A DNA stretch of 64,000 nucleotides, from IMG/VR virus record IMGVR_UViG_3300046047_000272; one strand, written 5' to 3'. The notes under the pieces were generated by a model. That model searched no databases. It saw only the letters and a list, made by a program, of their open reading frames with translations, and was not told the DNA's origin. Numbering within the stretch: the stretch's first letter is position 1; each line of letters opens with the position of its first letter. The translations under genes and the position numbers were made by a program. The stretch is from a virus. Its lineage: Duplodnaviria; Heunggongvirae; Uroviricota; Caudoviricetes. This document shows positions 1 to 64,000 of this stretch, one piece after another.

Positions 1-459
1 ATGACTATTGATATACACTTGCGTTTAAGGACTATTATGCAGATTTTTGAAAAATTCCATAATGCTGACATTCTCTATTCTATAGATGAATCCTCATATC
101 TATCTAATGATATAAGGGACCTTATACAACGATATCACTTAAACGGTAATCAGGAAATCATTGAGGTCGTTGAATTGAAATCACACGGACATCATGAAGG
201 GGCAAAACTCCTACAGTCTCTTATAGACAATTATCCTCACTCGGTCATTGTATTAAAGGCTGAGCCAATGTTTCATGATAGCAGCCATTATATACAGTCA
301 TTACAAAACGGTTCGTTTGATAAGAGACTAACTTTCCTCAGGGGCTATTATGAACGTGAAGGATTCATCAATATTAATCATTATATTGATTATGATCACG
401 CCTGTGCATTCATATATGATAATGACGCTGGATTAGCCATAATAAAGCTAATGGATTAA
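1..459 (+). CDS. putative GNAT-fold protein (possibly 5'-truncated by window edge)
   Basis: HGHHEGAKLL resembles GNAT motif A; LRGYYEREGF resembles the C-terminal FYER.GF motif. Confidence 0.4.
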   Translation: MTIDIHLRLRTIMQIFEKFHNADILYSIDESSYLSNDIRDLIQRYHLNGNQEIIEVVELKSHGHHEGAKLLQSLIDNYPHSVIVLKAEPMFHDSSHYIQSLQNGSFDKRLTFLRGYYEREGFININHYIDYDHACAFIYDNDAGLAIIKLMD

Positions 460-592
460 TTGGGTAATTACTCTACGAATATAAGAATGTGAAAGTACAT
501 GATATCGTACAATAGTCTCCAGTGAGTACTACGAATATCATATAAACTAATAATCAATCATTATTGAGATGAACAATTAAGGAGCACATTCA

Positions 593-2122
593 GTGCATAT
601 TTTACAATCAGTGATACGACCGATAATGGCAATATCAATATCAGGTGTCCTGTTAATGGGTCTCGCGTCCACGGCCCATGCGGACGGTATGTCAACAGAA
701 CCATCTGCATCATCGTCAGAGACAACACAGGCAGAACAAATTGATGCATCCTACGTCGTATTTGATAAAGCGAATGTGCTGACCACTGAAACGAAGGATT
801 GGTTAGTCAGAGAAAATCAGTCATTACAATCTACTGAAAACAAGCCTGTCGTCGCTGTGTATACAGAGAACAGTCTTCCTGACGGCGCTAATATTGATAC
901 TTACAGAACGCAGGTTTTCAATGATCTCAAGATCGGCGGCCGTGATAGGAACAATGGCGTGTTAGTTCTCGTGTTCCCACAATAACATAAATACGCCGTG
1001 GCCTATGGCGCCGGTATTAATGGTCAATTGGCAGACGCTTTGAGCAATGATTACATTCAGTCAGTGTCAACATCGTATTTTAGAGAGGGTAATTATGACG
1101 CTGGCATCAGAGCAGCATTACAATCAACGATAGCAATCGTGACATCAAATGGCACGAGTAGCAATCACGCGAATGATGATTATGATTTTAGCTTGTCGAA
1201 ATCTGAATCATTAGCCATGGGTCAATCTGGTGCATTACTATTAGTAGGTATAGCTATAGCCGCCTCAGGATCCTATGCCGGTTACACGATCATAGCGAAG
1301 AGAAGGAAGAAGAAAGCTATAGATGCTTGGATGGATCAACATTATGTTGGACCATCACGTCAGGAATTCGACGCAAGAAGATCGAGTATTGAGAAATCCA
1401 TACTTAACAAGTATAAGGATCAGCGATCAGTGTCTGACGAATTTATAGCGAAATCAATCATTACAGAATACACTTTGCATCAATTCCCTGAGGACGTCAA
1501 GAACAGCCCAGCATATAGGAACACGGTTGATTATCATAAGTGGATGTTATCGAAAGTCAACACAGCGAATGTACACATTGATGAAGACTTTGACGTCAAT
1601 GCCTGTGTTCGAAACATTAACGAGCAACAGGACGCCATGGATCAGATGACCAATAAGAATATTGATGTACTTAATAGGGTCGCCGCTGACCATCTATATG
1701 ACGATGTACGATCTAGTCTTGAAATCAAGGATATGGCTGAGGAGGCCAGTAAGAATGGAGGTTTTCTTGATGCGTCGAAGGCTAAAAGGATATTAGATAC
1801 GCAAGCAGCAGACATCAGATTCAACAAAGATTATGAGAGTTTCAAATCAAGTCATATTGACCTTATTGGCAGTGGATTCAAGGACAATGCTTTTAAGAAT
1901 CGATTACGATCATGTCCACAATATGACGATTATTACACGGGATCAATTGCTGACGCCACTTGGATATGGCTGTTCTTTAATGAGATAGGCGCTGATGATA
2001 GTTCTAATTCCACGTTCTATTATCATAATCATTCCTCTGATAGTAGCTCTAGTAGTTCGTTCTCTGATAGTGATTTTAGTGGAGGATTCTCAGATGGTGG
2101 AGGATTCAGTGGAGGATGGTGA
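593..2122 (+). pseudogene. TPM-domain membrane protein interrupted by one in-frame TAA (983-985)
   Basis: Signal peptide; TPM motifs (FNDLKIGGRDRNNGVLVLV...VAYG.G, YFREGNYDAGI); TM helix; SGGFSDGGGFSGGW tail. ORFs 593-985 and 998-2122 are in the same frame. Confidence 0.75.
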
Positions 2123-2190
2123 GTTGACACCATTGCTATATCAATGAAACGTAGTATATAATCACCCTTAAATAACCTTAGGAGTAATCA

Positions 2191-3099
2191 ATGATCTTTT
2201 TGAAAAACTATACAGCTAAGCCCTCTGATGATGCATTCCTTGATGATGACGATATTGTTTATCTCCGATCAGTTAACGATCCATATACGAGCGATGATAT
2301 AGGCGGACTAGTCTATGGTTTTAATGAGATGAGAAAGATGGATCATAATGAGTATGATCACATCAGCGAGTATATCAATTCACAGCAACAGAATGCGGAT
2401 TTCATCCTTCAGCATGGCCACAATAGCTACGCCTTCGTGATATCCAATGGATTATTCCATCCTAAGGGCAGAGTCGGGGCGCCTTCAATAGTCAATGGTC
2501 ATCAACCAGACTCGTATTTTTCAAAATCGATTTCCTACAGGAAGGATGACATTTATCTTAATGGGGCTATCCTTCGAGGAGAATACAATGGTGATTACAT
2601 CAATGACAAGGCTCCTGCATTCATCGAATCATTCATTAATGCAAAGGTTGGTCATCGTAAAAACATGCATCATGTGCGATGGCATCAATATACCACTGAT
2701 CAATCCCTGAAACACTGGGCTAATAGCATCATCCAATACGATGACCATCAACACCATGACCTTATTGACACCTTCTGTCATGACGTAGACGGCATGATTC
2801 GTCATATGGATCATGTCTATCAATCGATCAAGGACATCATACCAGACCAATCACCGGTGGGCGATCTTATCGATCACGCTAAGACGGTGCGCGAATCGTA
2901 TATCAGTACGGTTAAGGATACATCAACAATAGTCGACGCGAGTCCATTCATCGATCTTATTACGGAAGACATGGAGCAGATTGATTACACGCTAATCAAT
3001 ATTCGACGATCTGGTCTATATGAATCTCAACAAGCCATCATTCAAGGAATGCACACTATTAATGACGCTATCATATCAGTTAAAGAATTGACGCAATAA
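2191..3099 (+). CDS. hypothetical protein
   Basis: 302-aa ORF preceded by AGGAG RBS. Confidence 0.7.
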   Translation: MIFLKNYTAKPSDDAFLDDDDIVYLRSVNDPYTSDDIGGLVYGFNEMRKMDHNEYDHISEYINSQQQNADFILQHGHNSYAFVISNGLFHPKGRVGAPSIVNGHQPDSYFSKSISYRKDDIYLNGAILRGEYNGDYINDKAPAFIESFINAKVGHRKNMHHVRWHQYTTDQSLKHWANSIIQYDDHQHHDLIDTFCHDVDGMIRHMDHVYQSIKDIIPDQSPVGDLIDHAKTVRESYISTVKDTSTIVDASPFIDLITEDMEQIDYTLINIRRSGLYESQQAIIQGMHTINDAIISVKELTQ

Positions 3100-3111
3100 G
3101 TCTTTATCCTC

Positions 3112-4087
3112 ATGCAGGAATTCGAGGAATTGATATCTACTATTCGATACAGGAGATTGGCTCCTGTTCCCCGCCATCCTGACAGGATAAGATTCCACAT
3201 GGATGAACCATATGGTATTACTAAGGAACATCATATGATATTCAACGAAGCTAGTGAACGATATTTCAAACAACGTCCGAAAAACGATATACCCGATGGA
3301 TACAAGTACAATAGCGTCATTCAAGAGATCAAAACATTAAATGCTATGCCGACATTTCCACAACGATCAACCTCTTAATCTGGGCAAGAATGAACTTCCA
3401 ATAGGCTTCGACTCGCAACACTTGTTGCATACCGTTGACATTGCCCAATACCCGAACATGCTGATCTACGGAGGGACGGGAAGTGGTCGAACGCTGTATG
3501 ACAGTTGGATAGCCAGCAGTCTCGCCAGTAAGCCAGATGACTGGCTGGTCTGCGTCTATGATGCATTCGATGATGGTATTATGACGAATTGGTCATGGAT
3601 ACGGGATTTTCGCCCCAGAAACATCGATCTTACTGATAATATCTACAGGGATATTGACAGAATAGACCATGAATTAGCCTTACGGAAAATGATACCTGAG
3701 GACGATAGGGAACGATTACCACGAATACTACTCATCATCGACTTTAATGATCGTGTTGATGATTACCAACTCATTGAATATATTAGCCATCTCATGCATA
3801 CATATCAGGACGCAAAGTTATCCGTCATTATCACCACCCAGAGACCAGACGCTAAGCTCATACCAGAAGAATTCAGGAAGCTATTCCATAATAATGTCTA
3901 CCTTGGATTCGTTAACCCGACTATCAGAGGATTTGATCCATATTTTCCAGAGGCTATTCGCCGGCAACTTCCAAGAAAAATCGGATTGGTATCGCACACA
4001 TCATCTGTAGGATACGAGGCTGCGATGATACCTAGTCTTTCCAAGAAGGACTTGGAGCGAATACTCAATGGCCATTGTTGGCGATAA
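3112..4087 (+). pseudogene. FtsK/SpoIIIE-like P-loop ATPase, apparently split by a frameshift near 3355
   Basis: PNMLIYGGTGSGRT (Walker A variant), RILLIID (Walker B), IITTQRPDAKLIP. Upstream ORF 3112-3378 overlaps in another frame. Confidence 0.65.
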
Positions 4088-4100
4088 GGTCTAGATAGAC

Positions 4101-4144
4101 AGATGGGGCTTGACACCTGTATTATACGGTGTCAAGCCCCATCT
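4101..4144. terminator. 17-bp stem hairpin after FtsK-like gene
   Basis: agatggggcttgacacc...ggtgtcaagccccatct. Confidence 0.6.
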
Positions 4145-4582
4145 TAGTGTTATCTAGTTTTATATTCTTTCAAAGGCGTCACTATGAAGAATGTCAAGTT
4201 GCTGATGCCAGAAACCCTCATCATGTAGTAACAGCTCGTCCCTCGTCATGTGCTCATGCTCTGTCGACTGAATATCCCGCGAAATCTCATCATGATCGTT
4301 CATTACGATATCACCTCCATATAGATCATTATATCTCAGATCTAATCTTCATTCCTGGAGGTACATCAATCAGCTACAGCAAGATCCACCATCAACGAGT
4401 GGTATCGTCGTCAAGGAGAACACCCCAGAAGAATTACGGATTGATTAAATCAACCTATGAAGACCTATGCTCATCAATACAGGCCTTAACGATCATCCAT
4501 GAACAATTCCATAAACTTATCCAGAATTGAGTATGATGTTATATATACAATCTACGAGTTGATATTACCTACGGAGGTTATC

Positions 4583-5182
4583 ATGACTAAAGGTGTTCTT
4601 ACTCATATCAATAAGAATGGTAATGCAGCGGTATGTCAAGCGAATAAGAGGAAATGTCCATATAATGCGAGCAGTCATCACCAATTCTACAATACTGCTT
4701 CCATTAAGCAATACAATGATCTAGAGCACATTGTAAAGAAGTTCAATGGGATGTCAAGTAGATTTATCAAAGAATCTCAGGAAGCCCTTACCAATGGCAC
4801 CCTATTATCAAATGATAATCTTCAAAAAGCTGCGGAGGATTACGCCAAGTCATGGATTACTCTACAACAATTGGAGTCCATAAACGAAGATGAATATAGA
4901 AAGCACAGTAACCATGCCTGGATTCCCAGATTCACAGCAGCTATTACAGAGAATGAGAGCACTGGCGTACCGGCTACGATGATCGACGTGGTCAACACTG
5001 ATCAGAATCCTAATGCAACCATAGAGGATCGTCTAAAAGCTGAGCTGTCAAGAGGAGAAGTCAATGACTGGCTCTGGGCACATGCTCAGAATCCAAGAGA
5101 CACCTGGTTGCAAGTGAAGAATATGGTCAATGATCCTGATGTAGATGAGCATTCATTTTCAATGAGTAACGGAAATACCTAG
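4583..5182 (+). CDS. hypothetical protein with N-terminal Cys/His leader
   Basis: GGAGG RBS before ATG 4583; HINKNGNAAVCQANKRKCPY...HH. Confidence 0.7.
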   Translation: MTKGVLTHINKNGNAAVCQANKRKCPYNASSHHQFYNTASIKQYNDLEHIVKKFNGMSSRFIKESQEALTNGTLLSNDNLQKAAEDYAKSWITLQQLESINEDEYRKHSNHAWIPRFTAAITENESTGVPATMIDVVNTDQNPNATIEDRLKAELSRGEVNDWLWAHAQNPRDTWLQVKNMVNDPDVDEHSFSMSNGNT

Positions 5183-5193
5183 GAGAGTCATTT

Positions 5194-5765
5194 ATGAGTC
5201 AAACACGTCTTTACGGTATTACCGCTGATAAGACAATCAGCGAGTGCCATGCAAAGGATCCAAACACATGTCGATATCATACCGATCATCTGTCCATGAC
5301 GAAGCATGAAGCTGACGAGTGGATGGAAAGTATTATGAATCACAGGATAATGTACATCCATTACATAAGGAATACGGCGTCTATGATTATCGTCAACTAG
5401 ATGACTCTGACTTTACATCATCAAAAGAACGAGATAGCGTCAAAAGAGTATGGACAGATCATCAAGATAATCTTATTACAAATGTCCAAGAAGATGTCAT
5501 CATCGATAGCAATACCGATACGAGAAAATCTCCGTTCATTAAACATCCAAGTCGATCATTTCTTACATCAAGTTTAGATATTGCTCATCGTGATTGGTCA
5601 TACGATCATAATTCTCGTGATCTTACTCAGTCTGATTACCACACTATCAATAATTTCCATGCTACTAGCGCCATTATCTTTGAACAGGGTTGGACCGCAG
5701 CATTCGATGAACAGGGCAGACAATTAAACATCACATCTGATGGCGCTTGGATTGAACGTCTATAA
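5194..5765 (+). pseudogene. Cys/His-leader protein, frameshifted at the A-run near 5327
   Basis: YGITADKTISECHAKDPNTCRYHTDH; adding one A joins EWME to KYYESQ of ORF 5319-5765. Confidence 0.6.
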
Positions 5766-5785
5766 GAATTAACCTATAATTGCAT

Positions 5786-6084
5786 CTAAGCCGCCGTCCT
5801 CGGACGTAGCCACGAGGATCAATAATTACTCGGATACGGGGTCTTCGGCCGATAGACCGGTGGTTCTGTGCGTCTCAACACGATCTCACCGTCATTCCTC
5901 AATGAAGAGGATGCATATTACACGAGAACTGCTGCATGACAATCATATCATAGGGCGTTGGCTCTGTAGAACCGGTGGAGAGCATCACATTCTAGCGTGC
6001 AGGTCCGATCTTATGGAACCGCGGCACTGCAACGATAGAGCGTGTGCACGAGGAAGCATATCCTAGGAATACGCTCTGCAGGAG
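5786..6084 (+). repeat. ~300-bp structured repeat, full copy A (candidate ncRNA or ssDNA element)
   Basis: ctaagccgccgtcctcggacg...gaagcatatcctaggaatacgctctgcaggag; 9 other copies in window; TATAAT at 5775. Confidence 0.9.
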
Positions 6085-6206
6085 TGACCGACGTCTCACA
6101 ACTCATCCATGGTTCAGCACCAGCTCGCATCTCCAACGCCCAAGCAACCTGTCCTTGCTAGACCACAACAGATCGAGCCAATATACTCCATGTCCTAAAC
6201 GTATTT

Positions 6207-6289
6207 CTAAGCCTTCATTCTCGGATTGAGTTGCTAGGATCAATAATTACTCGGATACGGGGTCTGCATCCGTTAGACCGGCGGTTCTG
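6207..6289 (+). repeat. 5'-only copy B of the ~300-bp repeat
   Basis: ctaagcc...ggatcaataattactcggatacggggtctgcatccgttagaccggcggttctg. Confidence 0.85.
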
Positions 6290-6377
6290 ATTAGGATAAC
6301 AACCAATTAAGTCATATGGTCATAATTTCCAATGGTGCGGTATTATAAGTTAATATCTACGACTTATAGGGGGATTC

Positions 6378-7074
6378 ATGACGACTCAACAACACGATGA
6401 TATTGGTATTCTAATTGATGAACGAGGTATCATTATTAAAAATGGGAAGCAGTACATTAGCATTAAATTAGATAATCCCATAAGTGCGTCTATCTTCAAG
6501 AGTATTGGTAGAATTGGACAACCAGGTGGTTATCCTGATGTATATAGTCTCATTAAGGAATTCGCTGCGGCATACACATCGTATCAGGAGATATCTGAAT
6601 TTAAGGATCATTCTGATGAGCAATCTGATCTGACAGAAGATTTTATCAATAATCTTATCGCTGATTTTCATGCAGTAAGCGGTAATGGACAGTCATTACC
6701 GGTATCAGATGACATTATATCTGTTTTTCAGTCCTAAAGGCAAGATTATTAATTTACCAGTGAATGCCACACCTATCGATTATGCTTATACTATTGACCC
6801 TACGAGATGGTTAGGCTTACACGCTATGGGATGCCGTATCAATGGTGTTCTCAGTAGCTTAGACACGGTTCTACATGTAGGCGATACAATAGAAATCATC
6901 GTATCACATTCTGATGAGAATGCAGGCGTTCCGATTGATTGGCTTGATTTTGTGGTCACCGATGTAGCAAAACAAGCCATTATTGATGGTTTGAAAGATT
7001 TAGATAGCAATTCTAAGACAATCATCGATTGGGATAGAGTGATGGACGCGTTAAAGAATAATCATTTATCCTAG
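6378..7074 (+). pseudogene. stand-alone RelA/SpoT C-terminal (TGS) fragment protein, frameshift at T-run ~6724
   Basis: FSPKGKIINLPVNATPIDYAY...GCRING...LHVGDTIEII...DWLDFVVT matches Rel TGS. No synthetase or hydrolase domain. Confidence 0.7.
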
Positions 7075-7138
7075 AATTATCATTGGCGCTCACGTTAGAT
7101 GTATATTACCAAGCCTATAAGCACAGGAGGATGATGGT

Positions 7139-8344
7139 ATGACGCAATCAACATCGATATATGGCAAGAACACTGATGGATCGTATAGCATTTGTAAGGC
7201 TAAGCCAGGCAATGAGGGTAGATATGGCTGCCATCATGTTGAGGGATCTCACGTACAATTAACACCTAATGAATTCCAAGACAAGCAAGAGGAATATTAT
7301 CGTAAGAATCAGTCTGCAATCGGTAGCATGAAAAAGCCCGGTACTAAGCCAGAACGAAACGATGATACTCTCAGCAAGCAGACTGAAACGAAGATCGTCA
7401 AAAAGAACCTTCGTATTGATAAGGGTGACACTGCTCACAAGCCGATAGGAAAAATCGTATCGATAGACGGTGTTCAGGGTGATTATGGCGAGGTCATGGC
7501 TAAACGAGGATCAAAGTACACCACGTTAACTGATGAGCATGGTAATACATATCGATTCGATATTAGTCACACCATTAAATATGAACAACAGGTCACTGAA
7601 CTAACACCTGAAGCGAAACTGGCCAAGCGCAGGAACGATTATCGAGAAGGATTCCTGGATAAAAGCAATCTGGTATCATCAAGCTTTCATAAGATCAATG
7701 CTAAGATAGCTGATGATCTTGACCATAAGAGGCCTTTCAGTCCATTCGACATTAAGAAATACAATGAAGAGAAAACTCTGAACGAGTTTAATCAGCGGGT
7801 CATGTCAGCTAATAAGGATGATCAGTTCGCTGGCACTCGTCAAGTATTAGAAGACATGTCACGTGATTATCAATACGATAACATACATGATCATGATGGT
7901 CGATTGTCAGCTGAGGATCGATATACCATGGCTAATTATGTCGATCAGTACGATAATATCAGAAGAGGACTGCCTACGCCGACGAGTGAGCAGAATGCTG
8001 CTATCAGAGTTGATTTAGGCAATGCGCTCAATAAGGCTCATATGGATTACGCTACGGCAAGGGCTGACATCCAAGAGCATGGCCTTACCGAAGCTCGTCA
8101 AGCCAGATTAGCTAACGCGCAGATGGGAACCGTATACTTCAGGAATATGCTTGATGATAGTGACGGTGGATCTGTAGCAGAGACCTACGCCCATTCGAAC
8201 TGGGCACCAGAAAGCCAGATTGTCGGTAGGCGTCTTGAACGAGCAGATCAGTATTCCACAAGTCCTTCAGGACAATCCAATAATGAGGCTACGATTCGAT
8301 GCGAAGCTGTACTCATATCATCTATCCTTCGCCAGACCAAATAA
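7139..8344 (+). CDS. hypothetical protein with N-terminal Cys/His leader
   Basis: YGKNTDGSYSICKAKPGNEGRYGCHH; AGGAGG RBS. Confidence 0.8.
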   Translation: MTQSTSIYGKNTDGSYSICKAKPGNEGRYGCHHVEGSHVQLTPNEFQDKQEEYYRKNQSAIGSMKKPGTKPERNDDTLSKQTETKIVKKNLRIDKGDTAHKPIGKIVSIDGVQGDYGEVMAKRGSKYTTLTDEHGNTYRFDISHTIKYEQQVTELTPEAKLAKRRNDYREGFLDKSNLVSSSFHKINAKIADDLDHKRPFSPFDIKKYNEEKTLNEFNQRVMSANKDDQFAGTRQVLEDMSRDYQYDNIHDHDGRLSAEDRYTMANYVDQYDNIRRGLPTPTSEQNAAIRVDLGNALNKAHMDYATARADIQEHGLTEARQARLANAQMGTVYFRNMLDDSDGGSVAETYAHSNWAPESQIVGRRLERADQYSTSPSGQSNNEATIRCEAVLISSILRQTK

Positions 8345-8357
8345 CATCTAATCAGAC

Positions 8358-8400
8358 TCATCTGGGGACGCATCTTACCAATAAATGCGTCCCCAGATGA
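8358..8400. terminator. 16-bp stem hairpin
   Basis: tcatctggggacgcat...atgcgtccccagatga directly after stop codon. Confidence 0.6.
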
Positions 8401-8412
8401 TATCTCACACCT

Positions 8413-8652
8413 ATGACACGATTACCAACATTAGAAGAATTTGCCAAACTCGGATCAACAGTATCAAGCGATCCCGCTAAGAAGGAAGCCCTCCGACAGA
8501 AGATCTACGCGCTGAATGGAGGCAATACCCACGTCGATGTCGGCAAATTAGCCGTGAGAATACACTTACAGGCCAAATCTCAAGGCATAGCTAAAGCAAC
8601 GCCAATACCCGTCATTAAGAAATTCCTATCAGATATATTAGACGACGAATAA
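8413..8652 (+). CDS. small hypothetical protein
   Basis: 79-aa ORF with protein-like composition. Confidence 0.55.
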   Translation: MTRLPTLEEFAKLGSTVSSDPAKKEALRQKIYALNGGNTHVDVGKLAVRIHLQAKSQGIAKATPIPVIKKFLSDILDDE

Positions 8653-8773
8653 TCGCCCTCATTATCATAAGCTAATGTCTATTATCAGTGACAGATCAAA
8701 CGATTCCCGCTAAGATCTGCCACTCTTATCTACATTCATGATTATTGGTCCAATCATGAATCTATAATGGTTA

Positions 8774-8820
8774 CCTGAAGCTGTCATTACTGGTCATTGA
8801 CCAGTAATGACAGCTTCAGG
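8774..8820. repeat. perfect 23-bp-arm palindrome
   Basis: cctgaagctgtcattactggtca-t-tgaccagtaatgacagcttcagg. Confidence 0.9.
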
Positions 8821-9050
8821 CAGCACCCCTTCCGGGGACAGCGCCCGATCAGGACTAATAGTTCTGCGTACACGCTGCGGCGACGCGACCACAGGCGCGC
8901 CGCCTTTGAATCTTGCTATGGCTGTTCTGTATCCTATTCACATGAGGTTAACGTACTCGCGTGGTTTCAGGTACTTGGGCGGTTCCTTCATGTTTCCTCC
9001 GTTTTCCTGTTTATATAACCATATTATACCTTAACATACTAATATAAGCC
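8821..9050 (-). mobile_element. probable IS607-family remnant (truncated TnpA N-terminal HTH)
   Basis: From ATG 8991 (GGAGG RBS, upstream TATAAT): MKEPPKYLKPREYVNLM*IGYRTAIARF, like the MerR-type HTH of IS607 serine recombinases. Stop at 8938-8940. Confidence 0.45.
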
Positions 9051-9167
9051 ATTGTTTACGAAGGTTTGTTATGACATGATGACCATCCTCGGTTAGATAC
9101 TCTATAGAAAGGAACAGTTCAGGCAACGATTCTGTTCTCAACGGTTAGGGATCACTTGGAGGTCATT

Positions 9168-9938
9168 ATGGAGTATATGGGCATTATGAAAACCACTGGG
9201 CAAATGACGCCATGTCACGCTAAAAATCCTGAGACATGCCGATATCATACCCAACATCAGCCATTTGACCAACATGATCTAGACTCCTTCAATGAGAGGA
9301 TCATTGCTGCACAACATCAAAACGATCACACGTCATTCAAGAAGAAGCACATGCAACCATCTATACGATTAGACGATCAGTCAACTAGGAAAGAGTATTT
9401 CACCATCATAGGATCTGATGACCGAACCATCAATGAATCATATGGCCGTGACTTAGCTCAACGCTTACTTCCCGGATCATACCGATCGTATATGTATGAT
9501 CCTTCATCACAAGAGGATGTGGCTGTCATCTTACACATGGATGATCATGGTCAGATTACCTCAGATATCTACAGCGGCCATGACAAAAGCGAAGTAGACG
9601 CCATACCGATACAGGACGCTAGCGTACAAGCACTCGCATTTACTGATCACATGCGCCAATTATCAGATCGAGTCACTGAGCTAGCCAGTCGACAAGATGA
9701 GAATGATCAGAGCGTCTACTCCTCAGTCAGCGCGGATCTCAGTGACCTTGTCAACAATCATCCATGCATTGATATTAGTGATACGGTTCCAATCGTCGAT
9801 AAGCTCGTAGATCTTAGGGATCAATACCATGATGCCGGTGATGACGCTGATTTTGACGGGGATCATGAAACAGGTGCACGATACCACGCCTCAGCTGATA
9901 TGATTGAGGATATACTACCAACATATCTAAGTCTATAG
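9168..9938 (+). CDS. hypothetical protein with N-terminal Cys/His leader
   Basis: YMGIMKTTGQMTPCHAKNPETCRYHTQH; GGAGG RBS. Confidence 0.75.
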   Translation: MEYMGIMKTTGQMTPCHAKNPETCRYHTQHQPFDQHDLDSFNERIIAAQHQNDHTSFKKKHMQPSIRLDDQSTRKEYFTIIGSDDRTINESYGRDLAQRLLPGSYRSYMYDPSSQEDVAVILHMDDHGQITSDIYSGHDKSEVDAIPIQDASVQALAFTDHMRQLSDRVTELASRQDENDQSVYSSVSADLSDLVNNHPCIDISDTVPIVDKLVDLRDQYHDAGDDADFDGDHETGARYHASADMIEDILPTYLSL

Positions 9939-9971
9939 ACATACGACACCGCTAGGATATATCTACATCTT

Positions 9972-10805
9972 ATGACATGGCATCTACAACAAAAGACCAT
10001 TAAGGACATTAAACCAGGTGACCTCACACTAGACGCTGACGGTAAGGTATCGCGCGTCTTATCAAAAACCGAGGAACATCGCCCAGATGATCTCTATGAA
10101 TTGACGTTCGTCACCAAGAATAAGACCATGACGATACTAGCTGATGGCCAACATGTCTGGCCTATAGATCCTAATCGAGGTGGTATTCCATATGAAGCTA
10201 AAGGTGAATCAGAAGCAACAACAGAGGATCTAGCCGTATGGTCCACTAGAGGGCTTCATCCATCATTGACCATCACGTCAACAGCGACAGGCGGACCATC
10301 ACGTCCATGGATGCTGAAAAGTTGTATCTTAACCGATGACTCTACCCAAGCATCGACACGAGTGGCCTGTCTAAGCGTCAATTCACCATCACACACCTTC
10401 ATGCTTGCATCACAGTCAGCGGTCAAGCAACCATCAACAACAACCACCGTACTCGTGACGGCTAATGATGGATCATCATATGAAATCTCACGTGATGACT
10501 ATGATCGCGCTATGAATGATGCCCTGCCCACGCATAATTGTGGAGGACCGCTGCCATTATCAACGATCATTCCATTAGCCGATGGGACCACCACAACCAT
10601 GGGTACCATTGCGACCGGAGACGTCGTCATCAGCCCAAGTGGACCATCTCCAGTACTATCGACGAGCCCAATCATGCCAGCCAAGAAACTCTACCATATA
10701 GATGTCGTAGACGATGACTCAGAAGAAGATTTGCCACAATGGACGATTGACGATCTTAGACAAGCAGAAGCCAGGTATCAGGCACAACATCAATTTGATT
10801 CGTGA
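9972..10805 (+). CDS. split-intein adaptor: IntC1 (class 3) - extein CGG - IntN2
   Basis: KTIKDIKPGD, ADGQHVW (block B), VACLSV (block F Cys), PTHN (block G) ending 10538; then CGG; then PLPLSTIIPLADGTTTTMGTIATGDVV (block A). Confidence 0.85.
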   Translation: MTWHLQQKTIKDIKPGDLTLDADGKVSRVLSKTEEHRPDDLYELTFVTKNKTMTILADGQHVWPIDPNRGGIPYEAKGESEATTEDLAVWSTRGLHPSLTITSTATGGPSRPWMLKSCILTDDSTQASTRVACLSVNSPSHTFMLASQSAVKQPSTTTTVLVTANDGSSYEISRDDYDRAMNDALPTHNCGGPLPLSTIIPLADGTTTTMGTIATGDVVISPSGPSPVLSTSPIMPAKKLYHIDVVDDDSEEDLPQWTIDDLRQAEARYQAQHQFDS

Positions 10806-13552
10806 CTCGCACGATGCACATCAAATCGCCATCGAATCTTTCCGCAATCATATATCCGCTCTAAACCATTCAACTCGGCTAACGCTTGCTCAGTAAGACC
10901 CTCAACAAAGATCAAATCAGGATCATCTCTGAAGCGTCGTTTCCGATATGTGAACTTATGCTGACGTTGCTTACCAATGATATAGGCGTAATCTGCAGGA
11001 AGAACAGCGTCTTGATAAAAGCCTAATCGACGATACATTGATCCATCACTAACGCTATTGTCGCTAAACGTGATCACATGATCAATATCACCTGCGACTA
11101 TAGCATGATGCAGGAGTCTACTTAACCCTCCACGTAATCGACAACCCAATAACGCTGCATATCTCACCAGTCTCATCTCACCATCATGGACACGATACGC
11201 GATGACGGCCGCAAGATCGTCATGATCCTCTTTCCGAGCAAGAGCCATGAACACACAACCAGTAGGCGCACCCTGAATATGATTCACGCGAAGGAATGAT
11301 CGTGCAGTATCGCGGTCGGGGATCACCACAACATATGATCGCGCATTCAGAGGTCGTAATAGATCAGGTCTCAGCAACGTCGTCAGATGATCCTCAACAA
11401 TAGTACGATGGTCAAGCCAATCATCCTCCCAGATCGTCATCAATCGAATACCATGATCAGCGGCTAATCGCGTCTTATCCTCATGACGAGATACGTCCTC
11501 AGGACGATGACAAGCATGCCAATGCAGCCCATTGTACTCAAAGCCAAGATGAAGATCCGGGACAAGCACATCAATCTCAGATCCACCAAGAACCGACCGA
11601 TCATTCCTCAGCACGAGATGATCGTCACCGAGCATCGATTGAATCGTATCCCCAAGATCACATTCACTCGAAGACGTATGACGACCAGACACGCACTTAG
11701 GACAATGGCCATCGTGCTCAAATGCTCGTCCCGTGACAGAACACGTCCAATGACGACCATGCTGGCATGTCCAAACTATCTGAGTCCTATCATTGATCAT
11801 CACCTGATCCGGTCTACGATCACCATTCGCCTGATCGTCCCACTCATCAGCAAGATCAGGTCGTTCCGTCGCAAGATCATTCACACCGCTCATGAGGGTC
11901 TTATGCTTGCAAAGATCGCATCCAGAGGCGTATCCTCCCCTCGCCTCGACGCTAGGAGGGCTCATCCAAGTCCAATCATGACCATGATCACATGTCCAAT
12001 AGACCGGCGTCTTCGACCAAACGCCAATCGCCGTGGGATCAACAGTGTTCTTATCAGACCATCTAACCATAAGATCAGGTCGTTCAGTCGCAAGGTCATT
12101 CCACCCGGGTAGGACTTGACGTCTCCGACAATACGGACAGGAGGCAAGACCAGTCCGTATCATAGCCTTCAGACTCCGATGATAATGACCGCCACATACA
12201 GGACATGACCAGACATATTGCCGACGATCACTAGGACAGGCAAGCACATCATCGGCCGAGCAGCCGTTCTCATCAGACCAGGCCGAAGCAAGGTTGGGTC
12301 TGGTCTTAGCCAGGCTATTCGAGTGATCATCAAGCCAAAGACGGCCATCCTCAAAAGGACACCGTCCATGCCACTTCTTCATCGTAGCCATTGAAGCTAA
12401 CCAATGATGATCGTGCCGGCATGACCAGTGACCAATATCAGGATTCTTCACTGATCCCCACAGCTCATCATCACAGATGGATGGCCAATCAGGATGCATA
12501 CCCGAACTATCATTCACGCCTGGAATGACCAGACGGCCATCACAGAAAGGACACTGACTCTTCCTAAGATGACACATGGCTCTAGCAGAAGCCGAGAAGA
12601 TCTCTCCACATGTATTGCATGACCAAAGCCAATACCGATCATCAGATGATCGTATCATCGTTGGATCTCCAGGATTGCCAGGCCACCAGGCCAGCATCGC
12701 ATCATGATGATCAGCAATCGTATCAATTCGACGATGAGCGCAGACCTGACAACAAGCATCGACACCACGATCCATAATCCGCCCAATGGTCGCATGCACA
12801 GGATGCCCCTCAGAGCACAACCAATCATAGGACGCTGATCGACGACAGGCCATTCGCTCTATGGGTTGATCTAATCGGGATCTATCAAGACGATCCATCA
12901 CCTCAGGATAGTCAGTCATATGGCCATATCGTACAAGATCTTGACATATCGGACATGCATCATGGTCATGCGTCAATGCTCTAGGCGACGATGTGAAGAC
13001 ATCACCATAGGGACATGTCCAGGTACATGACGTCAACGATGATCGTGAGATTGTCGTAGGGTCACGATTATCATGCCATAGACGCAGTAAATGATCATCG
13101 CTAGCCACATCGTTCACGCCCGGAATAATCACTAATCCTAGACAAACCGAACAACCGCCATTCCGCGTATTAGCTCTATTCTGAATAGATGATCTCCATA
13201 CATGATGACGATGATGCGGATCACGCCACCAGGCCCTCTTATTTGATGAAGCTAATAACGCATAAGGATCTAATCCCTCACGCTGATTCTCATCCCATGA
13301 CCACCAGGCCATAACGTCAGGTCGAGTAGACGCCAGGTCGTTATAGCCCTTAAGGACACGACCATGATCATATGGACAATACTGGTCATCATCATGCATC
13401 TTATCACATGACAATTGATAATGATGACCATCAGGACACGTCCACCACCATTTCTTATTACTCTTAGCGGCGACAGCAGAAGCAGGGCAATGATTCCTAT
13501 CCTCGTCCCATAGACGAGCAGCTGACGGCATATCATCTAATACGGTTCCCAT
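10790..13552 (-). CDS. free-standing homing-type endonuclease: multiple treble-clef Zn-ribbon repeats + Vsr/PD-(D/E)XK-like nuclease + Hef-like C-terminus
   Basis: Repeats of W.C..GH.W...CP.C...V.PG.NDLA..RPDL; EIDVLVPDLHLGFEYNGLHWH; IWEDDW; NHIQG...GGLSRLL...RIYDCGKIRW. Confidence 0.8.
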   Translation of the reverse strand: MGTVLDDMPSAARLWDEDRNHCPASAVAAKSNKKWWWTCPDGHHYQLSCDKMHDDDQYCPYDHGRVLKGYNDLASTRPDVMAWWSWDENQREGLDPYALLASSNKRAWWRDPHHRHHVWRSSIQNRANTRNGGCSVCLGLVIIPGVNDVASDDHLLRLWHDNRDPTTISRSSLTSCTWTCPYGDVFTSSPRALTHDHDACPICQDLVRYGHMTDYPEVMDRLDRSRLDQPIERMACRRSASYDWLCSEGHPVHATIGRIMDRGVDACCQVCAHRRIDTIADHHDAMLAWWPGNPGDPTMIRSSDDRYWLWSCNTCGEIFSASARAMCHLRKSQCPFCDGRLVIPGVNDSSGMHPDWPSICDDELWGSVKNPDIGHWSCRHDHHWLASMATMKKWHGRCPFEDGRLWLDDHSNSLAKTRPNLASAWSDENGCSADDVLACPSDRRQYVWSCPVCGGHYHRSLKAMIRTGLASCPYCRRRQVLPGWNDLATERPDLMVRWSDKNTVDPTAIGVWSKTPVYWTCDHGHDWTWMSPPSVEARGGYASGCDLCKHKTLMSGVNDLATERPDLADEWDDQANGDRRPDQVMINDRTQIVWTCQHGRHWTCSVTGRAFEHDGHCPKCVSGRHTSSSECDLGDTIQSMLGDDHLVLRNDRSVLGGSEIDVLVPDLHLGFEYNGLHWHACHRPEDVSRHEDKTRLAADHGIRLMTIWEDDWLDHRTIVEDHLTTLLRPDLLRPLNARSYVVVIPDRDTARSFLRVNHIQGAPTGCVFMALARKEDHDDLAAVIAYRVHDGEMRLVRYAALLGCRLRGGLSRLLHHAIVAGDIDHVITFSDNSVSDGSMYRRLGFYQDAVLPADYAYIIGKQRQHKFTYRKRRFRDDPDLIFVEGLTEQALAELNGLERIYDCGKIRWRFDVHRASHESN

Positions 13553-13663
13553 ACATACTATTATATCACGGAAAACACGACTATTCCACTATGGAATCAC
13601 CGTCAAATCATCATAAATTAGCTAGGGTCATCAGGTCTTATAGACGCAGAGCCATGATGCATC

Positions 13664-14641
13664 ATGATATCTACATATCTACATAATATGACCGAGACAA
13701 CAACCGTCACCTGTGACGAACGACACCTATGGACCGTATTAGACGTTCAGGATAAGACCATCATTGTCATATCCACGGAGGATATGATCAGAAATGGCGT
13801 CGATCGATATCGATTACCATCTCAACATGGACGATGGAGAAGAATCGTCACCGCCAAAGAGGACCAACCAGAGCCAGTACGATGCATCGAAGTGCAAGCA
13901 GATGAACACGTCTACCTCCTGAGTAATGGCGTCTACACCCACAATACTGGTGGCGGTAAGAGCGTGGCTCAACGAAACGTGATTTTCCATTGCATTGCTC
14001 ATGCCGCGGAAATCAAGTTTCTTGGTGTTGACTTGAAACGTGTAGAGTTATCGGCCTATAAGCCATATTCTAATGCCGTCATCGGTATAGCCACGACTCT
14101 TGAGGACGCTATCGAGGTCCTCAGATTTGCTCAGGAGACCATGATGAATCGTTATGGAGAGATGGAGGCCGCTCATCATAACAACTTCCTCGACATGGAG
14201 AACGCCGGATCGGCTCTGATGGTCATGGTTGACGAGGCCGGTGAGCTGCTAGACATGTCCTCACCAGCTAAGGCTCTTGTTGGATCAACGCCTGTGCCCA
14301 ATCTTGAGAACAGACCTGATTTAGCGCACTTACAACTTGGAGACCATATCATCGGTGATGACGGTGAATGGCATCGCGTCATTGACAAATACCAGCCAAC
14401 AACAGATAAGGCCTATAAGGTGACCATCAAGCGTGACCACGATGGTCAGAAAGAAGATTTTACCTGTGGCGCCCAACACGCGTGGACCGTCTATCCTCAT
14501 GGCGCCAATGACGAACCATTAGTTGTCAATACTGACCAGCTCATGAGTATCTGGGAATCAACACCGCCAAGCGAACGCAAGAACATCAAATTCACTAGAT
14601 CACGTACGGGCAATGCTCTGAAAGAAGCGTCTATTGATTAA
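13664..14641 (+). CDS. IntC2 - FtsK-like ATPase core extein - IntN3 (split intein fragment)
   Basis: TCDERHLW, VRCIEV, YTHN (ends 13945); extein TGGGKS...VDLKRVEL...MVDEAGELL...PAK (13946-14272); then ALVGSTPVP...LQLGDHIIG...TCGAQHAW. Confidence 0.88.
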   Translation: MISTYLHNMTETTTVTCDERHLWTVLDVQDKTIIVISTEDMIRNGVDRYRLPSQHGRWRRIVTAKEDQPEPVRCIEVQADEHVYLLSNGVYTHNTGGGKSVAQRNVIFHCIAHAAEIKFLGVDLKRVELSAYKPYSNAVIGIATTLEDAIEVLRFAQETMMNRYGEMEAAHHNNFLDMENAGSALMVMVDEAGELLDMSSPAKALVGSTPVPNLENRPDLAHLQLGDHIIGDDGEWHRVIDKYQPTTDKAYKVTIKRDHDGQKEDFTCGAQHAWTVYPHGANDEPLVVNTDQLMSIWESTPPSERKNIKFTRSRTGNALKEASID

Positions 14642-14653
14642 CCACACGGTACG

Positions 14654-15055
14654 ATGCATCATATGAACATAACTACCCTATCATCACGTCAAGAAGCATC
14701 ATCGTCCCTATTAGGATGTAATATCATGATGGAATTTGACGGCGCCCAGAACGATGAGCGAGTCATCATTGTTCCAGTAGAAGGTCTGAATCTCTTCACG
14801 ATGCAACAGATCAAACGATGTCCACAGCACTGGATATCCATTATGACATCGCCAAACATCACCCTGCTCAGACCCATCATGCTCAGCAACATCCTCATAC
14901 CAAATCGAGAGGACCCATCTGAGGCCATCATCAAATCCGTTTCCAGGAAGCCTCTCCGGCGATGCCTGTTATCAGCATCAATGGATACAGGAACCATCAC
15001 CATCAATCTTACGAATCCGAATCAAGACGACCTATCCGTCATTCTTGGTGTCTGA
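14654..15055 (+). CDS. hypothetical protein
   Basis: 133-aa ORF directly downstream of the intein gene. Confidence 0.5.
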   Translation: MHHMNITTLSSRQEASSSLLGCNIMMEFDGAQNDERVIIVPVEGLNLFTMQQIKRCPQHWISIMTSPNITLLRPIMLSNILIPNREDPSEAIIKSVSRKPLRRCLLSASMDTGTITINLTNPNQDDLSVILGV

Positions 15056-15124
15056 TGATGTGACGGTGACATAAGATGACGATCATGTGTACATATGTAT
15101 ACATCATCGTCATCCAGGCCATGA

Positions 15125-16378
15125 TCAGTCATGAATAAGACCCATATCTGACAGTACATGTTCACGATCACGAAGGTCCGACACATCATCCTCAAGCAAT
15201 TCAGAAGGATAATCTGTAGTAATCGCCGATCCCTTCTTGACCACATGAATGAGATCGGTAAGACTCTCGAACCAATTAGCGTAGGCTACGATATAATCAT
15301 CCCGCCATTCATGAACATCCATCAGCATAGCATCAACAACACCACCAGCGACGACGAAGGCCGCTCGCTCAGCGGTGATCGTCGTGAGATCATCAGACGT
15401 CCTTGGTGTACCACCAGATGTGAGTGCATCATGGATAAACGCTGGTATCTGACGAATGATCTCACGGCGAACAAGATTTGCTTCATGATTCGTGCAAGAT
15501 CGATTAATAGCCGTCTTCACTATCTCTGGCTCGTATCTCCACATGATCACATCAGCCAGAGCATGACGCGTATCCAAGACCTCTAAGGTCATCATAACAT
15601 CGTCTAACTGGTTGATATGGAGACGATCCTGCCTACGCTGTTCATCAATAGCCACACAACGAGTCAGAACAGACATGGATGAATCATGCAGGATATCGGG
15701 AAGCGTGTATCCATCGACATACGGCTTATTTAGCACACTGACCTCTGATGGCTTCATGACCTGGTCGCGCAACATCACACCAAGAAGAGACGACTGCATC
15801 AATGATGGATCAATGGTCATATGATTACCATGCTCATTCACCAGATCAACATCAACCACATAGACATCAATGCTGCCAGTGCTCATGTCCTCAGATGGCC
15901 GATACACACCTAACTCAGTAGTGGAAAGATGATACCGACAATGCTGATCACGTTCCTGTTGAATCAATACATCATAGATCGTATCCTCTGCGGTCCTGAG
16001 GATACGATCACGTCCATACTCACGTCTGAACTCGACATCCCGCACGATGAGCATACCAGCCATCCTCTTTGAACCTGGCTGATAGATCATAGGAATCATA
16101 TATCGTCCAGTATACAAATCGTGCACAAGAACAGCGATCTTATCACCACGATCAATAATAGTGTCTACACGATGCACGGTAAGACCATTCCAATAACTAT
16201 CCGTCGTCCTACGCACCACGGTATCCTCATCAGCCACGTCTGGTACATCGACAACCCTGTCATGAACCGTTACCTGGGAACGAAGATAATTACGATACGC
16301 CACTATAGACTCCTCCTGTAAACACCTATTTGCTGCATGAATAGTATTTATCGTATCACATGATGCGTCATAACGCAT
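15125..16378 (-). CDS. hypothetical protein (start may be internal)
   Basis: 417-aa ORF. Confidence 0.65.
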   Translation of the reverse strand: MRYDASCDTINTIHAANRCLQEESIVAYRNYLRSQVTVHDRVVDVPDVADEDTVVRRTTDSYWNGLTVHRVDTIIDRGDKIAVLVHDLYTGRYMIPMIYQPGSKRMAGMLIVRDVEFRREYGRDRILRTAEDTIYDVLIQQERDQHCRYHLSTTELGVYRPSEDMSTGSIDVYVVDVDLVNEHGNHMTIDPSLMQSSLLGVMLRDQVMKPSEVSVLNKPYVDGYTLPDILHDSSMSVLTRCVAIDEQRRQDRLHINQLDDVMMTLEVLDTRHALADVIMWRYEPEIVKTAINRSCTNHEANLVRREIIRQIPAFIHDALTSGGTPRTSDDLTTITAERAAFVVAGGVVDAMLMDVHEWRDDYIVAYANWFESLTDLIHVVKKGSAITTDYPSELLEDDVSDLRDREHVLSDMGLIHD

Positions 16379-16403
16379 CTAGCGTCAATTATTGGACACG
16401 AGC

Positions 16404-16537
16404 CTAGATCTCGCGTCTAATCCTGATTCTCGACTCATCTAGTATAATGTATCATCTGAGGGCTTTACCGACCAGCACCAATCTGAATAGGCTCAGAACA
16501 TGAGTCTTTACTCATGTTCTGAGCCTAACTAGATCTC
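16404..16537 (+). ncRNA. promoter + short transcript + 18-bp hairpin element, copy 1 (candidate sRNA)
   Basis: TATAAT 16443; hairpin taggctcagaacatgagt-cttt-actcatgttctgagccta 16488-16527; homologous inverted copy at 51492-51622. Confidence 0.5.
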
Positions 16538-16652
16538 ACGTCATGACAAAGACATATACTCTGACTATTTTTCCATACGGACACTAGGACGTGTCATTCT
16601 ATCACGTCGCGTGATATATTGATGTCTATACACGGATTAAGGATGCGATCAT

Positions 16653-16925
16653 ATGCCCACAGGAATGACCTTCAAAGATTACGCGAGTTATACTCGATCA
16701 TGCGTCAATATGACGAAGCATCAAGAACAACAAGCCAAAACCATCATATCATCAATCATCAGGAATGACTTCCTAGCATCACAACATGAGAAAGACATCT
16801 GGTCTTCACTCGATGAGCGTGATCGATTATCCATCGTCACTGACGTGCAATACCTCATGGAACGAGGATGTCAAGATCCACTCACCCTCATGGATGTTCT
16901 AGGCGCTCGCTGGATGGGATTCTAA
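16653..16925 (+). CDS. hypothetical protein
   Basis: 90-aa ORF with AAGGA RBS. Confidence 0.6.
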   Translation: MPTGMTFKDYASYTRSCVNMTKHQEQQAKTIISSIIRNDFLASQHEKDIWSSLDERDRLSIVTDVQYLMERGCQDPLTLMDVLGARWMGF

Positions 16926-16930
16926 CCATC

Positions 16931-17797
16931 CTACTCATCAGACGATGGCCACATCATCACACGACCATCAAGATCAACACGACGAATAGATGGTATCACC
17001 AATTGATCTGGTGTCACCAGCACATCTTGGAGCGTAGCGTGCTCATCTAATTCGATGTAACCATACCGTTGATCGCATGACAGGATGCCCTGCCGTAGTC
17101 TTGACGCATCGATACGCCGAATCTTATCGGTCGCGTCATCACCCCAGAAGTACCCGGCTTCAAGACCCCACGAGCCAGTATGCATAAGAGCATGATCACA
17201 CATGTCCTCAGATAATTGAATCATCTTCACCCATCGATCAGCCTGTTCAGGCACACTACGCCTATGATGCATATGGCCATGCCGACGATCAACCAGCAAA
17301 TCACTCATATCCATCATTCGCACATCAATAGGACAAAATCCCATATCACGACAGTCTAGTCCATCAGCGTCCATTGGCCATGGCTCGTCCACTCGACGGC
17401 CAGTCACCAGATCAACCATCGATAATCTCGTATACTCATCTGAGAACGCCACACACCAATGATCCGTATCGTCATGCTGATCGTACTGCACAAATAATCG
17501 ACACGTCGAACGAGCATAGGCAAGACACCTTCTATTAAACGAGAACACTTCTTCACCATGATCCTCAATATGCGTCATCACGGATCCCCGCCCACCTGGC
17601 TCATTGACAACAGCCTCGAAGATCGTATGCAGATCATGGTCAACAGCAGCATCAGCGTAAGCGGTGACAACTCGCTCAGCAAGACGTATCCTCGCATCAT
17701 CGTTCGTCATATAGATCATCCCTTCATGTGATTCAATGCACTCCAATACTCTTATGGTACCATATATTGTACTGTATATTATCGTGAGAAGGAGCAA
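16931..17797 (-). CDS. hypothetical protein (start probably near 17710)
   Basis: Long ORF; GAAGGG RBS before MTNDD. Confidence 0.65.
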   Translation of the reverse strand: MLLLTIIYSTIYGTIRVLECIESHEGMIYMTNDDARIRLAERVVTAYADAAVDHDLHTIFEAVVNEPGGRGSVMTHIEDHGEEVFSFNRRCLAYARSTCRLFVQYDQHDDTDHWCVAFSDEYTRLSMVDLVTGRRVDEPWPMDADGLDCRDMGFCPIDVRMMDMSDLLVDRRHGHMHHRRSVPEQADRWVKMIQLSEDMCDHALMHTGSWGLEAGYFWGDDATDKIRRIDASRLRQGILSCDQRYGYIELDEHATLQDVLVTPDQLVIPSIRRVDLDGRVMMWPSSDE

Positions 17798-17802
17798 ATT
17801 AT

Positions 17803-18207
17803 ATGTCTATCAGTCATCGAATATCCCCTAGGATGCTCGTCACATCAGCTCTCATCATAATCAGTGTCATCGTAGCCACCTTCATCATCGTGACCATGAC
17901 TCGTGGAGCACGGGATGAGACCAATCATAATCAAACATACACGATCAGCGAACAATTCTTACATGATCAAGGCATCTCATCAATGCGTGATCAACATTGT
18001 CAAATCAAGTCCACATCAACATGCCAACAATGGCGTGAGATCTTCACCACATCAACATCGTCATCTGAGAAAGAGGTCACATACACGATGGACCAGGTAG
18101 ATCATCATGGCTTGCTAAAACGATCATCACACCGTATCACACTCATACCAACACCAAGCGGACACGCTACAAGACCGACACAATCACCATTATCAGCAAC
18201 CAGATGA
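17803..18207 (+). CDS. single-pass membrane or exported protein
   Basis: N-terminal hydrophobic helix; AAGGAG RBS. Confidence 0.65.
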   Translation: MSISHRISPRMLVTSALIIISVIVATFIIVTMTRGARDETNHNQTYTISEQFLHDQGISSMRDQHCQIKSTSTCQQWREIFTTSTSSSEKEVTYTMDQVDHHGLLKRSSHRITLIPTPSGHATRPTQSPLSATR

Positions 18208-18217
18208 TCTCATTACG

Positions 18218-20365
18218 CTACTTAATGAACTCGTCCTCACCCATGATCAGATGAGAACGCCCCTCATTAGAAACCATAGCCAGTAACGCTTCAAACCTAG
18301 GTTTATTAGCACTCACACGATGAGCAGAAGCAACCGTCGTCCTACCCTCCAAGGCGAGTAACAATCCCCTGGCCTCAAGATCTAATCCACGGGATTGCAA
18401 ATCGGTCTCAATACCAGTGACATCATCACGGATAATCTGCCCCATAATTCTCTTATTGACTTGAATGACCTCACGAACGGCAAGACGGCCACTGCCAGCA
18501 GATCGTAGGACTAATCTCTGAGAAAGAATGCCCTTCAAATTTCTAGCAAGATCACTCCTCAGCTTATCCTTCACATAGGATGCATCAGCTAAGTCCATCA
18601 CACGTTTAACCACATCTGGCGCTGACGTCGCATGGATCGTCGCAAAAGTCAAATGGCCTGAGCTACAGGCGTCCATAGCAGCTTTCAACGTTCGAGAATT
18701 ATCAATCTCACCAATCAGAATAATATCAGGATCCTGCCTAAGAGAATCCTCAATACCCTGATCAAATGATGGAACATCCTCACCAACCTCTCGTTGCATG
18801 ACATCAGATGGCGCATCGTCAGGATATATCGTCTCAATAGGATCCTCAATAGTAATGATCTTATCAGCACGATGCTTCTGAGCATATCGAATAATCGTAG
18901 AATTCGTTGCCGACTTACCAGATCCAGTAGGACCAGCAGTCAGAATCAAACCCTGCGACAACATCGCCCAAGCCAACACATCATGCTGAAGATCAATCTC
19001 CTCAGGCGTATAGATCTCAGGACGAATATGCCTGAACACAATCGTCGTGCCACCATGTGATTCAGCAAAAATCACCCTGAAACGCTCACCACGATGCCGA
19101 CCATCATGAATCTCATACGCAAGATTTGACGATCGAAACCTATTCAGCCTCTCCATCTTCTCACCATTAATCAACGGATTACCAGGACTCACCATATACT
19201 CATTCAACGCATACTCATCAATGGGCGTATACTTATCCAACCGATACAACGAACCATCAATCCTCAACTTCACATGACGACCAGCCGTGATATGCACATC
19301 AGACGCCCCATGATCAATAGCATCAGAGAGAATATGATCAATATCAAACGGTTCAACACCAATGTCCTCAGGACCAATCAACACATGATCAGGTGTAGCC
19401 TTCAACACGTATCCACCATGACCAGCATCAGGAGTAGGCAACACCGGAGCAGACGCCAGATCACCCCAAAACGACGACGCCTCAATCTCTAACCGTCTAA
19501 CCACATCGCTCAGATCACCTCTAACGCCACGAGCAGCATGCTGATTCATCTCATCCTCCTGAGCATCAACAATAGCATTAGCGTCCACCCTAGATAAGGC
19601 ACTAGCAGCACCCCGAGCCACGTCAACAGGAACGCCTCCAAGTCCACCATCCTCATCAATCGTCGAGGCATCAAGGCCAACCACCCGACCATCAGCATCG
19701 TCACCAGGATGGCTCACTTCCTGAACAACATCATCACCACGCTCATCAACAGCATCATGAGTAGGCTCAGACAACACCTCTGAATCATCATGCATCGACG
19801 CCACGTCATGCTGACCGACGCTATCATCAGCGTCCGCGATGACGTCCAAACCTAATCCATCATCAGCATCATCAACACTAGTGTCTATCTGCTCATCATG
19901 ACTCTGATCCTTAGTAGCATGATCCTCAGTAGACTGATCAACGCTCAATGCATCAACCAGAGGTGGCTCATCAATTACAGTCCGCTGATCATCAATAGTA
20001 TCGTGAGGAGCATCATCACTCACCGGTGGCACCAGTCTCATATCATCATGAGAATCATGGTCGTCAGCCGGTAAGACCTCCTGAACGAGAACCACGTCCT
20101 CATCAGGATCACCTGCATCATCATCCATCATCAATGGCGACATCTGAACATGATCAGCATCATCGTCAAGCAACGACTCAGACTCGGATGGTATCGTGAA
20201 ATCAACACTCTCCTCATCCAAGAGACTCTGATGAGCAGCCCTCACTGCCTCATCGTTCTCAGCCACACGACGATCAGCTAGGAACCGCATCATAGCAGCC
20301 TCTTCCTCACCATCGTCAATGGCCATGCTCTCATCATCTCGAATATGATCAACCATCACACTCAT
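18218..20365 (-). CDS. PilT/PilU-like secretion ATPase with long acidic N-terminal extension
   Basis: GASDVHI, GPTGSGKS, TIEDPIE, QREVG.D, LRQDPDIILIGEI, GHLTFATIH. Confidence 0.9.
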   Translation of the reverse strand: MSVMVDHIRDDESMAIDDGEEEAAMMRFLADRRVAENDEAVRAAHQSLLDEESVDFTIPSESESLLDDDADHVQMSPLMMDDDAGDPDEDVVLVQEVLPADDHDSHDDMRLVPPVSDDAPHDTIDDQRTVIDEPPLVDALSVDQSTEDHATKDQSHDEQIDTSVDDADDGLGLDVIADADDSVGQHDVASMHDDSEVLSEPTHDAVDERGDDVVQEVSHPGDDADGRVVGLDASTIDEDGGLGGVPVDVARGAASALSRVDANAIVDAQEDEMNQHAARGVRGDLSDVVRRLEIEASSFWGDLASAPVLPTPDAGHGGYVLKATPDHVLIGPEDIGVEPFDIDHILSDAIDHGASDVHITAGRHVKLRIDGSLYRLDKYTPIDEYALNEYMVSPGNPLINGEKMERLNRFRSSNLAYEIHDGRHRGERFRVIFAESHGGTTIVFRHIRPEIYTPEEIDLQHDVLAWAMLSQGLILTAGPTGSGKSATNSTIIRYAQKHRADKIITIEDPIETIYPDDAPSDVMQREVGEDVPSFDQGIEDSLRQDPDIILIGEIDNSRTLKAAMDACSSGHLTFATIHATSAPDVVKRVMDLADASYVKDKLRSDLARNLKGILSQRLVLRSAGSGRLAVREVIQVNKRIMGQIIRDDVTGIETDLQSRGLDLEARGLLLALEGRTTVASAHRVSANKPRFEALLAMVSNEGRSHLIMGEDEFIK

Positions 20366-20398
20366 CCTCCCCTATCCAATCCACCGGAACAACCATCT

Positions 20399-22609
20399 TC
20401 ACGACAACAACACTGACGCAGGATCAATCACCGGCTCTACTCGATGATGCCGACCAACCCATCGTGCAGGCACGATGTCAGCTCCAGTGACGAACGAATT
20501 CCTCCGCTCAGCCGTCGCAAACGGCACAACCGAGTAATCCTCACCATGAACCAATCCCAACGCGTCACCCGCACGAGTAATCGCATCACCAATCATATGA
20601 TTAGGAACCAACCAAATCACCCGATCATACAACGTCTTACCAAGATCACAAGCATATGAGGCCAATATCCTCTTATACTCAACCGTCTTCTTCTCACTCA
20701 ACTCTAACTCCACGGCCAATGACCTACTCGAACCATCACCCATCCGCCTCTTCCTCGCGACCACCATATCAGGAAGATGATCCAACAACGCGAACTCGTC
20801 CCCAAGATCACGCCGCAACCTCGGCCTATTCGACGCCACATCCAACCGCTGCTCAATCGGCGTCAACCCACCATCAGACCACACATCGTTCCCCCAAATC
20901 ACCCACAACCACATGTCCGCGCCACGAGCATCAGGTCTCAACGCCGCCCAATCAGGAGCGTCCTCCACACCCTCATCACCACGCTTCACCGCACGAGCCC
21001 AATCAGCATACCATGAATCCACATGCTCACCACCAGGACCAACACCACCCAACAATCCCCTACGATACGCAACCGGCAACAATCCACGATGACCCTGCCG
21101 AATCTTACTATACGCTGAACGATACTCCCTCTCAGACACCAACTCAGCGTCACCATCAGCCAACTCACCACGAACACGAGACCACTCATCACCCCCAAGA
21201 CCCAACACATCAGGAGCATCATCCCGACCAGACAACAACCATGAAGCCACACTCGACAAGCCAAGCGTATGCGACTGCGACAACGGATTCAACCTATCCA
21301 TCGACACACCACCAAGCCACGGATGCCTCGAATGCACACAACCAGCATCAGTCACCATCCACAACCTCGGACCAGCAAACAACTGCGCACACCGCGCAAA
21401 CCCCAAATCAACCCACGAATCAAACCGACGATCAACACGAGAAGCCGTCTTATCACGCCAACCACCAACACGAGCCAATTGAGCAGACGTCGAATACGAC
21501 CACCTCGACAAGAAATCCAACGCACCAACATCACGCCTAGTAAACCGCACCGGCCGACGCAACTTCCACTCCAACACCTGCAAATCACGAGCCAACTCAG
21601 GATCAATATCAGCAACCTGAGCAAACTCATGCAACCGACCAGCCACACCACCATACACCTCAGACACCCGACGCGCCGCACCACGGCCACCACCAAGCGC
21701 AATACCCTCCTGCAAAGCCACCCCATCCACAGGCCGACCCGCATCACGACCACCCTCAACAGGCGCATCAACCTCAGAAGCCATCACACCATGATATCTA
21801 CCAGCCGGACCACGAAAACCACGATCACCAGACCCAGACGCTCCATCCTCATCCAATGCAGTAGAGACACTCACCATATCATCAGGTTCATCGTCACCAC
21901 CATCATCACGGTCCTCAACCACACCATCGTCTATATCATCAAGATCCCACGCATCGTCATCATCACCATCACCCTCAACCCACTCACCATCATCTCCATC
22001 ACGATCATCATCCTCACGAGTATGATGACTCATGATATGATTATCGTCATTAGTGTCAGCATCATGGACATGATCATCACCCCCAACAACTACATCACGA
22101 CCAACACGTATAGCGTCCTGACCATCGTCTCTACCGACCACATCATCATTACTAACATCATCATGATGACCAGCCATATGATTATCACCATTAGATAGAG
22201 AACCATCACCATGATCATCCTTACCAAGAGTCATGTCCTCAGTAGTAGGATCATCAGGAATCACAAACACTAATCCATCATCAGCGTTCTCATGTTGATC
22301 AGAGGACTCACGACTATCACCATGTCCACTCAACGGATGATCATCATGACTAGATGCCGTATCCGTATGACGATCTACTATAAGAGATGCATGATGATCA
22401 CCCTGACTAGAACGATCTACATGAATAGGATAATCAACCTGACTATGATCATTGTCTGCATGTTCCGTATCGTCTTCATGACTCACATCATGAGTATCTA
22501 CACTAGGTGGAGTAGATGACGTATCCTCGTCGTCTTCAGGTATGACGAAGACCAATCCAATGTCCTCATTGTCCACAGGATCCATATCAAAAGGATTCAC
22601 TTTCATCAT
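20399..22609 (-). CDS. replication-relaxation family-like protein (wHTH + PD-(D/E)XK) with acidic N-terminus
   Basis: RDVGALDFLSRWSYSTSAQLA wHTH; HTLGL; HLPDMVV...LAVELELSEK...YKRILASY. Confidence 0.65.
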   Translation of the reverse strand: MMKVNPFDMDPVDNEDIGLVFVIPEDDEDTSSTPPSVDTHDVSHEDDTEHADNDHSQVDYPIHVDRSSQGDHHASLIVDRHTDTASSHDDHPLSGHGDSRESSDQHENADDGLVFVIPDDPTTEDMTLGKDDHGDGSLSNGDNHMAGHHDDVSNDDVVGRDDGQDAIRVGRDVVVGGDDHVHDADTNDDNHIMSHHTREDDDRDGDDGEWVEGDGDDDDAWDLDDIDDGVVEDRDDGGDDEPDDMVSVSTALDEDGASGSGDRGFRGPAGRYHGVMASEVDAPVEGGRDAGRPVDGVALQEGIALGGGRGAARRVSEVYGGVAGRLHEFAQVADIDPELARDLQVLEWKLRRPVRFTRRDVGALDFLSRWSYSTSAQLARVGGWRDKTASRVDRRFDSWVDLGFARCAQLFAGPRLWMVTDAGCVHSRHPWLGGVSMDRLNPLSQSHTLGLSSVASWLLSGRDDAPDVLGLGGDEWSRVRGELADGDAELVSEREYRSAYSKIRQGHRGLLPVAYRRGLLGGVGPGGEHVDSWYADWARAVKRGDEGVEDAPDWAALRPDARGADMWLWVIWGNDVWSDGGLTPIEQRLDVASNRPRLRRDLGDEFALLDHLPDMVVARKRRMGDGSSRSLAVELELSEKKTVEYKRILASYACDLGKTLYDRVIWLVPNHMIGDAITRAGDALGLVHGEDYSVVPFATAERRNSFVTGADIVPARWVGRHHRVEPVIDPASVLLS

Positions 22610-23640
22610 ACGTCATCACCAATCCACGTTAGATACTCTATACCATGTCCACAGGATGTTGACATCACTCAGAACAGATATCTCACTATAACAGTAAGAT
22701 ATACGTATCTCACTATTGTCATGAAGTCCGTCTACAGGAAGACCATAATTTTCTCCTGAAAACACCCGTTAACAGCAATCACCAAAGAACCACCAATCTC
22801 ACCCTCAACATCACAACGCAGTCTAGACGATGACAGACCCCACTCCGGGCATCCTCGCACCCATGTGCGAGGCCACCCTCCGCGGGGACCCTGTCCCTCA
22901 GTGTCTAGACCTCGTAGCCCTGCCTGTCCGCAAGACCCCCGCTGGGGGTCCTGTGCACAGGGGCTGCTCGCAGTGGATGGGCCACCTGGCCCATCCCTGT
23001 GCTCAGATCCATGGACACACCGCATGGTGTGTCCATGGATCGTGTGATGTTCACAGGCGTGCATCCAATCATGTGTGCATTGATCAACATGATGGGTGCA
23101 TCTAGCATCCACCCAGTGGATGCTAGTGGCCTGCAATACGCGCCTCATCGTGATGCGATGAAGCGAGGAACGTGAGTCGAGGAGCCAGGATCGTGGTCAC
23201 CCATGGTGAGCATGGCCTGGTGAAGAGACGAGCGTCTCGCGAGAGTGGATCGTAGATGGAGAAGCGGCATGCTAGCATAGCTGATACCAAGAGGCGTGCA
23301 GACAGGATAGCAGGATGCCATCCAGTGGTCATACAGATCGTGGATACATGATGCGTATATGACAGCGAACATCTGAGGGCGACAGCAATCATCGAGGGAG
23401 AGGAGATGCCACCCGGGTGGCATCTGTGAAGAGGGGATGCGGCGAGTGGGTGATCGTAGGCAATGATGGATAGGAGTATGATAAAGGATAAGAAGAGCGG
23501 GCGGAGCGGAAGATGACGTGGAGGGAGATGGTGGTGAGGGGAAGAGGCGGAAGATGGAAGGAGGCGGCGTGGCCGGGTGAATGGTGGTGGTTTTTTCTTT
23601 TTTTTGATGCGGTGTCTTGTTGATGCTTCCTTGTATTATG
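22610..23640. other. candidate origin (oriV and/or oriT): gene-free hairpin cluster at strand-skew switch
   Basis: Inverted repeats at 22853-22872, 22934-22950, 22975-22996, 23006-23041, 23102-23126, 23404-23425. The + strand is C/A-rich to the left and G/T-rich to the right. Confidence 0.6.
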
Positions 23641-23642
23641 GC

Positions 23643-24218
23643 TTATGCTGTGATGATGGCTGTTCCCTTGGTGAAGCGCATGTTCACATTGTCTATGGTG
23701 GCTTGTGACAGATTAGCTTTGTTGATGATGGCATCGCTGAGGTCTACATTGGTAAAGATCGTGTCTTTGAGGCTTGCTGAGGATAGGTTTGCATAGCAGA
23801 AGAGGGCTTTATGGAGATTGGCCTTGTCGAAGATGGTGTGCCGGCATGTTGTGTTGATAAGATTAGCATGGTGTAGATTCGCGTTGGTGAAGATGGCGTG
23901 GTTGAGGACGGCTCCTACTAGTCGAGCGTTGGTGAGGTTGGCTCCTGTGAAGATGGTTGAGGACAGGTTGCATCCTCTGAGGTCTGCTCCTGTTAGATCG
24001 GCGTTGGTGAAGTTGATGCCGGATAGGTCTCCTTGGTGGAAGTCTGCTCCTTGCATGTTGTCTGGGTTGACGCCGTAGGCTATGATTCGCTGTCGATTGG
24101 TGGTGGCTTTGCGATTGATGGCTTTGGTGAGTATTCTTGTGGTGATTGGGGTGATGATGATCTTTTCTATGGGATTGGTGATGGATTGTATGGTGCGTTT
24201 GATGAGGCGTGTGTTCAT
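23643..24218 (-). CDS. pentapeptide repeat protein
   Basis: Tandem A(D/N)L/F-x-x repeats (ADLTG, ANLTN, ANLHH, ANLSS). Confidence 0.9.
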   Translation of the reverse strand: MNTRLIKRTIQSITNPIEKIIITPITTRILTKAINRKATTNRQRIIAYGVNPDNMQGADFHQGDLSGINFTNADLTGADLRGCNLSSTIFTGANLTNARLVGAVLNHAIFTNANLHHANLINTTCRHTIFDKANLHKALFCYANLSSASLKDTIFTNVDLSDAIINKANLSQATIDNVNMRFTKGTAIITA

Positions 24219-24332
24219 GATGTGCTCCTGGGTGTGGTGTTGATGGGTGGTTCTTATTATACGTGGATTGGTGATTCGACGCGCGGGTGATGGTGATGAT
24301 GGGTGTTGGTTCTTGGTGACTCAGTGTAATGG

Positions 24333-25025
24333 CTAGTCGATGCTCTCGTAGAGGCTTGATGATAGGGCTTCTTCAAGATCATTGGTTGTTGGAGTATGGT
24401 TGATGTCGGTGGTGCCTGTCCATTCCCTGATGGCCATGAGGAGTTTGACCTTGGATTCCCTGCACATGTTGTAGCCGTAGCGGGTGTATTTGAACATGCG
24501 TTGGAATGTTGATAGGGGCATGACCATATCGTCGTCGATGACGAGACGGTGGGTGGTTAGGTGCTCGAAGAAGTCGGGGTGGAATACGGCCTCGTAGCGT
24601 ATGCTCTTGCCGTCGGCGATCATGCGGTAGGCGAATTTGGTGATGCTGAAATCGAATCCGTTGATGATGTTCTCAGCGGTGCCGTAAGAGTAGGTGACGA
24701 GATCGACGCTGGTATGGTCGCGGCGTAGTCCGGTGGCGTTAGCATTGGTGTATGATTGTTCCCATCCGTCGCTGATCATGCGGTTATAGGTGTCCTTCAT
24801 GTTCTGCTCGTTGATGAAGTAGAGGTCGAGGTCTCGTGGGCGGGCTCCGGTGAAGACGTGTTTGGCGAAGCCACCGGCGATGCAGTCGCCGTCATGGTGG
24901 AGGTATTGGTTGAATTGGCTGAGTTGTGGTTTGAAGTTGGCGCCATCTTCTACGGTCCAGTAGGTGGTGTTGTGACTCATGATGTGCTCCATTCGATAGG
25001 CGTGTTGGGTGATGGTAATGATCAC
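24333..25025 (-). CDS. nucleotidyltransferase-fold protein (poly(A) polymerase/CCA head-like)
   Basis: IAGG...PRDLDLYF (GG + DxD), FDFSITKF. Confidence 0.7.
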   Translation of the reverse strand: MIITITQHAYRMEHIMSHNTTYWTVEDGANFKPQLSQFNQYLHHDGDCIAGGFAKHVFTGARPRDLDLYFINEQNMKDTYNRMISDGWEQSYTNANATGLRRDHTSVDLVTYSYGTAENIINGFDFSITKFAYRMIADGKSIRYEAVFHPDFFEHLTTHRLVIDDDMVMPLSTFQRMFKYTRYGYNMCRESKVKLLMAIREWTGTTDINHTPTTNDLEEALSSSLYESID

Positions 25026-25165
25026 TATCTGTTATTGTGATGATAACATAGGCTGATGACATGCGCATGGTGATGCGGGCTTTGGGCATGATGTGATTAG
25101 CTGATTGTGTTGTTGATTTGGTACGGGTGTGTTATGATGAGTGTCATGATCAACGATAGGTAAGG

Positions 25166-25354
25166 ATGATTAGTATGGGTAAGGCATTTGCTGGTGGCGG
25201 TATTGGATTGTTGAGTGTGCTTGGCGTGGTTCTGGTCGTGTTGAAACTGAGTCATGTGATTACTTGGTCATGGTGGTTGGTTTCTGTCCCCATGGTTGTT
25301 GCAGGCTGTGATCCTGATAATTATTGGTTATATCGATCATATGTAACGATGTGA
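25166..25354 (+). CDS. small membrane protein (LKL..VI.WSWW family), possibly frameshifted
   Basis: VVLKLSHVITWSWWLV; paralog at 27776. Confidence 0.55.
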   Translation: MISMGKAFAGGGIGLLSVLGVVLVVLKLSHVITWSWWLVSVPMVVAGCDPDNYWLYRSYVTM

Positions 25355-25364
25355 TGGGGGTCTG

Positions 25365-26192
25365 ATGAATCTGGCTGAGAGGTTGGCTAGTGTAGAGGGT
25401 ACGATTAGCCTGTATGAGCGTGAGGGTGATGGTCACTTGCCGACGTGGAGTGAGTATGTTCCTGTGATGCACGATGATGGTGATCGTGGGAACGGTTGTA
25501 CGATGGTGAGGGTGATGAGTGAGGATGTGGTTACTCGGATTGTGGCTTGTGCTGGGGATGCTAGGACTGGTGTGGTGAATTTTGCGAGTCCTGTGCGTCC
25601 TGGTGGTGGGTGGCGGTCTGGTTGCTCTGCTCAGGAGGAGAGTCTGTGTAGGGCGTCCTTCCTGTCATGGGAGTTGGAGTGGTTTGATGATGAGTATTAT
25701 GGTGTGAATCGTGAGCATGTCCTGGCGGGGATGTCCTTGCCGCATTTTGTGTATAGTCATGATGTGAAGTTCGTGAAGTGTCCGGTGGATGGTCGTGAGG
25801 TCGTGGTTAATCCCGTGTATGTTGATGTGGCTTCGATGGCTGCGCCTAATAGGCGGTTGAATGATGGATCGTATGTTGATGCTGATTATGAGCGTGATGT
25901 GACGTATAAGTTGAAGCAGGTTCTTAGAGCGTTCAAGCGGTATGGGCGTGAGACGATTATTCTTGGCGCGTTTGGTTGTGGTGTGTTTGGTAACGATCCT
26001 AGGATGGTTGCTCGGGTGTCGATGAGCCTGTTGCTGTCTGATGAATTCGCTGGTGTATTCAGGACGGTCTTCTTCAGCGTGTATGGTCGCGGTGAGCATT
26101 ATATGGCGTTTGTTGATGTTCTTCGTGTGGTGGGTGATGCCCGGGTGTCTGGTGACGGGTTGATGACATGCCTTGGTGCTGGCAGGGTGTAG
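25365..26192 (+). CDS. TIGR02452/DUF2263 bacterial PARG-like macrodomain protein
   Basis: VNFASPVRPGGGW..G..AQEESLCR; ILGAFGCGVFGNDP. Confidence 0.85.
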   Translation: MNLAERLASVEGTISLYEREGDGHLPTWSEYVPVMHDDGDRGNGCTMVRVMSEDVVTRIVACAGDARTGVVNFASPVRPGGGWRSGCSAQEESLCRASFLSWELEWFDDEYYGVNREHVLAGMSLPHFVYSHDVKFVKCPVDGREVVVNPVYVDVASMAAPNRRLNDGSYVDADYERDVTYKLKQVLRAFKRYGRETIILGAFGCGVFGNDPRMVARVSMSLLLSDEFAGVFRTVFFSVYGRGEHYMAFVDVLRVVGDARVSGDGLMTCLGAGRV

Positions 26193-26260
26193 CCTTGGTG
26201 ATTGGTTGTGCATTGGCTGCGATGATGGTGATGCTGGGAACGGGGTTCATCTGGTGGTGA

Positions 26261-26554
26261 TTGCTGATTGCGTTTGATGGTGGTCTGGTGTATACTGATC
26301 ATATGGATAGTATGAGTGATGGGAGTATGTCGATGACTGGTCGGAGCGTGATTGTTGAGGGGTGGCTGCCTGTTGGCACTGGCGTGTGCGCGCGATGTGA
26401 TCGTGAGCGTGAGGTTGATTCGATACCATTGTGTGAGGATTGTTGGGCTCAGTATGCTTTTGATCTTGAAGAGCAGGATCGGGAGGAGAGGCGTCGATTG
26501 GAGCTGGGCGATCTTGCGGCGTCGCATCAGAGAGAGGCTGATGGATGGCTATGA
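26261..26554 (+). CDS. small Zn-finger protein
   Basis: CARC...CEDC. Confidence 0.45.
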   Translation: MLIAFDGGLVYTDHMDSMSDGSMSMTGRSVIVEGWLPVGTGVCARCDREREVDSIPLCEDCWAQYAFDLEEQDREERRRLELGDLAASHQREADGWL

Positions 26555-27096
26555 TGGATGATCGTGATGATAGAGATAGACATGATATGAATGATGTGAT
26601 GGCTGATGAAGACGATCATGTCGAGAGGGGTGGTCATAGGATACCTGAGGGCGTGTTCCTCGCCTTGGGTATCCTCATAACGAATATTATGATGATAGGC
26701 ATTCTTGCTATTCCTGCGCATATTCAGGAACATAATAATTATCTCATGTCGTGGAAGATGTCTAGGGTGACTAGTGGTGATGTTACGGTCAGTAGTGATA
26801 TGCGTCTGGTATCCACGGCTATTGTGGATGATGGATCGTTCCTGCATCAGCATAAGATCGTGACGATAACCATAGGTACGCCCCATCAGGATGCCGTGGC
26901 TAAGGACTGGTGTGTGGATTCTGGTGTTGATATGTCATGTCATCGAGCGTCAACGATGCGTGTTGATGGTGATCATGTCATCCTGGTGTTTCATACCCTG
27001 CCAGTGAAGGGGAATCATGTCATGTTATCAGGATTGTTCTATAAGGATAATAAGACTACTGCCGTGGCGATGAACGATGATTGGCCTGCTTGGTGA
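26545..27096 (+). CDS. membrane-anchored hypothetical protein, tandem paralog 1
   Basis: TM helix; DWCVDSGVD...LSGLFYKDN...NDDWPAW shared with next gene. Confidence 0.75.
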   Translation: MAMMDDRDDRDRHDMNDVMADEDDHVERGGHRIPEGVFLALGILITNIMMIGILAIPAHIQEHNNYLMSWKMSRVTSGDVTVSSDMRLVSTAIVDDGSFLHQHKIVTITIGTPHQDAVAKDWCVDSGVDMSCHRASTMRVDGDHVILVFHTLPVKGNHVMLSGLFYKDNKTTAVAMNDDWPAW

Positions 27097-27129
27097 TTGT
27101 GATCATGGTCTGGGTAAGGAGACGATGCG

Positions 27130-27708
27130 ATGATGGGTGTAGGTAAGGAGAGACGGGTCATGGTGAGGAATGGTATGCGTCGCCATGATGTGCTCATGAA
27201 TCTGCGGATTATCGGTGGTATCATTGCGGCTATTATCATAGAAGTTGCGTTGGTGTTTGGAGCGGCGGCATACCATGATCATCAATACGATATTGTTGTA
27301 TGGCAGATGGATAGACTTCCATCATATTCCTTGTATCAGCTGCCATCATACGCTAAACTCAATGGAACCTTATTGATCAATGACAGGAATGCCGTATCGA
27401 GTGATGATATGAGCATAATACGATCAGAGGTCGTCCGTTATGGGTCGTTCTGGCATCATGATACACGGTCGTTGATCGTGATATCCTCACCTCATCATCA
27501 TACGAGTGATCGTGATTGGTGCATTGATTCGGGTGTCGATTTCCAGTGTCATAAGCCATCATCGATGACGACTGATGATCATGGTCATCTGGTATTGTCC
27601 TTTAACGATCTCCCCGTGAAGAGTGGTCATACTATGCTCTCAGGGTTATTCTATAAGGATAACCTGGATACTGCTGTGTTGGTGAACGATGATTGGCCGG
27701 CTTGGTGA
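27130..27708 (+). CDS. membrane-anchored hypothetical protein, tandem paralog 2
   Basis: Same C-terminal motifs as 26545-27096. Confidence 0.75.
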   Translation: MMGVGKERRVMVRNGMRRHDVLMNLRIIGGIIAAIIIEVALVFGAAAYHDHQYDIVVWQMDRLPSYSLYQLPSYAKLNGTLLINDRNAVSSDDMSIIRSEVVRYGSFWHHDTRSLIVISSPHHHTSDRDWCIDSGVDFQCHKPSSMTTDDHGHLVLSFNDLPVKSGHTMLSGLFYKDNLDTAVLVNDDWPAW

Positions 27709-27775
27709 GCGTGAGCATGTGCTGGGTAAGGGGACGATGTGATGATGGAATTGTCTGTATTCGATTGGAGGATGA

Positions 27776-28090
27776 GTGATGAGTACTGATCAGCGTCAAC
27801 AGGGTCATTTGCGGAGGAATAGGTCGGTGCCATTGTGCATGTGGGGATCAGTGCTGGCCGTGTGCGTGCTGATCACCGTGTTGAAACTCTGTCACGTGAT
27901 CAGTTGGTCATGGTGGTGGCTGCTCGCACCGGTGTCCGCTCCTGTGATCATGGTGATCATAATGATTGGACTCGTCATACTCAAGGATCGAGTGGATGCG
28001 CTGATCGAGTACTTGAAGGATAGGAGATTGGCCCATCAGATACGAGTGTCCAGAGCGGTACACGATGCTGCCGCTGGGCGTGTCGATTGA
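27776..28090 (+). CDS. small membrane protein (LKL..VI.WSWW family)
   Basis: VLKLCHVISWSWWWLLAP. Confidence 0.65.
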   Translation: MMSTDQRQQGHLRRNRSVPLCMWGSVLAVCVLITVLKLCHVISWSWWWLLAPVSAPVIMVIIMIGLVILKDRVDALIEYLKDRRLAHQIRVSRAVHDAAAGRVD

Positions 28091-28149
28091 TGAGCTGACT
28101 GGTTAGCCGTATTGGATGGTTGCGTATTAGGGAGGGGTGCTGAGTAGTC

Positions 28150-28545
28150 ATGTTATTATCTGGTATTGGTCATGTAAGGACGAACGATTTCTCAGATTCA
28201 TTGATGATGGATAAGATTTCTGGTCTTTGGCGAGATTGTGCTGAAGCGGCGGCCAAGGAGCGTGCTGACGGCAGGTCGTTCTATGCGGTGTATCATGATT
28301 ATGATTCGGATTATCGTGGTGATTATACGTTATCGTTGTGTAGGGAGAGCGACCATGGCGGTGATTTTGATACTGACGCGTTGACGTATCAGTCATTTCC
28401 TGTGCCGATTGGAGACGATGGTGTGGTCACGGCCTGGAAGAAGATATGGGATGCGGAGCGACGAGGAGTATTGCGGAGATCCTACTCTGTTGATTTTGAG
28501 CGGTATAGACCTGATGGCACGGTCAGTATCCAGATAGCCGTATAA
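28150..28545 (+). CDS. GyrI-like/Cass2 effector-binding domain protein
   Basis: RTNDF...KISGLW; YAVYHDYDSDYRGDY; AWKKIW...R.YSVDFERY. Confidence 0.75.
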   Translation: MLLSGIGHVRTNDFSDSLMMDKISGLWRDCAEAAAKERADGRSFYAVYHDYDSDYRGDYTLSLCRESDHGGDFDTDALTYQSFPVPIGDDGVVTAWKKIWDAERRGVLRRSYSVDFERYRPDGTVSIQIAV

Positions 28546-28550
28546 CAACT

Positions 28551-29105
28551 ATGATGGGTAAGGAGATGAGTCTTGTGATGCTGGTGAGTACGATGGTTGA
28601 ACCTGAGTTGGATGGCGTGTACCTGTTGTCATCCAAGGACACGGAGGGCGTTGACCCGTGTCGACGAGTTGATGGTATCTGGTATGCTGATTGGCTGAGT
28701 GATGGTTATGAGTGGGATGATTTCATTGAGATTATGAATGGTGATGGTGATGATCATTATCTTGAATCATTGGACGATCATGATGTGATGGGTAGTGTGA
28801 GAGCATTATCCTTGACTGATGATGAGCGGAGCGTGCTCCTGGACGAGTTGGGGGATCAGGCAATGGTCCATCAGGTGATGTCGGCATTGAGAACTATTGG
28901 TAAGATGCGTGAACAACGACGAGTCCATGATCGTGCCTACGAGCTGGCTCATCGTAAGCCTGTGAGACGGGTAACCGCGGAGGAAGCCGATTCCTTGGCC
29001 ACGGCCATGCGACGTGAACAAGAAGATGAACGTCGCCGTGAGGAGATTGAAGAGACTCATGATCGGTTCCTGCGATGTGTATATAATGATGATTACCGTC
29101 GCTAG
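28551..29105 (+). CDS. hypothetical protein
   Basis: 184-aa ORF in operon. Confidence 0.6.
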   Translation: MMGKEMSLVMLVSTMVEPELDGVYLLSSKDTEGVDPCRRVDGIWYADWLSDGYEWDDFIEIMNGDGDDHYLESLDDHDVMGSVRALSLTDDERSVLLDELGDQAMVHQVMSALRTIGKMREQRRVHDRAYELAHRKPVRRVTAEEADSLATAMRREQEDERRREEIEETHDRFLRCVYNDDYRR

Positions 29106-29331
29106 TATTGGTGTGTTGTTGATTAATGGCGTCCTATGAGCAGACGATGCTGATCTGAATGATGGCTATGGTTGTTATCCTGGCGGTATGGTGATATAAT
29201 CATCTTATGAGCAATGCGCATGGGTCCTTATCAGGCATCCATGGCTGACTCGTTGTGTAGCTGCGGCAGCAACAGTCTGCTCTGATATACGATCCTGTGA
29301 CCATCATGGCCATGGGATCGTATTTTTTATA

Positions 29332-30099
29332 TCACAGACTGTTAGTGTCATCCGTGTTATCATCAGTTGTTGATCGTAGCCATTCAGACATGGTGCAGGT
29401 GCCGTACAACCATCCTTCACCATAATCTGCACCATAGGATTCGTCAGGGTAGTGCGGGTAGTGAAGATCAGGGTCAGTCATGATGAGATCATCGTACTGG
29501 CTATTCATGAGCACTGATATGCCACCGGACCAGAATCCTCTCAACCATGAGTCGTTAGCCTTACTGTAGATGAGTTTTACTAATGATAGCCAATCATCAT
29601 TTATGGTCTTACTACGGATGTCTGCGTACTTCCAGTAACCATTCTTCACGGTGAGATCGCGGCGTGGCGTTTTAGGATAACTCTTCCATCCGATCTGTTT
29701 CGATGGTCTGATGATACGAGTAATCCACTTGGCTGGGATGCGTCGTGTCTTCAAGATGATTTCAGCACCCATGCGTTCACTAATGGTGAGACCATGATGC
29801 CAAGTGACGGCTTCCCGAACGGTTCCTATGCTGATCGGTTCTGATTGGACGATGGCTCGTTGAGGATAATACCCGTATGAGCACGATGTGCTTGCCGGCA
29901 CGTTGATAACCACCGCTATCATGGTCGAACGATGCGATGGTTTCAACTCACTCATCCACTGGAAGTCCGTCGTGGCGTTCCCTGTGAGCGGAACAGTGAA
30001 TATGCCGTCTGATGGTTGCCCGTGGTATCTGCCGACTTTGATACCATGTCGTGCGATCTTCTTCTCCAGTGATGCTGATGTCATATGGATGAGTTTCAT
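29332..30099 (-). CDS. hypothetical protein, possible ADP-ribosyltransferase fold
   Basis: N-terminal H.T......I...GI pattern (LIHMTSASLEKKIARHGIK); has its own promoter repeat. Confidence 0.45.
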   Translation of the reverse strand: MKLIHMTSASLEKKIARHGIKVGRYHGQPSDGIFTVPLTGNATTDFQWMSELKPSHRSTMIAVVINVPASTSCSYGYYPQRAIVQSEPISIGTVREAVTWHHGLTISERMGAEIILKTRRIPAKWITRIIRPSKQIGWKSYPKTPRRDLTVKNGYWKYADIRSKTINDDWLSLVKLIYSKANDSWLRGFWSGGISVLMNSQYDDLIMTDPDLHYPHYPDESYGADYGEGWLYGTCTMSEWLRSTTDDNTDDTNSL

Positions 30100-30132
30100 G
30101 ACGGCTTCCTATTCCTTAGCTTGTTGATGTGT

Positions 30133-30174
30133 TTGATACTCTGATTATACGTGGATGAAGGATTAGACACGCCG
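30133..30174 (-). promoter_or_regulatory. repeated promoter GGCGTGTC-N16-TATAAT
   Basis: Near-identical to 40861-40906, 42731-42784, 43221-43275. Confidence 0.75.
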
Positions 30175-30346
30175 TGAGACGATATGATGGTGATGCTGAT
30201 ACTGGTGTGTGGACGGTCTGGTAGCATGTCGTCATGGTATGTGATTGTTATATGATCTACAATGTGGCGTGTCGTCATGGATTGTATGATACAATGATTA
30301 TTGATATGGTATAAGATCGTTTTTTCATGGTGAGGAGGGTAGTGTC

Positions 30347-30934
30347 ATGTCGTTACGTGGTGTTCGTATGAAGAGGGTTGGTCTTGATGTGGCTACGCCG
30401 AAGGACATTTATCATTTGATTCCTAAGAGTCAGGTGCTGATTGTTGACTCCTCAATGACGGTGCAGGATATTCTGCCGTGGGAGCGTGCGGCTGCCATGA
30501 TTGTCACTGATGTGGCTTGGACGCTACTGGAGGATCCTGCTGGTCGGGTGATTCATACGCCTAGGGATACGATGCCTTGGCCTGTGGTGGCTTGCTTGTA
30601 TAGGATGGTTCCGCGTGATCATCATAGTAAAGAGTATCATCCGGATGATCCTGTGTCGAAGCACACGATTCTTGAGCGTGATGGATGGACATGTCAGTAT
30701 TGTGGACAGTATGGTGACACCATTGATCATATTATCCCGAAGTCTAGGGGCGGCCCATCGACGTGGGGCAACATGTGCTGCGCTTGTCATGATTGCAATG
30801 CGTCAAAGGACAACATGACGCCAGATGAAGCTGACATGCATTGGCCTGAGATTCCTAGAATTGGCTCTGATTGGCGGCGCTCAAGGCTACAGGCCGCTCT
30901 ATTCGCTGAGTTAACGTCGATGTCCGCGGCGTGA
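30347..30934 (+). CDS. HNH endonuclease
   Basis: ILERDGWTCQYCG...TIDHIIPKSRGG..TWGN..CAC..CN..K. Confidence 0.9.
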   Translation: MSLRGVRMKRVGLDVATPKDIYHLIPKSQVLIVDSSMTVQDILPWERAAAMIVTDVAWTLLEDPAGRVIHTPRDTMPWPVVACLYRMVPRDHHSKEYHPDDPVSKHTILERDGWTCQYCGQYGDTIDHIIPKSRGGPSTWGNMCCACHDCNASKDNMTPDEADMHWPEIPRIGSDWRRSRLQAALFAELTSMSAA

Positions 30935-31147
30935 TATCGATATTATCGGAATGACGAGCATCCACATTTGATGTCCTATGATGTGGACGATTGTCATTCC
31001 TGTTTTTTTTACTGTCTACGGCTTATTCACTGATGACTTGATCTCTGATCTCGTTGATGAGGTCATAGAGGGGTGTCTGTCCACTATCCTGTAGCTGATG
31101 TTAGATTCATATTGATGCGTCAATGACAGCTAATAGGGGGTAATCAT

Positions 31148-31945
31148 ATGAGTCAGTATGCAAGGATAGGTCGTCTTCCTGATGGTACGTGGAGTGTGTG
31201 TAAGGCTAAGCCTGAGAATGTTGGTGTGAGGTGTCCGCATATGGGTGGACAGCATATGAGTCAGGTGAGCCAGGAGCAGTTTGATGCGTTGAATGAGCAA
31301 GCATATGCTGACCGGTATGCATCGAAGGACAAGCCAGTTATGACGCTTGACGGACCTGATCCTGCGATGCGGTATCAACAGGTTCTTGACTTGGTGAAGC
31401 GGGCTGATGAGCGTGGGGAGTCTGCCACGGCGTTGAGGACGCAAGCGGCGGCGTATCATGCTCAGGCTATGGCCGCTGATCATCAAGGATTAGAGGACGT
31501 CTGGGCGGCCGCTGATGTGATTGCTACGGTTCGACAGGCTGATGGTGGAGGCACGTGGAATCCTGTGACTGAGCAGTCACCGGCCTGTGGATTCTGTTAT
31601 TCACCGTATCCTGAGCATAGTCAGTGTATCCGTGCTGAGGACGTGACGTTGGCGTCACTGAACGAGTACGCCCATGAGCATCACGATTTGCTGGAACGTG
31701 ATCATCATTTCATTGGCTTGTGGAACGATCCCGCCGATGGTCGAGTATACCTTGATGTGAGTGTGAACACGATGGATGCGGGTGAGGCCCAGGACATGTG
31801 CGAGCATCGTGACCAGAAGGCCTACTTCGATTTGCAGACCTACGCGTCTGTAACGGTGAACGCAGATGCGACGTCTGGGCAGGGGCCACAGGAGGATCTG
31901 AGTGACGATCACCGTGATGCGGTTCTATCGGGCGTGTCGAATTAA
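31148..31945 (+). CDS. Cys/His-leader protein with phage-type C-terminal domain
   Basis: IGRLPDGTWSVCKAKPENVGVRCPH; GLWNDPADGRVYLDVS...DQKAYFDL. Confidence 0.75.
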   Translation: MSQYARIGRLPDGTWSVCKAKPENVGVRCPHMGGQHMSQVSQEQFDALNEQAYADRYASKDKPVMTLDGPDPAMRYQQVLDLVKRADERGESATALRTQAAAYHAQAMAADHQGLEDVWAAADVIATVRQADGGGTWNPVTEQSPACGFCYSPYPEHSQCIRAEDVTLASLNEYAHEHHDLLERDHHFIGLWNDPADGRVYLDVSVNTMDAGEAQDMCEHRDQKAYFDLQTYASVTVNADATSGQGPQEDLSDDHRDAVLSGVSN

Positions 31946-31992
31946 TCTGTGATACAATACGAATTGTATGAACCGTATGACGAATAGGAGGA

Positions 31993-32217
31993 ATGATGGT
32001 CAAGCAGAATGATAAGGTGTTCGCTGGTGGTATTGCCAGTGATGATGACCGAGTGACATTATGGAAGCAGATGGTCTTCGCCGCGAGTAAGATCAGTGGC
32101 TATAGGACATCTGCCGAAGAGGTCAAGAAGCTCGCTGAGGATGAGCATGTGACCCTGAGCGAGGATCAACTGGCTGACATTCTCTCGGCTAATGATGAGA
32201 GCGCTCGCAATCGTTGA
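31993..32217 (+). CDS. small hypothetical protein
   Basis: AGGAGG RBS; upstream GGCGTGTC...TACAAT promoter. Confidence 0.65.
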   Translation: MMVKQNDKVFAGGIASDDDRVTLWKQMVFAASKISGYRTSAEEVKKLAEDEHVTLSEDQLADILSANDESARNR

Positions 32218-32471
32218 CCCATACAGGAAGGATGAACAGTCCCTATGGGGGATAATTTTGTTGATGATTATGACTGCTGGTTCATGTGGCTTGTGGTGAT
32301 GGTCGAACGATCATTGATATGATGCGTCTCTATTGCTAGCATGTGATATGCTAGTCGATCTGAGCGATATCTACATGTTATCAGCCATTGTTGATATGGC
32401 GTAAGATACATCTTTTCCTATGATAACCTTACTTATAGTCTCTAGAGTCGTCACGCCATGAGCTATACGGA

Positions 32472-33137
32472 GTGATCAGTGATATTATGATGTGTATGCA
32501 GAACGATTCATATTATGAGGAATTAGGAAGACGGCATGCTCGCATGTATGCTGAGATGAGCCATGATCCCCGACGGGCGCAGGCATCGTATACTTGTCTC
32601 ATCGACGCGCTGACACGGCAATGGGAGGCCTTAGCGACCATTGGCTATCATTTCATCCTTGGTGACGATGTATACACGTCCTCACAGTCCATGTTCGATG
32701 ATGTCACGAACGAGCATCGTCTCATCATTTTCGATACGCATCTCACTGATGAGAACATGCCTGAGGATCACCCCATGCTCGGTGTATCGGACATCACCGC
32801 ACCACGAGAGGATGGCACCATCGCCAGATTAACGCATAACGATGTCTTCAGGGGCGTGCACGATCTACTGGGGCATTATCTACCGCGCAATCAGTTCGGC
32901 CCGTTAGGTGAGTATCGTGCATGGCTAGCCCATATGGCCTCACTGCCAGAGGATAGCTGGATGGCCCTGTTCTGTGAGACTCGTGGACAGAATGCCTGGA
33001 CGAATTACGCTGATCAGCATCAGGAACTCTCATTACGATGTCGTCCTTTCCCTGAGCAGAAGGCCGGTTGGGTGGACATGGATGAGGTCTTCGCTGATAT
33101 GCAATGGCCTGCGTACAGTCATCATATCCTATCCTAA
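32472..33137 (+). CDS. hypothetical protein with HDxxGH...E motif (metallopeptidase-like)
   Basis: NDVFRGVHDLLGH...GEYRAWLAH...ETRGQN. Confidence 0.6.
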   Translation: MISDIMMCMQNDSYYEELGRRHARMYAEMSHDPRRAQASYTCLIDALTRQWEALATIGYHFILGDDVYTSSQSMFDDVTNEHRLIIFDTHLTDENMPEDHPMLGVSDITAPREDGTIARLTHNDVFRGVHDLLGHYLPRNQFGPLGEYRAWLAHMASLPEDSWMALFCETRGQNAWTNYADQHQELSLRCRPFPEQKAGWVDMDEVFADMQWPAYSHHILS

Positions 33138-33155
33138 CAGTCATCATTGGCCGCG

Positions 33156-33737
33156 TTATCGGGTTATCTTACCGTACCTATGCGATGTCCGATGCTTGAT
33201 GGTTGTGTATACGATGCGTTGAAGGTCATCGATCCGTACATTGGCTGCTAGCACGTCCCATAGGATTGGCCGTGGCTTGGTTCTTACGCCCTTGTCCAGA
33301 TGGAGATCCTCCAGGATGCTGAGGGTCTCATCACGCCATAGGAGTGAGGAGATGCACTGCGCGTCTAGGGCTGGTGATGGCTGTGGCTCGCGGTGCTCTT
33401 CGAGTGATGTGATGCCGTCAGTGTCATGGGCAATGATGAGTCCCCAATAGTCCGGTATGATCCTCATGGCCGCTGTAACGTGAGCATCGGCAACAATAAG
33501 CGTGGCGTACCTGCAGAACTTGCTGTAATCCTCGACCTGCTTCGGCAGTCTGAGAAGATTATCAGACGCGCTCTTCAACTCGTAGCCATTCATATGGTCA
33601 TCGTGAATGGACACGATATCCGCGCGGCGGTCCCATAGGTTGAACTCATCCATGATGAATGGCTCTTGTCGTTGTGACAGGAGCTGGTGAGCGGCCACTC
33701 GGACATCATGGTCTTTCTGTGCATGATGTGACGTCAT
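33156..33737 (-). CDS. sce7726-family PD-(D/E)XK-like protein
   Basis: RADIV...GYELKSASDNLLRLPKQVEDYSK. Confidence 0.75.
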   Translation of the reverse strand: MTSHHAQKDHDVRVAAHQLLSQRQEPFIMDEFNLWDRRADIVSIHDDHMNGYELKSASDNLLRLPKQVEDYSKFCRYATLIVADAHVTAAMRIIPDYWGLIIAHDTDGITSLEEHREPQPSPALDAQCISSLLWRDETLSILEDLHLDKGVRTKPRPILWDVLAANVRIDDLQRIVYTTIKHRTSHRYGKITR

Positions 33738-33757
33738 AATGATGCTCCTTCGATACG

Positions 33758-34150
33758 ATGCCTACCTCTACGTGGTATGGTACCATGCATCATATGACTA
33801 CGTTACAAGACCTGATTCATCGTGATGATTATAACGATCAGAAGCGATTACTGATCGACGCCTTCCTCTGGGATTGCGCCCGCTTTGAGGATCATGAAGC
33901 CATGACGACCATCACTGGCGTCACATGGACGAGGACCGATGATCTCATTACCGGTGACGCGTCCGCGATTCCGTGGACGCGAGAACTGAATGATGATGAC
34001 GTGAGAGCAATCACATGGTGTCAGGAGCACTACGATCATCTGACTGACGACGAGCTTGCTGATATGATTCGGTCACAGGCGCCATGGCGTGGTGTGTCGT
34101 CTGGTGACACGATCCCATTAGAGCTCAGTCTATATCGTGAGAGTTTCTGA
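33758..34150 (+). CDS. degenerate SocA/Panacea-like protein
   Basis: QKRLL...; YDHLTDDELADMIRSQAPW. Confidence 0.45.
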   Translation: MPTSTWYGTMHHMTTLQDLIHRDDYNDQKRLLIDAFLWDCARFEDHEAMTTITGVTWTRTDDLITGDASAIPWTRELNDDDVRAITWCQEHYDHLTDDELADMIRSQAPWRGVSSGDTIPLELSLYRESF

Positions 34151-34316
34151 GGATCGTCAGTGAGGACATGATGACGATCAATGATGCTGACATGAAGATG
34201 GCCGATATTATGGCATACGATTAGCCGATATTCTGTTATGAGCGTTGCATCGTGGCTGATATGATGATACAGTCTATCGTATCAGTTCTATATACCGTCA
34301 TAGAAAAGAGCGCATC

Positions 34317-34640
34317 ATGACAGCAGTAGCATCGTCTATTCAGCATACGAAGCATGTGAACCATCCTGTCTATCTGATTCATCAACATCATCATAAGGGA
34401 TGTATTCCGAATATTCTGGTTGCTGAGATCATTACCGAGGTGCCCAATTTCCTGGTGTTCAGTGAGATTGCTGAGCTGGCGCATAATCCTTCGACGCATC
34501 GTTGGATATGGGAAGAGGACGATAGCTTGATTGATGTGAAGCGGATGATCCCCTACGATAAGATCGAATTGGTTGAGCGATACTCCGCGGATCAATTCGC
34601 CAAGCATTGGTCTGACATGATTGAGGATCACGCTAAGTAG
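34317..34640 (+). CDS. hypothetical protein
   Basis: 107-aa ORF. Confidence 0.55.
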   Translation: MTAVASSIQHTKHVNHPVYLIHQHHHKGCIPNILVAEIITEVPNFLVFSEIAELAHNPSTHRWIWEEDDSLIDVKRMIPYDKIELVERYSADQFAKHWSDMIEDHAK

Positions 34641-34657
34641 TAGATAAGGATGGCATC

Positions 34658-35452
34658 ATGGCTCTTAAGCCAACCCCAGACATAGATACGCTACGAGCTG
34701 TGGCCAATGGTCAGACAGCTCATTACTCCGCTGATCCCACAACGGCTGATTATCCGATGATTGATCAACCGGATACGCTGGCCATGGCTTTTGATCCATC
34801 GGATGAGGACATTGCTGCTGGCACTCAATATGGTGCTGAGCGTCATGTCTCAGCGACGAATCTCGACGCTATCCTCGATGCGCTCTGCATCAGGGTCAGC
34901 GAGCATACACCAATCATTGATGAGCATCACGTCGCCGTGTCAGTGACCGACGATGGTCATATCCAAATCTATGGCCAATCCGATGCTCGTGTTCCTCAGC
35001 ATCGTGAACGGCGTCTTAATCGCTTGCGCATAGCTAGGAACATTGGACTATTCGCCATGTGGTTGGAGGCGATGAGTCTTCCCGTCGACGAGCAGTCCGG
35101 GGTGGGCAGCTCGGCATCACCGCAATGGCTGCTCGACCCTGCAGAGAGCTACTGGACGACTGTGCATATGACACCTGATGAAGCCGCGGCGCAGGATCGA
35201 CAGCGTAAGGCTATTAACGTGGCCATGAATCGGTATGCGGGAGCGTTGCTGATGCCAGCTGGTCGACTCCACGCGTGGGACACCTTCAGACAATCGAATC
35301 CACTCATTGGTGATGCGAATCTTGCTGGCGCCTTTGACGTGTCTTTGAATGCTCTTACGACACGACTCGCGGCCATTGGCCTACCCAACGACCAGCTGAG
35401 TCATACACTCGATGAGATTACACCAGAACGATTCATCAATAAGACGGCATAG
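34658..35452 (+). CDS. ImmA/IrrE-like protein lacking the HExxH motif
   Basis: RLRIARNIG (replacing RFTIAHELG); NRYAGALLMP; LAGAFDVSLNALTTRL. Confidence 0.6.
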   Translation: MALKPTPDIDTLRAVANGQTAHYSADPTTADYPMIDQPDTLAMAFDPSDEDIAAGTQYGAERHVSATNLDAILDALCIRVSEHTPIIDEHHVAVSVTDDGHIQIYGQSDARVPQHRERRLNRLRIARNIGLFAMWLEAMSLPVDEQSGVGSSASPQWLLDPAESYWTTVHMTPDEAAAQDRQRKAINVAMNRYAGALLMPAGRLHAWDTFRQSNPLIGDANLAGAFDVSLNALTTRLAAIGLPNDQLSHTLDEITPERFINKTA

Positions 35453-35521
35453 TCCGCCTGTCCTCATGGATAAGACATCATCACATCACAATATGATCAT
35501 GCAGCACACAAGAACACGAAT

Positions 35522-35643
35522 GAGTGATGGTCTTATGGTGACGAGAGGAACAGAACCGCCGGTCTATCGGACGCGGAGCCAGTACTAGTATAATTACTGA
35601 TCCAGACCATGGCGTCCGAGGACGGCGGCTTAGCATCACGTCT
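35522..35643 (-). repeat. 5'-only copy C of ~300-bp repeat
   Basis: cagaaccgccggtctatcggacgc...gcgtccgaggacggcggcttagcatcacgtct. Confidence 0.9.
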
Positions 35644-35695
35644 GTCATATACAGTGGTTTTCTGCACTATATGATCAAATATGCTCATTCACGCA

Positions 35696-36301
35696 TCATA
35701 CGACGTAGACGGAGCTATCTTTTGTTGGCAGTATTTGGTACATCACACCGGACAGCTCGAAGGCTATCGTTATCTTCGTGTCATCATCAATCGTTCCAGT
35801 GACGGAGAGATAGGTACGACGTTGCTGCTGCTCATAGGCCATGGTCACGACATGGAATCCAACATCATCAAGGGCACGAGAGACATTATCGATGAAACGG
35901 TGGAGCACTACGAGCATGACGTGACGATGATCATCAATGATGGCATGCGTCGGGTCCTCCATGGTGCCATGGTCACCGATATATGACATGTTGGTTATCA
36001 CATCAAGTCGGGTATTGGGCGCATCAATGGTACAGTCCTCAATAGTGAAGCTAATAGTGAATTGATGCTGATCGTCCTGGCTACGAGTGGCGATCATTCT
36101 CGGTCTGAGAAGACATGCTGGCGCATCATCGTCATTAGGTCGTTGCACGTAGTTCGTGACCAGAGGATAGATGTCCTCCCATATATGCTCCATGAAATCG
36201 GTGTTTATGGTGTTGATATACCTCTTAGTTGATTGAAGACGCTCAGCGATGCTGGACGTTAGTATACGCTGATTAGATGACATGTACACTCCTATGATCA
36301 A
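35696..36301 (-). CDS. hypothetical protein between repeat copies
   Basis: ~195-aa ORF, AGGAG RBS. Confidence 0.65.
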   Translation of the reverse strand: MIIGVYMSSNQRILTSSIAERLQSTKRYINTINTDFMEHIWEDIYPLVTNYVQRPNDDDAPACLLRPRMIATRSQDDQHQFTISFTIEDCTIDAPNTRLDVITNMSYIGDHGTMEDPTHAIIDDHRHVMLVVLHRFIDNVSRALDDVGFHVVTMAYEQQQRRTYLSVTGTIDDDTKITIAFELSGVMYQILPTKDSSVYVV

Positions 36302-36418
36302 AAGAATCGATGTGTAGGAGTATCATGGTACCGCAAAAATGGATCCAATGGCAATGACCATGACGACGTGGCGTTAGTAGCTTATGATTAATGATGGTCT
36401 CATGAGCGAGTGTCCATA

Positions 36419-36530
36419 AGTGATGGTCTTATGGTGATAAGAGGTACAGAACCGCCGGTCTAACGGATGCAGACCCAGTACCCGTATAATTTACTGATCC
36501 TCGTGGCCGCGTCCGAGGACGGCGGCTTAG
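36419..36530 (-). repeat. 5'-only copy D of ~300-bp repeat
   Basis: cagaaccgccggtctaacggatgc...gtccgaggacggcggcttag. Confidence 0.9.
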
Positions 36531-36689
36531 AATCATATCTAATGGTACCTTCATAGTATGACCTATATGTGGTCATCATGATGACCAAGGAGAGCCATCA
36601 TGGAATCAAGGCATCAGCGACGATTAGTGTCGTTAATGGGCGCGTTGACGGGGCAGTACGTGATGGCCTTAGGCGGGTATCATGATGCG

Positions 36690-36988
36690 CTCCTGCAGAG
36701 CGTATTCCTAGGATATGCTTCCTCGTGCACACGCTCTATCGTTGCAGTGCCGCGGTTCCTGAAAATCACTCCTGTACACTAGAACACGATGTTCTTCACT
36801 GGCTCTACGAAGCTAATAAGCGCTTTGGTCATTGCCATTCCATGGCTCTCACGTGATTTGCGTCCTCGTCGTTGAGGACAGCCGTGTAGACGGCAATGAA
36901 CCACGCAGAACCGCCTGTCTAACGGCCTGGACTATCGGGCTAGCATAATTCTCAATGATCCTCATGGATTCGTCCGAGGATGGCGGTT
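36690..36988 (-). repeat. full copy E of ~300-bp repeat
   Basis: ctcctgcagagcgtattcctaggatatgcttcctc...cgtccgaggatggcgg. Confidence 0.9.
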
Positions 36989-37017
36989 GTATCGTTAACT
37001 GATACTCAGATCATTGA

Positions 37018-37302
37018 TTATTTAAATTTGAGCAATCGTGTTGCGACCATGATCATGGCGGAGATGCTCATGGCTGTCAGTATCAGCATCAGATACATCG
37101 TTCCTGCAACATGTAGAATTTGTAGTGCTCTGATGCTGAATCCAAACATCATGACGCTGACGCCAATTAGCCCAATGGCCGTCAAGGAGACATTATATGG
37201 GAAGACGTCATCTTCGAGAGCCTTAGACCGGCGTATGCCGTCAATCGTGACGATCGCCACCGTCAGGGTCATAACGATGATGCATTCAAACAGTATATTC
37301 AC
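37018..37302 (-). CDS. small membrane protein between repeat copies
   Basis: Three hydrophobic segments; GGAGG RBS. Confidence 0.6.
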   Translation of the reverse strand: MNILFECIIVMTLTVAIVTIDGIRRSKALEDDVFPYNVSLTAIGLIGVSVMMFGFSIRALQILHVAGTMYLMLILTAMSISAMIMVATRLLKFK

Positions 37303-37479
37303 GATTCCTCCAGTGTCCTGTGACTAATGAATAAATGATAGAATCAATAGTATACCGTAGGTGGGACATGGACCGGGTTATCGAGTGAGCGTGTTGTTTG
37401 GGTGGCATTCGGCTGGCCTTGGCGGTGGAACGAGGAATAGCTTAGGGCTGTGACGGCATTCAGCGGGGCGTGTGATGCG

Positions 37480-37788
37480 CTCCTGCAGAGCGTATTCCTA
37501 GGATATGCTTCCTCATGGACACGGTTTATCGTTGCGATTCCGCGGTTCTTGAACATCACCTCTGTACACTAAAACATGATGTATTCCACTAGTTCTACGG
37601 AGCCATTGAGTCTGCCGATCATTGCAGCTTCGTGGTTCTCACGTGATCTGAGGATGTAATGCCTAGGAATGACCATGAGATCATGGTGAGACGTACAGAA
37701 CCGCCGGTCTATCGGACGTAGACCTAGTACTAGTATAATTACTGATCCTCGTGGCCGCGTCCGAGGAAGGCGGCATAGCATCACGTCT
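37480..37788 (-). repeat. full copy F of ~300-bp repeat
   Basis: Same conserved blocks. Confidence 0.9.
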
Positions 37789-37971
37789 AGTGGTTGGTCC
37801 ATATTATGGCTAGCTGGGTGTCATGCATCATGCTCGGAGCAGGACTAGCGATCGGCCAGTGCTAGCTCATCATTGAGGTCCATTGCAGTGGTGGGTGTCC
37901 GCATGGTCCAGTGGGTGCGGCTGGGTGTTGATCACTGAGGATAGGACAAGCCAGCGCTGCGTGGTTGGGTG

Positions 37972-38281
37972 CTCCTGCAGAGCGTATTCCTAGGATATGC
38001 TTCCTCATGGACACGATCTATCGTTGCAGTGCCGCGGTTCCTAAAAATCACTCTTGCACACTAGAATATGATGCTCTCTTACTGGTTCTACGGAGCCGGT
38101 GATCCTGTTGATCATTGCAGCTTCGCGGTTCTCACGTGATCTGAGGATGTGTTGCTGAGGAGTGATGGTAAGACCGTGTTGAGAGTCTCAGAACCGCCGG
38201 TCCATCGGACTCGAACCCTGTATCCGAGTAATTACTGACCATCTTGGTCGCGTCCGAGGAATCCGGCTTAGCATCACGTCT
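37972..38281 (-). repeat. full copy G of ~300-bp repeat
   Basis: Same conserved blocks. Confidence 0.9.
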
Positions 38282-38294
38282 ACAGCCATGATGT

Positions 38295-38774
38295 CTACAG
38301 TAAAGCTTCACGTACCCAGGTCATCATAGATGATGCGTCATCGTTGGCATGGAAGGACTCGTCTTGATGATCAGGTTGTTCGTCAGCCGCGTCACTAAGA
38401 TCATAGACGGTCACACTGCCGTCATGCTCCACGTCAAACTCAATATCAATACTGTCAAATTCCACTATGAGGCTACCATCATCTCTTGGTGCTAGGAGGA
38501 TGATTGGCTCCTCGGATAGGTGATGGGGATAGGTTGTAAAGAGGTTCAGAATAGCCTCGATGATGGATTGCGTTTGCCTTATAGTCGCCCTAGACGCTTG
38601 CAGGCCGCGCTCATCTATCCAGCCGTCCTCGAGATTCGCTATTACTCTGAGTTGTTGACGCAATGCCAGTGTCTGTGGATTCATCTTCCATGGACACGGT
38701 GAAACTGGCTCTAAGAGTAATGATCCACTAGCTACGTCAGCATACCGGTTCCTGTGTTCATGCTGCATGGTCAT
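38295..38774 (-). CDS. hypothetical protein
   Basis: 159-aa ORF (LEDGW...P..DGSL..EF). Confidence 0.65.
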   Translation of the reverse strand: MTMQHEHRNRYADVASGSLLLEPVSPCPWKMNPQTLALRQQLRVIANLEDGWIDERGLQASRATIRQTQSIIEAILNLFTTYPHHLSEEPIILLAPRDDGSLIVEFDSIDIEFDVEHDGSVTVYDLSDAADEQPDHQDESFHANDDASSMMTWVREALL

Positions 38775-39378
38775 ACCGTCCCTTCATCGATGTCTTCCTT
38801 ATGGTTGATCGTATCCGACTCTACGAGGAGATCGTCCCTGAGCCGCATGAGCGTGAATCCTAGGAGGTTCATGCCCCTCCATTGGAGGGGATCCATCCAT
38901 CGAGTATCGATGTCCCCTTGACGTGTGCGTTTGCCAAGTGGACACCCCATACTCGATCAAATGGTGACGCCTCTACAAGAACAGCGTCATGCGTATCCTG
39001 GAGATATGATCGGAGGACTGGGTCCTGCGTGTACTTGGCGTGGACGGCCAGGTACATCTTCTCCTCTCTGACGCTCCCCCAAGCGTCATCGTCGTAATGC
39101 ATGACCGCTCGACCTAATCGTTTGTAGTCAGATGGTTGCAATCCTGGCTCTAGGATGGCGTTCGCGGTCTGATGGTCATTGAAGAACATGGCCTTCTGAT
39201 ACATGAAGTACTGTTCAGATCAGGTAAAATGATGCTGATCGACCGTGAATGATGTCTGATGGACGTTGCTGAATGTCTGCTCTACTGGTGAGTCATTGTC
39301 ATCTCCCCAGAAACCGATGTACGTATGATGATGACCAGCGGCTAATGAGGCGGTCAACCACGATGTATCGTATCGCAT
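38771..39378 (-). pseudogene. NADAR (YbiA-like) family, with in-frame TGA and a frameshift
   Basis: FWG...FSN...FT*SEQYFMYQKAMFF...LGR.V...LVEASPFDRVWG; shifted frame gives WRGMNLLGFTLMRLRD. Confidence 0.85.
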
Positions 39379-39420
39379 GATGTCCTTTCATGACGCTATG
39401 ATGGATTGATGTAGTGGGTA

Positions 39421-39792
39421 TCAGGCGTAGGCGTCGATGTCTGCTGGCATGGTTATCGTGTGATCCTCTGGTCGGGGATCGGTGAAGCAGAATCGTACGC
39501 CACCGGTTGCATCAAGGAGCTTCGTAATATCCTCCTGACTGACGTAATCAGCGATATGATTGACCGTCACGGCGGTCTCCAGGGTGTCGCCATCCTCGCC
39601 ATTATCCCGCCATGCATACCGATGCCAACCGGATGGTAACCGGTCTGCTCGTATTCGAGCTGGACCCTCATAGGCGAGGATGTCCTGGAGATCGTGTCCA
39701 TGATCGTCCTGAATGACGATGCGGACAGGTTGCATGGTGATCGTGTTGCTCATGCTGCGTCCTTCGATACTTGACCGATACGATTGATGCAT
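39421..39792 (-). CDS. LPD28-like domain protein
   Basis: RADRLPSGWHRYAWRD...LETAVTVNH. Confidence 0.55.
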   Translation of the reverse strand: MHQSYRSSIEGRSMSNTITMQPVRIVIQDDHGHDLQDILAYEGPARIRADRLPSGWHRYAWRDNGEDGDTLETAVTVNHIADYVSQEDITKLLDATGGVRFCFTDPRPEDHTITMPADIDAYA

Positions 39793-39800
39793 CTAGTGTA

Positions 39801-40270
39801 TCATATAACGGTAGTCATGATCGTCTGAGGGTTGATCCTCTGATCTCCCTGATCCTTGGTGATTGACCATGCGGATCCAGGTGAGGTGAGCATTCTAGAG
39901 AGTTCTACTCCGGTAGACGAGCCATATCGTAGCCATATGTCGTTAATGATGGTTGAGATGAATGGTGATCGATGCTGATCGACGATATAGGTTGCTCTTG
40001 CTGATGCGTCAAGTTGGCTGATGGGCCGGCCATGATATCCTTTAAATTCGTCATATACGCTCATGAGCATTGGCCCATATCGACCGCAGACGAATAACTC
40101 AGCGATAGGGTTGTACCGGTTTGCCGTTGATATGAGCGCGCGACGAGGTAGAGCAGTCGTTGGAGGGTCATGGCGGTAATGATCGTGTTATGATCGTCAG
40201 CGAGTTTGATGATGGTGTTGACGATGGGTACGACACCTGCACCAGCTGTTGATATGCTTGTATCCCGCAC
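39801..40270 (-). pseudogene. Panacea/SocA (DUF4065) antitoxin-like, frameshifted
   Basis: ITAMTLQRLLYL...; (YGP)MLMSVYDEFK...YGSSTGVELSRMLT.PGSAW. Confidence 0.7.
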
Positions 40271-40398
40271 GATATCATCCTTTGTAGAAATTGTTTAATA
40301 ACAACTATGATGACATCGTACCGCTCTGACGATTATTGCGCCAGCATGAACACAAATGCGTGTAGGTTCATGCTGGCGCCATGACTGGATGGTTTGAT

Positions 40399-40839
40399 CT
40401 AGTATCGATCGTGTCCGATGATGCGAATGCAGTGGTTCTCATCCTCAGGTGTGGTCACGATGTACAGATCTCCGAGTTGTTCCTGAAGAGCGGCAATCAC
40501 GGCGTCACGCTGAGCGTCATCACGGAAGCTGTAGCTGATGTACACATCATCCCCGGCAATCTCCGATGGGATGATCGTATCGTTCTTCGTCACTGAACCA
40601 GATCCGTTGGAGGCGTTCTTGAAGAGGATGTATGAGTAGTTCTCATCCTTCGCGTGGATCTTACCCTCCTGGTCAATGGTGATGCTATCCTTGTTCCAGT
40701 AGCGCTTCGGGAAATCCTCAGGGCCGTAGCAGCATGAGCACATGTTCGGCTGATAGGTGTAATGAGCAAAGTCAAGACCGGTTGCCTCACGGATAGCCCT
40801 CAGATTGAGATCCCCGTAAGTACGTGTTTGATTGGCCAT
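40399..40839 (-). CDS. hypothetical protein with own promoter
   Basis: AAGGAG RBS; MCSCCYGP motif. Confidence 0.7.
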   Translation of the reverse strand: MANQTRTYGDLNLRAIREATGLDFAHYTYQPNMCSCCYGPEDFPKRYWNKDSITIDQEGKIHAKDENYSYILFKNASNGSGSVTKNDTIIPSEIAGDDVYISYSFRDDAQRDAVIAALQEQLGDLYIVTTPEDENHCIRIIGHDRY

Positions 40840-40860
40840 GATGACTCCTTCACTAGTTGT

Positions 40861-40906
40861 TTGCTTGATACTCTGATTATACGTGGACGAATGATTAGAC
40901 ACGCCG
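40861..40906 (-). promoter_or_regulatory. repeated promoter GGCGTGTC-N16-TATAAT
   Basis: Near-identical copy of promoter repeat. Confidence 0.75.
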
Positions 40907-40946
40907 TGAGAACGATAATTACTGAGGTGGTGTCCTCGTGAGGAAA

Positions 40947-41378
40947 TCAGATGGTTTTGCTGAGCTGGTAACGATCATGCTCCCAGTCAAAGCTGGCCAT
41001 ATTGCCGTCCTCGTCGTAATCATTGTAATCGTGATCATCACGATACGACCAGTCACGATTGCTCGTCTGAGCGAACGGTTGCTGTTCAAATCCTTCACCA
41101 AGACCATCGGAGCACTGACCACTGATCCAAGCCGTCAGAGCAGTTGACTCGGCTGCAGTGAGATCACGCACTGTCTCCACAGTGATGACACCATGATCCT
41201 CGTCCTCGAGACGCCATACCAGGCTTGATACGATGGGTGAAAGATTGTCCGGGAGGAATTGCGTCATATCGTATTGGTTCAGATATGCGTTAGCCGTCCT
41301 CACGACATCACGTCCCTCTTGAATAGGATTGACCAGATGGAATTCGGTTGTATAGCGTGTCATGATGATACCTTTCAA
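40947..41378 (-). CDS. hypothetical protein of mobile elements (GQ.SDG.GEGFEQ motif)
   Basis: WISGQCSDGLGEGFEQ; own GGCGTGTC promoter at 41419. Confidence 0.7.
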   Translation of the reverse strand: MKGIIMTRYTTEFHLVNPIQEGRDVVRTANAYLNQYDMTQFLPDNLSPIVSSLVWRLEDEDHGVITVETVRDLTAAESTALTAWISGQCSDGLGEGFEQQPFAQTSNRDWSYRDDHDYNDYDEDGNMASFDWEHDRYQLSKTI

Positions 41379-41518
41379 TGTGGTGATGATAGTGTCATTA
41401 TAACGCCACGATGGTTACGACACGCCGATATGATGACTGGTCATACGCATAAAAAGGACGAGGAGCATGGCGTTGAACATGCTCCTCGTCTTGCTCACAG
41501 GACGCCTGATACGATTGA

Positions 41519-41698
41519 TCACCCCTCAAAGTACATGATGACGTCAACGGGATCATTGAAGTTCTGATCCTCAAGCTCCTTCCGAAGAACGTCGAGTTTA
41601 TCAGCAGGCAGCTCGTTGATACCATCAAGAATACGGCCATATAGACCCTGTGACTTGGCGAGGGATTTAATGACATCTTTGATTTCGTCGAATTTCAT
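41519..41698 (-). CDS. 59-aa phage-type hypothetical protein (missed by ORF track)
   Basis: MKFDEIKDVIKSLAKSQGLYGRILD...DPVDVIMYFEG*; GGAG RBS. Confidence 0.7.
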   Translation of the reverse strand: MKFDEIKDVIKSLAKSQGLYGRILDGINELPADKLDVLRKELEDQNFNDPVDVIMYFEG

Positions 41699-41967
41699 AA
41701 TTGAACTCCATTCATAATGTGATAAGCATTGATGACTCTATCCTAATGCTACGATGGACTCCTGTCAATCATACTGGCGTGTTGGCGTGTCGTATGGATC
41801 ATACTCAGTGCAAGGATACGTCGTTCAGTGAAGCCCAATCCTGTTACAGGCCGGTAAGAAGCCGTTTACGGGCTCATAGACGGCTTACCGCTAATAGATG
41901 ATGTGATACTGTGGCCAGTATATCCGACAGTCTCGTGACCGTCTAATGGCTATACGCCGCCTTGAGA

Positions 41968-42246
41968 TCAGCTCTGATTTTCTTGACGATGCCTGATGTC
42001 GGTCAGCATGCTCATGGTCGTGTTGACAAGCTCGAGTAGATCCTGTCGATCGGTGTCCTCGTCCGAGAAGAAGTGATGCCTGGACAGGGCGTATCCATCG
42101 TATGATGAGTACACGACGAAGTGGTCATCATGATAGGCGATGACCACGTCGAAGTCAAGGTCGGCCTTCGATGCCTGGATGGTTACTTGGTCACGGTTTT
42201 CAGTGTCTACTGATGGAAGCACAGATACGATGTCGGCCTCCTTCAT
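41968..42246 (-). CDS. hypothetical protein
   Basis: 92-aa ORF; 5' end uncertain. Confidence 0.5.
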   Translation of the reverse strand: MKEADIVSVLPSVDTENRDQVTIQASKADLDFDVVIAYHDDHFVVYSSYDGYALSRHHFFSDEDTDRQDLLELVNTTMSMLTDIRHRQENQS

Positions 42247-42407
42247 CAGGAGGAGCGATAGCGTAGCGTAGCGTTCACCATGATCCTGATGGCTTTGGTT
42301 GTGGTTATTGGCATGATTGGTGTCCTTTCCTATATTGCGGAGAACAATACATCATATAGATGTGGTTGATTGGTTATGGCGTGGCACGAAGCCTGTTGAT
42401 TGTATCC

Positions 42408-42719
42408 TTAATCCTCTGATGCTTCGATATAGAGGATGCCTGCATCATTGTCATGAGCATCATGGTGATCCTCTTGATGCTTTCGCCTTTGAGCGCGCCA
42501 GTACTCTTCTGAGTAGGCGTGGTGTTCAGCATTCGTGGCGATGGCCGCGTAATTGGCTGACACCGGAAGTACTCGAATCTCGTCATGCGTACCCTCAGCG
42601 CCAAAAGGACTTAGATAATGCTCACCAGTGTCATCATCCTGGACAATAGAGGCTAGTCGCAGGTCACCTGATAGCCTCTGAATTTGTTGTAATTTCTTAA
42701 TAAGCTCACTGATCCTCAT
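42408..42719 (-). CDS. hypothetical protein (MRISELIKKLQ-type)
   Basis: AGGAG RBS and promoter repeat. Confidence 0.7.
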   Translation of the reverse strand: MRISELIKKLQQIQRLSGDLRLASIVQDDDTGEHYLSPFGAEGTHDEIRVLPVSANYAAIATNAEHHAYSEEYWRAQRRKHQEDHHDAHDNDAGILYIEASED

Positions 42720-42730
42720 GATGACTCCTA

Positions 42731-42784
42731 CTCGTTGTTTGCTTGATACTCTGATTATACGTGGATGGAGGATTAGACACGCCG
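42731..42784 (-). promoter_or_regulatory. repeated promoter GGCGTGTC-N16-TATAAT
   Basis: Near-identical copy. Confidence 0.75.
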
Positions 42785-42913
42785 GTTGATAGAACTATAC
42801 GAGCAAGTATGATATGGCATCATAGCTCATGGTTATGCCATGAGCTTAACTCGGTATATCAGTCGCAGATGACGCTGGGTGGATAAACGATGGATGACCG
42901 GCGACCAGTTATA

Positions 42914-43208
42914 CTACTCCTCGTCCTCCTCGTCATTCTTAATATCCTCACGGACATAATCACCGTGCTTGGCCGCCGTCACATCGTAGGCCTCAAAGTC
43001 ATCCTTCGAGCCAATCACCGCGTAATCCTTACCATCGTACACATTCCTCAAATAGCGAACGTCACCCGCTTCATCAGTATTCAACTCACCCAAGTCCTTG
43101 ATGAAGCCATCCCCATACTCGTGATCCTCATTGATAGACCCAACGACCACGTTGCCGTATTTTTTCTTCGATGATGCGCAGCTTCTCGATAACGTCGTTG
43201 ATCCTCAT
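42914..43208 (-). pseudogene. hypothetical protein (MRINDVIEKL), frameshift at A6 run ~43160
   Basis: ATG 43208 with RBS and promoter joins ORF 42914-43150 if one A is removed. Confidence 0.6.
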
Positions 43209-43220
43209 GATGACTCCCTC

Positions 43221-43275
43221 ACTCGTTGTTTGCTTGATACTCTGATTATACGTGGATGGAGGATTCGACACGCCG
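43221..43275 (-). promoter_or_regulatory. repeated promoter GGCGTGTC-N16-TATAAT
   Basis: Near-identical copy. Confidence 0.75.
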
Positions 43276-43509
43276 TCTAATCATGGTATATCCGACGCTT
43301 AGTGTCATACCCATGTTCATAATGCTCATCGGCTATTCTATATACGAGCAACGGCTATTCTTCATGAAGGTGTGATCGAGGTCATCACTAATCATTGATT
43401 CGTATATACATTTCACGATCATCAGCGTTCGTATTACGATATGAGTCTAATAAGCGTCGTAGCCGGCATGATGGTTCATGCCGGCTACGACGATGTGATA
43501 TTGACGAGA

Positions 43510-43809
43510 TTACATGGCTCCCCAGAAGAAGAAGAACCAGCCGATGCGTTCAGTGCCATTCTCAGCTTTCAGGGGGATAGCTCCAGCTTCCTCCCACTTC
43601 TCGACGTCATCCATGTGGACATCAGACCAGGCGTCCGCTTCATCGGCGGTCATCAGCTTGTCGGTCATCAGCTTGACGCCATTCGTCGTTGAGATGGATC
43701 CATTGTATGGGTCATCATCTTCAATGAGAGCTTCTTCCACCATTGCTTTGTATGCCCTATCCATGGTATCGGAACCAGTGTACGATATTGCTTGAAATTG
43801 TGCGCTCAT
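43510..43809 (-). CDS. phage-type hypothetical protein
   Basis: PYNGSIST...EKW..A.AI...GWFFF.W. Confidence 0.65.
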   Translation of the reverse strand: MSAQFQAISYTGSDTMDRAYKAMVEEALIEDDDPYNGSISTTNGVKLMTDKLMTADEADAWSDVHMDDVEKWEEAGAIPLKAENGTERIGWFFFFWGAM

Positions 43810-44037
43810 GATGTTCCCCTAAATATTCGTTGATGTGTTGATAGCTCTAATAATACTACGACGCCATCATGCTGTCAAAGCGCTATGCGTTCGGGCGTGT
43901 CGAAAACATGGACGAGAGACTCGTGATGAAGCTGATCAGTACTTATTAGTCATCAAGGCCGTTTATCATGGGTTCTACCTATAATGAAGCCGCGTACGAT
44001 GCACAGGCAAGTCATACGCGGCGGTCATCCTGTAGAT

Positions 44038-44355
44038 TTAATAGAAGGCTTCACTAAGATTCTCAGCGAGCGCGACGAGATGATTAACCTCCGTGTTGGA
44101 CATGTGCTCAATCTCCTCACGAGTAAACGTCTCATGAATAGCGTAATCGGCTGTATACCAGTTCTCATCAGCGCCCATGATGTTCCGAGCGACAATAGGA
44201 TCATTCGCCTTACGATCATACTCGTCGTATGATTTCAGGACGCCATCCTTATAATCGTCTTCGATGGCTATGGTCTTCCCCTCAAGATTCTTCATGATGC
44301 TCCCTTTGATTGCGTATGCTTGCTGTAACGTTGATAGCATTGATAGTATCACCAT
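44038..44355 (-). CDS. hypothetical protein (start probably 44295)
   Basis: AGGGAG RBS before MKNLEG. Confidence 0.6.
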   Translation of the reverse strand: MVILSMLSTLQQAYAIKGSIMKNLEGKTIAIEDDYKDGVLKSYDEYDRKANDPIVARNIMGADENWYTADYAIHETFTREEIEHMSNTEVNHLVALAENLSEAFY

Positions 44356-44412
44356 ATGATCATACCGGCAAATAGGTTATGATGCTGGCGCGCCGTCGAT
44401 AGTATCAGCGTC

Positions 44413-44901
44413 CTAGCGAATAACGAACTCATATCCACTAAGATCAGTCTTCTGCTCAATGCCTTGCTGAATACGGCGTGTCGTGTCCGTAATCCTCGTC
44501 ATGATATTGACAGGCTGATGAGCATAATTAGCCTCAAGTATGCTATTCGCTGTAGTCTTCATGCGGCCAAGTGCCGTTTGCTCATTCTCCATGTCAACTA
44601 TATCCACAGATTGACCATCTATTGCTTGCGCTTGTTCGACTAATTCCTTGAACATCGCTTGCACGAATCGGTAATCGTGCTCGTATGCTGGAGCGAATGC
44701 CCGTATACCTGAGAGGACGCCATAATAGTTAATGCGACCGCCCTTATCACGGATATCTCGTGCAAGTTGCTTGATGACGTCGATGAGCGCATAGGGATCA
44801 TGATATTCTGGTACGCCGACATGCAAGATCTGAGTATAGACGTCAGGGGCGGTTATGGTCAGATCCCGTTGATGATTCATGGTGACGATGATTGGTGTCA
44901 T
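44413..44901 (-). CDS. hypothetical protein
   Basis: AAGGA RBS, 162 aa. Confidence 0.65.
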   Translation of the reverse strand: MTPIIVTMNHQRDLTITAPDVYTQILHVGVPEYHDPYALIDVIKQLARDIRDKGGRINYYGVLSGIRAFAPAYEHDYRFVQAMFKELVEQAQAIDGQSVDIVDMENEQTALGRMKTTANSILEANYAHQPVNIMTRITDTTRRIQQGIEQKTDLSGYEFVIR

Positions 44902-44977
44902 GATGTGTCCTTAGGTCTTCTTGATATATGCGATGGATTACGCGTCCCGTTATCCTGAGCTATCAGGATAACGCTAT

Positions 44978-45352
44978 CTAATAGAGTCCCTGTTCATAGG
45001 CCATCAGTTCATGCTGATCCTGAGCATACATCAGGTCAGCATATGCGGCATCAGCCTCATTGGCCATCTCCTCTTGCGTCACTCGCCCAGCATAATCACC
45101 GATGGAGAAGACGTCCTTCGTGAACGCGCTGAGCGCATGTTCAGCCCGTCCGATGGACGTATGCTGAACACCGAAAACGATATGCGTGGTCGCGTCACCA
45201 AGAACCTCAATGTACGATGCAGAGCATTGACCACGACCGTCATCAGCCTGCTTAATGGATTTGATGAGACCACGTTCGAGCGTCCACTTACTGTCGCCAT
45301 TGTTGTTGTTCATCATCGTCGCTTCCTGTTCATATGAGGGGGGATGCTGCAT
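44978..45352 (-). CDS. hypothetical protein
   Basis: ORF in co-oriented run. Confidence 0.55.
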   Translation of the reverse strand: MQHPPSYEQEATMMNNNNGDSKWTLERGLIKSIKQADDGRGQCSASYIEVLGDATTHIVFGVQHTSIGRAEHALSAFTKDVFSIGDYAGRVTQEEMANEADAAYADLMYAQDQHELMAYEQGLY

Positions 45353-45510
45353 CCCATGTTTTTGCTGATAGTTCTATCATAACAGGATTATGGCCACCGG
45401 CAACGATCATGGTCACTGGCGTGTCGTCAATTCGAGAGCGTTCTGCCGGACGTTAATGGTGGCCATACTGACGTATAGACGCGCTTATCGCATATATCCG
45501 ACATCGTCGG

Positions 45511-45753
45511 TTATCTGCTCGATACCTGCTTCGCGTCCCATACGGCCTGACGATATCCACTCAGATAGGCATCGTCCAATTCCTGTGGTGAATACGCGCT
45601 TTGCGCATCACCGTTCTCATCTCCAACGACCTCATGGTATTGTTCGATGAGACGGGCAAGTCGGGTTGCAGTGGGTTCATCCAGTGTCATACCATATGGA
45701 CTATCCATAGGCAAGTATCGCTCCTCGGGGACTCCTGTGATGATTGTGTTCAT
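45511..45753 (-). CDS. hypothetical protein
   Basis: AAGGAG RBS. Confidence 0.6.
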   Translation of the reverse strand: MNTIITGVPEERYLPMDSPYGMTLDEPTATRLARLIEQYHEVVGDENGDAQSAYSPQELDDAYLSGYRQAVWDAKQVSSR

Positions 45754-45789
45754 GATGTACTCCTTAGATGTCGTGAGCGTTATTGATGG

Positions 45790-46122
45790 TTACTTGGTGG
45801 TAGCCGCCATGTCCTTATCGATGACGTTGAGTATCTTACGGTCGAGGAACACGATGAGTGCGTGCATATCGTTGATACTCTCACCGATGTCGAACAGCCA
45901 TTTCATGGTGACCATCTCGTCATCATCGAAGACACCGGTTCTTTTCAGTATGGATTTGATGTCCGTGGTGTACTCACCCAGGACATCGGCCTTACCGAAG
46001 GACACGTTCAGGTATTCGTTCATGACGCCGCAGTCTTCTCTGGTTATCCATTCAATATGGTTCAGATCGCTAATGACTTGAACCAGCATTTGCAGAATGT
46101 CCTCATTGTCCATAATTTCCAT
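45790..46122 (-). CDS. hypothetical protein
   Basis: GAGG RBS, 110 aa. Confidence 0.6.
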   Translation of the reverse strand: MEIMDNEDILQMLVQVISDLNHIEWITREDCGVMNEYLNVSFGKADVLGEYTTDIKSILKRTGVFDDDEMVTMKWLFDIGESINDMHALIVFLDRKILNVIDKDMAATTK

Positions 46123-46148
46123 GATGATCTTCCTCTAGATTGATGGTC

Positions 46149-46451
46149 TTATTCACTGGCCGCGTTGATATGCACGTACTCGAGGAACTCGCGTTCCCTG
46201 ACGCTATCCAGCTTAGCGTAAGCCACACGAGCGGCGGTGGTGGCTTCGATGTCCTCACCCTCAGCAGTACCATCAATGGCGTGGCATGCATTGATGAATA
46301 GCTCGACCTTACTATTCACATAATCCGTATCGGGATTAGCGTTCGTGTAGGCGACGTCCGCGCCAGCTCTGATGATGATTTCCTTGACCATGATGTATCC
46401 ATTCCCTAGTGAACAACTAGATCTATTATATGTCAGTTGATCATCCAACAC
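46149..46451 (-). CDS. hypothetical protein (start probably ~46391)
   Basis: Promoter GGCGTGTT-N16-TATAAT at 46425-46454. Confidence 0.55.
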   Translation of the reverse strand: MLDDQLTYNRSSCSLGNGYIMVKEIIIRAGADVAYTNANPDTDYVNSKVELFINACHAIDGTAEGEDIEATTAARVAYAKLDSVREREFLEYVHINAASE

Positions 46452-46909
46452 GCCAGCGTTGGTAATTGATTGGCTTACGCGTCCAACTTGCTGAATTTGT
46501 CAAGTCTAAATGCGATGATATTCTCCATCATCGCATCAACTATGAGCGTCACGTCAATGCTCTAGCCGAGCTTTCCAGGATGATTTGGTCGGCTAAGCGC
46601 ATGCCCATCATCACCTCTGAGGGCAATCCAATCCATCAATACGCCATAACCCAGGTCGACGACCTCCATCCGTCTGATATGAGTCTACGTCGATTCGAGA
46701 TGGCCATGGATGATCTACATCCTGGTCAATGGCGTGCCACCGTGAGGAATCAGACTATCGTCGTGTCCTTACAGGGCGACGCTGCTCAATCATGACGCCT
46801 GTGATGGTGAACATACGCTATCCATTGATATGATGCCAGAATTGTCTTCATCAAGACACCATGATATGATCATGACTAGGAATCATAATAAAGGAGCATC
46901 TGAGAAACT

Positions 46910-47329
46910 ATGCGACCATACACCATCGCAGTGGCCAAGAATGATAACGATCCGTCAGCATCACAGTACACGATATCAGATTACGACCAGGAAGATCTTA
47001 TGTCGCACTTAGAGGAGACGTTTGGCTCACAGTCTATACATGATCAGGCCGTACTCCACGATCAGCATCGCTCATATTACGTCATCGCCACGAAGACACC
47101 ACATATGATGTCCTTGAAGATCAATCCTTTCTCCGGCTATAATGGTTGGATCGTTTTTGAGGGATCCGTGCCAGGTGATCCCTTCAACCGTACCGTCGCC
47201 TACGAGGTCTCACCATCAAATCTCCTCGGTATCATTACTGGTGTTGACATGCATCATGGCGTCCTGTCTCCACAGCGATATGTCCTCACCAGCCGAGGCC
47301 GTCACATCAGCCTATCATATCATCATTAA
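46910..47329 (+). CDS. hypothetical protein
   Basis: AAGGAG upstream. Confidence 0.55.
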   Translation: MRPYTIAVAKNDNDPSASQYTISDYDQEDLMSHLEETFGSQSIHDQAVLHDQHRSYYVIATKTPHMMSLKINPFSGYNGWIVFEGSVPGDPFNRTVAYEVSPSNLLGIITGVDMHHGVLSPQRYVLTSRGRHISLSYHH

Positions 47330-47361
47330 GTCATTCCACCATCATCAAGGAGATCAGTATT

Positions 47362-47652
47362 ATGTCACAAGATCGTAGAGATAGCATCGAGGAGATCATC
47401 AGGCAGACAGCCTGTCAACAACTTGGCTATGAGGAGACGTTGACCATTGACGGTGCACAATACGTGATGACCGTCATGACGAATGGTCTCCATGTCAGCT
47501 GTGATCATAGTATTGGTGCAGAATACGACAATGTCGAATGCTATGATTGGGCGTGGATTGACCAAAATCCTCACGCCGTCGCTGATACGATCATAGCTAT
47601 GGCTCATGCCGAGGAGATACCGAGCCTATTCCTTGAGGACATGTCAGCATGA
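47362..47652 (+). CDS. hypothetical protein
   Basis: AAGGAG RBS. Confidence 0.6.
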   Translation: MSQDRRDSIEEIIRQTACQQLGYEETLTIDGAQYVMTVMTNGLHVSCDHSIGAEYDNVECYDWAWIDQNPHAVADTIIAMAHAEEIPSLFLEDMSA

Positions 47653-48019
47653 TCACCAATGTGACGATGAAAAAGGATTTGATATGACATATGAACCAAC
47701 GACTATGCTGAATATGGCCCTACGGGAAGCCATGGATGAGGACGAGAGGCCACATGGCTATCGTCGTATACTATTAACCATATGGTCACCCGAACAACGA
47801 GTCTACGCTGGTCGAGCATCAATGAGAGATATGGATTGGTGTGCTGATCATCATATTCGTGGTGTCCACTGGGCGTCACGTGAAGATATGACAAGGATCA
47901 TCAGGTCTATCCGATTCGGACCTGATGTGATGACGCTACAGCGTGGTCTACCCTATCGTACAGTGGCCGTAGATGATCTGATGATGACGTACGAGAAGGA
48001 TATGATCGTTCTATCATGA
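47606..48019 (+). CDS. hypothetical protein (start probably internal, MTYEP)
   Basis: AAAGGA RBS before MTYEP. Confidence 0.55.
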   Translation: MPRRYRAYSLRTCQHDHQCDDEKGFDMTYEPTTMLNMALREAMDEDERPHGYRRILLTIWSPEQRVYAGRASMRDMDWCADHHIRGVHWASREDMTRIIRSIRFGPDVMTLQRGLPYRTVAVDDLMMTYEKDMIVLS

Positions 48020-48576
48020 TGATCAGTCGTCCAGTGACGATTCATGGTGGTTCTCGGCATCCTATGACCATGATTGCCATGAATCATGCCCAGGTCACAT
48101 GTAATGGTCGGCCAATCGCCATGTATGATGAGCATGGACTCAGATCAGAGGACGCGAATATGGCTCCTGTCATCATTCCCGTGATGGGTGATCAGGACGA
48201 CTTCCTGCACGAGGAATGGAATACCTGGTTGACGAGAGCGAATACGAGTGCACTTGGTGAGAGGAGAGATCAAGCCATTGCTAGAGTGCTGAGCACCGGT
48301 GATCATCACGCCGTTGAAGCTATGATGAACTCCTTGACGGACGATGAGTCCAGACTCGTCGCTGACAGGGTGCAACATGCCCATGGCCACGTCCGTGAGG
48401 AGATGATGCATGGATTGCATCGCCGATGGTTCGCTGATGACGCGCCTTCTGATTTCGACGCTGACATACCATGGCAGTCGACGACATCCTATGATGATCA
48501 GGGTAATGGGTATCAAGTGTCGAGGGATTGGATTGAGAGCATCGCCTACTCAGAGCGAATCGCCGGTACGGTCTGA
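48016..48576 (+). CDS. hypothetical protein
   Basis: Translationally coupled ATGA overlap. Confidence 0.6.
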   Translation: MMISRPVTIHGGSRHPMTMIAMNHAQVTCNGRPIAMYDEHGLRSEDANMAPVIIPVMGDQDDFLHEEWNTWLTRANTSALGERRDQAIARVLSTGDHHAVEAMMNSLTDDESRLVADRVQHAHGHVREEMMHGLHRRWFADDAPSDFDADIPWQSTTSYDDQGNGYQVSRDWIESIAYSERIAGTV

Positions 48577-48837
48577 TGGTGTCTGAGTCATGATGGCTAT
48601 GATGCAGCATATACGGGCGTAGAGGACGCCTTAGACGGATGCTCGTGAATGGCCGCATAATGCTGGCAATGACCAGTCAGCTCATCGTAGAGGCGGCCTA
48701 GATGACTGTTTACCGGCCTCTACTGGTGTATTCGCCCATGATGTGTATAGTAACTCAAAAATGTTATCCTTTGTAACAACAAAACAAAACATAACATTCG
48801 AGGCGCGTGGTAGGATTCCTCCTACCACCGACCGGAC

Positions 48838-50298
48838 CTACAAGCCGGCCGCCGTGTGACGTGCCAGCCATGCACCGCACGAAGCGCGGTGACGGTTCTC
48901 CAGCACGTCATAGAGTGTTTTACGATGGGGCGCGCCCCGGCCCCTGGGTAGAGCATCGGAGGAACGTCCTCCGATGACGCGAGCGGCATTCACATCAGCG
49001 TTAAGCGCGCGTCCGCAACACGAGCACTTGAAGTGCGACTGATCCCTTCGATTCCTCTTATCAACATAACCGCACTTCGAGCACTGCTGGGACGTGTAGG
49101 CCGCATTCACCTTGGTGATGATGATTCCACGCTCCTCGCGCAGCGCCTGAAGCTTCTGGTTCAGGAACCCGCGACCCGACCTTGACAGGATACGGTTCAT
49201 CCTCTTGCTAAGACCGCCACCACGGAAGTCAAGATCCTCAACAATGATCTCCCTCGCGTCGGCTGCCAGAATGTTCAGCATGCGCCCAATCTCGTTCTCC
49301 ATGAGACTACGAGACCGGGACACTAACGAATCATAGCAGGAATCTCCCCTGAGCCTTAAACCCTTACTACTGAGCTCCTTGACACGATTCATGAGCATAG
49401 TGTCTAATCGTTTCAACTCAGCAAGGGCTGGCCTCCCGAGCATCCTCCCGTCAGGGAGCGTGAACAGGCTCACGAGACCCCAGTCGAATGCGATCACGTC
49501 ACCATCCTCGCGGAGCGGAGCGCATGGCTTCTCTATTACGGGTGACACGCTGAGCGTGTCACCCTTTAACGAGAGTTGGATATGATTCAGAAGTCTTCCA
49601 CCCCGTCGTCTCCTAGCGAAGAACCTGTTATCCTTTACTGGTATGAGTACGGGGTGACCCCTGTCAAGCGTGCTCGTCCGAAGCCACCATGAGAAGCCAG
49701 TCCCCCTGGATTCCTCGAGGACAGCGCTCTTCGCGTCTAGTTTCATCGTGATCTCATGCCCGAGGACTGGTCGGTGATTCACTCTGCGAGCGTGCTTCAC
49801 AATGCGACGCATGAGCCAGAGATGCTCACTACTCACGTGGATGAGCGTTGTCCTACCGGCTCTTCGTTCAGCTGTGGTAGGGTGGATAAGCGTGCCGTCA
49901 CTAGTGACCATCCAGTCGAGCTCGTAGGTCTTCGCGTGCCATGCCATATGATAATTCAGCCTGTAGAGGGTGTCCCTCGTGTACGGGTCGAGGGTGCTGA
50001 GCGTAATGATCCGCCGCACGGTACCCTGTAGGGAGCGGAGCCAGGAGGCGTAGGATTCCCTGGCCTGCGCGTAACAGGACTGGGTCTGCCGAGCGGAGAG
50101 GTGGATTATGGCCTTCGAGTTAGTGTACTTGCTGGGTGGCTTGGCGTCCTGGATGAGACGCTGATCCATGCTGGCTACTAGGATGGTGAGGCCGTGCTGG
50201 TACTCGTGGATTAGGTCTCGTATCCTGTTGATCTTACCCGCGTTAGCGGGTGATTTGAGCCTGTAGGAGCGAGTGTAGACTGATGGCTTACTGGTCAT
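48838..50298 (-). CDS. tnpB: TnpB RNA-guided endonuclease (IS200/IS605/IS607 group), no adjacent TnpA
   Basis: RuvC motifs IAFDWG, IVEDL, NADVNAA; Zn finger YTSQQCSKC...CSCC; higher GC than flanks. Confidence 0.9.
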   Translation of the reverse strand: MTSKPSVYTRSYRLKSPANAGKINRIRDLIHEYQHGLTILVASMDQRLIQDAKPPSKYTNSKAIIHLSARQTQSCYAQARESYASWLRSLQGTVRRIITLSTLDPYTRDTLYRLNYHMAWHAKTYELDWMVTSDGTLIHPTTAERRAGRTTLIHVSSEHLWLMRRIVKHARRVNHRPVLGHEITMKLDAKSAVLEESRGTGFSWWLRTSTLDRGHPVLIPVKDNRFFARRRRGGRLLNHIQLSLKGDTLSVSPVIEKPCAPLREDGDVIAFDWGLVSLFTLPDGRMLGRPALAELKRLDTMLMNRVKELSSKGLRLRGDSCYDSLVSRSRSLMENEIGRMLNILAADAREIIVEDLDFRGGGLSKRMNRILSRSGRGFLNQKLQALREERGIIITKVNAAYTSQQCSKCGYVDKRNRRDQSHFKCSCCGRALNADVNAARVIGGRSSDALPRGRGAPHRKTLYDVLENRHRASCGAWLARHTAAGL

Positions 50299-50633
50299 CT
50301 ACTCCTCCTTCTCATCTTAGCGTATGATAATCACATTATACCATGGTCGTATTATTATTCATGGTATGTTTTACTTATTATAAGGAATACATGATACTGC
50401 AGATGATACTTCAATATATCAGGCGTCCGGTCGAATGGTTGGCCTCGATGATCTTCTTCTTGTGCTCAGCACGACGACGAGGGTACAATCTCGCGCATTC
50501 ACTGAGTTTCATGATATATACATACGATTACATATTCAATCACTGGTATGTATACATATGTACACATCTCAATAGGAATAATGCCGGTATAACCATACCA
50601 TCATACAAAAAAATAGCTGTCGCCAGATCGTTA

Positions 50634-51134
50634 TCAATGTGACATTGACGCTTCAACAGGGGCTGGACGCCTATCCTGATTCCTATTCTCTCCGATGAAT
50701 GAGATGAGTTCATTTGGTGTTGGCGTCATGAGCTTGATCATGGTGTTAATATCGTCATTGTCCATAGCCATAATTGACGATACTGGCACACGATACGTGC
50801 GTCGATGGTCGTTGATCATCCAGAAATAAGGTGTCTCGTCAATGGTCGTCCGGTCAGCGTACTCCTCCATGATCTTCCGTACCGTTGATCGAGGATAGTT
50901 GGCTAGCTCAGTGGGCTCAACCTCTTCATGGAGAACGATCTTGTATGGCTTCTTCTCGAAGACGATGCCACCGTACTTCTGCTTCACTCTAGCATTGAAG
51001 CAGAATGTTACCCAGAGGGATGCAATCGTATCAGTCATGCTGAGTCTGATCATGTCGTATCCAATGAGGTCCTTGACCTTCGCGTCCCTGGTCACTCTGA
51101 GTTGCATGATCCCATTCGTCGTTATACCTGACAT
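50634..51134 (-). CDS. hypothetical protein
   Basis: AGGAGG RBS. Confidence 0.65.
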   Translation of the reverse strand: MSGITTNGIMQLRVTRDAKVKDLIGYDMIRLSMTDTIASLWVTFCFNARVKQKYGGIVFEKKPYKIVLHEEVEPTELANYPRSTVRKIMEEYADRTTIDETPYFWMINDHRRTYRVPVSSIMAMDNDDINTMIKLMTPTPNELISFIGENRNQDRRPAPVEASMSH

Positions 51135-51491
51135 TTGAACCTCCTATGATCAGTTAATGTTGCTATAGACGATGAATCGTATCCACTACCTGTGATAGTA
51201 TGATGATACTATCATAATACGATGTTCCACACAATTGTCTACATGGTCATCGTGAGCTATTCTAGATACGATCATAGGCACTGTCATTGCGGTGCCTATG
51301 ATCGTAGAAGGAGCATCGAATCATTAGTTCATGGTTCCAGATAGATAATCCTCGACTGGGTCTAATACCTCCTCATGATACTTTTGGTAATCATTAAATC
51401 CAAGATAGATGGTCAATCGTTCAGGAGTAGTTCCAACATTGACAACCTATCATATGAAACGCACGTTCTAGTCTGCTCTTAGAAGGACGAA

Positions 51492-51622
51492 ATCTAGTTA
51501 GGCTCAGAACATGAGTAAAGATTCATGTTCTGAGCCTATTCTGACTGGTACTGGGTATAAAAGCTCTCAGATGATACGTTATACTAGACGAGCTTAGAAT
51601 CGGGATTAGATGCGAGATCTAG
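51492..51622 (-). ncRNA. promoter + short transcript + hairpin element, copy 2
   Basis: Inverted homolog of 16404-16537; hairpin 51499-51538. Confidence 0.5.
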
Positions 51623-51656
51623 TGTCCTCATGAGCGCCCCTCTGTACGCATAAGAT

Positions 51657-51914
51657 TCACTGCTTGTGTCTGATCGTATAACAGGATCGACCACACGATA
51701 GGCATCTCCAGATGGTGAGTTCAGGATTCACGCAGTTCATGGCGCCATGGCGTACGCACAGTGGCTTACCAGTGGCTTCATCAAGCATGACGAAGCCCTC
51801 AGAGACGTCGTGAAGAGCATAATCTCCTCGTTCATTATTGGATACAGGATTGAAGGAGGGATCGTCAATCATGTCCTTGAGGTCGTCGCTGGTCAATGGC
51901 TGATATGAACTCAT
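51657..51914 (-). CDS. small Cys-rich protein
   Basis: CVRHGAMNCV...WRCLSCGRSC. Confidence 0.6.
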   Translation of the reverse strand: MSSYQPLTSDDLKDMIDDPSFNPVSNNERGDYALHDVSEGFVMLDEATGKPLCVRHGAMNCVNPELTIWRCLSCGRSCYTIRHKQ

Positions 51915-52089
51915 GATGTTTGATCCGTTCTACTCGATACGTCGTCCTGTTCTCGTGCTGGTGGGCACGGAGGTATCATGTGATGATTAGATGACGCTGG
52001 TGTTGCTACTGAATTAGACATAAGTGAATGACCATCTTCCTGATATTGGTGGTAGGTGACCGGATGAATGATTGGCACGAACATCGTGA

Positions 52090-52554
52090 TTACTGATTCC
52101 TACGTAACCCATAATCACCGAAACAATACTCTTCACGATAATTCTCTGGGTCTGAGATCGTCATAGCGAACGGTACGATGGCTTCATCGTCATCATGATT
52201 CTGTAATGTGATCGCATACTTACCCTTAGCTTTCGGCTTAATGACGATATCCTGAGACCGCTTCTTCTCGTCAATACGGCCAATGCAGATATTCTGTCCA
52301 TTGGCTGCACCAGGATTAGCCAGATCGAAGATAGCCTCGTAGTTCAGAAGAATTTTCAAACTCTTGAGCACATCACTGATAGCATCATGATGCTTCGATG
52401 TGTAATCAACTGATAATACAAAAGAACCAGTCGTATTCTTAACAAGCTGATAGCGTTTGATGAGATCATCTATTCTAGGCAACGCGTATTGGGCTTCTGT
52501 AGGATCAATGAAATGAATAGGAGCGGTGACTGTGATATGAGTATATGACACCAT
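52090..52554 (-). CDS. hypothetical protein
   Basis: GAAAGG RBS. Confidence 0.6.
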   Translation of the reverse strand: MVSYTHITVTAPIHFIDPTEAQYALPRIDDLIKRYQLVKNTTGSFVLSVDYTSKHHDAISDVLKSLKILLNYEAIFDLANPGAANGQNICIGRIDEKKRSQDIVIKPKAKGKYAITLQNHDDDEAIVPFAMTISDPENYREEYCFGDYGLRRNQ

Positions 52555-52661
52555 GAATAGGCCTTTCCGTCAACACGATAATGCATAAACGATTATATCA
52601 TCATCTTACCACTTTAGGAATTGACAAGGAACATATGACCACATATGACATGCCGGCATGA

Positions 52662-53021
52662 TCATCGATTGACGATGAACTGTCCTATGGATTGTATGCC
52701 GATCTGTATATCGTTCATGAGCTGCTGGAAGGTGAACGTGGACAGGTAGCCGCCAAGTCCGTCCAACATTGATTGCATCGCGTCGTTGAAGGCTATGGCC
52801 AAAGGCTTGATGACCGTGATAGCTGCAGGGGCAATGATCATAAGCAATACGGTCGTGGTCATCACAGCCATTATTGTGATGATGGTTTCGTTCATCGCAT
52901 CGGTGTCAAGAACACGACCAGTAGGATAGGCCGTCATATGTCCATCAGCTGACCTGACCATTATCGTACCGACTGGCTTGACGTACTTCGTGCTCAATAG
53001 TATAGTAATGATCATGTTCAT
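52662..53021 (-). CDS. membrane protein
   Basis: Hydrophobic segment; AAGGAG RBS; GGCGTGTC promoter at 53070. Confidence 0.6.
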   Translation of the reverse strand: MNMIITILLSTKYVKPVGTIMVRSADGHMTAYPTGRVLDTDAMNETIITIMAVMTTTVLLMIIAPAAITVIKPLAIAFNDAMQSMLDGLGGYLSTFTFQQLMNDIQIGIQSIGQFIVNR

Positions 53022-53135
53022 GGGATTGCTCCTTCGTTGTTACCTTGATAATAACATGGTTCAGGTAACGACACGCCGGATATATGGCCGACGATCAAGA
53101 GGAAACCTGACAGCTCATAGAACACTTATAAAGGT

Positions 53136-53438
53136 TTACAAATCATGTAAAAGCTGTTCTTCAGCTTTCGTAAGAGTAACCGCATCATGAGCGATTGCGT
53201 TAAGCCTTTCGTCGCGATTCTTTATGTTCGTGTCATATTCTTCAGTCGCTCGATTACGTTTCTCTAAATAATCATTCACATCTTTTGTTGTCGTATAACG
53301 CTTTGTACCAATTAGAGTGTACTTCAATAATCCACGATCCATGAGTTGACATACCAACTGACGGCTCACACCAATGATCCTGTCGGCGGCAGTGGTTGAT
53401 AATCCCTTATTCGTCTCCATAAGAGTATCATATCTCAT
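53136..53438 (-). CDS. excisionase-like HTH DNA-binding protein
   Basis: LSTTAADRIIGVSRQLVCQLMDRGLL....IGTKRY...DV..Y. Confidence 0.65.
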   Translation of the reverse strand: MRYDTLMETNKGLSTTAADRIIGVSRQLVCQLMDRGLLKYTLIGTKRYTTTKDVNDYLEKRNRATEEYDTNIKNRDERLNAIAHDAVTLTKAEEQLLHDL

Positions 53439-53503
53439 TGGAGATTTGACTTACCCATGATTACTCCACTTTAGTTTTCGGATCAGCGCGGAGAGTTGTC
53501 GTC

Positions 53504-53815
53504 TCATCCCCATATCCTCGAAATCCTCAGGTACAGGCTCTCAAGACCATTCACCACGTCAGCAGGGTCAGTGCTGTCATCGTTCCACATATTAACGACA
53601 CCATGCTGATCATCGTAAATGGTGACGTGGGTCTGCTCAGCGTCGAATTCCACTTCAGCAGTCTCATGACGCCCAGCAAACGTCGTACAATCGTAGATTC
53701 TATGCTCATTGACCTCAACGTCATTCCGATTCCTAGACGCCTCAACGATAGTCGCCGTTCCCGTTACCATGATGCCACTCCTTCTGATCGCTGATGATGA
53801 TACTATTATAACCAC
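53504..53815 (-). CDS. hypothetical protein
   Basis: AGGAG RBS before MVTGT. Confidence 0.55.
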   Translation of the reverse strand: MVIIVSSSAIRRSGIMVTGTATIVEASRNRNDVEVNEHRIYDCTTFAGRHETAEVEFDAEQTHVTIYDDQHGVVNMWNDDSTDPADVVNGLESLYLRISRIWG

Positions 53816-53888
53816 ATCTCATGCTCTAGCAAAGTCTGGGCGGGTCGTGGTACCATAGGACTACGTCATGAAGAGGGGATGAGGCCAT

Positions 53889-54104
53889 ATGCAAGATTAC
53901 AGGATCACGTATATTCATGAGATCGACTTCACCTTCATAGCCTACGAGACTGATCAGGTTACCATCGTCCGCATGATTTGCACCGAGCTGGATCGTTTGA
54001 GGTTCTTACAGCAAGCGGCCGATGGCTTACTACCAATCGCGGGTGATCAAGTCTTAGTGAAGGATGATGAAGGATTTGAAGCTACTAGATGGCGTCGATG
54101 TTAG
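53889..54104 (+). CDS. small hypothetical protein
   Basis: GAGG RBS. Confidence 0.45.
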   Translation: MQDYRITYIHEIDFTFIAYETDQVTIVRMICTELDRLRFLQQAADGLLPIAGDQVLVKDDEGFEATRWRRC

Positions 54105-54145
54105 ATTCATCAAGCACTACCCATCATCCTCATAGGAGCAGCATC

Positions 54146-55318
54146 ATGGCTAGGACGCATCGTTACGGACAGGAAGCTGACGGATCATATAGTATCTGCA
54201 GAGCAAAGCCAGGCAATGAGGGAAAGCCACCCTGTACACACGTCATGGGTACACACGAGACCATGACCGAGTCTGAGTATCAGGACCGCATGGAGGCCAT
54301 CGCGGCCAAGACGGCTAGCAATAATCAGCCATCACTATACAAACATCCTCAAGGCGTCGCTATCTCGTCTACAGCAATCCTTGACCGTGGCCATAAGCTA
54401 GCCGAACGATTAGGACTCACAGGGTTAACAGGTGATGATAGGATAGTCAGAGAATACTTTACGAGCCAACACGATCAGAGGCGCTGCGATTATCATCATA
54501 TCAGTGGACCATTAGCTAAACGATTGACCCATGATGTTGCACCATGCTTCCCTGATGCAGCAGCCGTGTATCAGTCCGACAGGCCACTGGTCACGACGAT
54601 CATGCCGAAACCCGATAATGGTGTCAGGGGCTATTATCGTCAATACGTGGACAGACCACAGTACGAGCCAGTGACCTCATCGTCCCTCATATACGATGAC
54701 CTCGAACCAGGTGAAGCCATGCTTGACACCAATGGCGAACCAAGCATCGATCAGACGGGTAAACTGACCATTGATGGTCATCGAGTAAAGTTCAACCAAG
54801 CGATGCTGAAACAGGATGACGGCACGGTGATCACCGTATATGTACAGGGTCACCCGCGAGCGGACGATGATACAAGATACGTTACCAGTAAAGCCAAGCT
54901 GACCATCGTGAATGATTACGGTGATGACATTGAGTACCATGGCCCCGTGTACCAGGCTCTGAGTAAGACGACCATTGAGGCACAAGCGTCTGAGATAGCC
55001 GTTGTGAACACTGGTAACACCGCATTCAACCTGGATCGACTGACCCACGAGTACACGCATAGTCTTGTAGAGGGGAATACGACGCTCACGGATAGAGCCG
55101 TCAGCATGTTCAATGATCTCAAGGAGCATGACGGGTTCCCAAGGCTCGTTGAGGACCATCCTGAGTACATGGAGGAGAGTCCTGACGAGTTCATCGCTGA
55201 GGCATCATCAATGTTATTCCATCCATATGGTGAGCGAACCCTCCATAAACAGGATGAACGATCATTGAAGCTTCGTGATTGGACGTTAGGATACTGGGAC
55301 GCTGTTCAGCATGGCTAA
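54146..55318 (+). CDS. Cys/His-leader protein with C-terminal zincin-like metallopeptidase
   Basis: YGQEADGSYSICRAKPGNEGKPPCTH; THEYTH (HExxH)...EFIAEA. Confidence 0.75.
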   Translation: MARTHRYGQEADGSYSICRAKPGNEGKPPCTHVMGTHETMTESEYQDRMEAIAAKTASNNQPSLYKHPQGVAISSTAILDRGHKLAERLGLTGLTGDDRIVREYFTSQHDQRRCDYHHISGPLAKRLTHDVAPCFPDAAAVYQSDRPLVTTIMPKPDNGVRGYYRQYVDRPQYEPVTSSSLIYDDLEPGEAMLDTNGEPSIDQTGKLTIDGHRVKFNQAMLKQDDGTVITVYVQGHPRADDDTRYVTSKAKLTIVNDYGDDIEYHGPVYQALSKTTIEAQASEIAVVNTGNTAFNLDRLTHEYTHSLVEGNTTLTDRAVSMFNDLKEHDGFPRLVEDHPEYMEESPDEFIAEASSMLFHPYGERTLHKQDERSLKLRDWTLGYWDAVQHG

Positions 55319-55355
55319 TCTATTGATTAGATCCATGACATGAAGCGGCATCGTA

Positions 55356-55781
55356 TTATCTAATAGTCAGGATGGCCATGAAATTGGCTATAAAGATCAT
55401 AGCTGATATGATTATGCTGATCACGGTCTTCATGGTGGTCTTCGAGGAGTGTCTCAGGCTGAATTGAATGACCATATCAGCTATGAGCATGACGGATATA
55501 AAGACCATGATGCTCATTAGATACGATGGGGTCTTCATGGCCATCATCATAACGAGGATGACGATATTGACGACATTATGGATCATTGCTGGCAGCCAGT
55601 TCAGGGTCTTCGATGAGAACGCGTATCCAGGTAATGACACGCCATTGAGAACTGGCGGTACAAGTATCCTCGTACTCAGAACGCCATGCTCTGGATTCTT
55701 ATACAGGACTGATAACGATGCGATAATACTCAATATCTCGGTAATGAATATGATGGTGAAAACCATGGTTGACATCTGCAT
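55356..55781 (-). CDS. multi-pass membrane protein
   Basis: About four hydrophobic helices. Confidence 0.65.
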   Translation of the reverse strand: MQMSTMVFTIIFITEILSIIASLSVLYKNPEHGVLSTRILVPPVLNGVSLPGYAFSSKTLNWLPAMIHNVVNIVILVMMMAMKTPSYLMSIMVFISVMLIADMVIQFSLRHSSKTTMKTVISIIISAMIFIANFMAILTIR

Positions 55782-55859
55782 GATATATCCTCTCTACGAT
55801 ATGAATCATCATTGATGAGTGATTCTACATGCATCACTATATCATGTTCATGATCAATC

Positions 55860-56408
55860 CTATGCTACGGCGTGTCTAGTAGCCGCTAGCATGACGAGGA
55901 AGCTATAAGGATGACCCATACTAGCTTCACGTGATGCTACGACGAGCACGGGCATGGCCTCATGGATGGGTACCTGTTGCTCTACTGATAACACCGTCAT
56001 GGCTAGTATCGCTCCTAACCGTTTATTTCCATCAATCAGTACATGCATTTGATTCGCTGATCGTAGGAGCATAATGGCTAGTAATGACGATGGGATAGCC
56101 TCTCGCTGATCAGTCTGCATCGTCATCATAGCTGACATCACAGCAGACGAGAAGATGCGGTCAATGACATCATGCGTTGACGAGCCGTCCCTGGCTGCGA
56201 TGGTCATATTCACTACGGACAGACTGTCCATCACATCGTCTACCGTGGCTGGTCTTATCTGACGGTGATCAATGCTGGCAACGAGTGATGTATACAGGTC
56301 GTCTAATCGTTGATTAGCTTGCAATCCGGGATCATCATCGTCATCTGATGCTGATAGAAGTCCAGTCCAATCACGCATAGCGCTAACATCACGTTCGTCC
56401 ATCATCAC
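55860..56408 (-). CDS. Fic/Doc-family protein
   Basis: HVLIDGNKRLG (Fic motif variant). Confidence 0.7.
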   Translation of the reverse strand: MMMDERDVSAMRDWTGLLSASDDDDDPGLQANQRLDDLYTSLVASIDHRQIRPATVDDVMDSLSVVNMTIAARDGSSTHDVIDRIFSSAVMSAMMTMQTDQREAIPSSLLAIMLLRSANQMHVLIDGNKRLGAILAMTVLSVEQQVPIHEAMPVLVVASREASMGHPYSFLVMLAATRHAVA

Positions 56409-56449
56409 CCTCCTACTCTGTGTCCAATACTATCGTATCATTGATTGTA

Positions 56450-56920
56450 TCATGCGATAGCCGTCCTCACTGCGGCCGTGAAGGCATCTAGGAATGCTCG
56501 TGCCGTGGATTGGTTCTCAGGACCCCAGATGAGCGTGAAGTCATCAGCGTTATTTAGTAGGCGGTCATCAATGAGCTGGTTAATGATGGCCATAGCCTGG
56601 TCTCCAGTGATGATAGCTGCGGTGTCAGCGTTCGCATATTGCGATAAGTAATCGTTAATAGATGAGCCAGTCATCATGCCGTTCACATCGATCAGTGATA
56701 ATCCATCAATCGTAGTAACGTAAGCATGGATGAGCGTTGGCCGTGGGGTCGTCGTGTCCATCATGATGGTTACTGGGAGCCCGGTTACTCGATGCGTCTC
56801 AGAAGCGATGACGTTACACATGAGATTCATGCACGCTTCACGGAGATATGGCAGCTTGGTTGCATATGCGTCCGTTATCATAGCGATTGGGTCACTGGTC
56901 TCCGTCATGATGTTGTACAT
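56450..56920 (-). CDS. hypothetical protein
   Basis: C...LIHAYV...IDVNG motif; own promoter. Confidence 0.55.
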   Translation of the reverse strand: MYNIMTETSDPIAMITDAYATKLPYLREACMNLMCNVIASETHRVTGLPVTIMMDTTTPRPTLIHAYVTTIDGLSLIDVNGMMTGSSINDYLSQYANADTAAIITGDQAMAIINQLIDDRLLNNADDFTLIWGPENQSTARAFLDAFTAAVRTAIA

Positions 56921-57313
56921 GTGTCTAAGTATACATCTGAGGACGATTAGACACGCTAAGCGTAGTCATGAGCTGGATGATGATATAGGTAGTACTGGTC
57001 ATATGAAATTGGGCGATGAGTAAAGAGCAATATTCGATAGGAAGAAGGTGATGATGGTGACTAGGACAACGGTGAACAATCATCGTGGTCAGTGTATTGA
57101 CGATGACCATGGACATGAATATGGGTCTAATGGCGTGGTTACGGCTGAGCTGAATGGCATGAGACGAGCATATCATAGTGGATATGATATTCAGGATGAT
57201 GATCAACCATCATATAAGCGGAATCACGCTTATCGTGACATTATTTAGCATTGACTGATCATATCGTTCAAAGGCCGAGGCAGTATGTTGCCTCGGCCTT
57301 TCTGATCACCGCA

Positions 57314-57826
57314 TTATGCCTTCGCGGATAATTCATCCTTGAATATCGTCATGAGATGCTGATACCGCTTGACAACATCAAGCATAGCTGACATGCCAAC
57401 CGTCGCATCAATGCCCTGCAACCCATCATAATCGCCGGTCTCAGAGGCCGTCACAGCAGATAATAGCTTCACTCTAGCGTCATCAGAGAGCATAGACACG
57501 TAATCTCGAATATTGGCATGATCCTGCTCATCGTCATCTGGAGCATCGACTGGTGGCCATGATGTCTCTGATTGAGCAACAACCTGGACGTGACGCTTGA
57601 CTTCAGGATAATCGCCAGCGGAGTATTCTGACTCCTGATACTCAGTGAGCCCCTGTTCCCATGGTATAGCATAATAATGACCATCAAGATCTACAATCGT
57701 GGTGACTGTTCTTGACCACCGACGATCATCACCCTCGAATCGATCAACCTCGTATTCGTTCACGGCTAATTCTGCTTCTTTCTCCGTGAAATGCCTCGTT
57801 GCGGGCTGTGTCTTCCCTGTACTCAT
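57314..57826 (-). CDS. phage-type hypothetical protein
   Basis: RRWSR....IV..DG.YYAI.WEQGLTEYQE. Confidence 0.7.
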   Translation of the reverse strand: MSTGKTQPATRHFTEKEAELAVNEYEVDRFEGDDRRWSRTVTTIVDLDGHYYAIPWEQGLTEYQESEYSAGDYPEVKRHVQVVAQSETSWPPVDAPDDDEQDHANIRDYVSMLSDDARVKLLSAVTASETGDYDGLQGIDATVGMSAMLDVVKRYQHLMTIFKDELSAKA

Positions 57827-57832
57827 TCGTGA

Positions 57833-59536
57833 TCACTCCTTTTCCGTTGTTGCTTCAGATGCATCAAAACTCGCCAGTACAGTCCTAGCCTGTTCCAGCA
57901 TATCGTCATATGAGCGACCATACACCATTGGCCAGACATCTGAGTCATAATTCAGCGTCCACTTCTTCGAACCATAGACGGGATAATGTGATATGGGCGT
58001 CCTACGTCGACGCCGATCTGATGGATACCTCGGTGACGTTGCACCATCATATGGGTGGACAAGCTCAGAAATACGATAACCGTCATGGATCATCACCGAT
58101 CCAATGGCATTCGGCTCAGGATTCGGACTATGATCGTTATAACCAAGAACCTCCTTGATCAGCAAGCCAAGTGACCTGCTGATTGGCTTGTTGGCCATGA
58201 TGTCAGCAACCGTACGAGTCGTCTTCTCAATGATTCGATAATCAACACGATCCGTGATCTCACGAGTCTCATCGACGCTGTACTTACTCTTCATGAAATC
58301 AGAAAGATCAGCATATTGCGTTGCACTGATGCTTGAAGGAAGGAGATGGTCATGGCTCTCAAGTTTATACGTCGATTGTTGCTTAGCTGTAAGATTCAAC
58401 CTATACGCAACGGCCTGTTCAAGAACTTGGTCTGTAACGTCATCGAAAATAAATCTAACTGGTAATGACGTCCAAGTATACTTGTTGTCCTGCGGTCCTT
58501 CAGCAAGCACACGACCATGATTATCAATCAGAGACATGCCAGCAACCTTAAACGCCTGATCCCAATCACTATTTGATGTTCCGACAATGACAACCGTGAT
58601 TTGATGATACTCACGATCCAATGAGATCACAGCCATATGGTCATCTGATGAATCGCCATGATCATGCACAGCATCAGAGGGGTCGGCTACTCTACTGAGC
58701 GTATCATCAGTAGCAGGATCAGCTGGTGCAGTATCGGTCGCCACGGCATCCTGATGCTGATCGTACAGATCATGATATGCTTCATCAAGACGTGCATTGA
58801 TGGTCGCTTCAATGGCCTCGTAGGACTCCTGCATCATGGTATGAGCTTTGATGACCTCGTTTCTAGGAGCATGATCACGGCCAGTCACAAGGTCAGCTAG
58901 ACGCGTATCTGCTGGCTTGTTCAATCCAATGACGTACTTATCCAGAATGCCGTCAGTCTCGCCCCAGGCCACGGTTAGCGCGTGATCCTTAGCATGGAGG
59001 GCCATGTACCTGTAGACAGCCTTCTCAGGAGCCACGACGATTCTATGGCGTGGATGACGTAAGCGCTCCTCTGTAGCCGTTCGGATGCTGCCATCGTCGT
59101 ACATGACGATTCTCGTACCCTGATCACCATCATCAATCAGTCGGCCAGCAGCTCGAAGAGGGACCTCGTTCCTCTGAGCGTAATCCGCCAGAAGCGTCTT
59201 AGGCATGATCGATACGTTCTTATCAATGAAGACGCCTTCACGCTTTAAGAAGGCCTGTCGATTAAAAGAATCGTATTGATATACTCCCGGTATCCACACG
59301 ACGCCATCTGAATAACCATCATAGTAGACCATCGTTTGCTGTTGACTCATGCTTATATTCCAATCGTAGATCACTGTATGACGAATACCTATATAACCAT
59401 TATATGTCTCAAATCCTGCGCTGTCAACAGTAACCATGAGCTGATATCGTGTATACATGGACTCCAGAGTCCCCGTGACTAGGGTCCTAGGATCGTCGAT
59501 GACCAACGATCTGCTTGATGATGCTGACATCATCAT
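57833..59536 (-). CDS. hypothetical protein
   Basis: 567-aa ORF. Confidence 0.7.
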   Translation of the reverse strand: MMMSASSSRSLVIDDPRTLVTGTLESMYTRYQLMVTVDSAGFETYNGYIGIRHTVIYDWNISMSQQQTMVYYDGYSDGVVWIPGVYQYDSFNRQAFLKREGVFIDKNVSIMPKTLLADYAQRNEVPLRAAGRLIDDGDQGTRIVMYDDGSIRTATEERLRHPRHRIVVAPEKAVYRYMALHAKDHALTVAWGETDGILDKYVIGLNKPADTRLADLVTGRDHAPRNEVIKAHTMMQESYEAIEATINARLDEAYHDLYDQHQDAVATDTAPADPATDDTLSRVADPSDAVHDHGDSSDDHMAVISLDREYHQITVVIVGTSNSDWDQAFKVAGMSLIDNHGRVLAEGPQDNKYTWTSLPVRFIFDDVTDQVLEQAVAYRLNLTAKQQSTYKLESHDHLLPSSISATQYADLSDFMKSKYSVDETREITDRVDYRIIEKTTRTVADIMANKPISRSLGLLIKEVLGYNDHSPNPEPNAIGSVMIHDGYRISELVHPYDGATSPRYPSDRRRRRTPISHYPVYGSKKWTLNYDSDVWPMVYGRSYDDMLEQARTVLASFDASEATTEKE

Positions 59537-59580
59537 GACATCAATAGGCTTCGGCCATAAGTAAAAAGAAGGACACCATT

Positions 59581-60303
59581 ATGCAGACCACGCATCAACA
59601 CACGATTCATTGGAAGACCGTTAACCGTCATCACGCAACTATAGGATTAGATAGACATCATGATAGCGCGTTCCTGGATGTCAGGAATTCGCACGCCATC
59701 ATCACAGGTGATCATATTCCAGACATCCTGGACACAATGCATCATCTCGTCAGCCAAATGTCTTCCTTAGGGAATATCATGACCGACGACATCATCAGCC
59801 TCTCAGATGTGATCGCCCAAGCAAAGAAGAGGATCATGGACGTCTACGAGTGGGCTACCGAGCACAGGAATCCAGCAACCAATGCTGTGTATACGGTCTT
59901 GCCATCATCAATTCGCATGAACTTCGTTATCATCAATATCTGCAATCATGTACAACCACTCAGTGAAGAGGACATGACTGATCTCTCGACTATTGCACGA
60001 TTAGGTAGATACGCGCGTGTCTTCCTCGTCATTGTGGCTCATACATCACAATTATCGAGTCTGGATAATGAGATCATCATGAATACGGCGAATCGAATCA
60101 TCGTAGGTCCGACGAACCTGCCTAGCGTATACGCTTTACTGCAAGGCACATCAAGCATGGACACACCACGGCAAGCAGGCATCCTCAGCGTGTATCGGAA
60201 GGAGAAGGGCTTCATCATACCAAGAGATGATCTCCCATGGTATGATCGGTCATGGAAGAGTAAAGGCCTGTTAGCAGAACCAGCCTCTCGACAAGATGAC
60301 TAG
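59581..60303 (+). CDS. degenerate FtsK-like protein lacking Walker A
   Basis: IGLD...HAIITG; LSTIARLGRYARVFLVIVAH; N..NRIIVG. Confidence 0.5.
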   Translation: MQTTHQHTIHWKTVNRHHATIGLDRHHDSAFLDVRNSHAIITGDHIPDILDTMHHLVSQMSSLGNIMTDDIISLSDVIAQAKKRIMDVYEWATEHRNPATNAVYTVLPSSIRMNFVIINICNHVQPLSEEDMTDLSTIARLGRYARVFLVIVAHTSQLSSLDNEIIMNTANRIIVGPTNLPSVYALLQGTSSMDTPRQAGILSVYRKEKGFIIPRDDLPWYDRSWKSKGLLAEPASRQDD

Positions 60304-60803
60304 CTGTTCAGATTCCGATTCACACTATATCGATATGGTAGCTGGTATCGCTGATTCAGCGTGGTCAGTCGAGCGCACAGATTCGGTGCATCGCCCTCAT
60401 TGATCGTCATATAAGGCATCTGATATCTGCCTACGACCTCATGACCCTCATACAGGGTGACACTGACCACATCACGGTATCCCAGTCTGGCAATGAACCT
60501 ATCGAAAGGCGTGTCGTAATCATGTTCTTCATCAGCATCGATATGATCACTCACTGTTGGTACACGACCATCAACCGCAGGATGGAGGGTGGCTCCCTGC
60601 CAGTCAAGGACGGTCGCATGATCATCCATATACAACTCGAATGACGAGCATGTCTGATTATTGGTCATGAAACCGTCTGACACGGTGATGTTCCGATAAA
60701 TACCCCTTATCTGAACTCGAGCATGATCATCGATGAGCACGCTGATGACCTCACCGTTCTCCGTGTGCAATTGGATACGATATGATGTGGTGTCATCAGG
60801 CAT
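60300..60803 (-). CDS. hypothetical protein
   Basis: GGAGG RBS. Confidence 0.6.
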   Translation of the reverse strand: MPDDTTSYRIQLHTENGEVISVLIDDHARVQIRGIYRNITVSDGFMTNNQTCSSFELYMDDHATVLDWQGATLHPAVDGRVPTVSDHIDADEEHDYDTPFDRFIARLGYRDVVSVTLYEGHEVVGRYQMPYMTINEGDAPNLCARLTTLNQRYQLPYRYSVNRNLNS

Positions 60804-61024
60804 GATAGGAATCCCTCCAATGGGTTAATCATTGACGCTGCGCAAGGATGATTACAGGCGTATGTCAGCATTATACCATCCCGGCCAGCGTCAGTATTTG
60901 TTCATATATACGATTACTCTACGGTCAACGACAGGCTACCGACTGTCGTCTGAGCGGCGGTAGGCCACATGGCGTCTATGCAAGGACGATTCAGCTCTCT
61001 TGATCTGCGACCATGACGCTAAGA

Positions 61025-61366
61025 CTAATGCCGCCAGTGCAGAGCATCCATGAGATCAATGTCTTCTCCTGGGGTAGCACCATCGACGAGTATCCAATCA
61101 TAATGATAATGATCATCAATGGTGAGGTAGAGCACGTCGCCATTCGTGAAGACGAAGGTCAATCCTTCCGGGATGATCGTTGGCTCGCGCTCATTGACCA
61201 TCTTATCCTCGGCCTCATTCAAGAGCCTATCCAGCGTCGTGGTGTAATGCATCCAACCGACCCTGACGACATCTTGCTCTTGATGGCCATTCTTAGTGAT
61301 GACTACTCGTAGGTACTCGTCTAATGGAATGACTCGACCATAGATCTTATCAGCAGTTTTCATCAC
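61025..61366 (-). CDS. hypothetical protein, tandem paralog 1
   Basis: PLDEYLR...VGW.HYTTTLDRL...IPEGLTFVFTNGDVL. Confidence 0.75.
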   Translation of the reverse strand: MMKTADKIYGRVIPLDEYLRVVITKNGHQEQDVVRVGWMHYTTTLDRLLNEAEDKMVNEREPTIIPEGLTFVFTNGDVLYLTIDDHYHYDWILVDGATPGEDIDLMDALHWRH

Positions 61367-61479
61367 AGGCCTCTCTCAATTGCACTACACGTTTTTTGTT
61401 GATATAAGCATCATATCATACACATGAATGAGACACGCCGAATCACCATGATCATCATTGATCAGGGTAATGGTTATCC

Positions 61480-61833
61480 TCATGACGCCCAGTTCAGAAC
61501 GTCCATGAGATCAATGTCCTTTCCTGTGCCCGCCCCCTTGACGACCATCCATTCAGGATGCTCGTTATCATACTGATCAGTAGTATGCGTTAGGAACAAT
61601 ACGTCCCCATTTGTGAAGACGAAGGTCAATCCTTCTGGTATGAGCATTGGTTCGTGCTCATTGACCATCTTATCCTTAGCCTCCTTCATGAGCCTATCCA
61701 GAGTCGTGGTGTAATGATTCCAACCGACTCTAATGACATCCTTCTCCTGGTAGTCATTATCGGAGATAATGGACCGCAGATACTCGTCCAATGGTAGCAC
61801 ATGACCGCCTATTTCGTATCCATACTTATCCAT
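61480..61833 (-). CDS. hypothetical protein, tandem paralog 2
   Basis: Same motifs; GAGGAG RBS. Confidence 0.75.
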   Translation of the reverse strand: MDKYGYEIGGHVLPLDEYLRSIISDNDYQEKDVIRVGWNHYTTTLDRLMKEAKDKMVNEHEPMLIPEGLTFVFTNGDVLFLTHTTDQYDNEHPEWMVVKGAGTGKDIDLMDVLNWAS

Positions 61834-62247
61834 GATCATTCTCCTCTTCCTCATAATGGGTTTTATAATGATCATCCTATCATATAGATACATGAGACAC
61901 GCCGGATCACCATGATCATCATTGATCAGGGTAATGGTGAAAGAATGTGTGGAAGGCCGGAGGTGCTGTCCCGGGCACCGCCCTTCTTTACGCAACGATT
62001 ATCAGACATCAGGTATTTCAACCTAGGATTCATCCGCTGCATCCCTCGCTAAGGCCTTGCAATGCCGAGTAGCTTCATGCTGTGTGCATTCACGCGATGA
62101 ATTTCGATGCCCTATCCGTCGCAACCAACAAGAATGACTATACGTGGCCGCGGTCATCATGTCAACACGGCGTGTCGTCATACGCAGATCATGATAGATC
62201 AGACAATAGCCCCATATGATGTGGTGGATGGCCCTCAGCCACCTCTC

Positions 62248-62337
62248 AGACGCACAGAACCGCCGGTCTATCGGATGTAGAGCTAGTACTAGTATAATTA
62301 CTGATCCTCGTGGCTGCGTCCGAGGACGGCGGCATAG
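62248..62337 (-). repeat. 5'-only copy H of ~300-bp repeat
   Basis: cagaaccgccggtctatcggatg...gcgtccgaggacggcggcatag. Confidence 0.9.
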
Positions 62338-62554
62338 AATCATTATTAGAGGAATGGTTACATCTTTCATCATCTCATCAATCGCTTGTCATGAGATCAG
62401 GGACGGTCTATTATTGTGTGGAGGATATGACGATAGTCCTATGAGTGAGGATTAATGACGATGGGTCTAGTGATGATGACTAGCGTATGTCCATGTCCAG
62501 GGGTGATGTGAGCAGGAGCTTGCTGTGTGGTTGCTCCTGCTGGATGGATGGACG

Positions 62555-62864
62555 CTCCTGCAAAGCGTATTCCTAGGATATGCTTCCTCTTGGACACGGT
62601 TTATCGTTGCAGTGCCGCGGTTCCTGAAAATCACTTCTGCACGCTAAAACATGATGTTCTCCACTAGTTCTACGGGGCCAATGGACTCGCTGATCATTGC
62701 CATTCCATGCCTCTCACGTAATCTGTGTTCTCGTCACTGAGGATGACCATATGATCGTGTTGAGAGGCACAGAACCGCCGGTCTATAGGATGCAGAGCCA
62801 GTACTAGTATAAAATTACTGATCCTCGTAGCAGCGTCCTAGGACGGCGGCTTAGCATCACGTCT
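62555..62864 (-). repeat. full copy I of ~300-bp repeat
   Basis: Same conserved blocks. Confidence 0.9.
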
Positions 62865-62937
62865 ATGGGTAGGTTCATATAATGATCCGCTTGGATTGAT
62901 TCATCATACTAGGAATAGGAGCGGGATTGCCTATCAT

Positions 62938-62994
62938 TATCATTGAGGTGCTGCTTAGGGTATCATTGAGGTGCTGCTTAGGGTATCATTGAGG
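62938..62994. repeat. 23-bp direct tandem repeat (2.5 units) within inter-repeat spacer
   Basis: tatcattgaggtgctgcttaggg x2 + tatcattgagg. Confidence 0.9.
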
Positions 62995-63027
62995 GTCAGT
63001 GACGGAGTGGGCCCTCGTGGCTGGGCG

Positions 63028-63336
63028 CTCCTGCAGAGCGTATTCCTAGGATATGCTTCCTCGTGCACACGCTCTATCGTTGCGATGCCGCGGTTCCTGA
63101 AAATCGCTTCTGCACTCTAGAACATGATGTTATCCACTAGTTCTAAGGAGCCATTGACCCTGATAATTGTTGCAGCTTCGTGGTTCTAGCATGATCTGCA
63201 TCCTCGTCGCTGAGGAATGACGGTGAGATCGTGTTGAGACGCTCAGAACCGCCGGTCTAACAGCCGCAGACCCCGTATCCGTGTAATTATTGATCCTAGC
63301 AACTCGATCCGAGGACGGCGGCTTAGCGTCACGTCT
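63028..63336 (-). repeat. full copy J of ~300-bp repeat
   Basis: Same conserved blocks. Confidence 0.9.
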
Positions 63337-63478
63337 GTCAATAGCGTGAGTACATATCGTAGAGATAGCTTCACTGAGCGGATATGATGCTTATATGGTA
63401 TTATGATCATTGTGAGGAATGCGTAATCGTACGACCATGATGTCTTGACTGAGCTGAGAACAATGAAGGAGCGTTGAG

Positions 63479-63952
63479 ATGAGTAAGATTTTCGTCGCGT
63501 TGCATCGTCCTGATCTTAGGGATGATGCTATGATTGATGTCTTCATCGCTGGTGGCATATCAAATTGCGCTGATTGGCAGTCCACAGCGATGCGTGAACT
63601 CGATGGTGACGATGATGTGATCATCATGAATCCAAGGCGTCAGACAGGATTCGCTAAGACGGGTTCTTCCGCCGCTCAGCAGATTGCCTGGGAGCATGAG
63701 TATCTGAGTAAGGCGCGATGCATTCTCTTCTGGTTCCCGGCATCAAGTATCTGTCCAATAACGTTATACGAGCTTGGCTGGGCTATATCACAACCAGGAA
63801 AGAAGATCATCGTTGGCTATGAGCCTGGATATGCTCGATCCTTCGATATTCTCACGCAGCTTCACCTAGCCGCACCATCGATTCATGTTCACGATGATTT
63901 GCAGGATGTCCTTCAGGAGACGAAGGATTACCTCTCGTCTACGCATCGTTGA
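63479..63952 (+). CDS. nucleoside 2-deoxyribosyltransferase-like protein
   Basis: VFIAGGISNCADWQ...NPRR...QIAWE...LFWFP..SICPITLYELG. Confidence 0.85.
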   Translation: MSKIFVALHRPDLRDDAMIDVFIAGGISNCADWQSTAMRELDGDDDVIIMNPRRQTGFAKTGSSAAQQIAWEHEYLSKARCILFWFPASSICPITLYELGWAISQPGKKIIVGYEPGYARSFDILTQLHLAAPSIHVHDDLQDVLQETKDYLSSTHR

Positions 63953-64000
63953 TGATCGCGAGTTAACCGTCGGCAAGCGTGCCACCAATATGTACAAAGA

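Follow-up and report, generated by a model that had tools for sequence, protein, structure and literature searches.

A composite non-coding repeat as a possible transcription-unit boundary cassette in a megaphage-like genome

The DNA analyzed here, a 64,000-nt stretch of the viral sludge contig IMGVR_UViG_3300046047_000272 (hereafter the window), is megaphage-like and harbors a ~300-nt repeat in six full copies plus four solo copies of its first ~90 nt. The repeat is non-coding and is a composite of separable pieces and not one unit, because its 3' module occurs alone in a second megaphage (G001) and its 5' domain occurs alone four times in the window. We tentatively favor the explanation that this composite intergenic cassette is a cis-acting transcription-unit boundary, which can be likened to the PeSL cassettes of T4 but is not a member of that family.

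Copies of the repeat and their coding status

A repeat finder recovered the family in the window as seven direct repeats and 14 inverted pairs. With nhmmer profiles, the 5' domain was found 10 times in the window (E 1e-32 to 5e-20), the middle part six times, and the 3' part exactly six times (E 7e-23 to 6e-21). These matches agree within a few bases with the 10-copy family that had been described from a sequence-only reading. The full copies (n = 6) show a mean column identity of 81% and 84% in two MAFFT alignments. Also the middle ~110 nt is kept among the copies, which is not accounted for by the boundary-cassette explanation. The suggestion that the repeat does not encode a protein was confirmed, as every copy contains at least one stop in each of the six frames, variable columns are distributed over the codon positions without periodicity (45/54/51), and 1-nt indels between copies occur at two alignment columns.

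All copies in the window are co-oriented with their flanking ORFs and they cluster in few regions. Coordinates refer to the whole stretch; the module is the 3' ~95 nt, and 5'-domain ranges are nhmmer profile matches. On the plus strand, full copy A (5786..6086) consists of a 5' domain (5786-5872; profile 5775-5880), the middle part, and a module (5990-6088). Next come a C-rich, G-poor spacer (6087..6206; C 36%, G 14%) and the solo 5' domain A2 (6207..6289; profile 6195-6299), which is located ~90 nt upstream of ORF 6378-6737. All remaining copies are on the minus strand. Copy D (37970..38281; module 37968-38066, 5' domain 38177-38284) begins 14 nt past the stop of ORF 38295-38774 and is separated by a C-rich spacer (37789..37969; C 37%, G 20%) from copy C (37478..37788; module 37476-37574, 5' domain 37684-37791). 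The C-rich spacer after module C (37303..37477) leads into a 94-aa ORF (37018-37302), and copy B (36688..36988; module 36686-36784, 5' domain 36895-36998) begins 20-30 nt past the stop of this ORF. Module B is followed by a spacer (36531..36687; C 29%, G 18%) and by the solo 5' domain B2 (36435..36543), which lies between this spacer and ORF 35696-36301, whereas the solo 5' domain B3 (35539..35646) lies ~50 nt past the stop of the latter ORF. In the third region, copy F (63026..63336; module 63024-63122, 5' domain 63232-63339) heads a leftward block and is divergent from ORF 63479-63952 on the plus strand. A C-rich spacer with a 23-nt tandem repeat (CCTCAATGAT x3; 62865..63025) leads to copy E (62553..62864; module 62550-62649, 5' domain 62758-62866), and a further C-rich spacer (62338..62552; C 30%, G 15%) to the solo 5' domain E2 (62246..62349, profile match).

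The TATAAT motif that had been noted a few nt before the start of the repeat is present at copy A only; ahead of the other copies there is a conserved AGACGTGATG instead. Read depth over the repeats in the likely source run is ~5-20x that of the flanks, and this excess suggests that there are more copies outside the window. The same run contains contig joints between copies, which might reflect recombination between them but equally other genomic copies or assembly effects.

Structure and conservation of the repeat pieces

The proposal that the repeat constitutes a single structured RNA of ~300 nt was not supported. Apart from its modular build, RNA folding of whole copies was no better than that of shuffled sequences (z -0.63 and -0.78), and pair counts in the 5' domain were not clearly above those of shuffles. 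DNA folding of whole copies gave z-scores from +0.4 to -2.7 (mean ~-0.8) and no long whole-element hairpin. Covariation analysis of the aligned full copies, which had been suggested as a check, resulted in an RNAalifold covariation term that was a penalty (+1.65). The stems named in the sequence-only reading are present in the consensus but are broken in several copies. At gathering thresholds, Rfam 15 gave no match in the whole window nor in 140 kb of G001, and at E <= 5 the region 35400-38400 yielded only a chance match to mir-81 (20.3 bits against a cut-off of 54.5 bits). The repeat had no match in phage or plasmid collections either. The view that it is an unrecognized, multicopy, non-coding element, being no MITE and belonging to no known Rfam family, was borne out.

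G001, a distantly related IMG/VR megaphage of 419,707 bp, has homologues for no more than 14 of 100 window ORFs. Among ORFs near repeat copies, only one of the 12 tested has such a homologue, so the copies lie among ORFs that are not common to G001. Because it has ORFs in common with an IMG/VR phage record that is bounded by direct terminal repeats (DTR) and carries 50 tRNAs, the window replicon looks like a tailed megaphage and not like a conjugative plasmid. A T2SSE-family ATPase is encoded in the window, where neither a relaxase gene nor an oriT was seen. Profiles of the 5' domain and the middle part found no match in G001.

The module, in contrast to these two pieces, was detected by nhmmer in both phages, with six copies in the window and another 12 (E 8e-27 to 3e-16) in G001. 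Across the 18 copies there are 29 invariant columns, including an unbroken 15-nt core, AAGCATATCCTAGGA, which can serve as a handy probe for further relatives and contains an 8-bp perfect palindrome. Over ~45 module columns no indels occur, although the sequence between the invariant blocks varies, so that block spacing is fixed. Conservation stops sharply ~20 nt past the core, and a U/T-rich tract marks the 5' edge. A predicted module hairpin is the minimum free energy (MFE) structure in 3 of 6 window and 8 of 12 G001 copies. Where this is the case, it reaches -17.5 to -23.2 kcal/mol on the given strand compared to -8.3 to -15.5 kcal/mol on the opposite strand, a preference that is due to G-U pairs. 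The two phages have different arm sequences, the closing helix is not formed in 7 of 18 modules, and RNAalifold on all 18 modules found an invariant stem of only 4 bp and no compensatory pairs. No promoter was recognized within the module, which with ~95 nt would be long for a promoter.

In the 5' domain, an imperfect inverted repeat of ~20 nt flanks an AT-rich core, and the domain is predicted to fold into a long hairpin or a three-way junction (-21 to -38 kcal/mol, z down to -3.6). Solo B3 folds best, with a z-score of -3.6 on the given and -3.8 on the opposite strand. It had been claimed that G-U pairs favor the given strand; this holds for the hairpin of the 3' module but not for the 5' domain, where the opposite strand folds at least as well (mean z -1.8 versus -1.2). 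The three-way fold shows two double-change pairs, a number reached in 47 of 500 shuffles, and a covariation score of 0.130 (18 of 500), while the long hairpin shows no excess over shuffles. For neither fold is covariation thus clearly above shuffles. The 5' domain contains no U-tract and is therefore not a canonical intrinsic terminator; 4 of 10 5' domains are positioned 14-50 nt past an ORF stop.

Unit architecture and candidate functions

Genomic context is the most informative evidence on the repeat. Modules are located at the heads of units, with 15 of 18 in the window and G001 being co-oriented with the next ORF, and closely following ORFs start 78-216 nt after the module core. Downstream of all six window modules there is a 5' domain on the same strand, at a distance of 120-216 nt in five cases and with the 94-aa ORF in between in the sixth. 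Every one of the six window spacers is rich in C and poor in G, with skews of -0.30 to -0.46 that each fall within the lowest 2.5-8% of 100-nt windows, and they have no matches elsewhere in the window or in G001. In the tandem arrays F-E-E2 and D-C only such non-coding spacers separate the cassettes. The 12 G001 modules are distributed over 10 loci, five of which are divergent intergenic regions where the module lies 100-200 nt from the diverging ORF. An unrelated closing repeat of ~100 nt (el2) lies downstream of seven of the 12, on the same strand as the module, and the three modules without a co-oriented ORF downstream are all among these seven. The downstream tracts are G-rich in 5 of 12 cases, so that a C-rich tract is not general in G001, and the spacers there carry GGTCTGC-like and CAAGGC-like repeats.

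According to the boundary-cassette explanation, the 5' domain would end the unit before it, serving as a hairpin for termination, processing, or insulation at which transcripts might be halted or processed, and the ~95-nt module would open the next one, either as a phage-specific promoter or as a protein-binding 5' leader hairpin. Transcription would then start inside or just upstream of the module, a phage factor may bind the module hairpin at the invariant apical CACGRGGAAGCAUAUCCUAGGA, and the C-rich tract could be a Rho entry site. As for the PeSL cassettes of T4, recombination between copies may have given rise to the tandem arrays.

Gene-less tandem arrays (F-E-E2, D-C) are not expected of a plain boundary element, and they fit small RNA genes better, as do the three gene-less module-to-el2 units of G001. 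It is possible, although we are doubtful, that the repeats are genes for a multicopy trans-acting non-coding RNA. This RNA would comprise the ~300-nt repeat or, more likely, the module plus a 120-450-nt variable body and a closing hairpin (5' domain or el2), and it might act as a protein sponge (e.g., for Rho or another RNA-binding protein), an antisense RNA, or a guide RNA. Such genes would be in line with the missing ORFs between tandem copies, the G001 units without a co-oriented gene, the strand preference that G-U pairs give the module hairpin, the compositionally biased spacers with their internal short repeats (CCTCAATGAT in the window, the GGTCTGC-like and CAAGGC-like ones in G001), and the extra copies outside the window that are suggested by the ~5-20x depth. 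However, whole copies fold at shuffle level, there is no significant covariation, many modules have ORFs directly downstream, and the spacers have no counterpart elsewhere in the window or in G001, so that no antisense target is seen. DNA-level binding or recombination sites for a phage protein (replication origins, packaging, site-specific or hairpin recombination) would not require strict gene co-orientation nor lead to a strand-asymmetric module hairpin, and 10-18 dispersed origins or pac sites would be unusual. In addition, a tyrosine recombinase (PF00589) was found neither in G001 nor among 90 Pfam-scanned window ORFs. We therefore regard such sites as unlikely, even though the elements that would be recognized, the inverted repeat of the 5' domain and the TCCTAGGA core, are suggestive: the former, as an inverted repeat acting at the DNA level should, folds on the opposite strand at least as well as on the given one, the latter contains the perfect palindrome, the spacing of conserved blocks is fixed, and the copies are clustered in few regions. 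For the 5' domain alone, a hairpin recombination site, as proposed in the sequence-only reading, is possible.

The regular order of module, spacer, and 5' domain is not an insertion pattern, and pieces of the repeat occur separately as solo 5' domains in the window and as modules only in G001. Together with flanks that differ, no target duplications in the flanks inspected, no terminal inverted repeats found for the whole element, and no Rfam match (whole window at gathering thresholds, 35400-38400 at E <= 5), this makes a non-autonomous mobile element very improbable, be it a MITE or a TnpA-mobilized PATE of the IS200/IS605 type, whose 3' end would be a TnpB guide-RNA scaffold. In favor of such an element, the repeat is multicopy, has hairpins close to its two ends, and stops abruptly on the 3' side, beyond which the sequence varies. 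A TnpB-like ORF (48838-50298; Cas12f1-like_TNB, E 3e-16) is encoded in the window, but its flanks show no similarity to the repeat. The suggestion of an Frpo/ssi-type ssDNA promoter or site of priming, like those of conjugative-plasmid leading regions, is largely refuted and is the explanation to which we give hardly any credence. Copy A had no blastn match in 72,556 PLSDB plasmid records (word 11, E 1e-5), no sigma-70-type -35/-10 pair was found on either strand inside copies B, C, and D and solo B2 and B3, there is no long whole-element hairpin, and the replicon resembles a tailed megaphage with neither relaxase nor oriT seen. What fits is the similar size of ~300 nt, an orientation consistent with the genes, and the presence of PARG- and NADAR-domain ORFs in the window.

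Next to nothing is known about the organization and timing of transcription in megaphages of at least 400 kb, and ORFans abound in the variable regions of these phages. A unit-bounding cassette, as we tentatively propose, would provide a way into the early gene regulation of this lineage and could also explain the shuffling of ORFan cassettes. Its 95-nt head is conserved between phages with only ~1 in 7 ORFs in common. The gene-less units, if they are RNAs, would represent a new phage RNA family. A further speculation, in which we place limited trust, is that the two distantly related megaphages share a kind of short transcription unit that has not been described before. It would be composed of the ~95-nt head with an invariant protein-binding hairpin, a variable, biased, non-coding body, and a lineage-specific closing hairpin, and might yield phage small RNAs or act as a nut/put-like antitermination switch that reprograms host transcription or termination early in infection.

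Comparison with known systems

Integron attC sites and Vibrio cholerae repeats carry RYYYAAC/GTTRRRY core sites for the integron integrase. The 5' domain resembles them in being an imperfect inverted repeat in the size range of ~60-140 nt, located at the borders of small cassettes and highly identical across one array, but by eye it lacks RYYYAAC/GTTRRRY core sites. As PF00589 was also not found in G001 or the 90 Pfam-scanned window ORFs, attC was rejected.

The nut sites of lambdoid phages and the put sites of HK022 are followed by Rho-dependent terminators. They have in common with the cassette a conserved RNA hairpin (predicted here) with an invariant apical sequence, which is located near the starts of early units and followed by a C-rich, G-poor, untranslated tract. 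However, the module is much longer, and neither similarity to boxA/boxB nor an N-like protein was identified. In addition, nut/put sites are not known to occur as tandem or gene-less copies.

Frpo/ssi ssDNA promoters of conjugative plasmids were reportedly described by Masai and Arai in 1997. Such ssDNA promoters of conjugative plasmids (Samuel et al., 2024, PMC11541004) are like the repeat in being ~300 nt long, non-coding, orientation-specific, and present in multiple copies upstream of small accessory genes. In contrast, the repeat has no sequence similarity to them, no hairpin that rebuilds -35/-10/UP elements, and a phage-like replicon.

PeSLs are ~100-bp promoter and stem-loop cassettes beside ORFans in variable regions of T4-type phages, with a recognizable sigma-70 promoter, an AT-rich upstream region, and a Shine-Dalgarno sequence plus start codon at the end (Arbiol et al., 2010, PMC2839356; Comeau et al., 2014, PMC4122927). 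PeSLs differ from the repeat in size (~100 bp compared to ~300 nt) and share no sequence similarity with it. Furthermore, the repeat lacks a -35/-10 pair in the copies scanned, forms gene-less tandem arrays, and in 5 of 6 copies is followed by a 120-216-nt C-rich non-coding spacer and another 5' domain instead of a start codon. Nevertheless, a stable predicted stem-loop is present here too, in the form of the 5' domain, and both are repeated intergenic cassettes of composite build in which a stem-loop is paired with a start-of-unit signal (here putative). Both are concentrated where large phage genomes are variable and rich in ORFans, both are co-oriented with the genes, and both provide homology long enough for recombination between copies.

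Copies and parts of the repeat

Repeat searches recovered direct families D1-D5, D8 and D10 as well as inverted pairs I1-I14 and with them the repeat family at the positions proposed by the sequence-only reading, so that the family itself is real. By repeat search and alignment, the six full copies were placed at 5786-6086 on the plus strand (copy A) and, on the minus strand, at 36688-36988 (B), 37478-37788 (C), 37970-38281 (D), 62553-62864 (E) and 63026-63336 (F), with a mean column identity of 81-84% among them. Profile searches built from the copies yielded exactly 10 window copies of the first ~90-105 nt, the 5' domain (E 1e-32 to 5e-20), exactly six of the middle part and exactly six of the last ~95 nt, the module. 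These counts confirmed the four copies that had been described as 5'-only (A2, B2, B3 and E2). All copies have the same orientation as the neighbouring window ORFs, which are mechanical calls and not gene predictions. A coding reading was rejected because each of the six frames of every copy contains at least one stop, codon periodicity is absent (variable columns by codon phase: 45/54/51) and 1-nt indels between copies occur at two columns. A 15-codon reverse-strand ORF, noticed by eye in two module variants, was also dismissed for lack of conservation from copy to copy. The multicopy non-coding element thus exists and had not been recognised before.

In a search of the window and of 140 kb of G001, an IMG/VR megaphage of 419,707 bp with direct terminal repeats, Rfam yielded no match at gathering scores; only at E up to 5 around copies B-D did a single chance match appear. 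Neither the 50,697 phage records nor the 72,556 plasmid records gave a blastn match. Scans of viral, metagenome and genome contigs with exact and degenerate patterns led to G001 only, plus an AT-rich chance match (locus L021), and a protein-based search for further phage relatives also returned G001 only, the sole relative found in any collection searched. A tRNA-like 5' domain was rejected, since ARAGORN called no tRNA or tmRNA in the window.

G001 was found via a scan for the invariant 3' core and carries 12 copies of a ~95-nt module with homology to the final third of the window repeat (nhmmer, E 8e-27 to 3e-16). Profile searches revealed no G001 counterpart of the 5' domain or the middle part, and upstream of the G001 modules the sequences bear no relation to one another. 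Since 5' domains stand alone at four places in the window and the module occurs alone in another phage, the "300-nt element" consists of at least two separable parts. Over all 18 modules 29 columns are invariant, including an unbroken AAGCATATCCTAGGA; about 45 columns are free of indels, yet the sequence between the invariant blocks differs, and conservation ends abruptly ~20 nt after the core. Within the module, GCGTGT-N18-TAGGAA may resemble the promoter-like class GGCGTGTC-N16-TATAAT of the window. ECF-type and sigma-54-type promoters, considered by eye, were rejected because their spacings misfit.

The contig is present in bioreactor-sludge metagenome runs (four runs, DNA only). Its ORFs are dense and most are of no known family; the matches comprise an HNH/DUF4379 endonuclease, an FtsK-like ATPase with a Hint segment, a T2SSE ATPase, PARG, NADAR, pentapeptide repeats and a TnpB-like protein, as well as a weak match to the terminase large subunit. 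G001 has homologues for 14 of the 100 ORFs, most of which lie between 8.4 and 22.6 kb in the window; judged from these homologies, the window is a piece of a distantly related megaphage-like genome. G001 itself contains 50 tRNAs and a tmRNA and encodes one sigma-70-family protein; an own RNA polymerase is absent. In the window contig no such sigma factor has been located. The weak terminase-large-subunit-like ORF (9972-10805, plus strand) is followed on the opposite strand by a 920-aa HNH/DUF4379 endonuclease ORF (10790-13552) and then, again on the plus strand, by an ORF similar to FtsK/SpoIIIE (13664-14641) that contains a sub-threshold Hint (intein-type) segment, an arrangement that is syntenic with G001 100-112 kb. 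Copies B-F sit in the unshared, ORFan-rich part of the window. This part also harbors pentapeptide-repeat, microbial PARG, NADAR and LPD28-domain ORFs at 23643-24218(-), 25365-26192(+), 38869-39204(-) and 39421-39792(-), which could be counter-defence genes. A 134-nt inverted repeat pair (I3; 16404-16537 and 51489-51622, 87% complementary, 35 kb apart) is unrelated to the studied element. When TGA was read as sense, summed open frames of at least 150 aa rose from 14,672 to 36,303 aa, far above TAG or TAA. Open frames were inflated on both strands, likely by the very common TGATGA/ATCATC-type strings of the window genome. Table 11 was retained, as ORFs read with the standard code are tightly packed and have Pfam matches.

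Folding of the element and its parts

Folded as RNA, whole copies did not outperform dinucleotide shuffles (given strand z -0.63, opposite strand z -0.78), and as DNA their z ranged from +0.4 to -2.7 (six copies, both strands). RNAalifold of the six full copies gave 69 pairs, of which five show a compensatory change; the covariation term amounts to a penalty (+1.65). With fold scores near those of shuffles, this penalty and the separability of the parts, the proposal of a single ~300-nt structured RNA found no support.

The 5' domain is a ~20-nt imperfect inverted repeat around an AT-rich core, with the arms AGCCGCCG-TCC-TCGGACGC ... GCGTCCGA-TAGA-CCGGCGGTT. In most copies the MFE structure of this domain is one long hairpin and not the three-way junction suggested earlier. 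In the 10-copy alignment the three-way fold has 89% of cells paired and two double-change pairs, equalled in 47 of 500 shuffles, and a covariation score equalled in 18 of 500, while the long hairpin (84% of cells paired) shows no excess over shuffles. Both folds rest mainly on sequence conservation, and parts of them are disrupted in copies A2, B, B3 and D. The opposite strand folds at least equally well (mean z -1.8 vs -1.2), and in B2, E and E2 C.A mismatches on the given strand are G.U pairs on the opposite one, as seen by eye in the alignment.

For the 18 modules, RNAalifold kept only the invariant 4-bp stem RGGA/UCCU. Folded singly, three of the six window copies and eight of the 12 G001 copies form a closing helix around an invariant apex of ~30 nt, which is absent in the other 7/18. 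The helix-forming modules reach -17.5 to -23.2 kcal/mol on the given strand compared to -8.3 to -15.5 kcal/mol on the opposite strand, and their arms differ between the phages (AGAGCGUGU/AUACGCUCU vs GGCCGUGUAA/UUAUAGGGUC). These predictions are a hint, and not proof, that the module may form a hairpin at the RNA level. The module is known from two genomes only and copies within one genome are paralogues, so that covariation tests are of little power.

Genomic setting in both phages

The genomic context is the most informative line of evidence. Downstream of all six window modules a 5' domain lies on the same strand, with a gap of 120-216 nt in five cases; after module C the distance is 490 nt and includes a 94-aa ORF. 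Four of the ten 5' domains (A, D, B and B3) begin 14-50 nt past an ORF stop, and copy F lies at the head of a leftward block, with a nucleoside deoxyribosyltransferase-like ORF diverging from it. Two adjacent ORFs, 61025-61366(-) and 61480-61995(-), lie directly downstream of the E/E2 copies and are tandem duplicates together with their upstream regions (repeats D6, D11 and D12; 75-89% identity over 65-218 nt). The spacers that follow the modules are C-rich and G-poor in 6/6 (C 29-37%, G 14-20%), and their skew of -0.30 to -0.46 is each time within the lowest 2.5-8% of random 100-nt windows. They match nothing elsewhere in the window or in G001, and no antisense targets were found for them there. 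Within the F-E spacer (62939-62994, minus strand) a 23-nt unit, CCTCAATGATACCCTAAGCAGCA, is repeated ~2.5 times; CCTCAATGAT recurs in the D-C spacer and has five window matches against 0.44 expected.

Separate from the element, a promoter-like class GGCGTGTC-N16-TATAAT has 11 window matches with a loose pattern vs 2.9 in shuffles, with sites at 30171(-), 30268(+), 40903(-), 41424(-), 42781(-), 43272(-), 46452(-), 56955(-), 61437(-) and 61901(-). D7, a repeat family that extends into a Shine-Dalgarno sequence and a start codon, belongs to this class, which may be the ordinary promoter type of the phage with an unusual -35-like box.

The 12 G001 modules lie at 10 loci, five of which are divergent intergenic regions with the diverging ORF 100-200 nt away, whereas the remaining loci come after an upstream ORF. 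Closely following ORFs start 78-216 nt past the module core. Overall, the module is co-oriented with the next ORF in 15/18 cases, the three exceptions being gene-less units. Such units run from a module to el2, a G001-specific repeat of ~100 nt with about 17 copies (loci L022-L042), for example at G001:35011-35190(+), 381292-381415(+), 376761-376881(-), 16076-16196(+) and 63515-63613(+). After 7/12 modules el2 follows on the same strand, and the stretch between the two either is non-coding (145-440 nt) or contains one or two ORFs. Its GATGCGTTCTAAC and GTTAGAATGCGTC can pair, by eye, into a closing helix of 13 bp that includes G.U pairs on the module strand; the helix encloses an A7 run, and the opposite strand reads as a hairpin plus T7. 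For el2 there was no Rfam match, no ARAGORN tRNA call and no copy in the window. An integron attC site (TTCTAAC...GTTAGAA ends) was rejected, as no integrase was found in G001. Given the order of module and 5' domain in the window and of module and el2 in G001, both phages build their units alike from a conserved head module, a payload or spacer and a lineage-specific closing hairpin.

Over the repeat copies, the contig depth summed for the likely source run (X1) is ~4-20x that of the flanks (35536-38349, e.g. 522 and 467 vs ~26), and there are many contig joints between copies. This depth, which is not a copy number, suggests that the genome of the window, or related ones in the sample, carries further family copies outside the window.

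Possible functions and known systems

Our tentative preference is that the element is a modular cis-acting unit-boundary cassette of a rare megaphage lineage. The 5' domain would act as a terminator-like, processing or insulating hairpin that ends one unit, and the module would open the next one as a promoter or, considering its strand-biased hairpin, as a protein-binding 5' leader. The C-rich tract would be a candidate Rho entry site, so that an arrangement like that of nut/put is conceivable. Of the parts of the cassette, the conserved 95-nt head module is the most interesting. At odds with a boundary cassette are the gene-less tandem arrays F-E-E2 and D-C, the three gene-less units of G001, the conserved but unexplained middle part and the tracts after 5/12 G001 modules, which are G-rich and not C-rich. 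These misfits keep alive the reading as a trans-acting small RNA, which we regard as rather unlikely.

A DNA site is a doubtful explanation to which we attach little probability: the palindrome TCCTAGGA and the 5' domain with its strand symmetry favour it, but not the strict co-orientation with genes, and no recombinase was found in G001. Even less probable is an origin as a MITE or PATE. The window does encode a 486-aa TnpB-like ORF (48838-50298, minus strand) with a Cas12f1-like TNB domain (E 3e-16); however, its surroundings share no similarity with the element, whose pieces moreover occur separately. The comparison with Frpo/ssi elements made in the sequence-only reading could not be sustained and this is, in our view, the least probable identity, as there was no match in the 72,556 plasmid records, no -35/-10 pair inside the copies scanned and no long hairpin of the whole element. 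Such features define Frpo in the description of PMC11541004.

The closest thing described to the proposed boundary cassette is the PeSL of T4-type phages, a ~100-bp promoter plus stem-loop that adjoins ORFans in variable regions and mediates shuffling (PMC2839356, PMC4122927). Unlike PeSL, the element copies scanned have no sigma-70 -35/-10 pair, no start codon follows in 5/6 copies and the element is three times longer. Thus, it is not a member of the PeSL family and at most works like one.

Follow-up and report, generated by a model that had tools for sequence, protein, structure and literature searches.

Two split-intein genes flank an endonuclease gene

In the 64,000-nucleotide stretch of DNA analysed here (the window), a plus-strand open reading frame at 9972-10805 (piece 2, 277 aa) encodes, in order, most of one intein, three residues of host protein and the start of another intein, as had been predicted from the sequence alone (an intein body ending in PTHN, then CGG, then a fresh Pro-start intein). 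The C-terminal fragment of intein 1 (IntC1, 9972..10538, +, 189 aa), with residues H61, W63, C133, T187 and N189, forms a class-3 intein domain that is complete except for its first ~10 residues. It is followed by a Cys-Gly-Gly tripeptide extein (10539..10547, +, residues 190-192), which supplies intein 1 with its +1 nucleophile and opens a Walker A motif, and then by the N-terminal fragment of intein 2 (IntN2, 10548..10805, +), which begins with Pro and consists of a ~55-aa core and a 30-aa acidic tail (85 aa in all). The IntN2 core stops at the strand preceding block B (profile positions 2-56 of 161), and its homologue in the related locus L034 stops after 59 residues; the homologues found for piece 2 number only 6-7.

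A second plus-strand reading frame at 13664-14641 (piece 3) contains, as originally predicted, the remainder of an intein, an extein running from TGGGKS to SPAK and an Ala-start intein; its start, however, is most likely at 13688, as indicated by the database call (P0002) and a start motif. The C-terminal fragment of intein 2 (IntC2, 13688..13945, +, 86 aa) begins just ahead of block B, ends in YTHN and carries H13, W15, C66, T84 and N86. The 109-aa middle extein (13946..14272, +) extends from the rest of Walker A through Walker B (VMVDE), and the N-terminal fragment of intein 3 (IntN3, 14273..14641, +, 122 aa) contains blocks A and B with an H-x-W motif and ends at the usual split site. The C-terminal motif of class-3 inteins occurs twice in the six frames of the window, compared with a mean of 0.02 (maximum 1) in 100 shuffles. 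In run X1, two contigs spanning 9017-14206 and 14179-15500 show zero differences from the window; as X1 is possibly the window's own source, this agreement checks the assembly only.

Between the two halves of intein 2, which the original prediction had correctly placed in two reading frames, lies a reverse-strand gene on which it was silent (10790..13552, -, 920 aa). The gene encodes a free-standing putative homing endonuclease that matches treble-clef zinc fingers seven times and has a nuclease region at its C terminus (PF14311, E 6.5e-44; phrog_3339, homing endonuclease, E 1e-62), and TATAAT is found 7 nt 5' of its ATG. An endonuclease gene separates the intein 2 halves in the window, in the relative G001, a complete 419,707-bp element (orthologue in the same position, 37% identity), and in L034, but not in L032, and endonuclease-like frames also occur upstream of piece 4 in G001.

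The hexamer ATATCT precedes the ATG of piece 2 (9959..9964, +) and that of piece 3 at 13688 (13675..13680, +), each time by 7 nt, and in the latter case marks the likely true start. It is likely a -10 box of a leaderless promoter, judging from its placement: in G001, 20 of the 25 ATATCT sites at this spacing open a reading frame of at least 80 aa, against 0-1 at each of eight other spacings, and the motif precedes all three IntC-starting genes. A sigma-70 scan was uninformative, with 8 sites found and 10.9 expected. Read-through of a TAG from ORF 9156, which is in frame with piece 2, was considered and rejected, as ORF 9156 does not encode FtsK and, in G001, its orthologue is ~6 kb away from piece 2.

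An FtsK-type ATPase encoded by four genes

The original prediction was that an FtsK-like ATPase is broken into at least four polypeptides by three split class-3 inteins, with one gene for the N-terminal extein plus IntN1, and another for IntC3 plus the C-terminal extein, lying outside the window. Searching for an FtsK N-terminal frame that ends in block A, and for a block F/G frame followed by the ARLGR...TQRP region, recovered both in G001, which thus carries all four pieces. Piece 1 (208552-209979, +) is the N-terminal gene and terminates in a short Pro-start block A, while piece 4 (91616-92668, -) begins with a block F/G part of 46 aa and continues into the ARLGR...TQRP region. Piece 1 lies on the opposite strand, ~103 kb from the pieces of the kind found in the window, and adjoins a VirB4-like gene, a primase and RecA. 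For the window, the homologues P0124 (piece 1) and P0142 (piece 4) share their database footprint with the window proteins (2 contigs, the longest 491,046) and were assigned by contig count and longest-contig figure; the arrangement of the split gene on one replicon is therefore seen directly in G001 and indirectly, through this shared footprint, for the window's contig.

Of the features of FtsK/SpoIIIE proteins, Walker A, Walker B, the ARLGR...TQRP region and an N-terminal membrane region are present, the hydrophobic stretches of piece 1 having been spotted by eye. The middle extein, 84% identical between the window and G001, matches Pfam PF01580 (E 1e-7), piece 3 scores above the cut-off of TIGR01443 in NCBIfam, and the ATPase matches phrog_1358 (E 4e-22); its NCBIfam matches to FtsK, EccCa and TraB all fall far under cut-off. 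Piece 3 had no match among annotated phages and plasmids, and neither Pfam nor NCBIfam recognised pieces 1 and 2, which explains the label 'hypothetical' given by gene callers. From its family and the neighbours of piece 1, we infer that the ATPase translocates DNA. FtsK-like paralogues are encoded at two other places in the window, 3341 and 59581.

Class-3 residues and three different cut sites

The three inteins had been assigned to class 3, and the Trp/Cys/Thr triad is indeed present in each. Position 1 is Pro in intein 1 (17/17) and intein 2 (5/5), with no Cys, Ser or Thr, and mostly Ala in intein 3 (76/80; Ser 2, Pro 1, one unread). The block-B Trp (N3:12) is W63 in 6/6 sequences of intein 1, W15 in 56/59 of intein 2 and W266 in 27/27 of intein 3; a separate count for IntN3 was left out, its sequences having been chosen by that motif. 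The block-F Cys (C2:4) is C133 in 6/6 IntC1 and C66 in 59/59 IntC2 sequences, and among 112 free-standing IntC3 proteins the Cys motif is found in 110 and the G5 Thr in 111; for the window's intein 3 the block-F Cys lies in the indirectly assigned P0142. The block-G (C1:5) Thr of intein 2 is present in only 43/59 (Ser 11, Ala 4, Val 1), compared with about 95% for G5 Thr in class-3 inteins at large, according to the consulted part of PMC7891396. The C-terminal junctions (marked by a slash) read THN/C and THN/T in the window and THN/S in P0142, and all 17 piece-1 matches end in PM[SAG]L[VI]/PL..T followed by an acidic tail.

The original prediction of three split inteins did not mention that they are cut in three different places: after about residue 11 (intein 1), after about residue 56 (intein 2) and at the usual site (intein 3). 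Accordingly, the six fragments tile a profile built from nine natural contiguous inteins as 2-10 + 15-161, 2-56 + 61-161 and 1-114 + 121-161, the nine-residue match of IntN1 being weak taken alone (E 0.21).

A HINT fold is predicted for IntC1 by its structural model, only partially or weakly for intein 2, and for intein 3 by the sequence profile. Residues 4-190 of the IntC1 model superpose on residues 11-146 of MchDnaB-1 (6RIY) with Z 14.7 and rmsd 1.7 A over 120 aligned residues. The contiguous intein 2 of L033 gave a poor model (pLDDT 56, pTM 0.35) that matched part of the fold of 6BS8 (58 residues, rmsd 2.3 A, Z 6.2). The pair structure prediction that had been proposed as a check was run on IntN2 with IntC2 and scored 0.50, against 0.00 for the best control, with at least 92% of contacts shared between runs and partner pLDDT of at least 70; this lends weak support to the pairing. 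The mark used for complexes was reached by 116/157 solved pairs, which the prediction model may recall, and by 2/215 mismatched pairs, and at scores of 0.60 or less by 18 solved pairs and both mismatches. Whole-fragment net charges are negative or zero for all six fragments (about -4 to -11), so the charge complementarity known from other split inteins, with opposite net charges on the two halves, was not evident.

Relatives range from intein-free to split

Database matches numbered 17 for piece 1, 155 for piece 3 and 418 for piece 4, and the metagenome scan covered the best 80 of 182 relatives; the contig of the window itself was not among the sequences recovered by the viral and metagenome scans. 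The relatives include intein-free, contiguous and split forms, and the junctions agree to the residue with intein-free and partly invaded relatives: those lacking intein 2 read HN/CGGTGSGKS (P0006) or HN/CGSTGGGKS (L056, L063), and the intein-free L095 reads HLLVCGTTGGGKS at Walker A. Intein 1 is contiguous in L056 and L034; intein 2 is contiguous in L033, with a long acidic insert at the cut point; and among the 120 piece-4 matches listed, 112 are free-standing IntC3 and five hold a contiguous intein 3 (P0082, P0088, P0095, P0100, P0110). The order is reversed in L032, where piece 3 comes before piece 2. A quick-search tree of the exteins, built from 81 rows and 97 columns and with 40 of its 78 inner branches open, separates a site-A/B clade from a site-C clade with 85-89% support; the order of intein gains and losses was not recoverable from it. 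A sister clade has a three-piece intein.

The carrier resembles a giant plasmid

The carrier element looks more like a giant conjugative plasmid than a phage. PF03237 matched 0/5 records (5/14 genomes in the control), and Pfam scanning of 172 of the 233 G001 proteins of at least 200 aa revealed no terminase, portal or capsid, although divergent virion genes could escape such a scan. Like the Inocles, as described in the consulted part of PMC12340149, the element is near 400 kb and encodes VirB4, VirD4, DnaE, gyrase and a signal peptidase. PF13814, the domain of the Inocle marker InoC, went undetected in G001 (1/5 records matched, below cut-off), and the portions of the Inocle paper and supplements consulted mention neither FtsK nor inteins. 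Searches of plasmids with PilT and VirD4 found no close relative (best <37% identity), and GTDB yielded two family-level matches among 48 loci, both on short MAG contigs.

A model of tandem protein trans-splicing

Taken together, we consider it very probable that one FtsK-type ATPase is encoded by four genes, whose products are trans-spliced by three split class-3 inteins into a single chain of a predicted 830 residues, likely anchored in the membrane and carried by a giant, likely plasmid-like element. From the gene pieces, junctions, catalytic residues and three cut sites, all observed, we infer the following splicing mechanism. Piece 1, a 427-aa membrane part with an IntN of ~11 residues and an acidic tail, would dock into IntC1 of piece 2, which is nearly whole; IntN2 (~56 residues) would pair with IntC2 of piece 3, and the 44-aa IntC3 that opens piece 4 would receive IntN3. 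Each intein would then follow the class-3 route (PMC7891396): attack of its block-F Cys on the upstream junction would give a branched thioester, a +1 residue (Cys, Thr or Ser) would take over the extein, and Asn cyclisation would free the intein. The sole contribution of piece 2 to the mature chain would be Cys-Gly-Gly, completing Walker A.

It is fairly likely that this constitutes natural tandem trans-splicing by four genes and three class-3 inteins, made orthogonal by their three cut sites, and that it includes a tripeptide-donating gene, an IntN core of ~11 residues and a split that occurs naturally near residue 56. The cut sites would likely limit mispairing, since three of the six non-cognate IntN/IntC pairs leave a gap in the fold; still, orthogonality is not guaranteed, because in engineered Npu pairs even non-cognate fragments can bind when they overlap (PMC3427171), and inteins 1 and 2, only three residues apart, may hinder one another. 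The likely origin of the splits is insertion of homing-endonuclease genes into surface loops of contiguous inteins, after which new start signals would have let the pieces drift apart.

The pieces might instead bind through their intein parts and splice partly or never, the ATPase being a non-covalent assembly. The variable G5 Thr of intein 2 would fit this, and a fragmented ribonucleotide reductase assembled without ligation has been reported (PMC3045599, consulted in part); even so, we regard it as unlikely, because the block-F Cys, the terminal His-Asn and the +1 nucleophile are conserved family-wide and an unspliced Walker A with two inteins three residues apart would hardly be tolerable. 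It is less likely still that the action of piece 2 is chiefly in cis, with IntN2 placing its first strand in the IntC1 slot across CGG so that self-inhibition or cleavage gates assembly. Cyclising constructs have the IntC-extein-IntN order seen in piece 2, and the residues that IntC1 lacks are precisely those that open IntN2; against this, docking is not evident in the piece 2 model, given a linker of low confidence (residues 191-197, pLDDT <50) and best structural matches that begin at target residue 11-12, and P0006 has IntC1 without an adjoining IntN2. Equally improbable is a decaying relic of mobile endonucleases, with the VirD4-like protein encoded in G001 or the two FtsK-like paralogues of the window doing the work. 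Conservation has already largely refuted this: intact frames and identical cut sites recur across many divergent elements, every IntC gene is preceded by a start motif of its own, and between the window and G001 exteins are 62-84% and intein cores 45-83% identical, compared with 34% for the two dispensable tails. Finally, the idea that the pieces are joined as RNA, through intron splicing, read-through or a frameshift, and then cis-spliced in the ordinary way deserves hardly any credence: the window and G001 have pieces 2 and 3 co-linear, but L032 has them reversed, G001 piece 1 lies far off on the other strand, and Rfam over 9000-15500 returned only two chance snoRNA matches (E 0.6-0.8) and no intron.

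Trans-splicing of four gene products, if true, would turn ATPase activity into an AND gate with four promoters as its inputs, and giant elements would be a large untapped source of split inteins, the sister clade's included. Split class-3 inteins were reported as very rare, with one metagenomic example, and the family described here has them in well over a hundred sequence clusters and at several positions within one protein, extending the range of natural cut places in the intein fold. With contiguous, insert-bearing, split and dispersed forms in one series, the question of how split inteins arose can be tested directly. Inteins that evolved side by side would be useful for multi-segment ligation in protein engineering, and an IntN core of ~11 residues is within reach of peptide synthesis.

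Comparison with known systems

The original prediction knew of no four-piece, all-class-3 split system, and our literature search likewise found no natural four-gene, three-intein assembly, nor a natural split near residue 56; the engineered split positions in 10.1101/2023.01.30.526203 may include a cut near that residue. The following comparisons draw on the consulted parts of the papers cited. Fractured genes (Dassa et al. 2009, PMC2677866) have two parts per locus, one split intein and three genes on one strand, in a helicase, IMPDH, DnaE, RNR, ligase or terminase. As in those loci, the gene of a host enzyme is interrupted at a split intein, and a free-standing endonuclease gene sits between the two parts; here, in contrast, an FtsK-type host is in four parts with three inteins, the endonuclease is on the opposite strand and pieces lie up to ~103 kb apart.

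AceL NrdHF, the first naturally split class-3 intein (PMC7891396), shares the non-nucleophilic first residue, the internal block-F Cys and the division into two genes; no split forms were counted among 1701 class-3 inteins in that paper. Its fragment lengths are canonical according to a 2025 review (PMC11766414), whereas here three split class-3 inteins sit in one protein, two of them cut at unusual sites. Intein 1, whose IntN is very short and whose IntC is long, resembles atypically split inteins (PolB16 OarG, PMC10189870; AceL-TerL and Cat, PMC11766414). The 15-aa IntN of PolB16, termed the shortest characterised, uses Ser1 (PMC10189870); unlike it, IntN1 has a core of ~10-12 residues, a Pro start and an acidic tail (19-90 aa in all). 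Natural splits are described with an IntN of 100-120 aa or 15-25 aa (PMC12707363), and the cut of intein 2 (~56/86) matches neither type. Fractured genes, one split class-3 intein and engineered tandem splicing are known already. As in engineered tandem trans-splicing (PMC12707363, PMC7090010), one chain would be built from at least three segments by several split inteins, but here by a natural gene set that is entirely class 3 and has a middle segment of three residues.

Results

Both layouts that the original prediction had assigned to the window were recovered: piece 2 of the split FtsK-type ATPase (ORF 9972–10805, plus strand) consists of 189 residues to THN, the host-protein segment (extein) Cys-Gly-Gly and the 85-residue beginning of a Pro-start intein, and piece 3 (ORF 13664–14641, plus strand) of an intein remainder to THN, 109 FtsK-type residues running from TGGGKS to SPAK and the 122-residue beginning of an Ala-start third intein. 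The two ORFs are separated by a minus-strand gene of 920 aa that has seven matches to treble-clef fingers and strongly matches a homing-endonuclease family. The window has two copies of the class-3 C-terminal motif versus a mean of 0.02 in shuffles, and contigs of sequencing run X1, possibly the window's own source, cover 9017–15500 without differences.

The predicted outer partners are present in the one relative from a viral-contig scan, G001 (419,707 bp, terminal repeats), which shows the same arrangement as the window. Piece 4 lies ~8 kb past piece 3, preceded by two endonuclease-like ORFs on the opposite strand, and comprises a 46-residue intein end followed by the ARLGR and TQRP region. 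A reading of the whole of G001 placed piece 1 at 208552–209979, on the opposite strand to piece 2 and ~103 kb away. Its product finishes with PMSLI, then a short block A and an acidic tail, and the gene adjoins a VirB4-like gene, primase and RecA, as well as what we take to be a signal peptidase-like gene. For the homologues of G001 pieces 1 and 4 (P0124, 62% identical; P0142, 70%) and the two window proteins alike, the database lists two contigs, the longest of 491,046 bp; this common footprint points, indirectly but specifically, to all four pieces being on the window's replicon. The exteins total 427 + 3 + 109 + 291 = 830 residues. All 17 piece 1 matches end in a short block A (net charge −5 to −14), and 112 of the best 120 of 418 piece 4 matches are free-standing genes for the C-terminal part (IntC) of intein 3.

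Intein-free and partly invaded relatives match the insertion points to the residue. Intein-free L095 reads HLLVCGTTGGGKS at the junction region, L056 and L063, with intein 1 only, read HN|CGSTGGGKS, P0006 reads HN|CGGTGSGKS, and in P0062, without intein 3, AAAK-TDEAK stands in place of the SPAK, intein 3 and SDDAK of the window set; piece 2 thus gives three residues of the Walker A motif. The claimed class-3 nature also held, each intein starting with Pro or Ala and carrying the Trp, Cys and Thr triad that defines the class in PMC7891396. Class-3 DnaB inteins are the nearest solved sequences. Among the best 120 of 155 piece 3 matches, 60 begin with IntC2; in the 59 scored, Cys is kept in 59, Trp in 56 and Thr in 43, with Ser, Ala or Val replacing Thr elsewhere. 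Residues 4–190 of an AlphaFold model of piece 2 (pLDDT 73, alignment of seven sequences) superpose on residues 11–146 of 6RIY (Z 14.7, rmsd 1.7 Å, 120 residues); as modelled, IntC1 lacks nothing of an intein but the first ten residues.

On a 161-position profile built from nine natural contiguous inteins, the pairs of N-terminal part (IntN) and IntC cover positions 2–10 + 15–161 (intein 1), 2–56 + 61–161 (intein 2) and 1–114 + 121–161 (intein 3); each pair is complete, so none of the three is a three-piece intein. The non-cognate combinations N1+C2, N1+C3 and N2+C3 would leave gaps. Overlap in N2+C1, N3+C1 and N3+C2 could allow cross-binding of the kind seen with an engineered Npu pair (PMC3427171). 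The predicted IntN2–IntC2 complex scored 0.50 versus 0.00 for the best control, in a calibration where 18/157 solved and 2/215 mismatched pairs passed at ≤0.60 and recall of solved inteins is possible; with contacts agreeing by at least 92% between runs and partner pLDDT of at least 70, this hints that IntN2 pairs with IntC2. The model of the contiguous intein 2 of L033 was poor overall, being confident on either side of a disordered insert, and its fold superposes in part.

All three inteins are split in L032, where piece 3 lies upstream of piece 2 and the endonuclease gene between them is absent. L033 combines split inteins 1 and 3 with a contiguous intein 2 bearing ~150 mostly acidic residues at the cut point, and P0006 has split inteins 1 and 3 without intein 2. 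In L034, intein 1 is contiguous and two reverse-strand endonuclease genes separate the halves of intein 2, the whole ATPase gene still adjoining the VirB4-like gene, primase and RecA; L056 has a contiguous intein 1 with a long low-complexity insert and lacks inteins 2 and 3. Among the best 120 of 155 piece 3 matches, 79 have a split intein 3, 5 a contiguous one and 2 a truncated one, and 34 have none (including P0063, shifted by eye from truncated). Since the extein tree is too weak for ordering contiguous, split and absent events, we infer rather than trace an origin in which endonucleases would have invaded the inteins and the pieces dispersed afterwards, after the model of PMC2677866.

A different intein end, mostly of ~40 residues, occurs at GGGK|S in 58 of the best 120 of 155 piece 3 matches. 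In all three sister-clade records searched, the N-terminal gene stops just 14–16 intein residues after GGGK, a free-standing middle gene (~210–260 aa; likewise L043:3030–3746) supplies block B and a long insert, and the ~40-aa IntC is ~100 kb away (G002, L196:1483–2916, L200:15762–16397, L160:~10001; G003, L197:1468–2487, L201:11329–12009, L161:~10001; G004, L198:1450–2499, L202:6552–7346, L162:~10001). By sequence, this is apparently a natural three-piece class-3 intein. The G002 ATPase contains one more contiguous intein, which starts with Cys and sits at PM|C, three residues ahead of the intein 1 site, so the Walker A region has at least four insertion sites; endonuclease-like genes follow it. 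A class-3-like intein start, LALDTPLPTP, was also seen in a nuclease-like gene near an ATPase piece (L069:13174–15480, L071, L074–L076, L092; 768 aa in most, 355 aa in L092).

A Pfam scan of G001 covered 172 of 233 proteins of at least 200 aa, excluding 11 straddling stretch borders and 50 below 260 aa. It returned VirB4- and VirD4-like ATPases, Tad/type II secretion parts, a ParA-like protein, a plasmid replicase domain, DnaE, DnaB, DnaG, gyrase, RecA and type I-E Cas1, Cas7, Cse1 and Cas3 (L022:8487–17108), and no terminase, portal or capsid among the 172; one terminase family was absent from five of five records. By gene content, the carrier is more likely a giant, putatively Inocle-like conjugative plasmid. 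Any CRISPR spacers of G001 could point to competitors. The VirB4-like ATPase apparently occupies two distant G001 genes (206357–207811, 223038–224264) and topoisomerase I two adjacent ORFs (343248–345776); no intein motif was found at their ends.

Both piece 2 and piece 3 (ATG 13688) have an ATATCT motif 7 nt upstream of the start codon. At this spacing, 20 of 25 G001 sites open ORFs of at least 80 aa, including pieces 2, 3 and 4 (other spacings from 3 to 11, 0–1 each); L032 has the motif for piece 3 and, with one mismatch, for piece 2, and it is absent in L033, L034 and L035. By analogy with the layout of actinobacterial promoters, ATATCT would serve leaderless promoters as their −10 box. ATATCT-N7-ATG precedes 20 G001 genes, the VirD4-like gene among them, and occurs in the window at 8413, 9972 and 13688. 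A sigma-70 region-2 protein encoded in G001 (L024:7404–8231) may read it.

Elsewhere, the window encodes two short FtsK-like paralogues (3341–4087, 59581–60303), a PilT-type ATPase whose N part is acidic (18218–20365) and, presumably, a TnpB-like transposon protein (48838–50298). The PilT neighbour (20399–22609) is conserved in G001 (56%); we take its product to resemble replication-relaxation proteins, with no PHROG match and no PF13814 match in G001. The motif C-x-A-K-x-P...C-x-x-H opens several unrelated-looking window proteins (4499, 5194, 7139, 9156, 31148, 54089) and is common in G001, L032 and L033. The window's own element has a depth of 26; contigs carrying relatives of the middle extein (14079–14279; runs X1, X4) reach ~1,400–1,800, so related elements can be highly abundant.

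Discussion

The four-piece system is real and conserved and is probably functional; assembly from four genes by three trans-splicing class-3 inteins is very likely. In open-licence PubMed Central/bioRxiv text, which takes in few subscription papers, no FtsK with a split intein was found; two papers that name both appear irrelevant. The same text gave no case of several split inteins building one protein in nature, and AceL NrdHF as the only natural split class-3 intein. Natural IntN lengths are listed as ~100–120 or 15–25 (2025; PMC12707363), the shortest characterised is said to be that of PolB16, at 15 (PMC10189870), and 10.1101/2023.01.30.526203 gives three-piece inteins as not proved in nature and describes gp41-1 and Npu, cut within the N half by engineering, as still splicing. 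The intein 2 cut falls outside both listed length types. The system is built from known parts, and its predicted four-gene tandem trans-splicing, natural cut near residue 56 and tripeptide extein gene appear to be new in the open-licence literature.

Follow-up and report, generated by a model that had tools for sequence, protein, structure and literature searches.

Among described systems, fractured genes (Dassa et al. 2009, PMC2677866) resemble the present locus in that, according to the parts of that paper drawn on here, a conserved enzyme is cut inside an intein, a free-standing endonuclease gene lies between the halves, and the parts are later uncoupled (steps II–IV of their scheme). The loci described there are two-piece, same-strand and class 1, one of them carrying part of an extra intein. 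The AceL NrdHF intein (Hoffmann et al. 2020, PMC7891396) is, from the portions of that report used, a natural split class 3 intein that trans-splices via its block F Cys. Natural N-inteins (IntN) of 15–37 aa are described for VidaL and PolB16, cut at the S1 site after strand β-2, and for AceL TerL and GOS TerL, cut at the S2 site; S1 and S2 are the only natural short-IntN sites given in the sections of the source that were covered (PMC13014065). Crowding of several inteins into an ATPase active site is seen in the neighbouring haloarchaeal MCM inteins, which, in the sections covered, are contiguous in one gene and not halves on an adaptor, and for which split inteins are discussed as constructive neutral evolution (PMC10643990). 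In engineered tandem trans-splicing and SICLOPPS constructs, as far as the sources covered describe them, a middle segment is placed between halves of two inteins. Our literature search covered mostly open papers and, for PMC2677866 and PMC7891396, the main text, multi-intein loci possibly being given in their supplements; within that scope no split intein in an FtsK/SpoIIIE protein, no natural IntC–extein–IntN adaptor and no gene split by three inteins was found to be reported.

The locus described here lies in a 64-kb stretch of DNA, referred to below as the window. From sequence comparison and structural modelling, we put at roughly 80% the probability that its open reading frame at 9972–10805 (piece B) is a real, conserved and most likely working trans-splicing adaptor, and equally that it is the middle link of a trans-splicing chain through which four gene products (pieces A to D) yield a membrane-anchored FtsK/SpoIIIE ATPase. 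Compared with fractured genes, the system described here has three inteins that are split, its four pieces lie as far as 103 kb from one another, the endonuclease gene is on the opposite strand and the host protein is an FtsK/SpoIIIE ATPase. An endonuclease gene does lie between intein halves, as in the 2009 description, whereas the three genes are not all on the same strand; the locus works like a fractured gene without having that exact arrangement. AceL NrdHF is a single case; here, in a large family, each gene has three split class 3 inteins, two of which are atypically cut. Like VidaL and PolB16, intein 1 is interrupted after strand β-2; its conserved IntN of 11–12 residues, however, starts with Pro and is class 3. 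Position 1 of the VidaL, PolB16, AceL TerL and GOS TerL inteins is Cys or Ser. Intein 2 is cut at about residue 55, which is neither S1, S2 nor the usual site. Unlike the man-made tandem constructs, the present arrangement is natural and its middle segment is three residues only.

If piece B splices as predicted, one natural protein would be made from four genes by three split inteins, one of these genes contributing only three residues, a natural version of a trick built by hand in protein engineering, and two inteins separated by three residues would both have to be processed by the splicing chemistry. Split class 3 inteins, a single case in 2020, would become a large family, a split site at about residue 55 would be added, and the Pro-started N-fragment of 11–12 residues would undercut the 15 residues that a 2026 paper cites as the natural record. 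Such halves would be ready candidates for labelling peptides and for ligating multiple segments. The family also contains fused and split genes alongside intein-free ones, so that constructive neutral evolution can be tested directly against regulation.

Piece B (+ strand, 277 aa) consists of the C-terminal part of intein 1 (IntC1; 9972..10538, 189 aa), a three-residue extein, Cys-Gly-Gly (10539..10547), and the N-terminal part of intein 2 (IntN2; 10548..10802), which starts with Pro1 and comprises about 55 intein residues and a 30-residue acidic tail. Intein 1 ends at Asn189 (10536–10538) and intein 2 starts at Pro193 (10548–10550); residue mapping therefore agrees with the preliminary description, made from the sequence alone, in placing only CGG between the two. 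IntC1 is a class 3 C-intein with an S1-type split, without about 10 N-terminal residues, and contains block B His61 and Trp63, block F Cys133 and block G Thr187-His188-Asn189. The class 3 W-C-T triplet (Trp63, Cys133 and Thr187) is present, as are the His-Asn end (His188-Asn189) and the +1 nucleophile, Cys190 of the micro-extein, whose first Gly is also the first Gly of Walker A. Position 1 of intein 1 is Pro, and not Cys, Ser or Thr, in 7 of 7 piece A tails and in the contiguous forms.

Piece B gave no Pfam or NCBIfam match. The best structural matches of its predicted model (mean pLDDT 61, falling below 50 over junction residues 187–196) were class 3 DnaB inteins; the Hint fold of IntC1, model residues 4–189, superimposed on residues 11–145 of MchDnaB-1 (6rix) with Z 11.8 and rmsd 2.2 over 120 aligned residues. 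That the alignment starts at residue 11 bears out the earlier statement that intein 1 lacks roughly its first dozen residues. IntN2 aligned with residues 2–55 of Msm DnaBi1, and IntC2, on piece C, begins at the strand before block B, which places the split of intein 2 between its blocks A and B, as had been proposed. The canonical split assigned to intein 3 was likewise seen, with an IntN3 of 122 aa in the window and an IntC3 of 46 aa in the relative G001. Inteins 1, 2 and 3 are thus split after about 11, 55 and 120 residues, respectively; the first two splits are atypical, and all three inteins are class 3. A variable insertion lies between blocks F and G of IntC1 (about residues 148–184; window 10413–10523), and its size in intein 1 ranges from almost nil to about 300 low-complexity residues (P0170).

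The reading frame of piece B is carried by one unitig of sequencing run X1 that spans 9100–14206 with 0 differences; since that run may be the source sample, this support is not independent. Read-through of the in-frame TAG at 9936–9938 into piece B was considered and rejected: the upstream residues contain no intein motif, homologues start at the same Met, and the genes upstream of them are unrelated.

Downstream of piece B, the open reading frame at 13688–14641 (piece C; + strand, ATG at 13688 its likely start) encodes IntC2 (13688..13945, 86 aa), an FtsK/SpoIIIE core extein (13946..14272, 109 aa) and IntN3 (14273..14641, 122 aa). IntC2 begins just before block B and has a block F Cys and a Thr-His-Asn end. 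The extein runs from TGGGKS, the rest of Walker A, to the Walker B VDEAG and matched Pfam PF01580 above cut-off (E 1e-7). With CGG of piece B, TGGGKS forms the Walker A of an FtsK/SpoIIIE ATPase, so that PF01580 and both Walker motifs are present and Walker A is complete only across pieces B and C. IntN3 starts with Ala1, has block B His-Ala-Trp and is split canonically. Across pieces B and C of the window, intein 2 shows Pro1, the W-C-T triplet, His-Asn and Thr+1, as expected of class 3; among 77 C-type proteins, block F Cys was found in 76, block B His-x-Trp in 69, and a block G Thr in 60 or Ser in 12. Intein 2 is the only one with both halves in the window, and neither piece A nor piece D was found within its 64 kb. 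Pieces B and C had no match in plasmids, and in phages piece C had weak intein matches only.

Between the halves of intein 2, and on the opposite strand, lies a 920-aa treble-clef zinc-finger repeat protein (10790..13552, −) with a nuclease domain, a presumed free-standing homing endonuclease that matched Pfam DUF4379 seven times, PHROG 3339 (homing endonuclease) at E 1e-62 and PHROG 559 at E 7e-60. The gene occupies the same position in the relatives G001 and L043; no endonuclease gene lies between pieces C and B of L040. Other features of the region include an open reading frame at 14654–15055 (133 aa), which has a 32% identical homologue near piece B of G001 and gave no usable family or fold match. 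Two short FtsK-like paralogues, whose Walker motifs are altered or absent, occur at window 3341–4087 (GGTGSGRT) and 59548–60303, and a similar one at L040:3059–3919. A Cys-x-Ala-Lys...Cys-x-x-His motif opens the frames starting at window 4499, 5194, 7139, 9156, 31127 and 54089 and is also present in G001 and L040.

The partner pieces were found in G001, a relative of 419,707 bp with terminal repeats, the only one with both B and C from the viral-collection scan and, by sequence, complete and in possession of all four pieces. Piece B (104776–105681, −) and piece C (100859–101830, −) are followed 8 kb from C by piece D, consisting of IntC3 and the C-terminal extein (91616–92692, −). Piece A (208552–209979, +) is 103 kb from piece B on the opposite strand; a search with an IntN3 profile missed its IntN1 tail, and it was recovered with a profile of intact N-terminal domains (E 3e-4). 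Complementary halves of all three inteins are thus present on separate genes of G001, with 430, 3, 109 and 304 extein residues in pieces A to D (about 846 in total), and none of its reading frames encodes an intact copy of the ATPase. Piece A of G001 ends with PMSLI followed by a Pro-Leu-Asp-Val-Asp-Thr tail. Seven A-type proteins have Pro-Leu-x-x-x-Thr near the end and soon afterwards diverge or stop, and contiguous intein 1 (L043, P0170–P0173) opens with the same motif. Since intact homologues read PHxLx-CG[T/G/K]-TGGGKS, pieces A, CGG and C would be joined in register. The preliminary description had reasoned that IntN1 must be a very short tail on another protein; such a tail is absent from the window and is carried by piece A of the relative G001.

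Modelled as a complex, IntC1 and the A tail of G001 scored 0.87, compared with 0.02 for the best of 3 controls, against a mark reached by 116 of 157 solved pairs and 2 of 215 mismatched pairs; the model speaks to binding only, of the G001 pair, and similarity to solved inteins may account for the pass. Contact agreement between runs was at least 85% and partner pLDDT at least 67, and the tail paired with piece B residues 3–10, adjoining blocks B, F and G. Together with the partner pieces and the register, this model supports the earlier proposal of piece B as a splicing adaptor by which the P-loop is completed. A 12-kb contig of run X1 matched the IntC3 junction of piece D at a depth of 27.6 (window unitigs, 25.4–26.3), a hint only that it is the window's own D. 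Run X1 also contains near-identical G001-like strains at depths above 1000 (L001:19100–19800) and other related elements, so several such elements co-occur in one sample.

The family was then described from 208 collected proteins. A word-index search had found piece B alone; this was overturned when a fused A+B protein was used as the query of a full HMMER search, whose 41 matches include 6 more A-type proteins with a tail, 12 more B-type proteins and one fragment, as well as fused forms (matched representatives come without genomic context, and P0179 may be cut at its start). Within the 208, 34 are C-type; 11 have IntC1–CGG–contiguous intein 2–core–IntN3; 2 have A–contiguous intein 1–CGS–IntN2, a form also seen at locus L043; 2 have contiguous intein 1 only; and 1 has IntC1–CGG–core without intein 2 (P0006 reads IntC1–CGG–TGSGKS). 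A further 6 are C+D fusions, 22 are C+D without intein 3, and 13 are intein-free. Inteins 1 and 2 were each found contiguous singly, three residues from the junction of the other; the contiguous tandem pair that the preliminary description had suggested looking for in relatives was absent, no protein among the 208 having both P-loop inteins contiguous. In L040, piece B is downstream of piece C, and read-through therefore cannot explain the pieces. Modelling of contiguous intein 2 gave an entire Hint domain (Z 16.3, rmsd 1.8, 126 aligned residues with Msm DnaBi1), its long, disordered insert being located exactly at the split point. In a tree of the core (52 rows, after 5 chosen rows whose core was not parsed were dropped), the contiguous intein-2 forms nest among split forms with 97/96 support, so these forms may be re-fusions; the tree does not order splitting and fusion.

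Relatives thus show A+B, B+C, C+D, A+B+C+D or intein-free genes, which bears on whether the arrangement serves regulation. The preliminary description had suggested that piece B could act as an AND-gate on ATPase activity. In such a reading, separately controlled expression or splicing of the adaptor would turn the ATPase on under some condition only. All four pieces are formally required, free-standing B persists down to 28% identity, and each of B, C and D has an apparent start signal of its own. Cys-dependent splicing can also respond to redox or metals. In the window, a promoter-like ATATCTA motif, presumably a leaderless −10 element, lies at 9959..9965 (+), ending 6 nt before the ATG of piece B, and again at 13675..13681 (+), ending 6 nt before that of piece C. 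In G001, the motif, there ATATCTT, occurred 30 times at a 6-nt spacer to an ATG and 1–9 times at each of 15 other spacers; its stricter form was chosen after seeing the data, and piece B of the window fits the looser form only. The motif precedes B, C, D, the TcpF-like gene that heads the run with A, Tad-pilus genes and others of G001, and Pfam assigned 4 of 23 scanned motif genes to pilus or transfer functions and 8 to others, leaving 11 without a match. No enrichment was seen in the window (3 at spacer 6, 0–4 elsewhere), where B and C account for 2 of the 3. The motif is possibly a shared leaderless promoter, perhaps specific to the element.

A common motif on B, C, D and the run with A suggests common rather than separate inputs, and fused or intein-free relatives indicate that the logic of a gate is not conserved. 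The formal need for every piece thus stands, whereas regulation found no support, and we consider an AND-gate improbable. The shared motif, the free variation in fusion state and the endonuclease gene between halves instead favour a selfish origin followed by lock-in, along the lines of the gene-breaking model as presented in the parts of PMC2677866 used here. Most likely, the arrangement arose without benefit: two inteins would have invaded the P-loop three codons apart, and endonuclease insertions and rearrangements would then have cut them. The homing-endonuclease gene between B and C, which the preliminary description leaves unmentioned, points to such a selfish origin, and the pieces would now be kept since the ATPase cannot be made otherwise. 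A wider reading combines a three-step assembly line, orthogonal class 3 inteins, staggered splits selected because they enforce correct pairing, an adaptor that gates conjugation by setting when, or to what level, the P-loop is completed, and a three-piece intein in the sister clade; taken jointly, these appear unlikely to us.

For the trans-splicing chain, we propose three ligations modelled on the class 3 pathway that the covered sections of PMC7891396 describe. In the first, the 11–12-residue A tail would dock into IntC1, Cys133 would attack the bond before tail Pro1, Cys190 would take the acyl group and Asn189 would cyclise, joining A to CGG. In the second, IntN2 and IntC2 of piece C would fold together and, through the block F Cys of IntC2, CGG (Gly192) would be joined to TGGGKS via Thr+1, closing the P-loop. 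In the third, IntN3 and IntC3 would add piece D. The order of these steps is probably free, as relatives have natural genes equivalent to each of the two single-spliced intermediates. Staggering of the cuts (about 11, 55 and 120) probably reduces mis-pairing, because part of the fold stays unfilled when a short N-half meets a short C-half; the A tail with IntC2 would miss about 45 fold residues, so that B could not be skipped. Charge complementarity between the halves was not evident, most of them being net acidic. With three residues between them, the two inteins may interfere with one another.

It could be that the halves only clip the pieces together or cleave, with the ATPase assembling non-covalently. 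Trans-splicing in this system is a prediction from sequence and models, and C-cleavage without splicing is common in the engineered S1 inteins described in the sections of PMC3620165 used here. The catalytic residues of both junctions are, however, all invariant, and with the P-loop distributed over three chains and two Hint domains inside it, ATP binding by an unspliced protein would hardly be possible; we regard assembly without ligation as very unlikely, and ligation by the adaptor as the preferred reading.

Conservation of piece B was examined in 15 free-standing B-type proteins with pairwise identities of 28–77% (mean 40%). Block B His and Trp, block F Cys, Thr-His-Asn, Cys+1, Gly+2 and Pro1 were invariant in all 15, and the micro-extein was exactly three residues in 27 of 27 proteins with both junctions (CGG in 23 and CGS in 4), so the arrangement is not due to chance. 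Compared with three relatives, piece B gave pN of 0.34–0.49 and pS of 0.76–0.89; the latter is saturated, and dN/dS is therefore not computable. In the G001-like strains of run X1, 17 of 18 listed variants of piece D were synonymous, including 10 of 10 within IntC3. These data bear on whether piece B is the decaying remnant of a broken gene, for which its lower identity to G001 (47%, compared with 84% for the ATPase core) could be cited. Against decay stand the open frames and invariant catalytic residues of all 15 B-type proteins, a pN far below the saturated pS, the mostly synonymous variants in D (though in D, and not B) and the lack of an intact ATPase in G001. The signs by which the preliminary description would have recognized a relic, decay and an intact ATPase elsewhere, were both absent, B being undecayed and the complete G001 having no intact copy; the invariant splicing residues, the fused and intein-free relatives and this lack argue against B being a relic, a reading that we think most improbable. 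As improbable is a self-acting, SICLOPPS-like B, in which IntN2 completes IntC1 in cis and frees cyclic Cys-Gly-Gly, or which is a decoy for other inteins: IntC–peptide–IntN is the layout of engineered cyclisation, SICLOPPS entries are among the weak fold matches and both N-halves begin Pro-Leu-x-x-Asp-Thr, but cognate partners are present for both halves, nothing else in G001 supplies the CGG link, and a three-residue ring is strained.

A sister clade has an intein after the Walker A Lys, with an N-half ending in a 15–16-aa IntN, a C-half starting with a 41-aa IntC and a separate, extein-free gene of 210–264 aa carrying the missing middle (strand β-3 to block B). Its loci are L132:1225–2649, L135:1492–2124 and L130 in G002; L133:1204–2250, L134:1417–2211 and L131 in G003; and L051:3030–3746 (−) and L049:981–1421 (−). 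Tails of the 15–16-aa IntN type are carried by 9 further N-halves. From its sequence, this P-loop intein is a candidate natural three-piece intein, of which, according to the portion of a 2023 preprint covered (bioRxiv 2023.01.30.526203), none had been proved in nature. An additional contiguous Cys1 intein lies three residues upstream of the intein-1 site in L132:1225–2649 (G002) and in P0200, bringing the insertion sites in the ATPase to at least five, four of them in or beside the P-loop.

The window's protein occurs on a contig of up to 491 kb from bioreactor sludge. Relatives, which are filed as viruses, carry AAA_10 (3 of 3), TcpF-like, TpcC-like and Tad genes, and in G001 and L043 piece A is located after a TcpF-like gene and a signal peptidase, encoded with transfer genes. 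No terminase above cut-off was found in the 3 relatives for the two families searched, which does not settle phage versus plasmid, nor was a TrwC relaxase, the one relaxase family searched, found in any of them. TcpA-like coupling proteins of Clostridium perfringens plasmids are similar in having an N-terminal membrane part and an FtsK ATPase and in being encoded beside a TcpF-like gene; they differ in being without inteins and are 25–27% identical over about one-third of the protein. The records of these C. perfringens proteins read 'FtsK/SpoIIIE domain-containing protein'. With the best plasmid matches only 25–29% identical, no NCBIfam model reaching its cut-off and no TrwC relaxase, the case for conjugation is weak. 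The ATPase is probably a TcpA-like conjugative DNA pump, and a conjugative mega-element with such a pump is the best reading of the gene content. A GTDB scan returned 57 matches, of which 1, on a 3-kb contig, was close and the rest were generic FtsK, so that no host is assignable.

The TcpF/VirB4-like ATPase is itself found in two genes, about 15 kb apart on opposite strands (L032:3373–4812 and G001 223038–224264(−); 479 and 408 aa, no intein), and in G002 and G003 the AAA_10 part likewise measures about 400 aa. At L058:16127–18204 and L068:15538–16905, piece D is interrupted in its ATQRPD region, and the flanks of the interruption resemble group I intron ends, making it a candidate intron.
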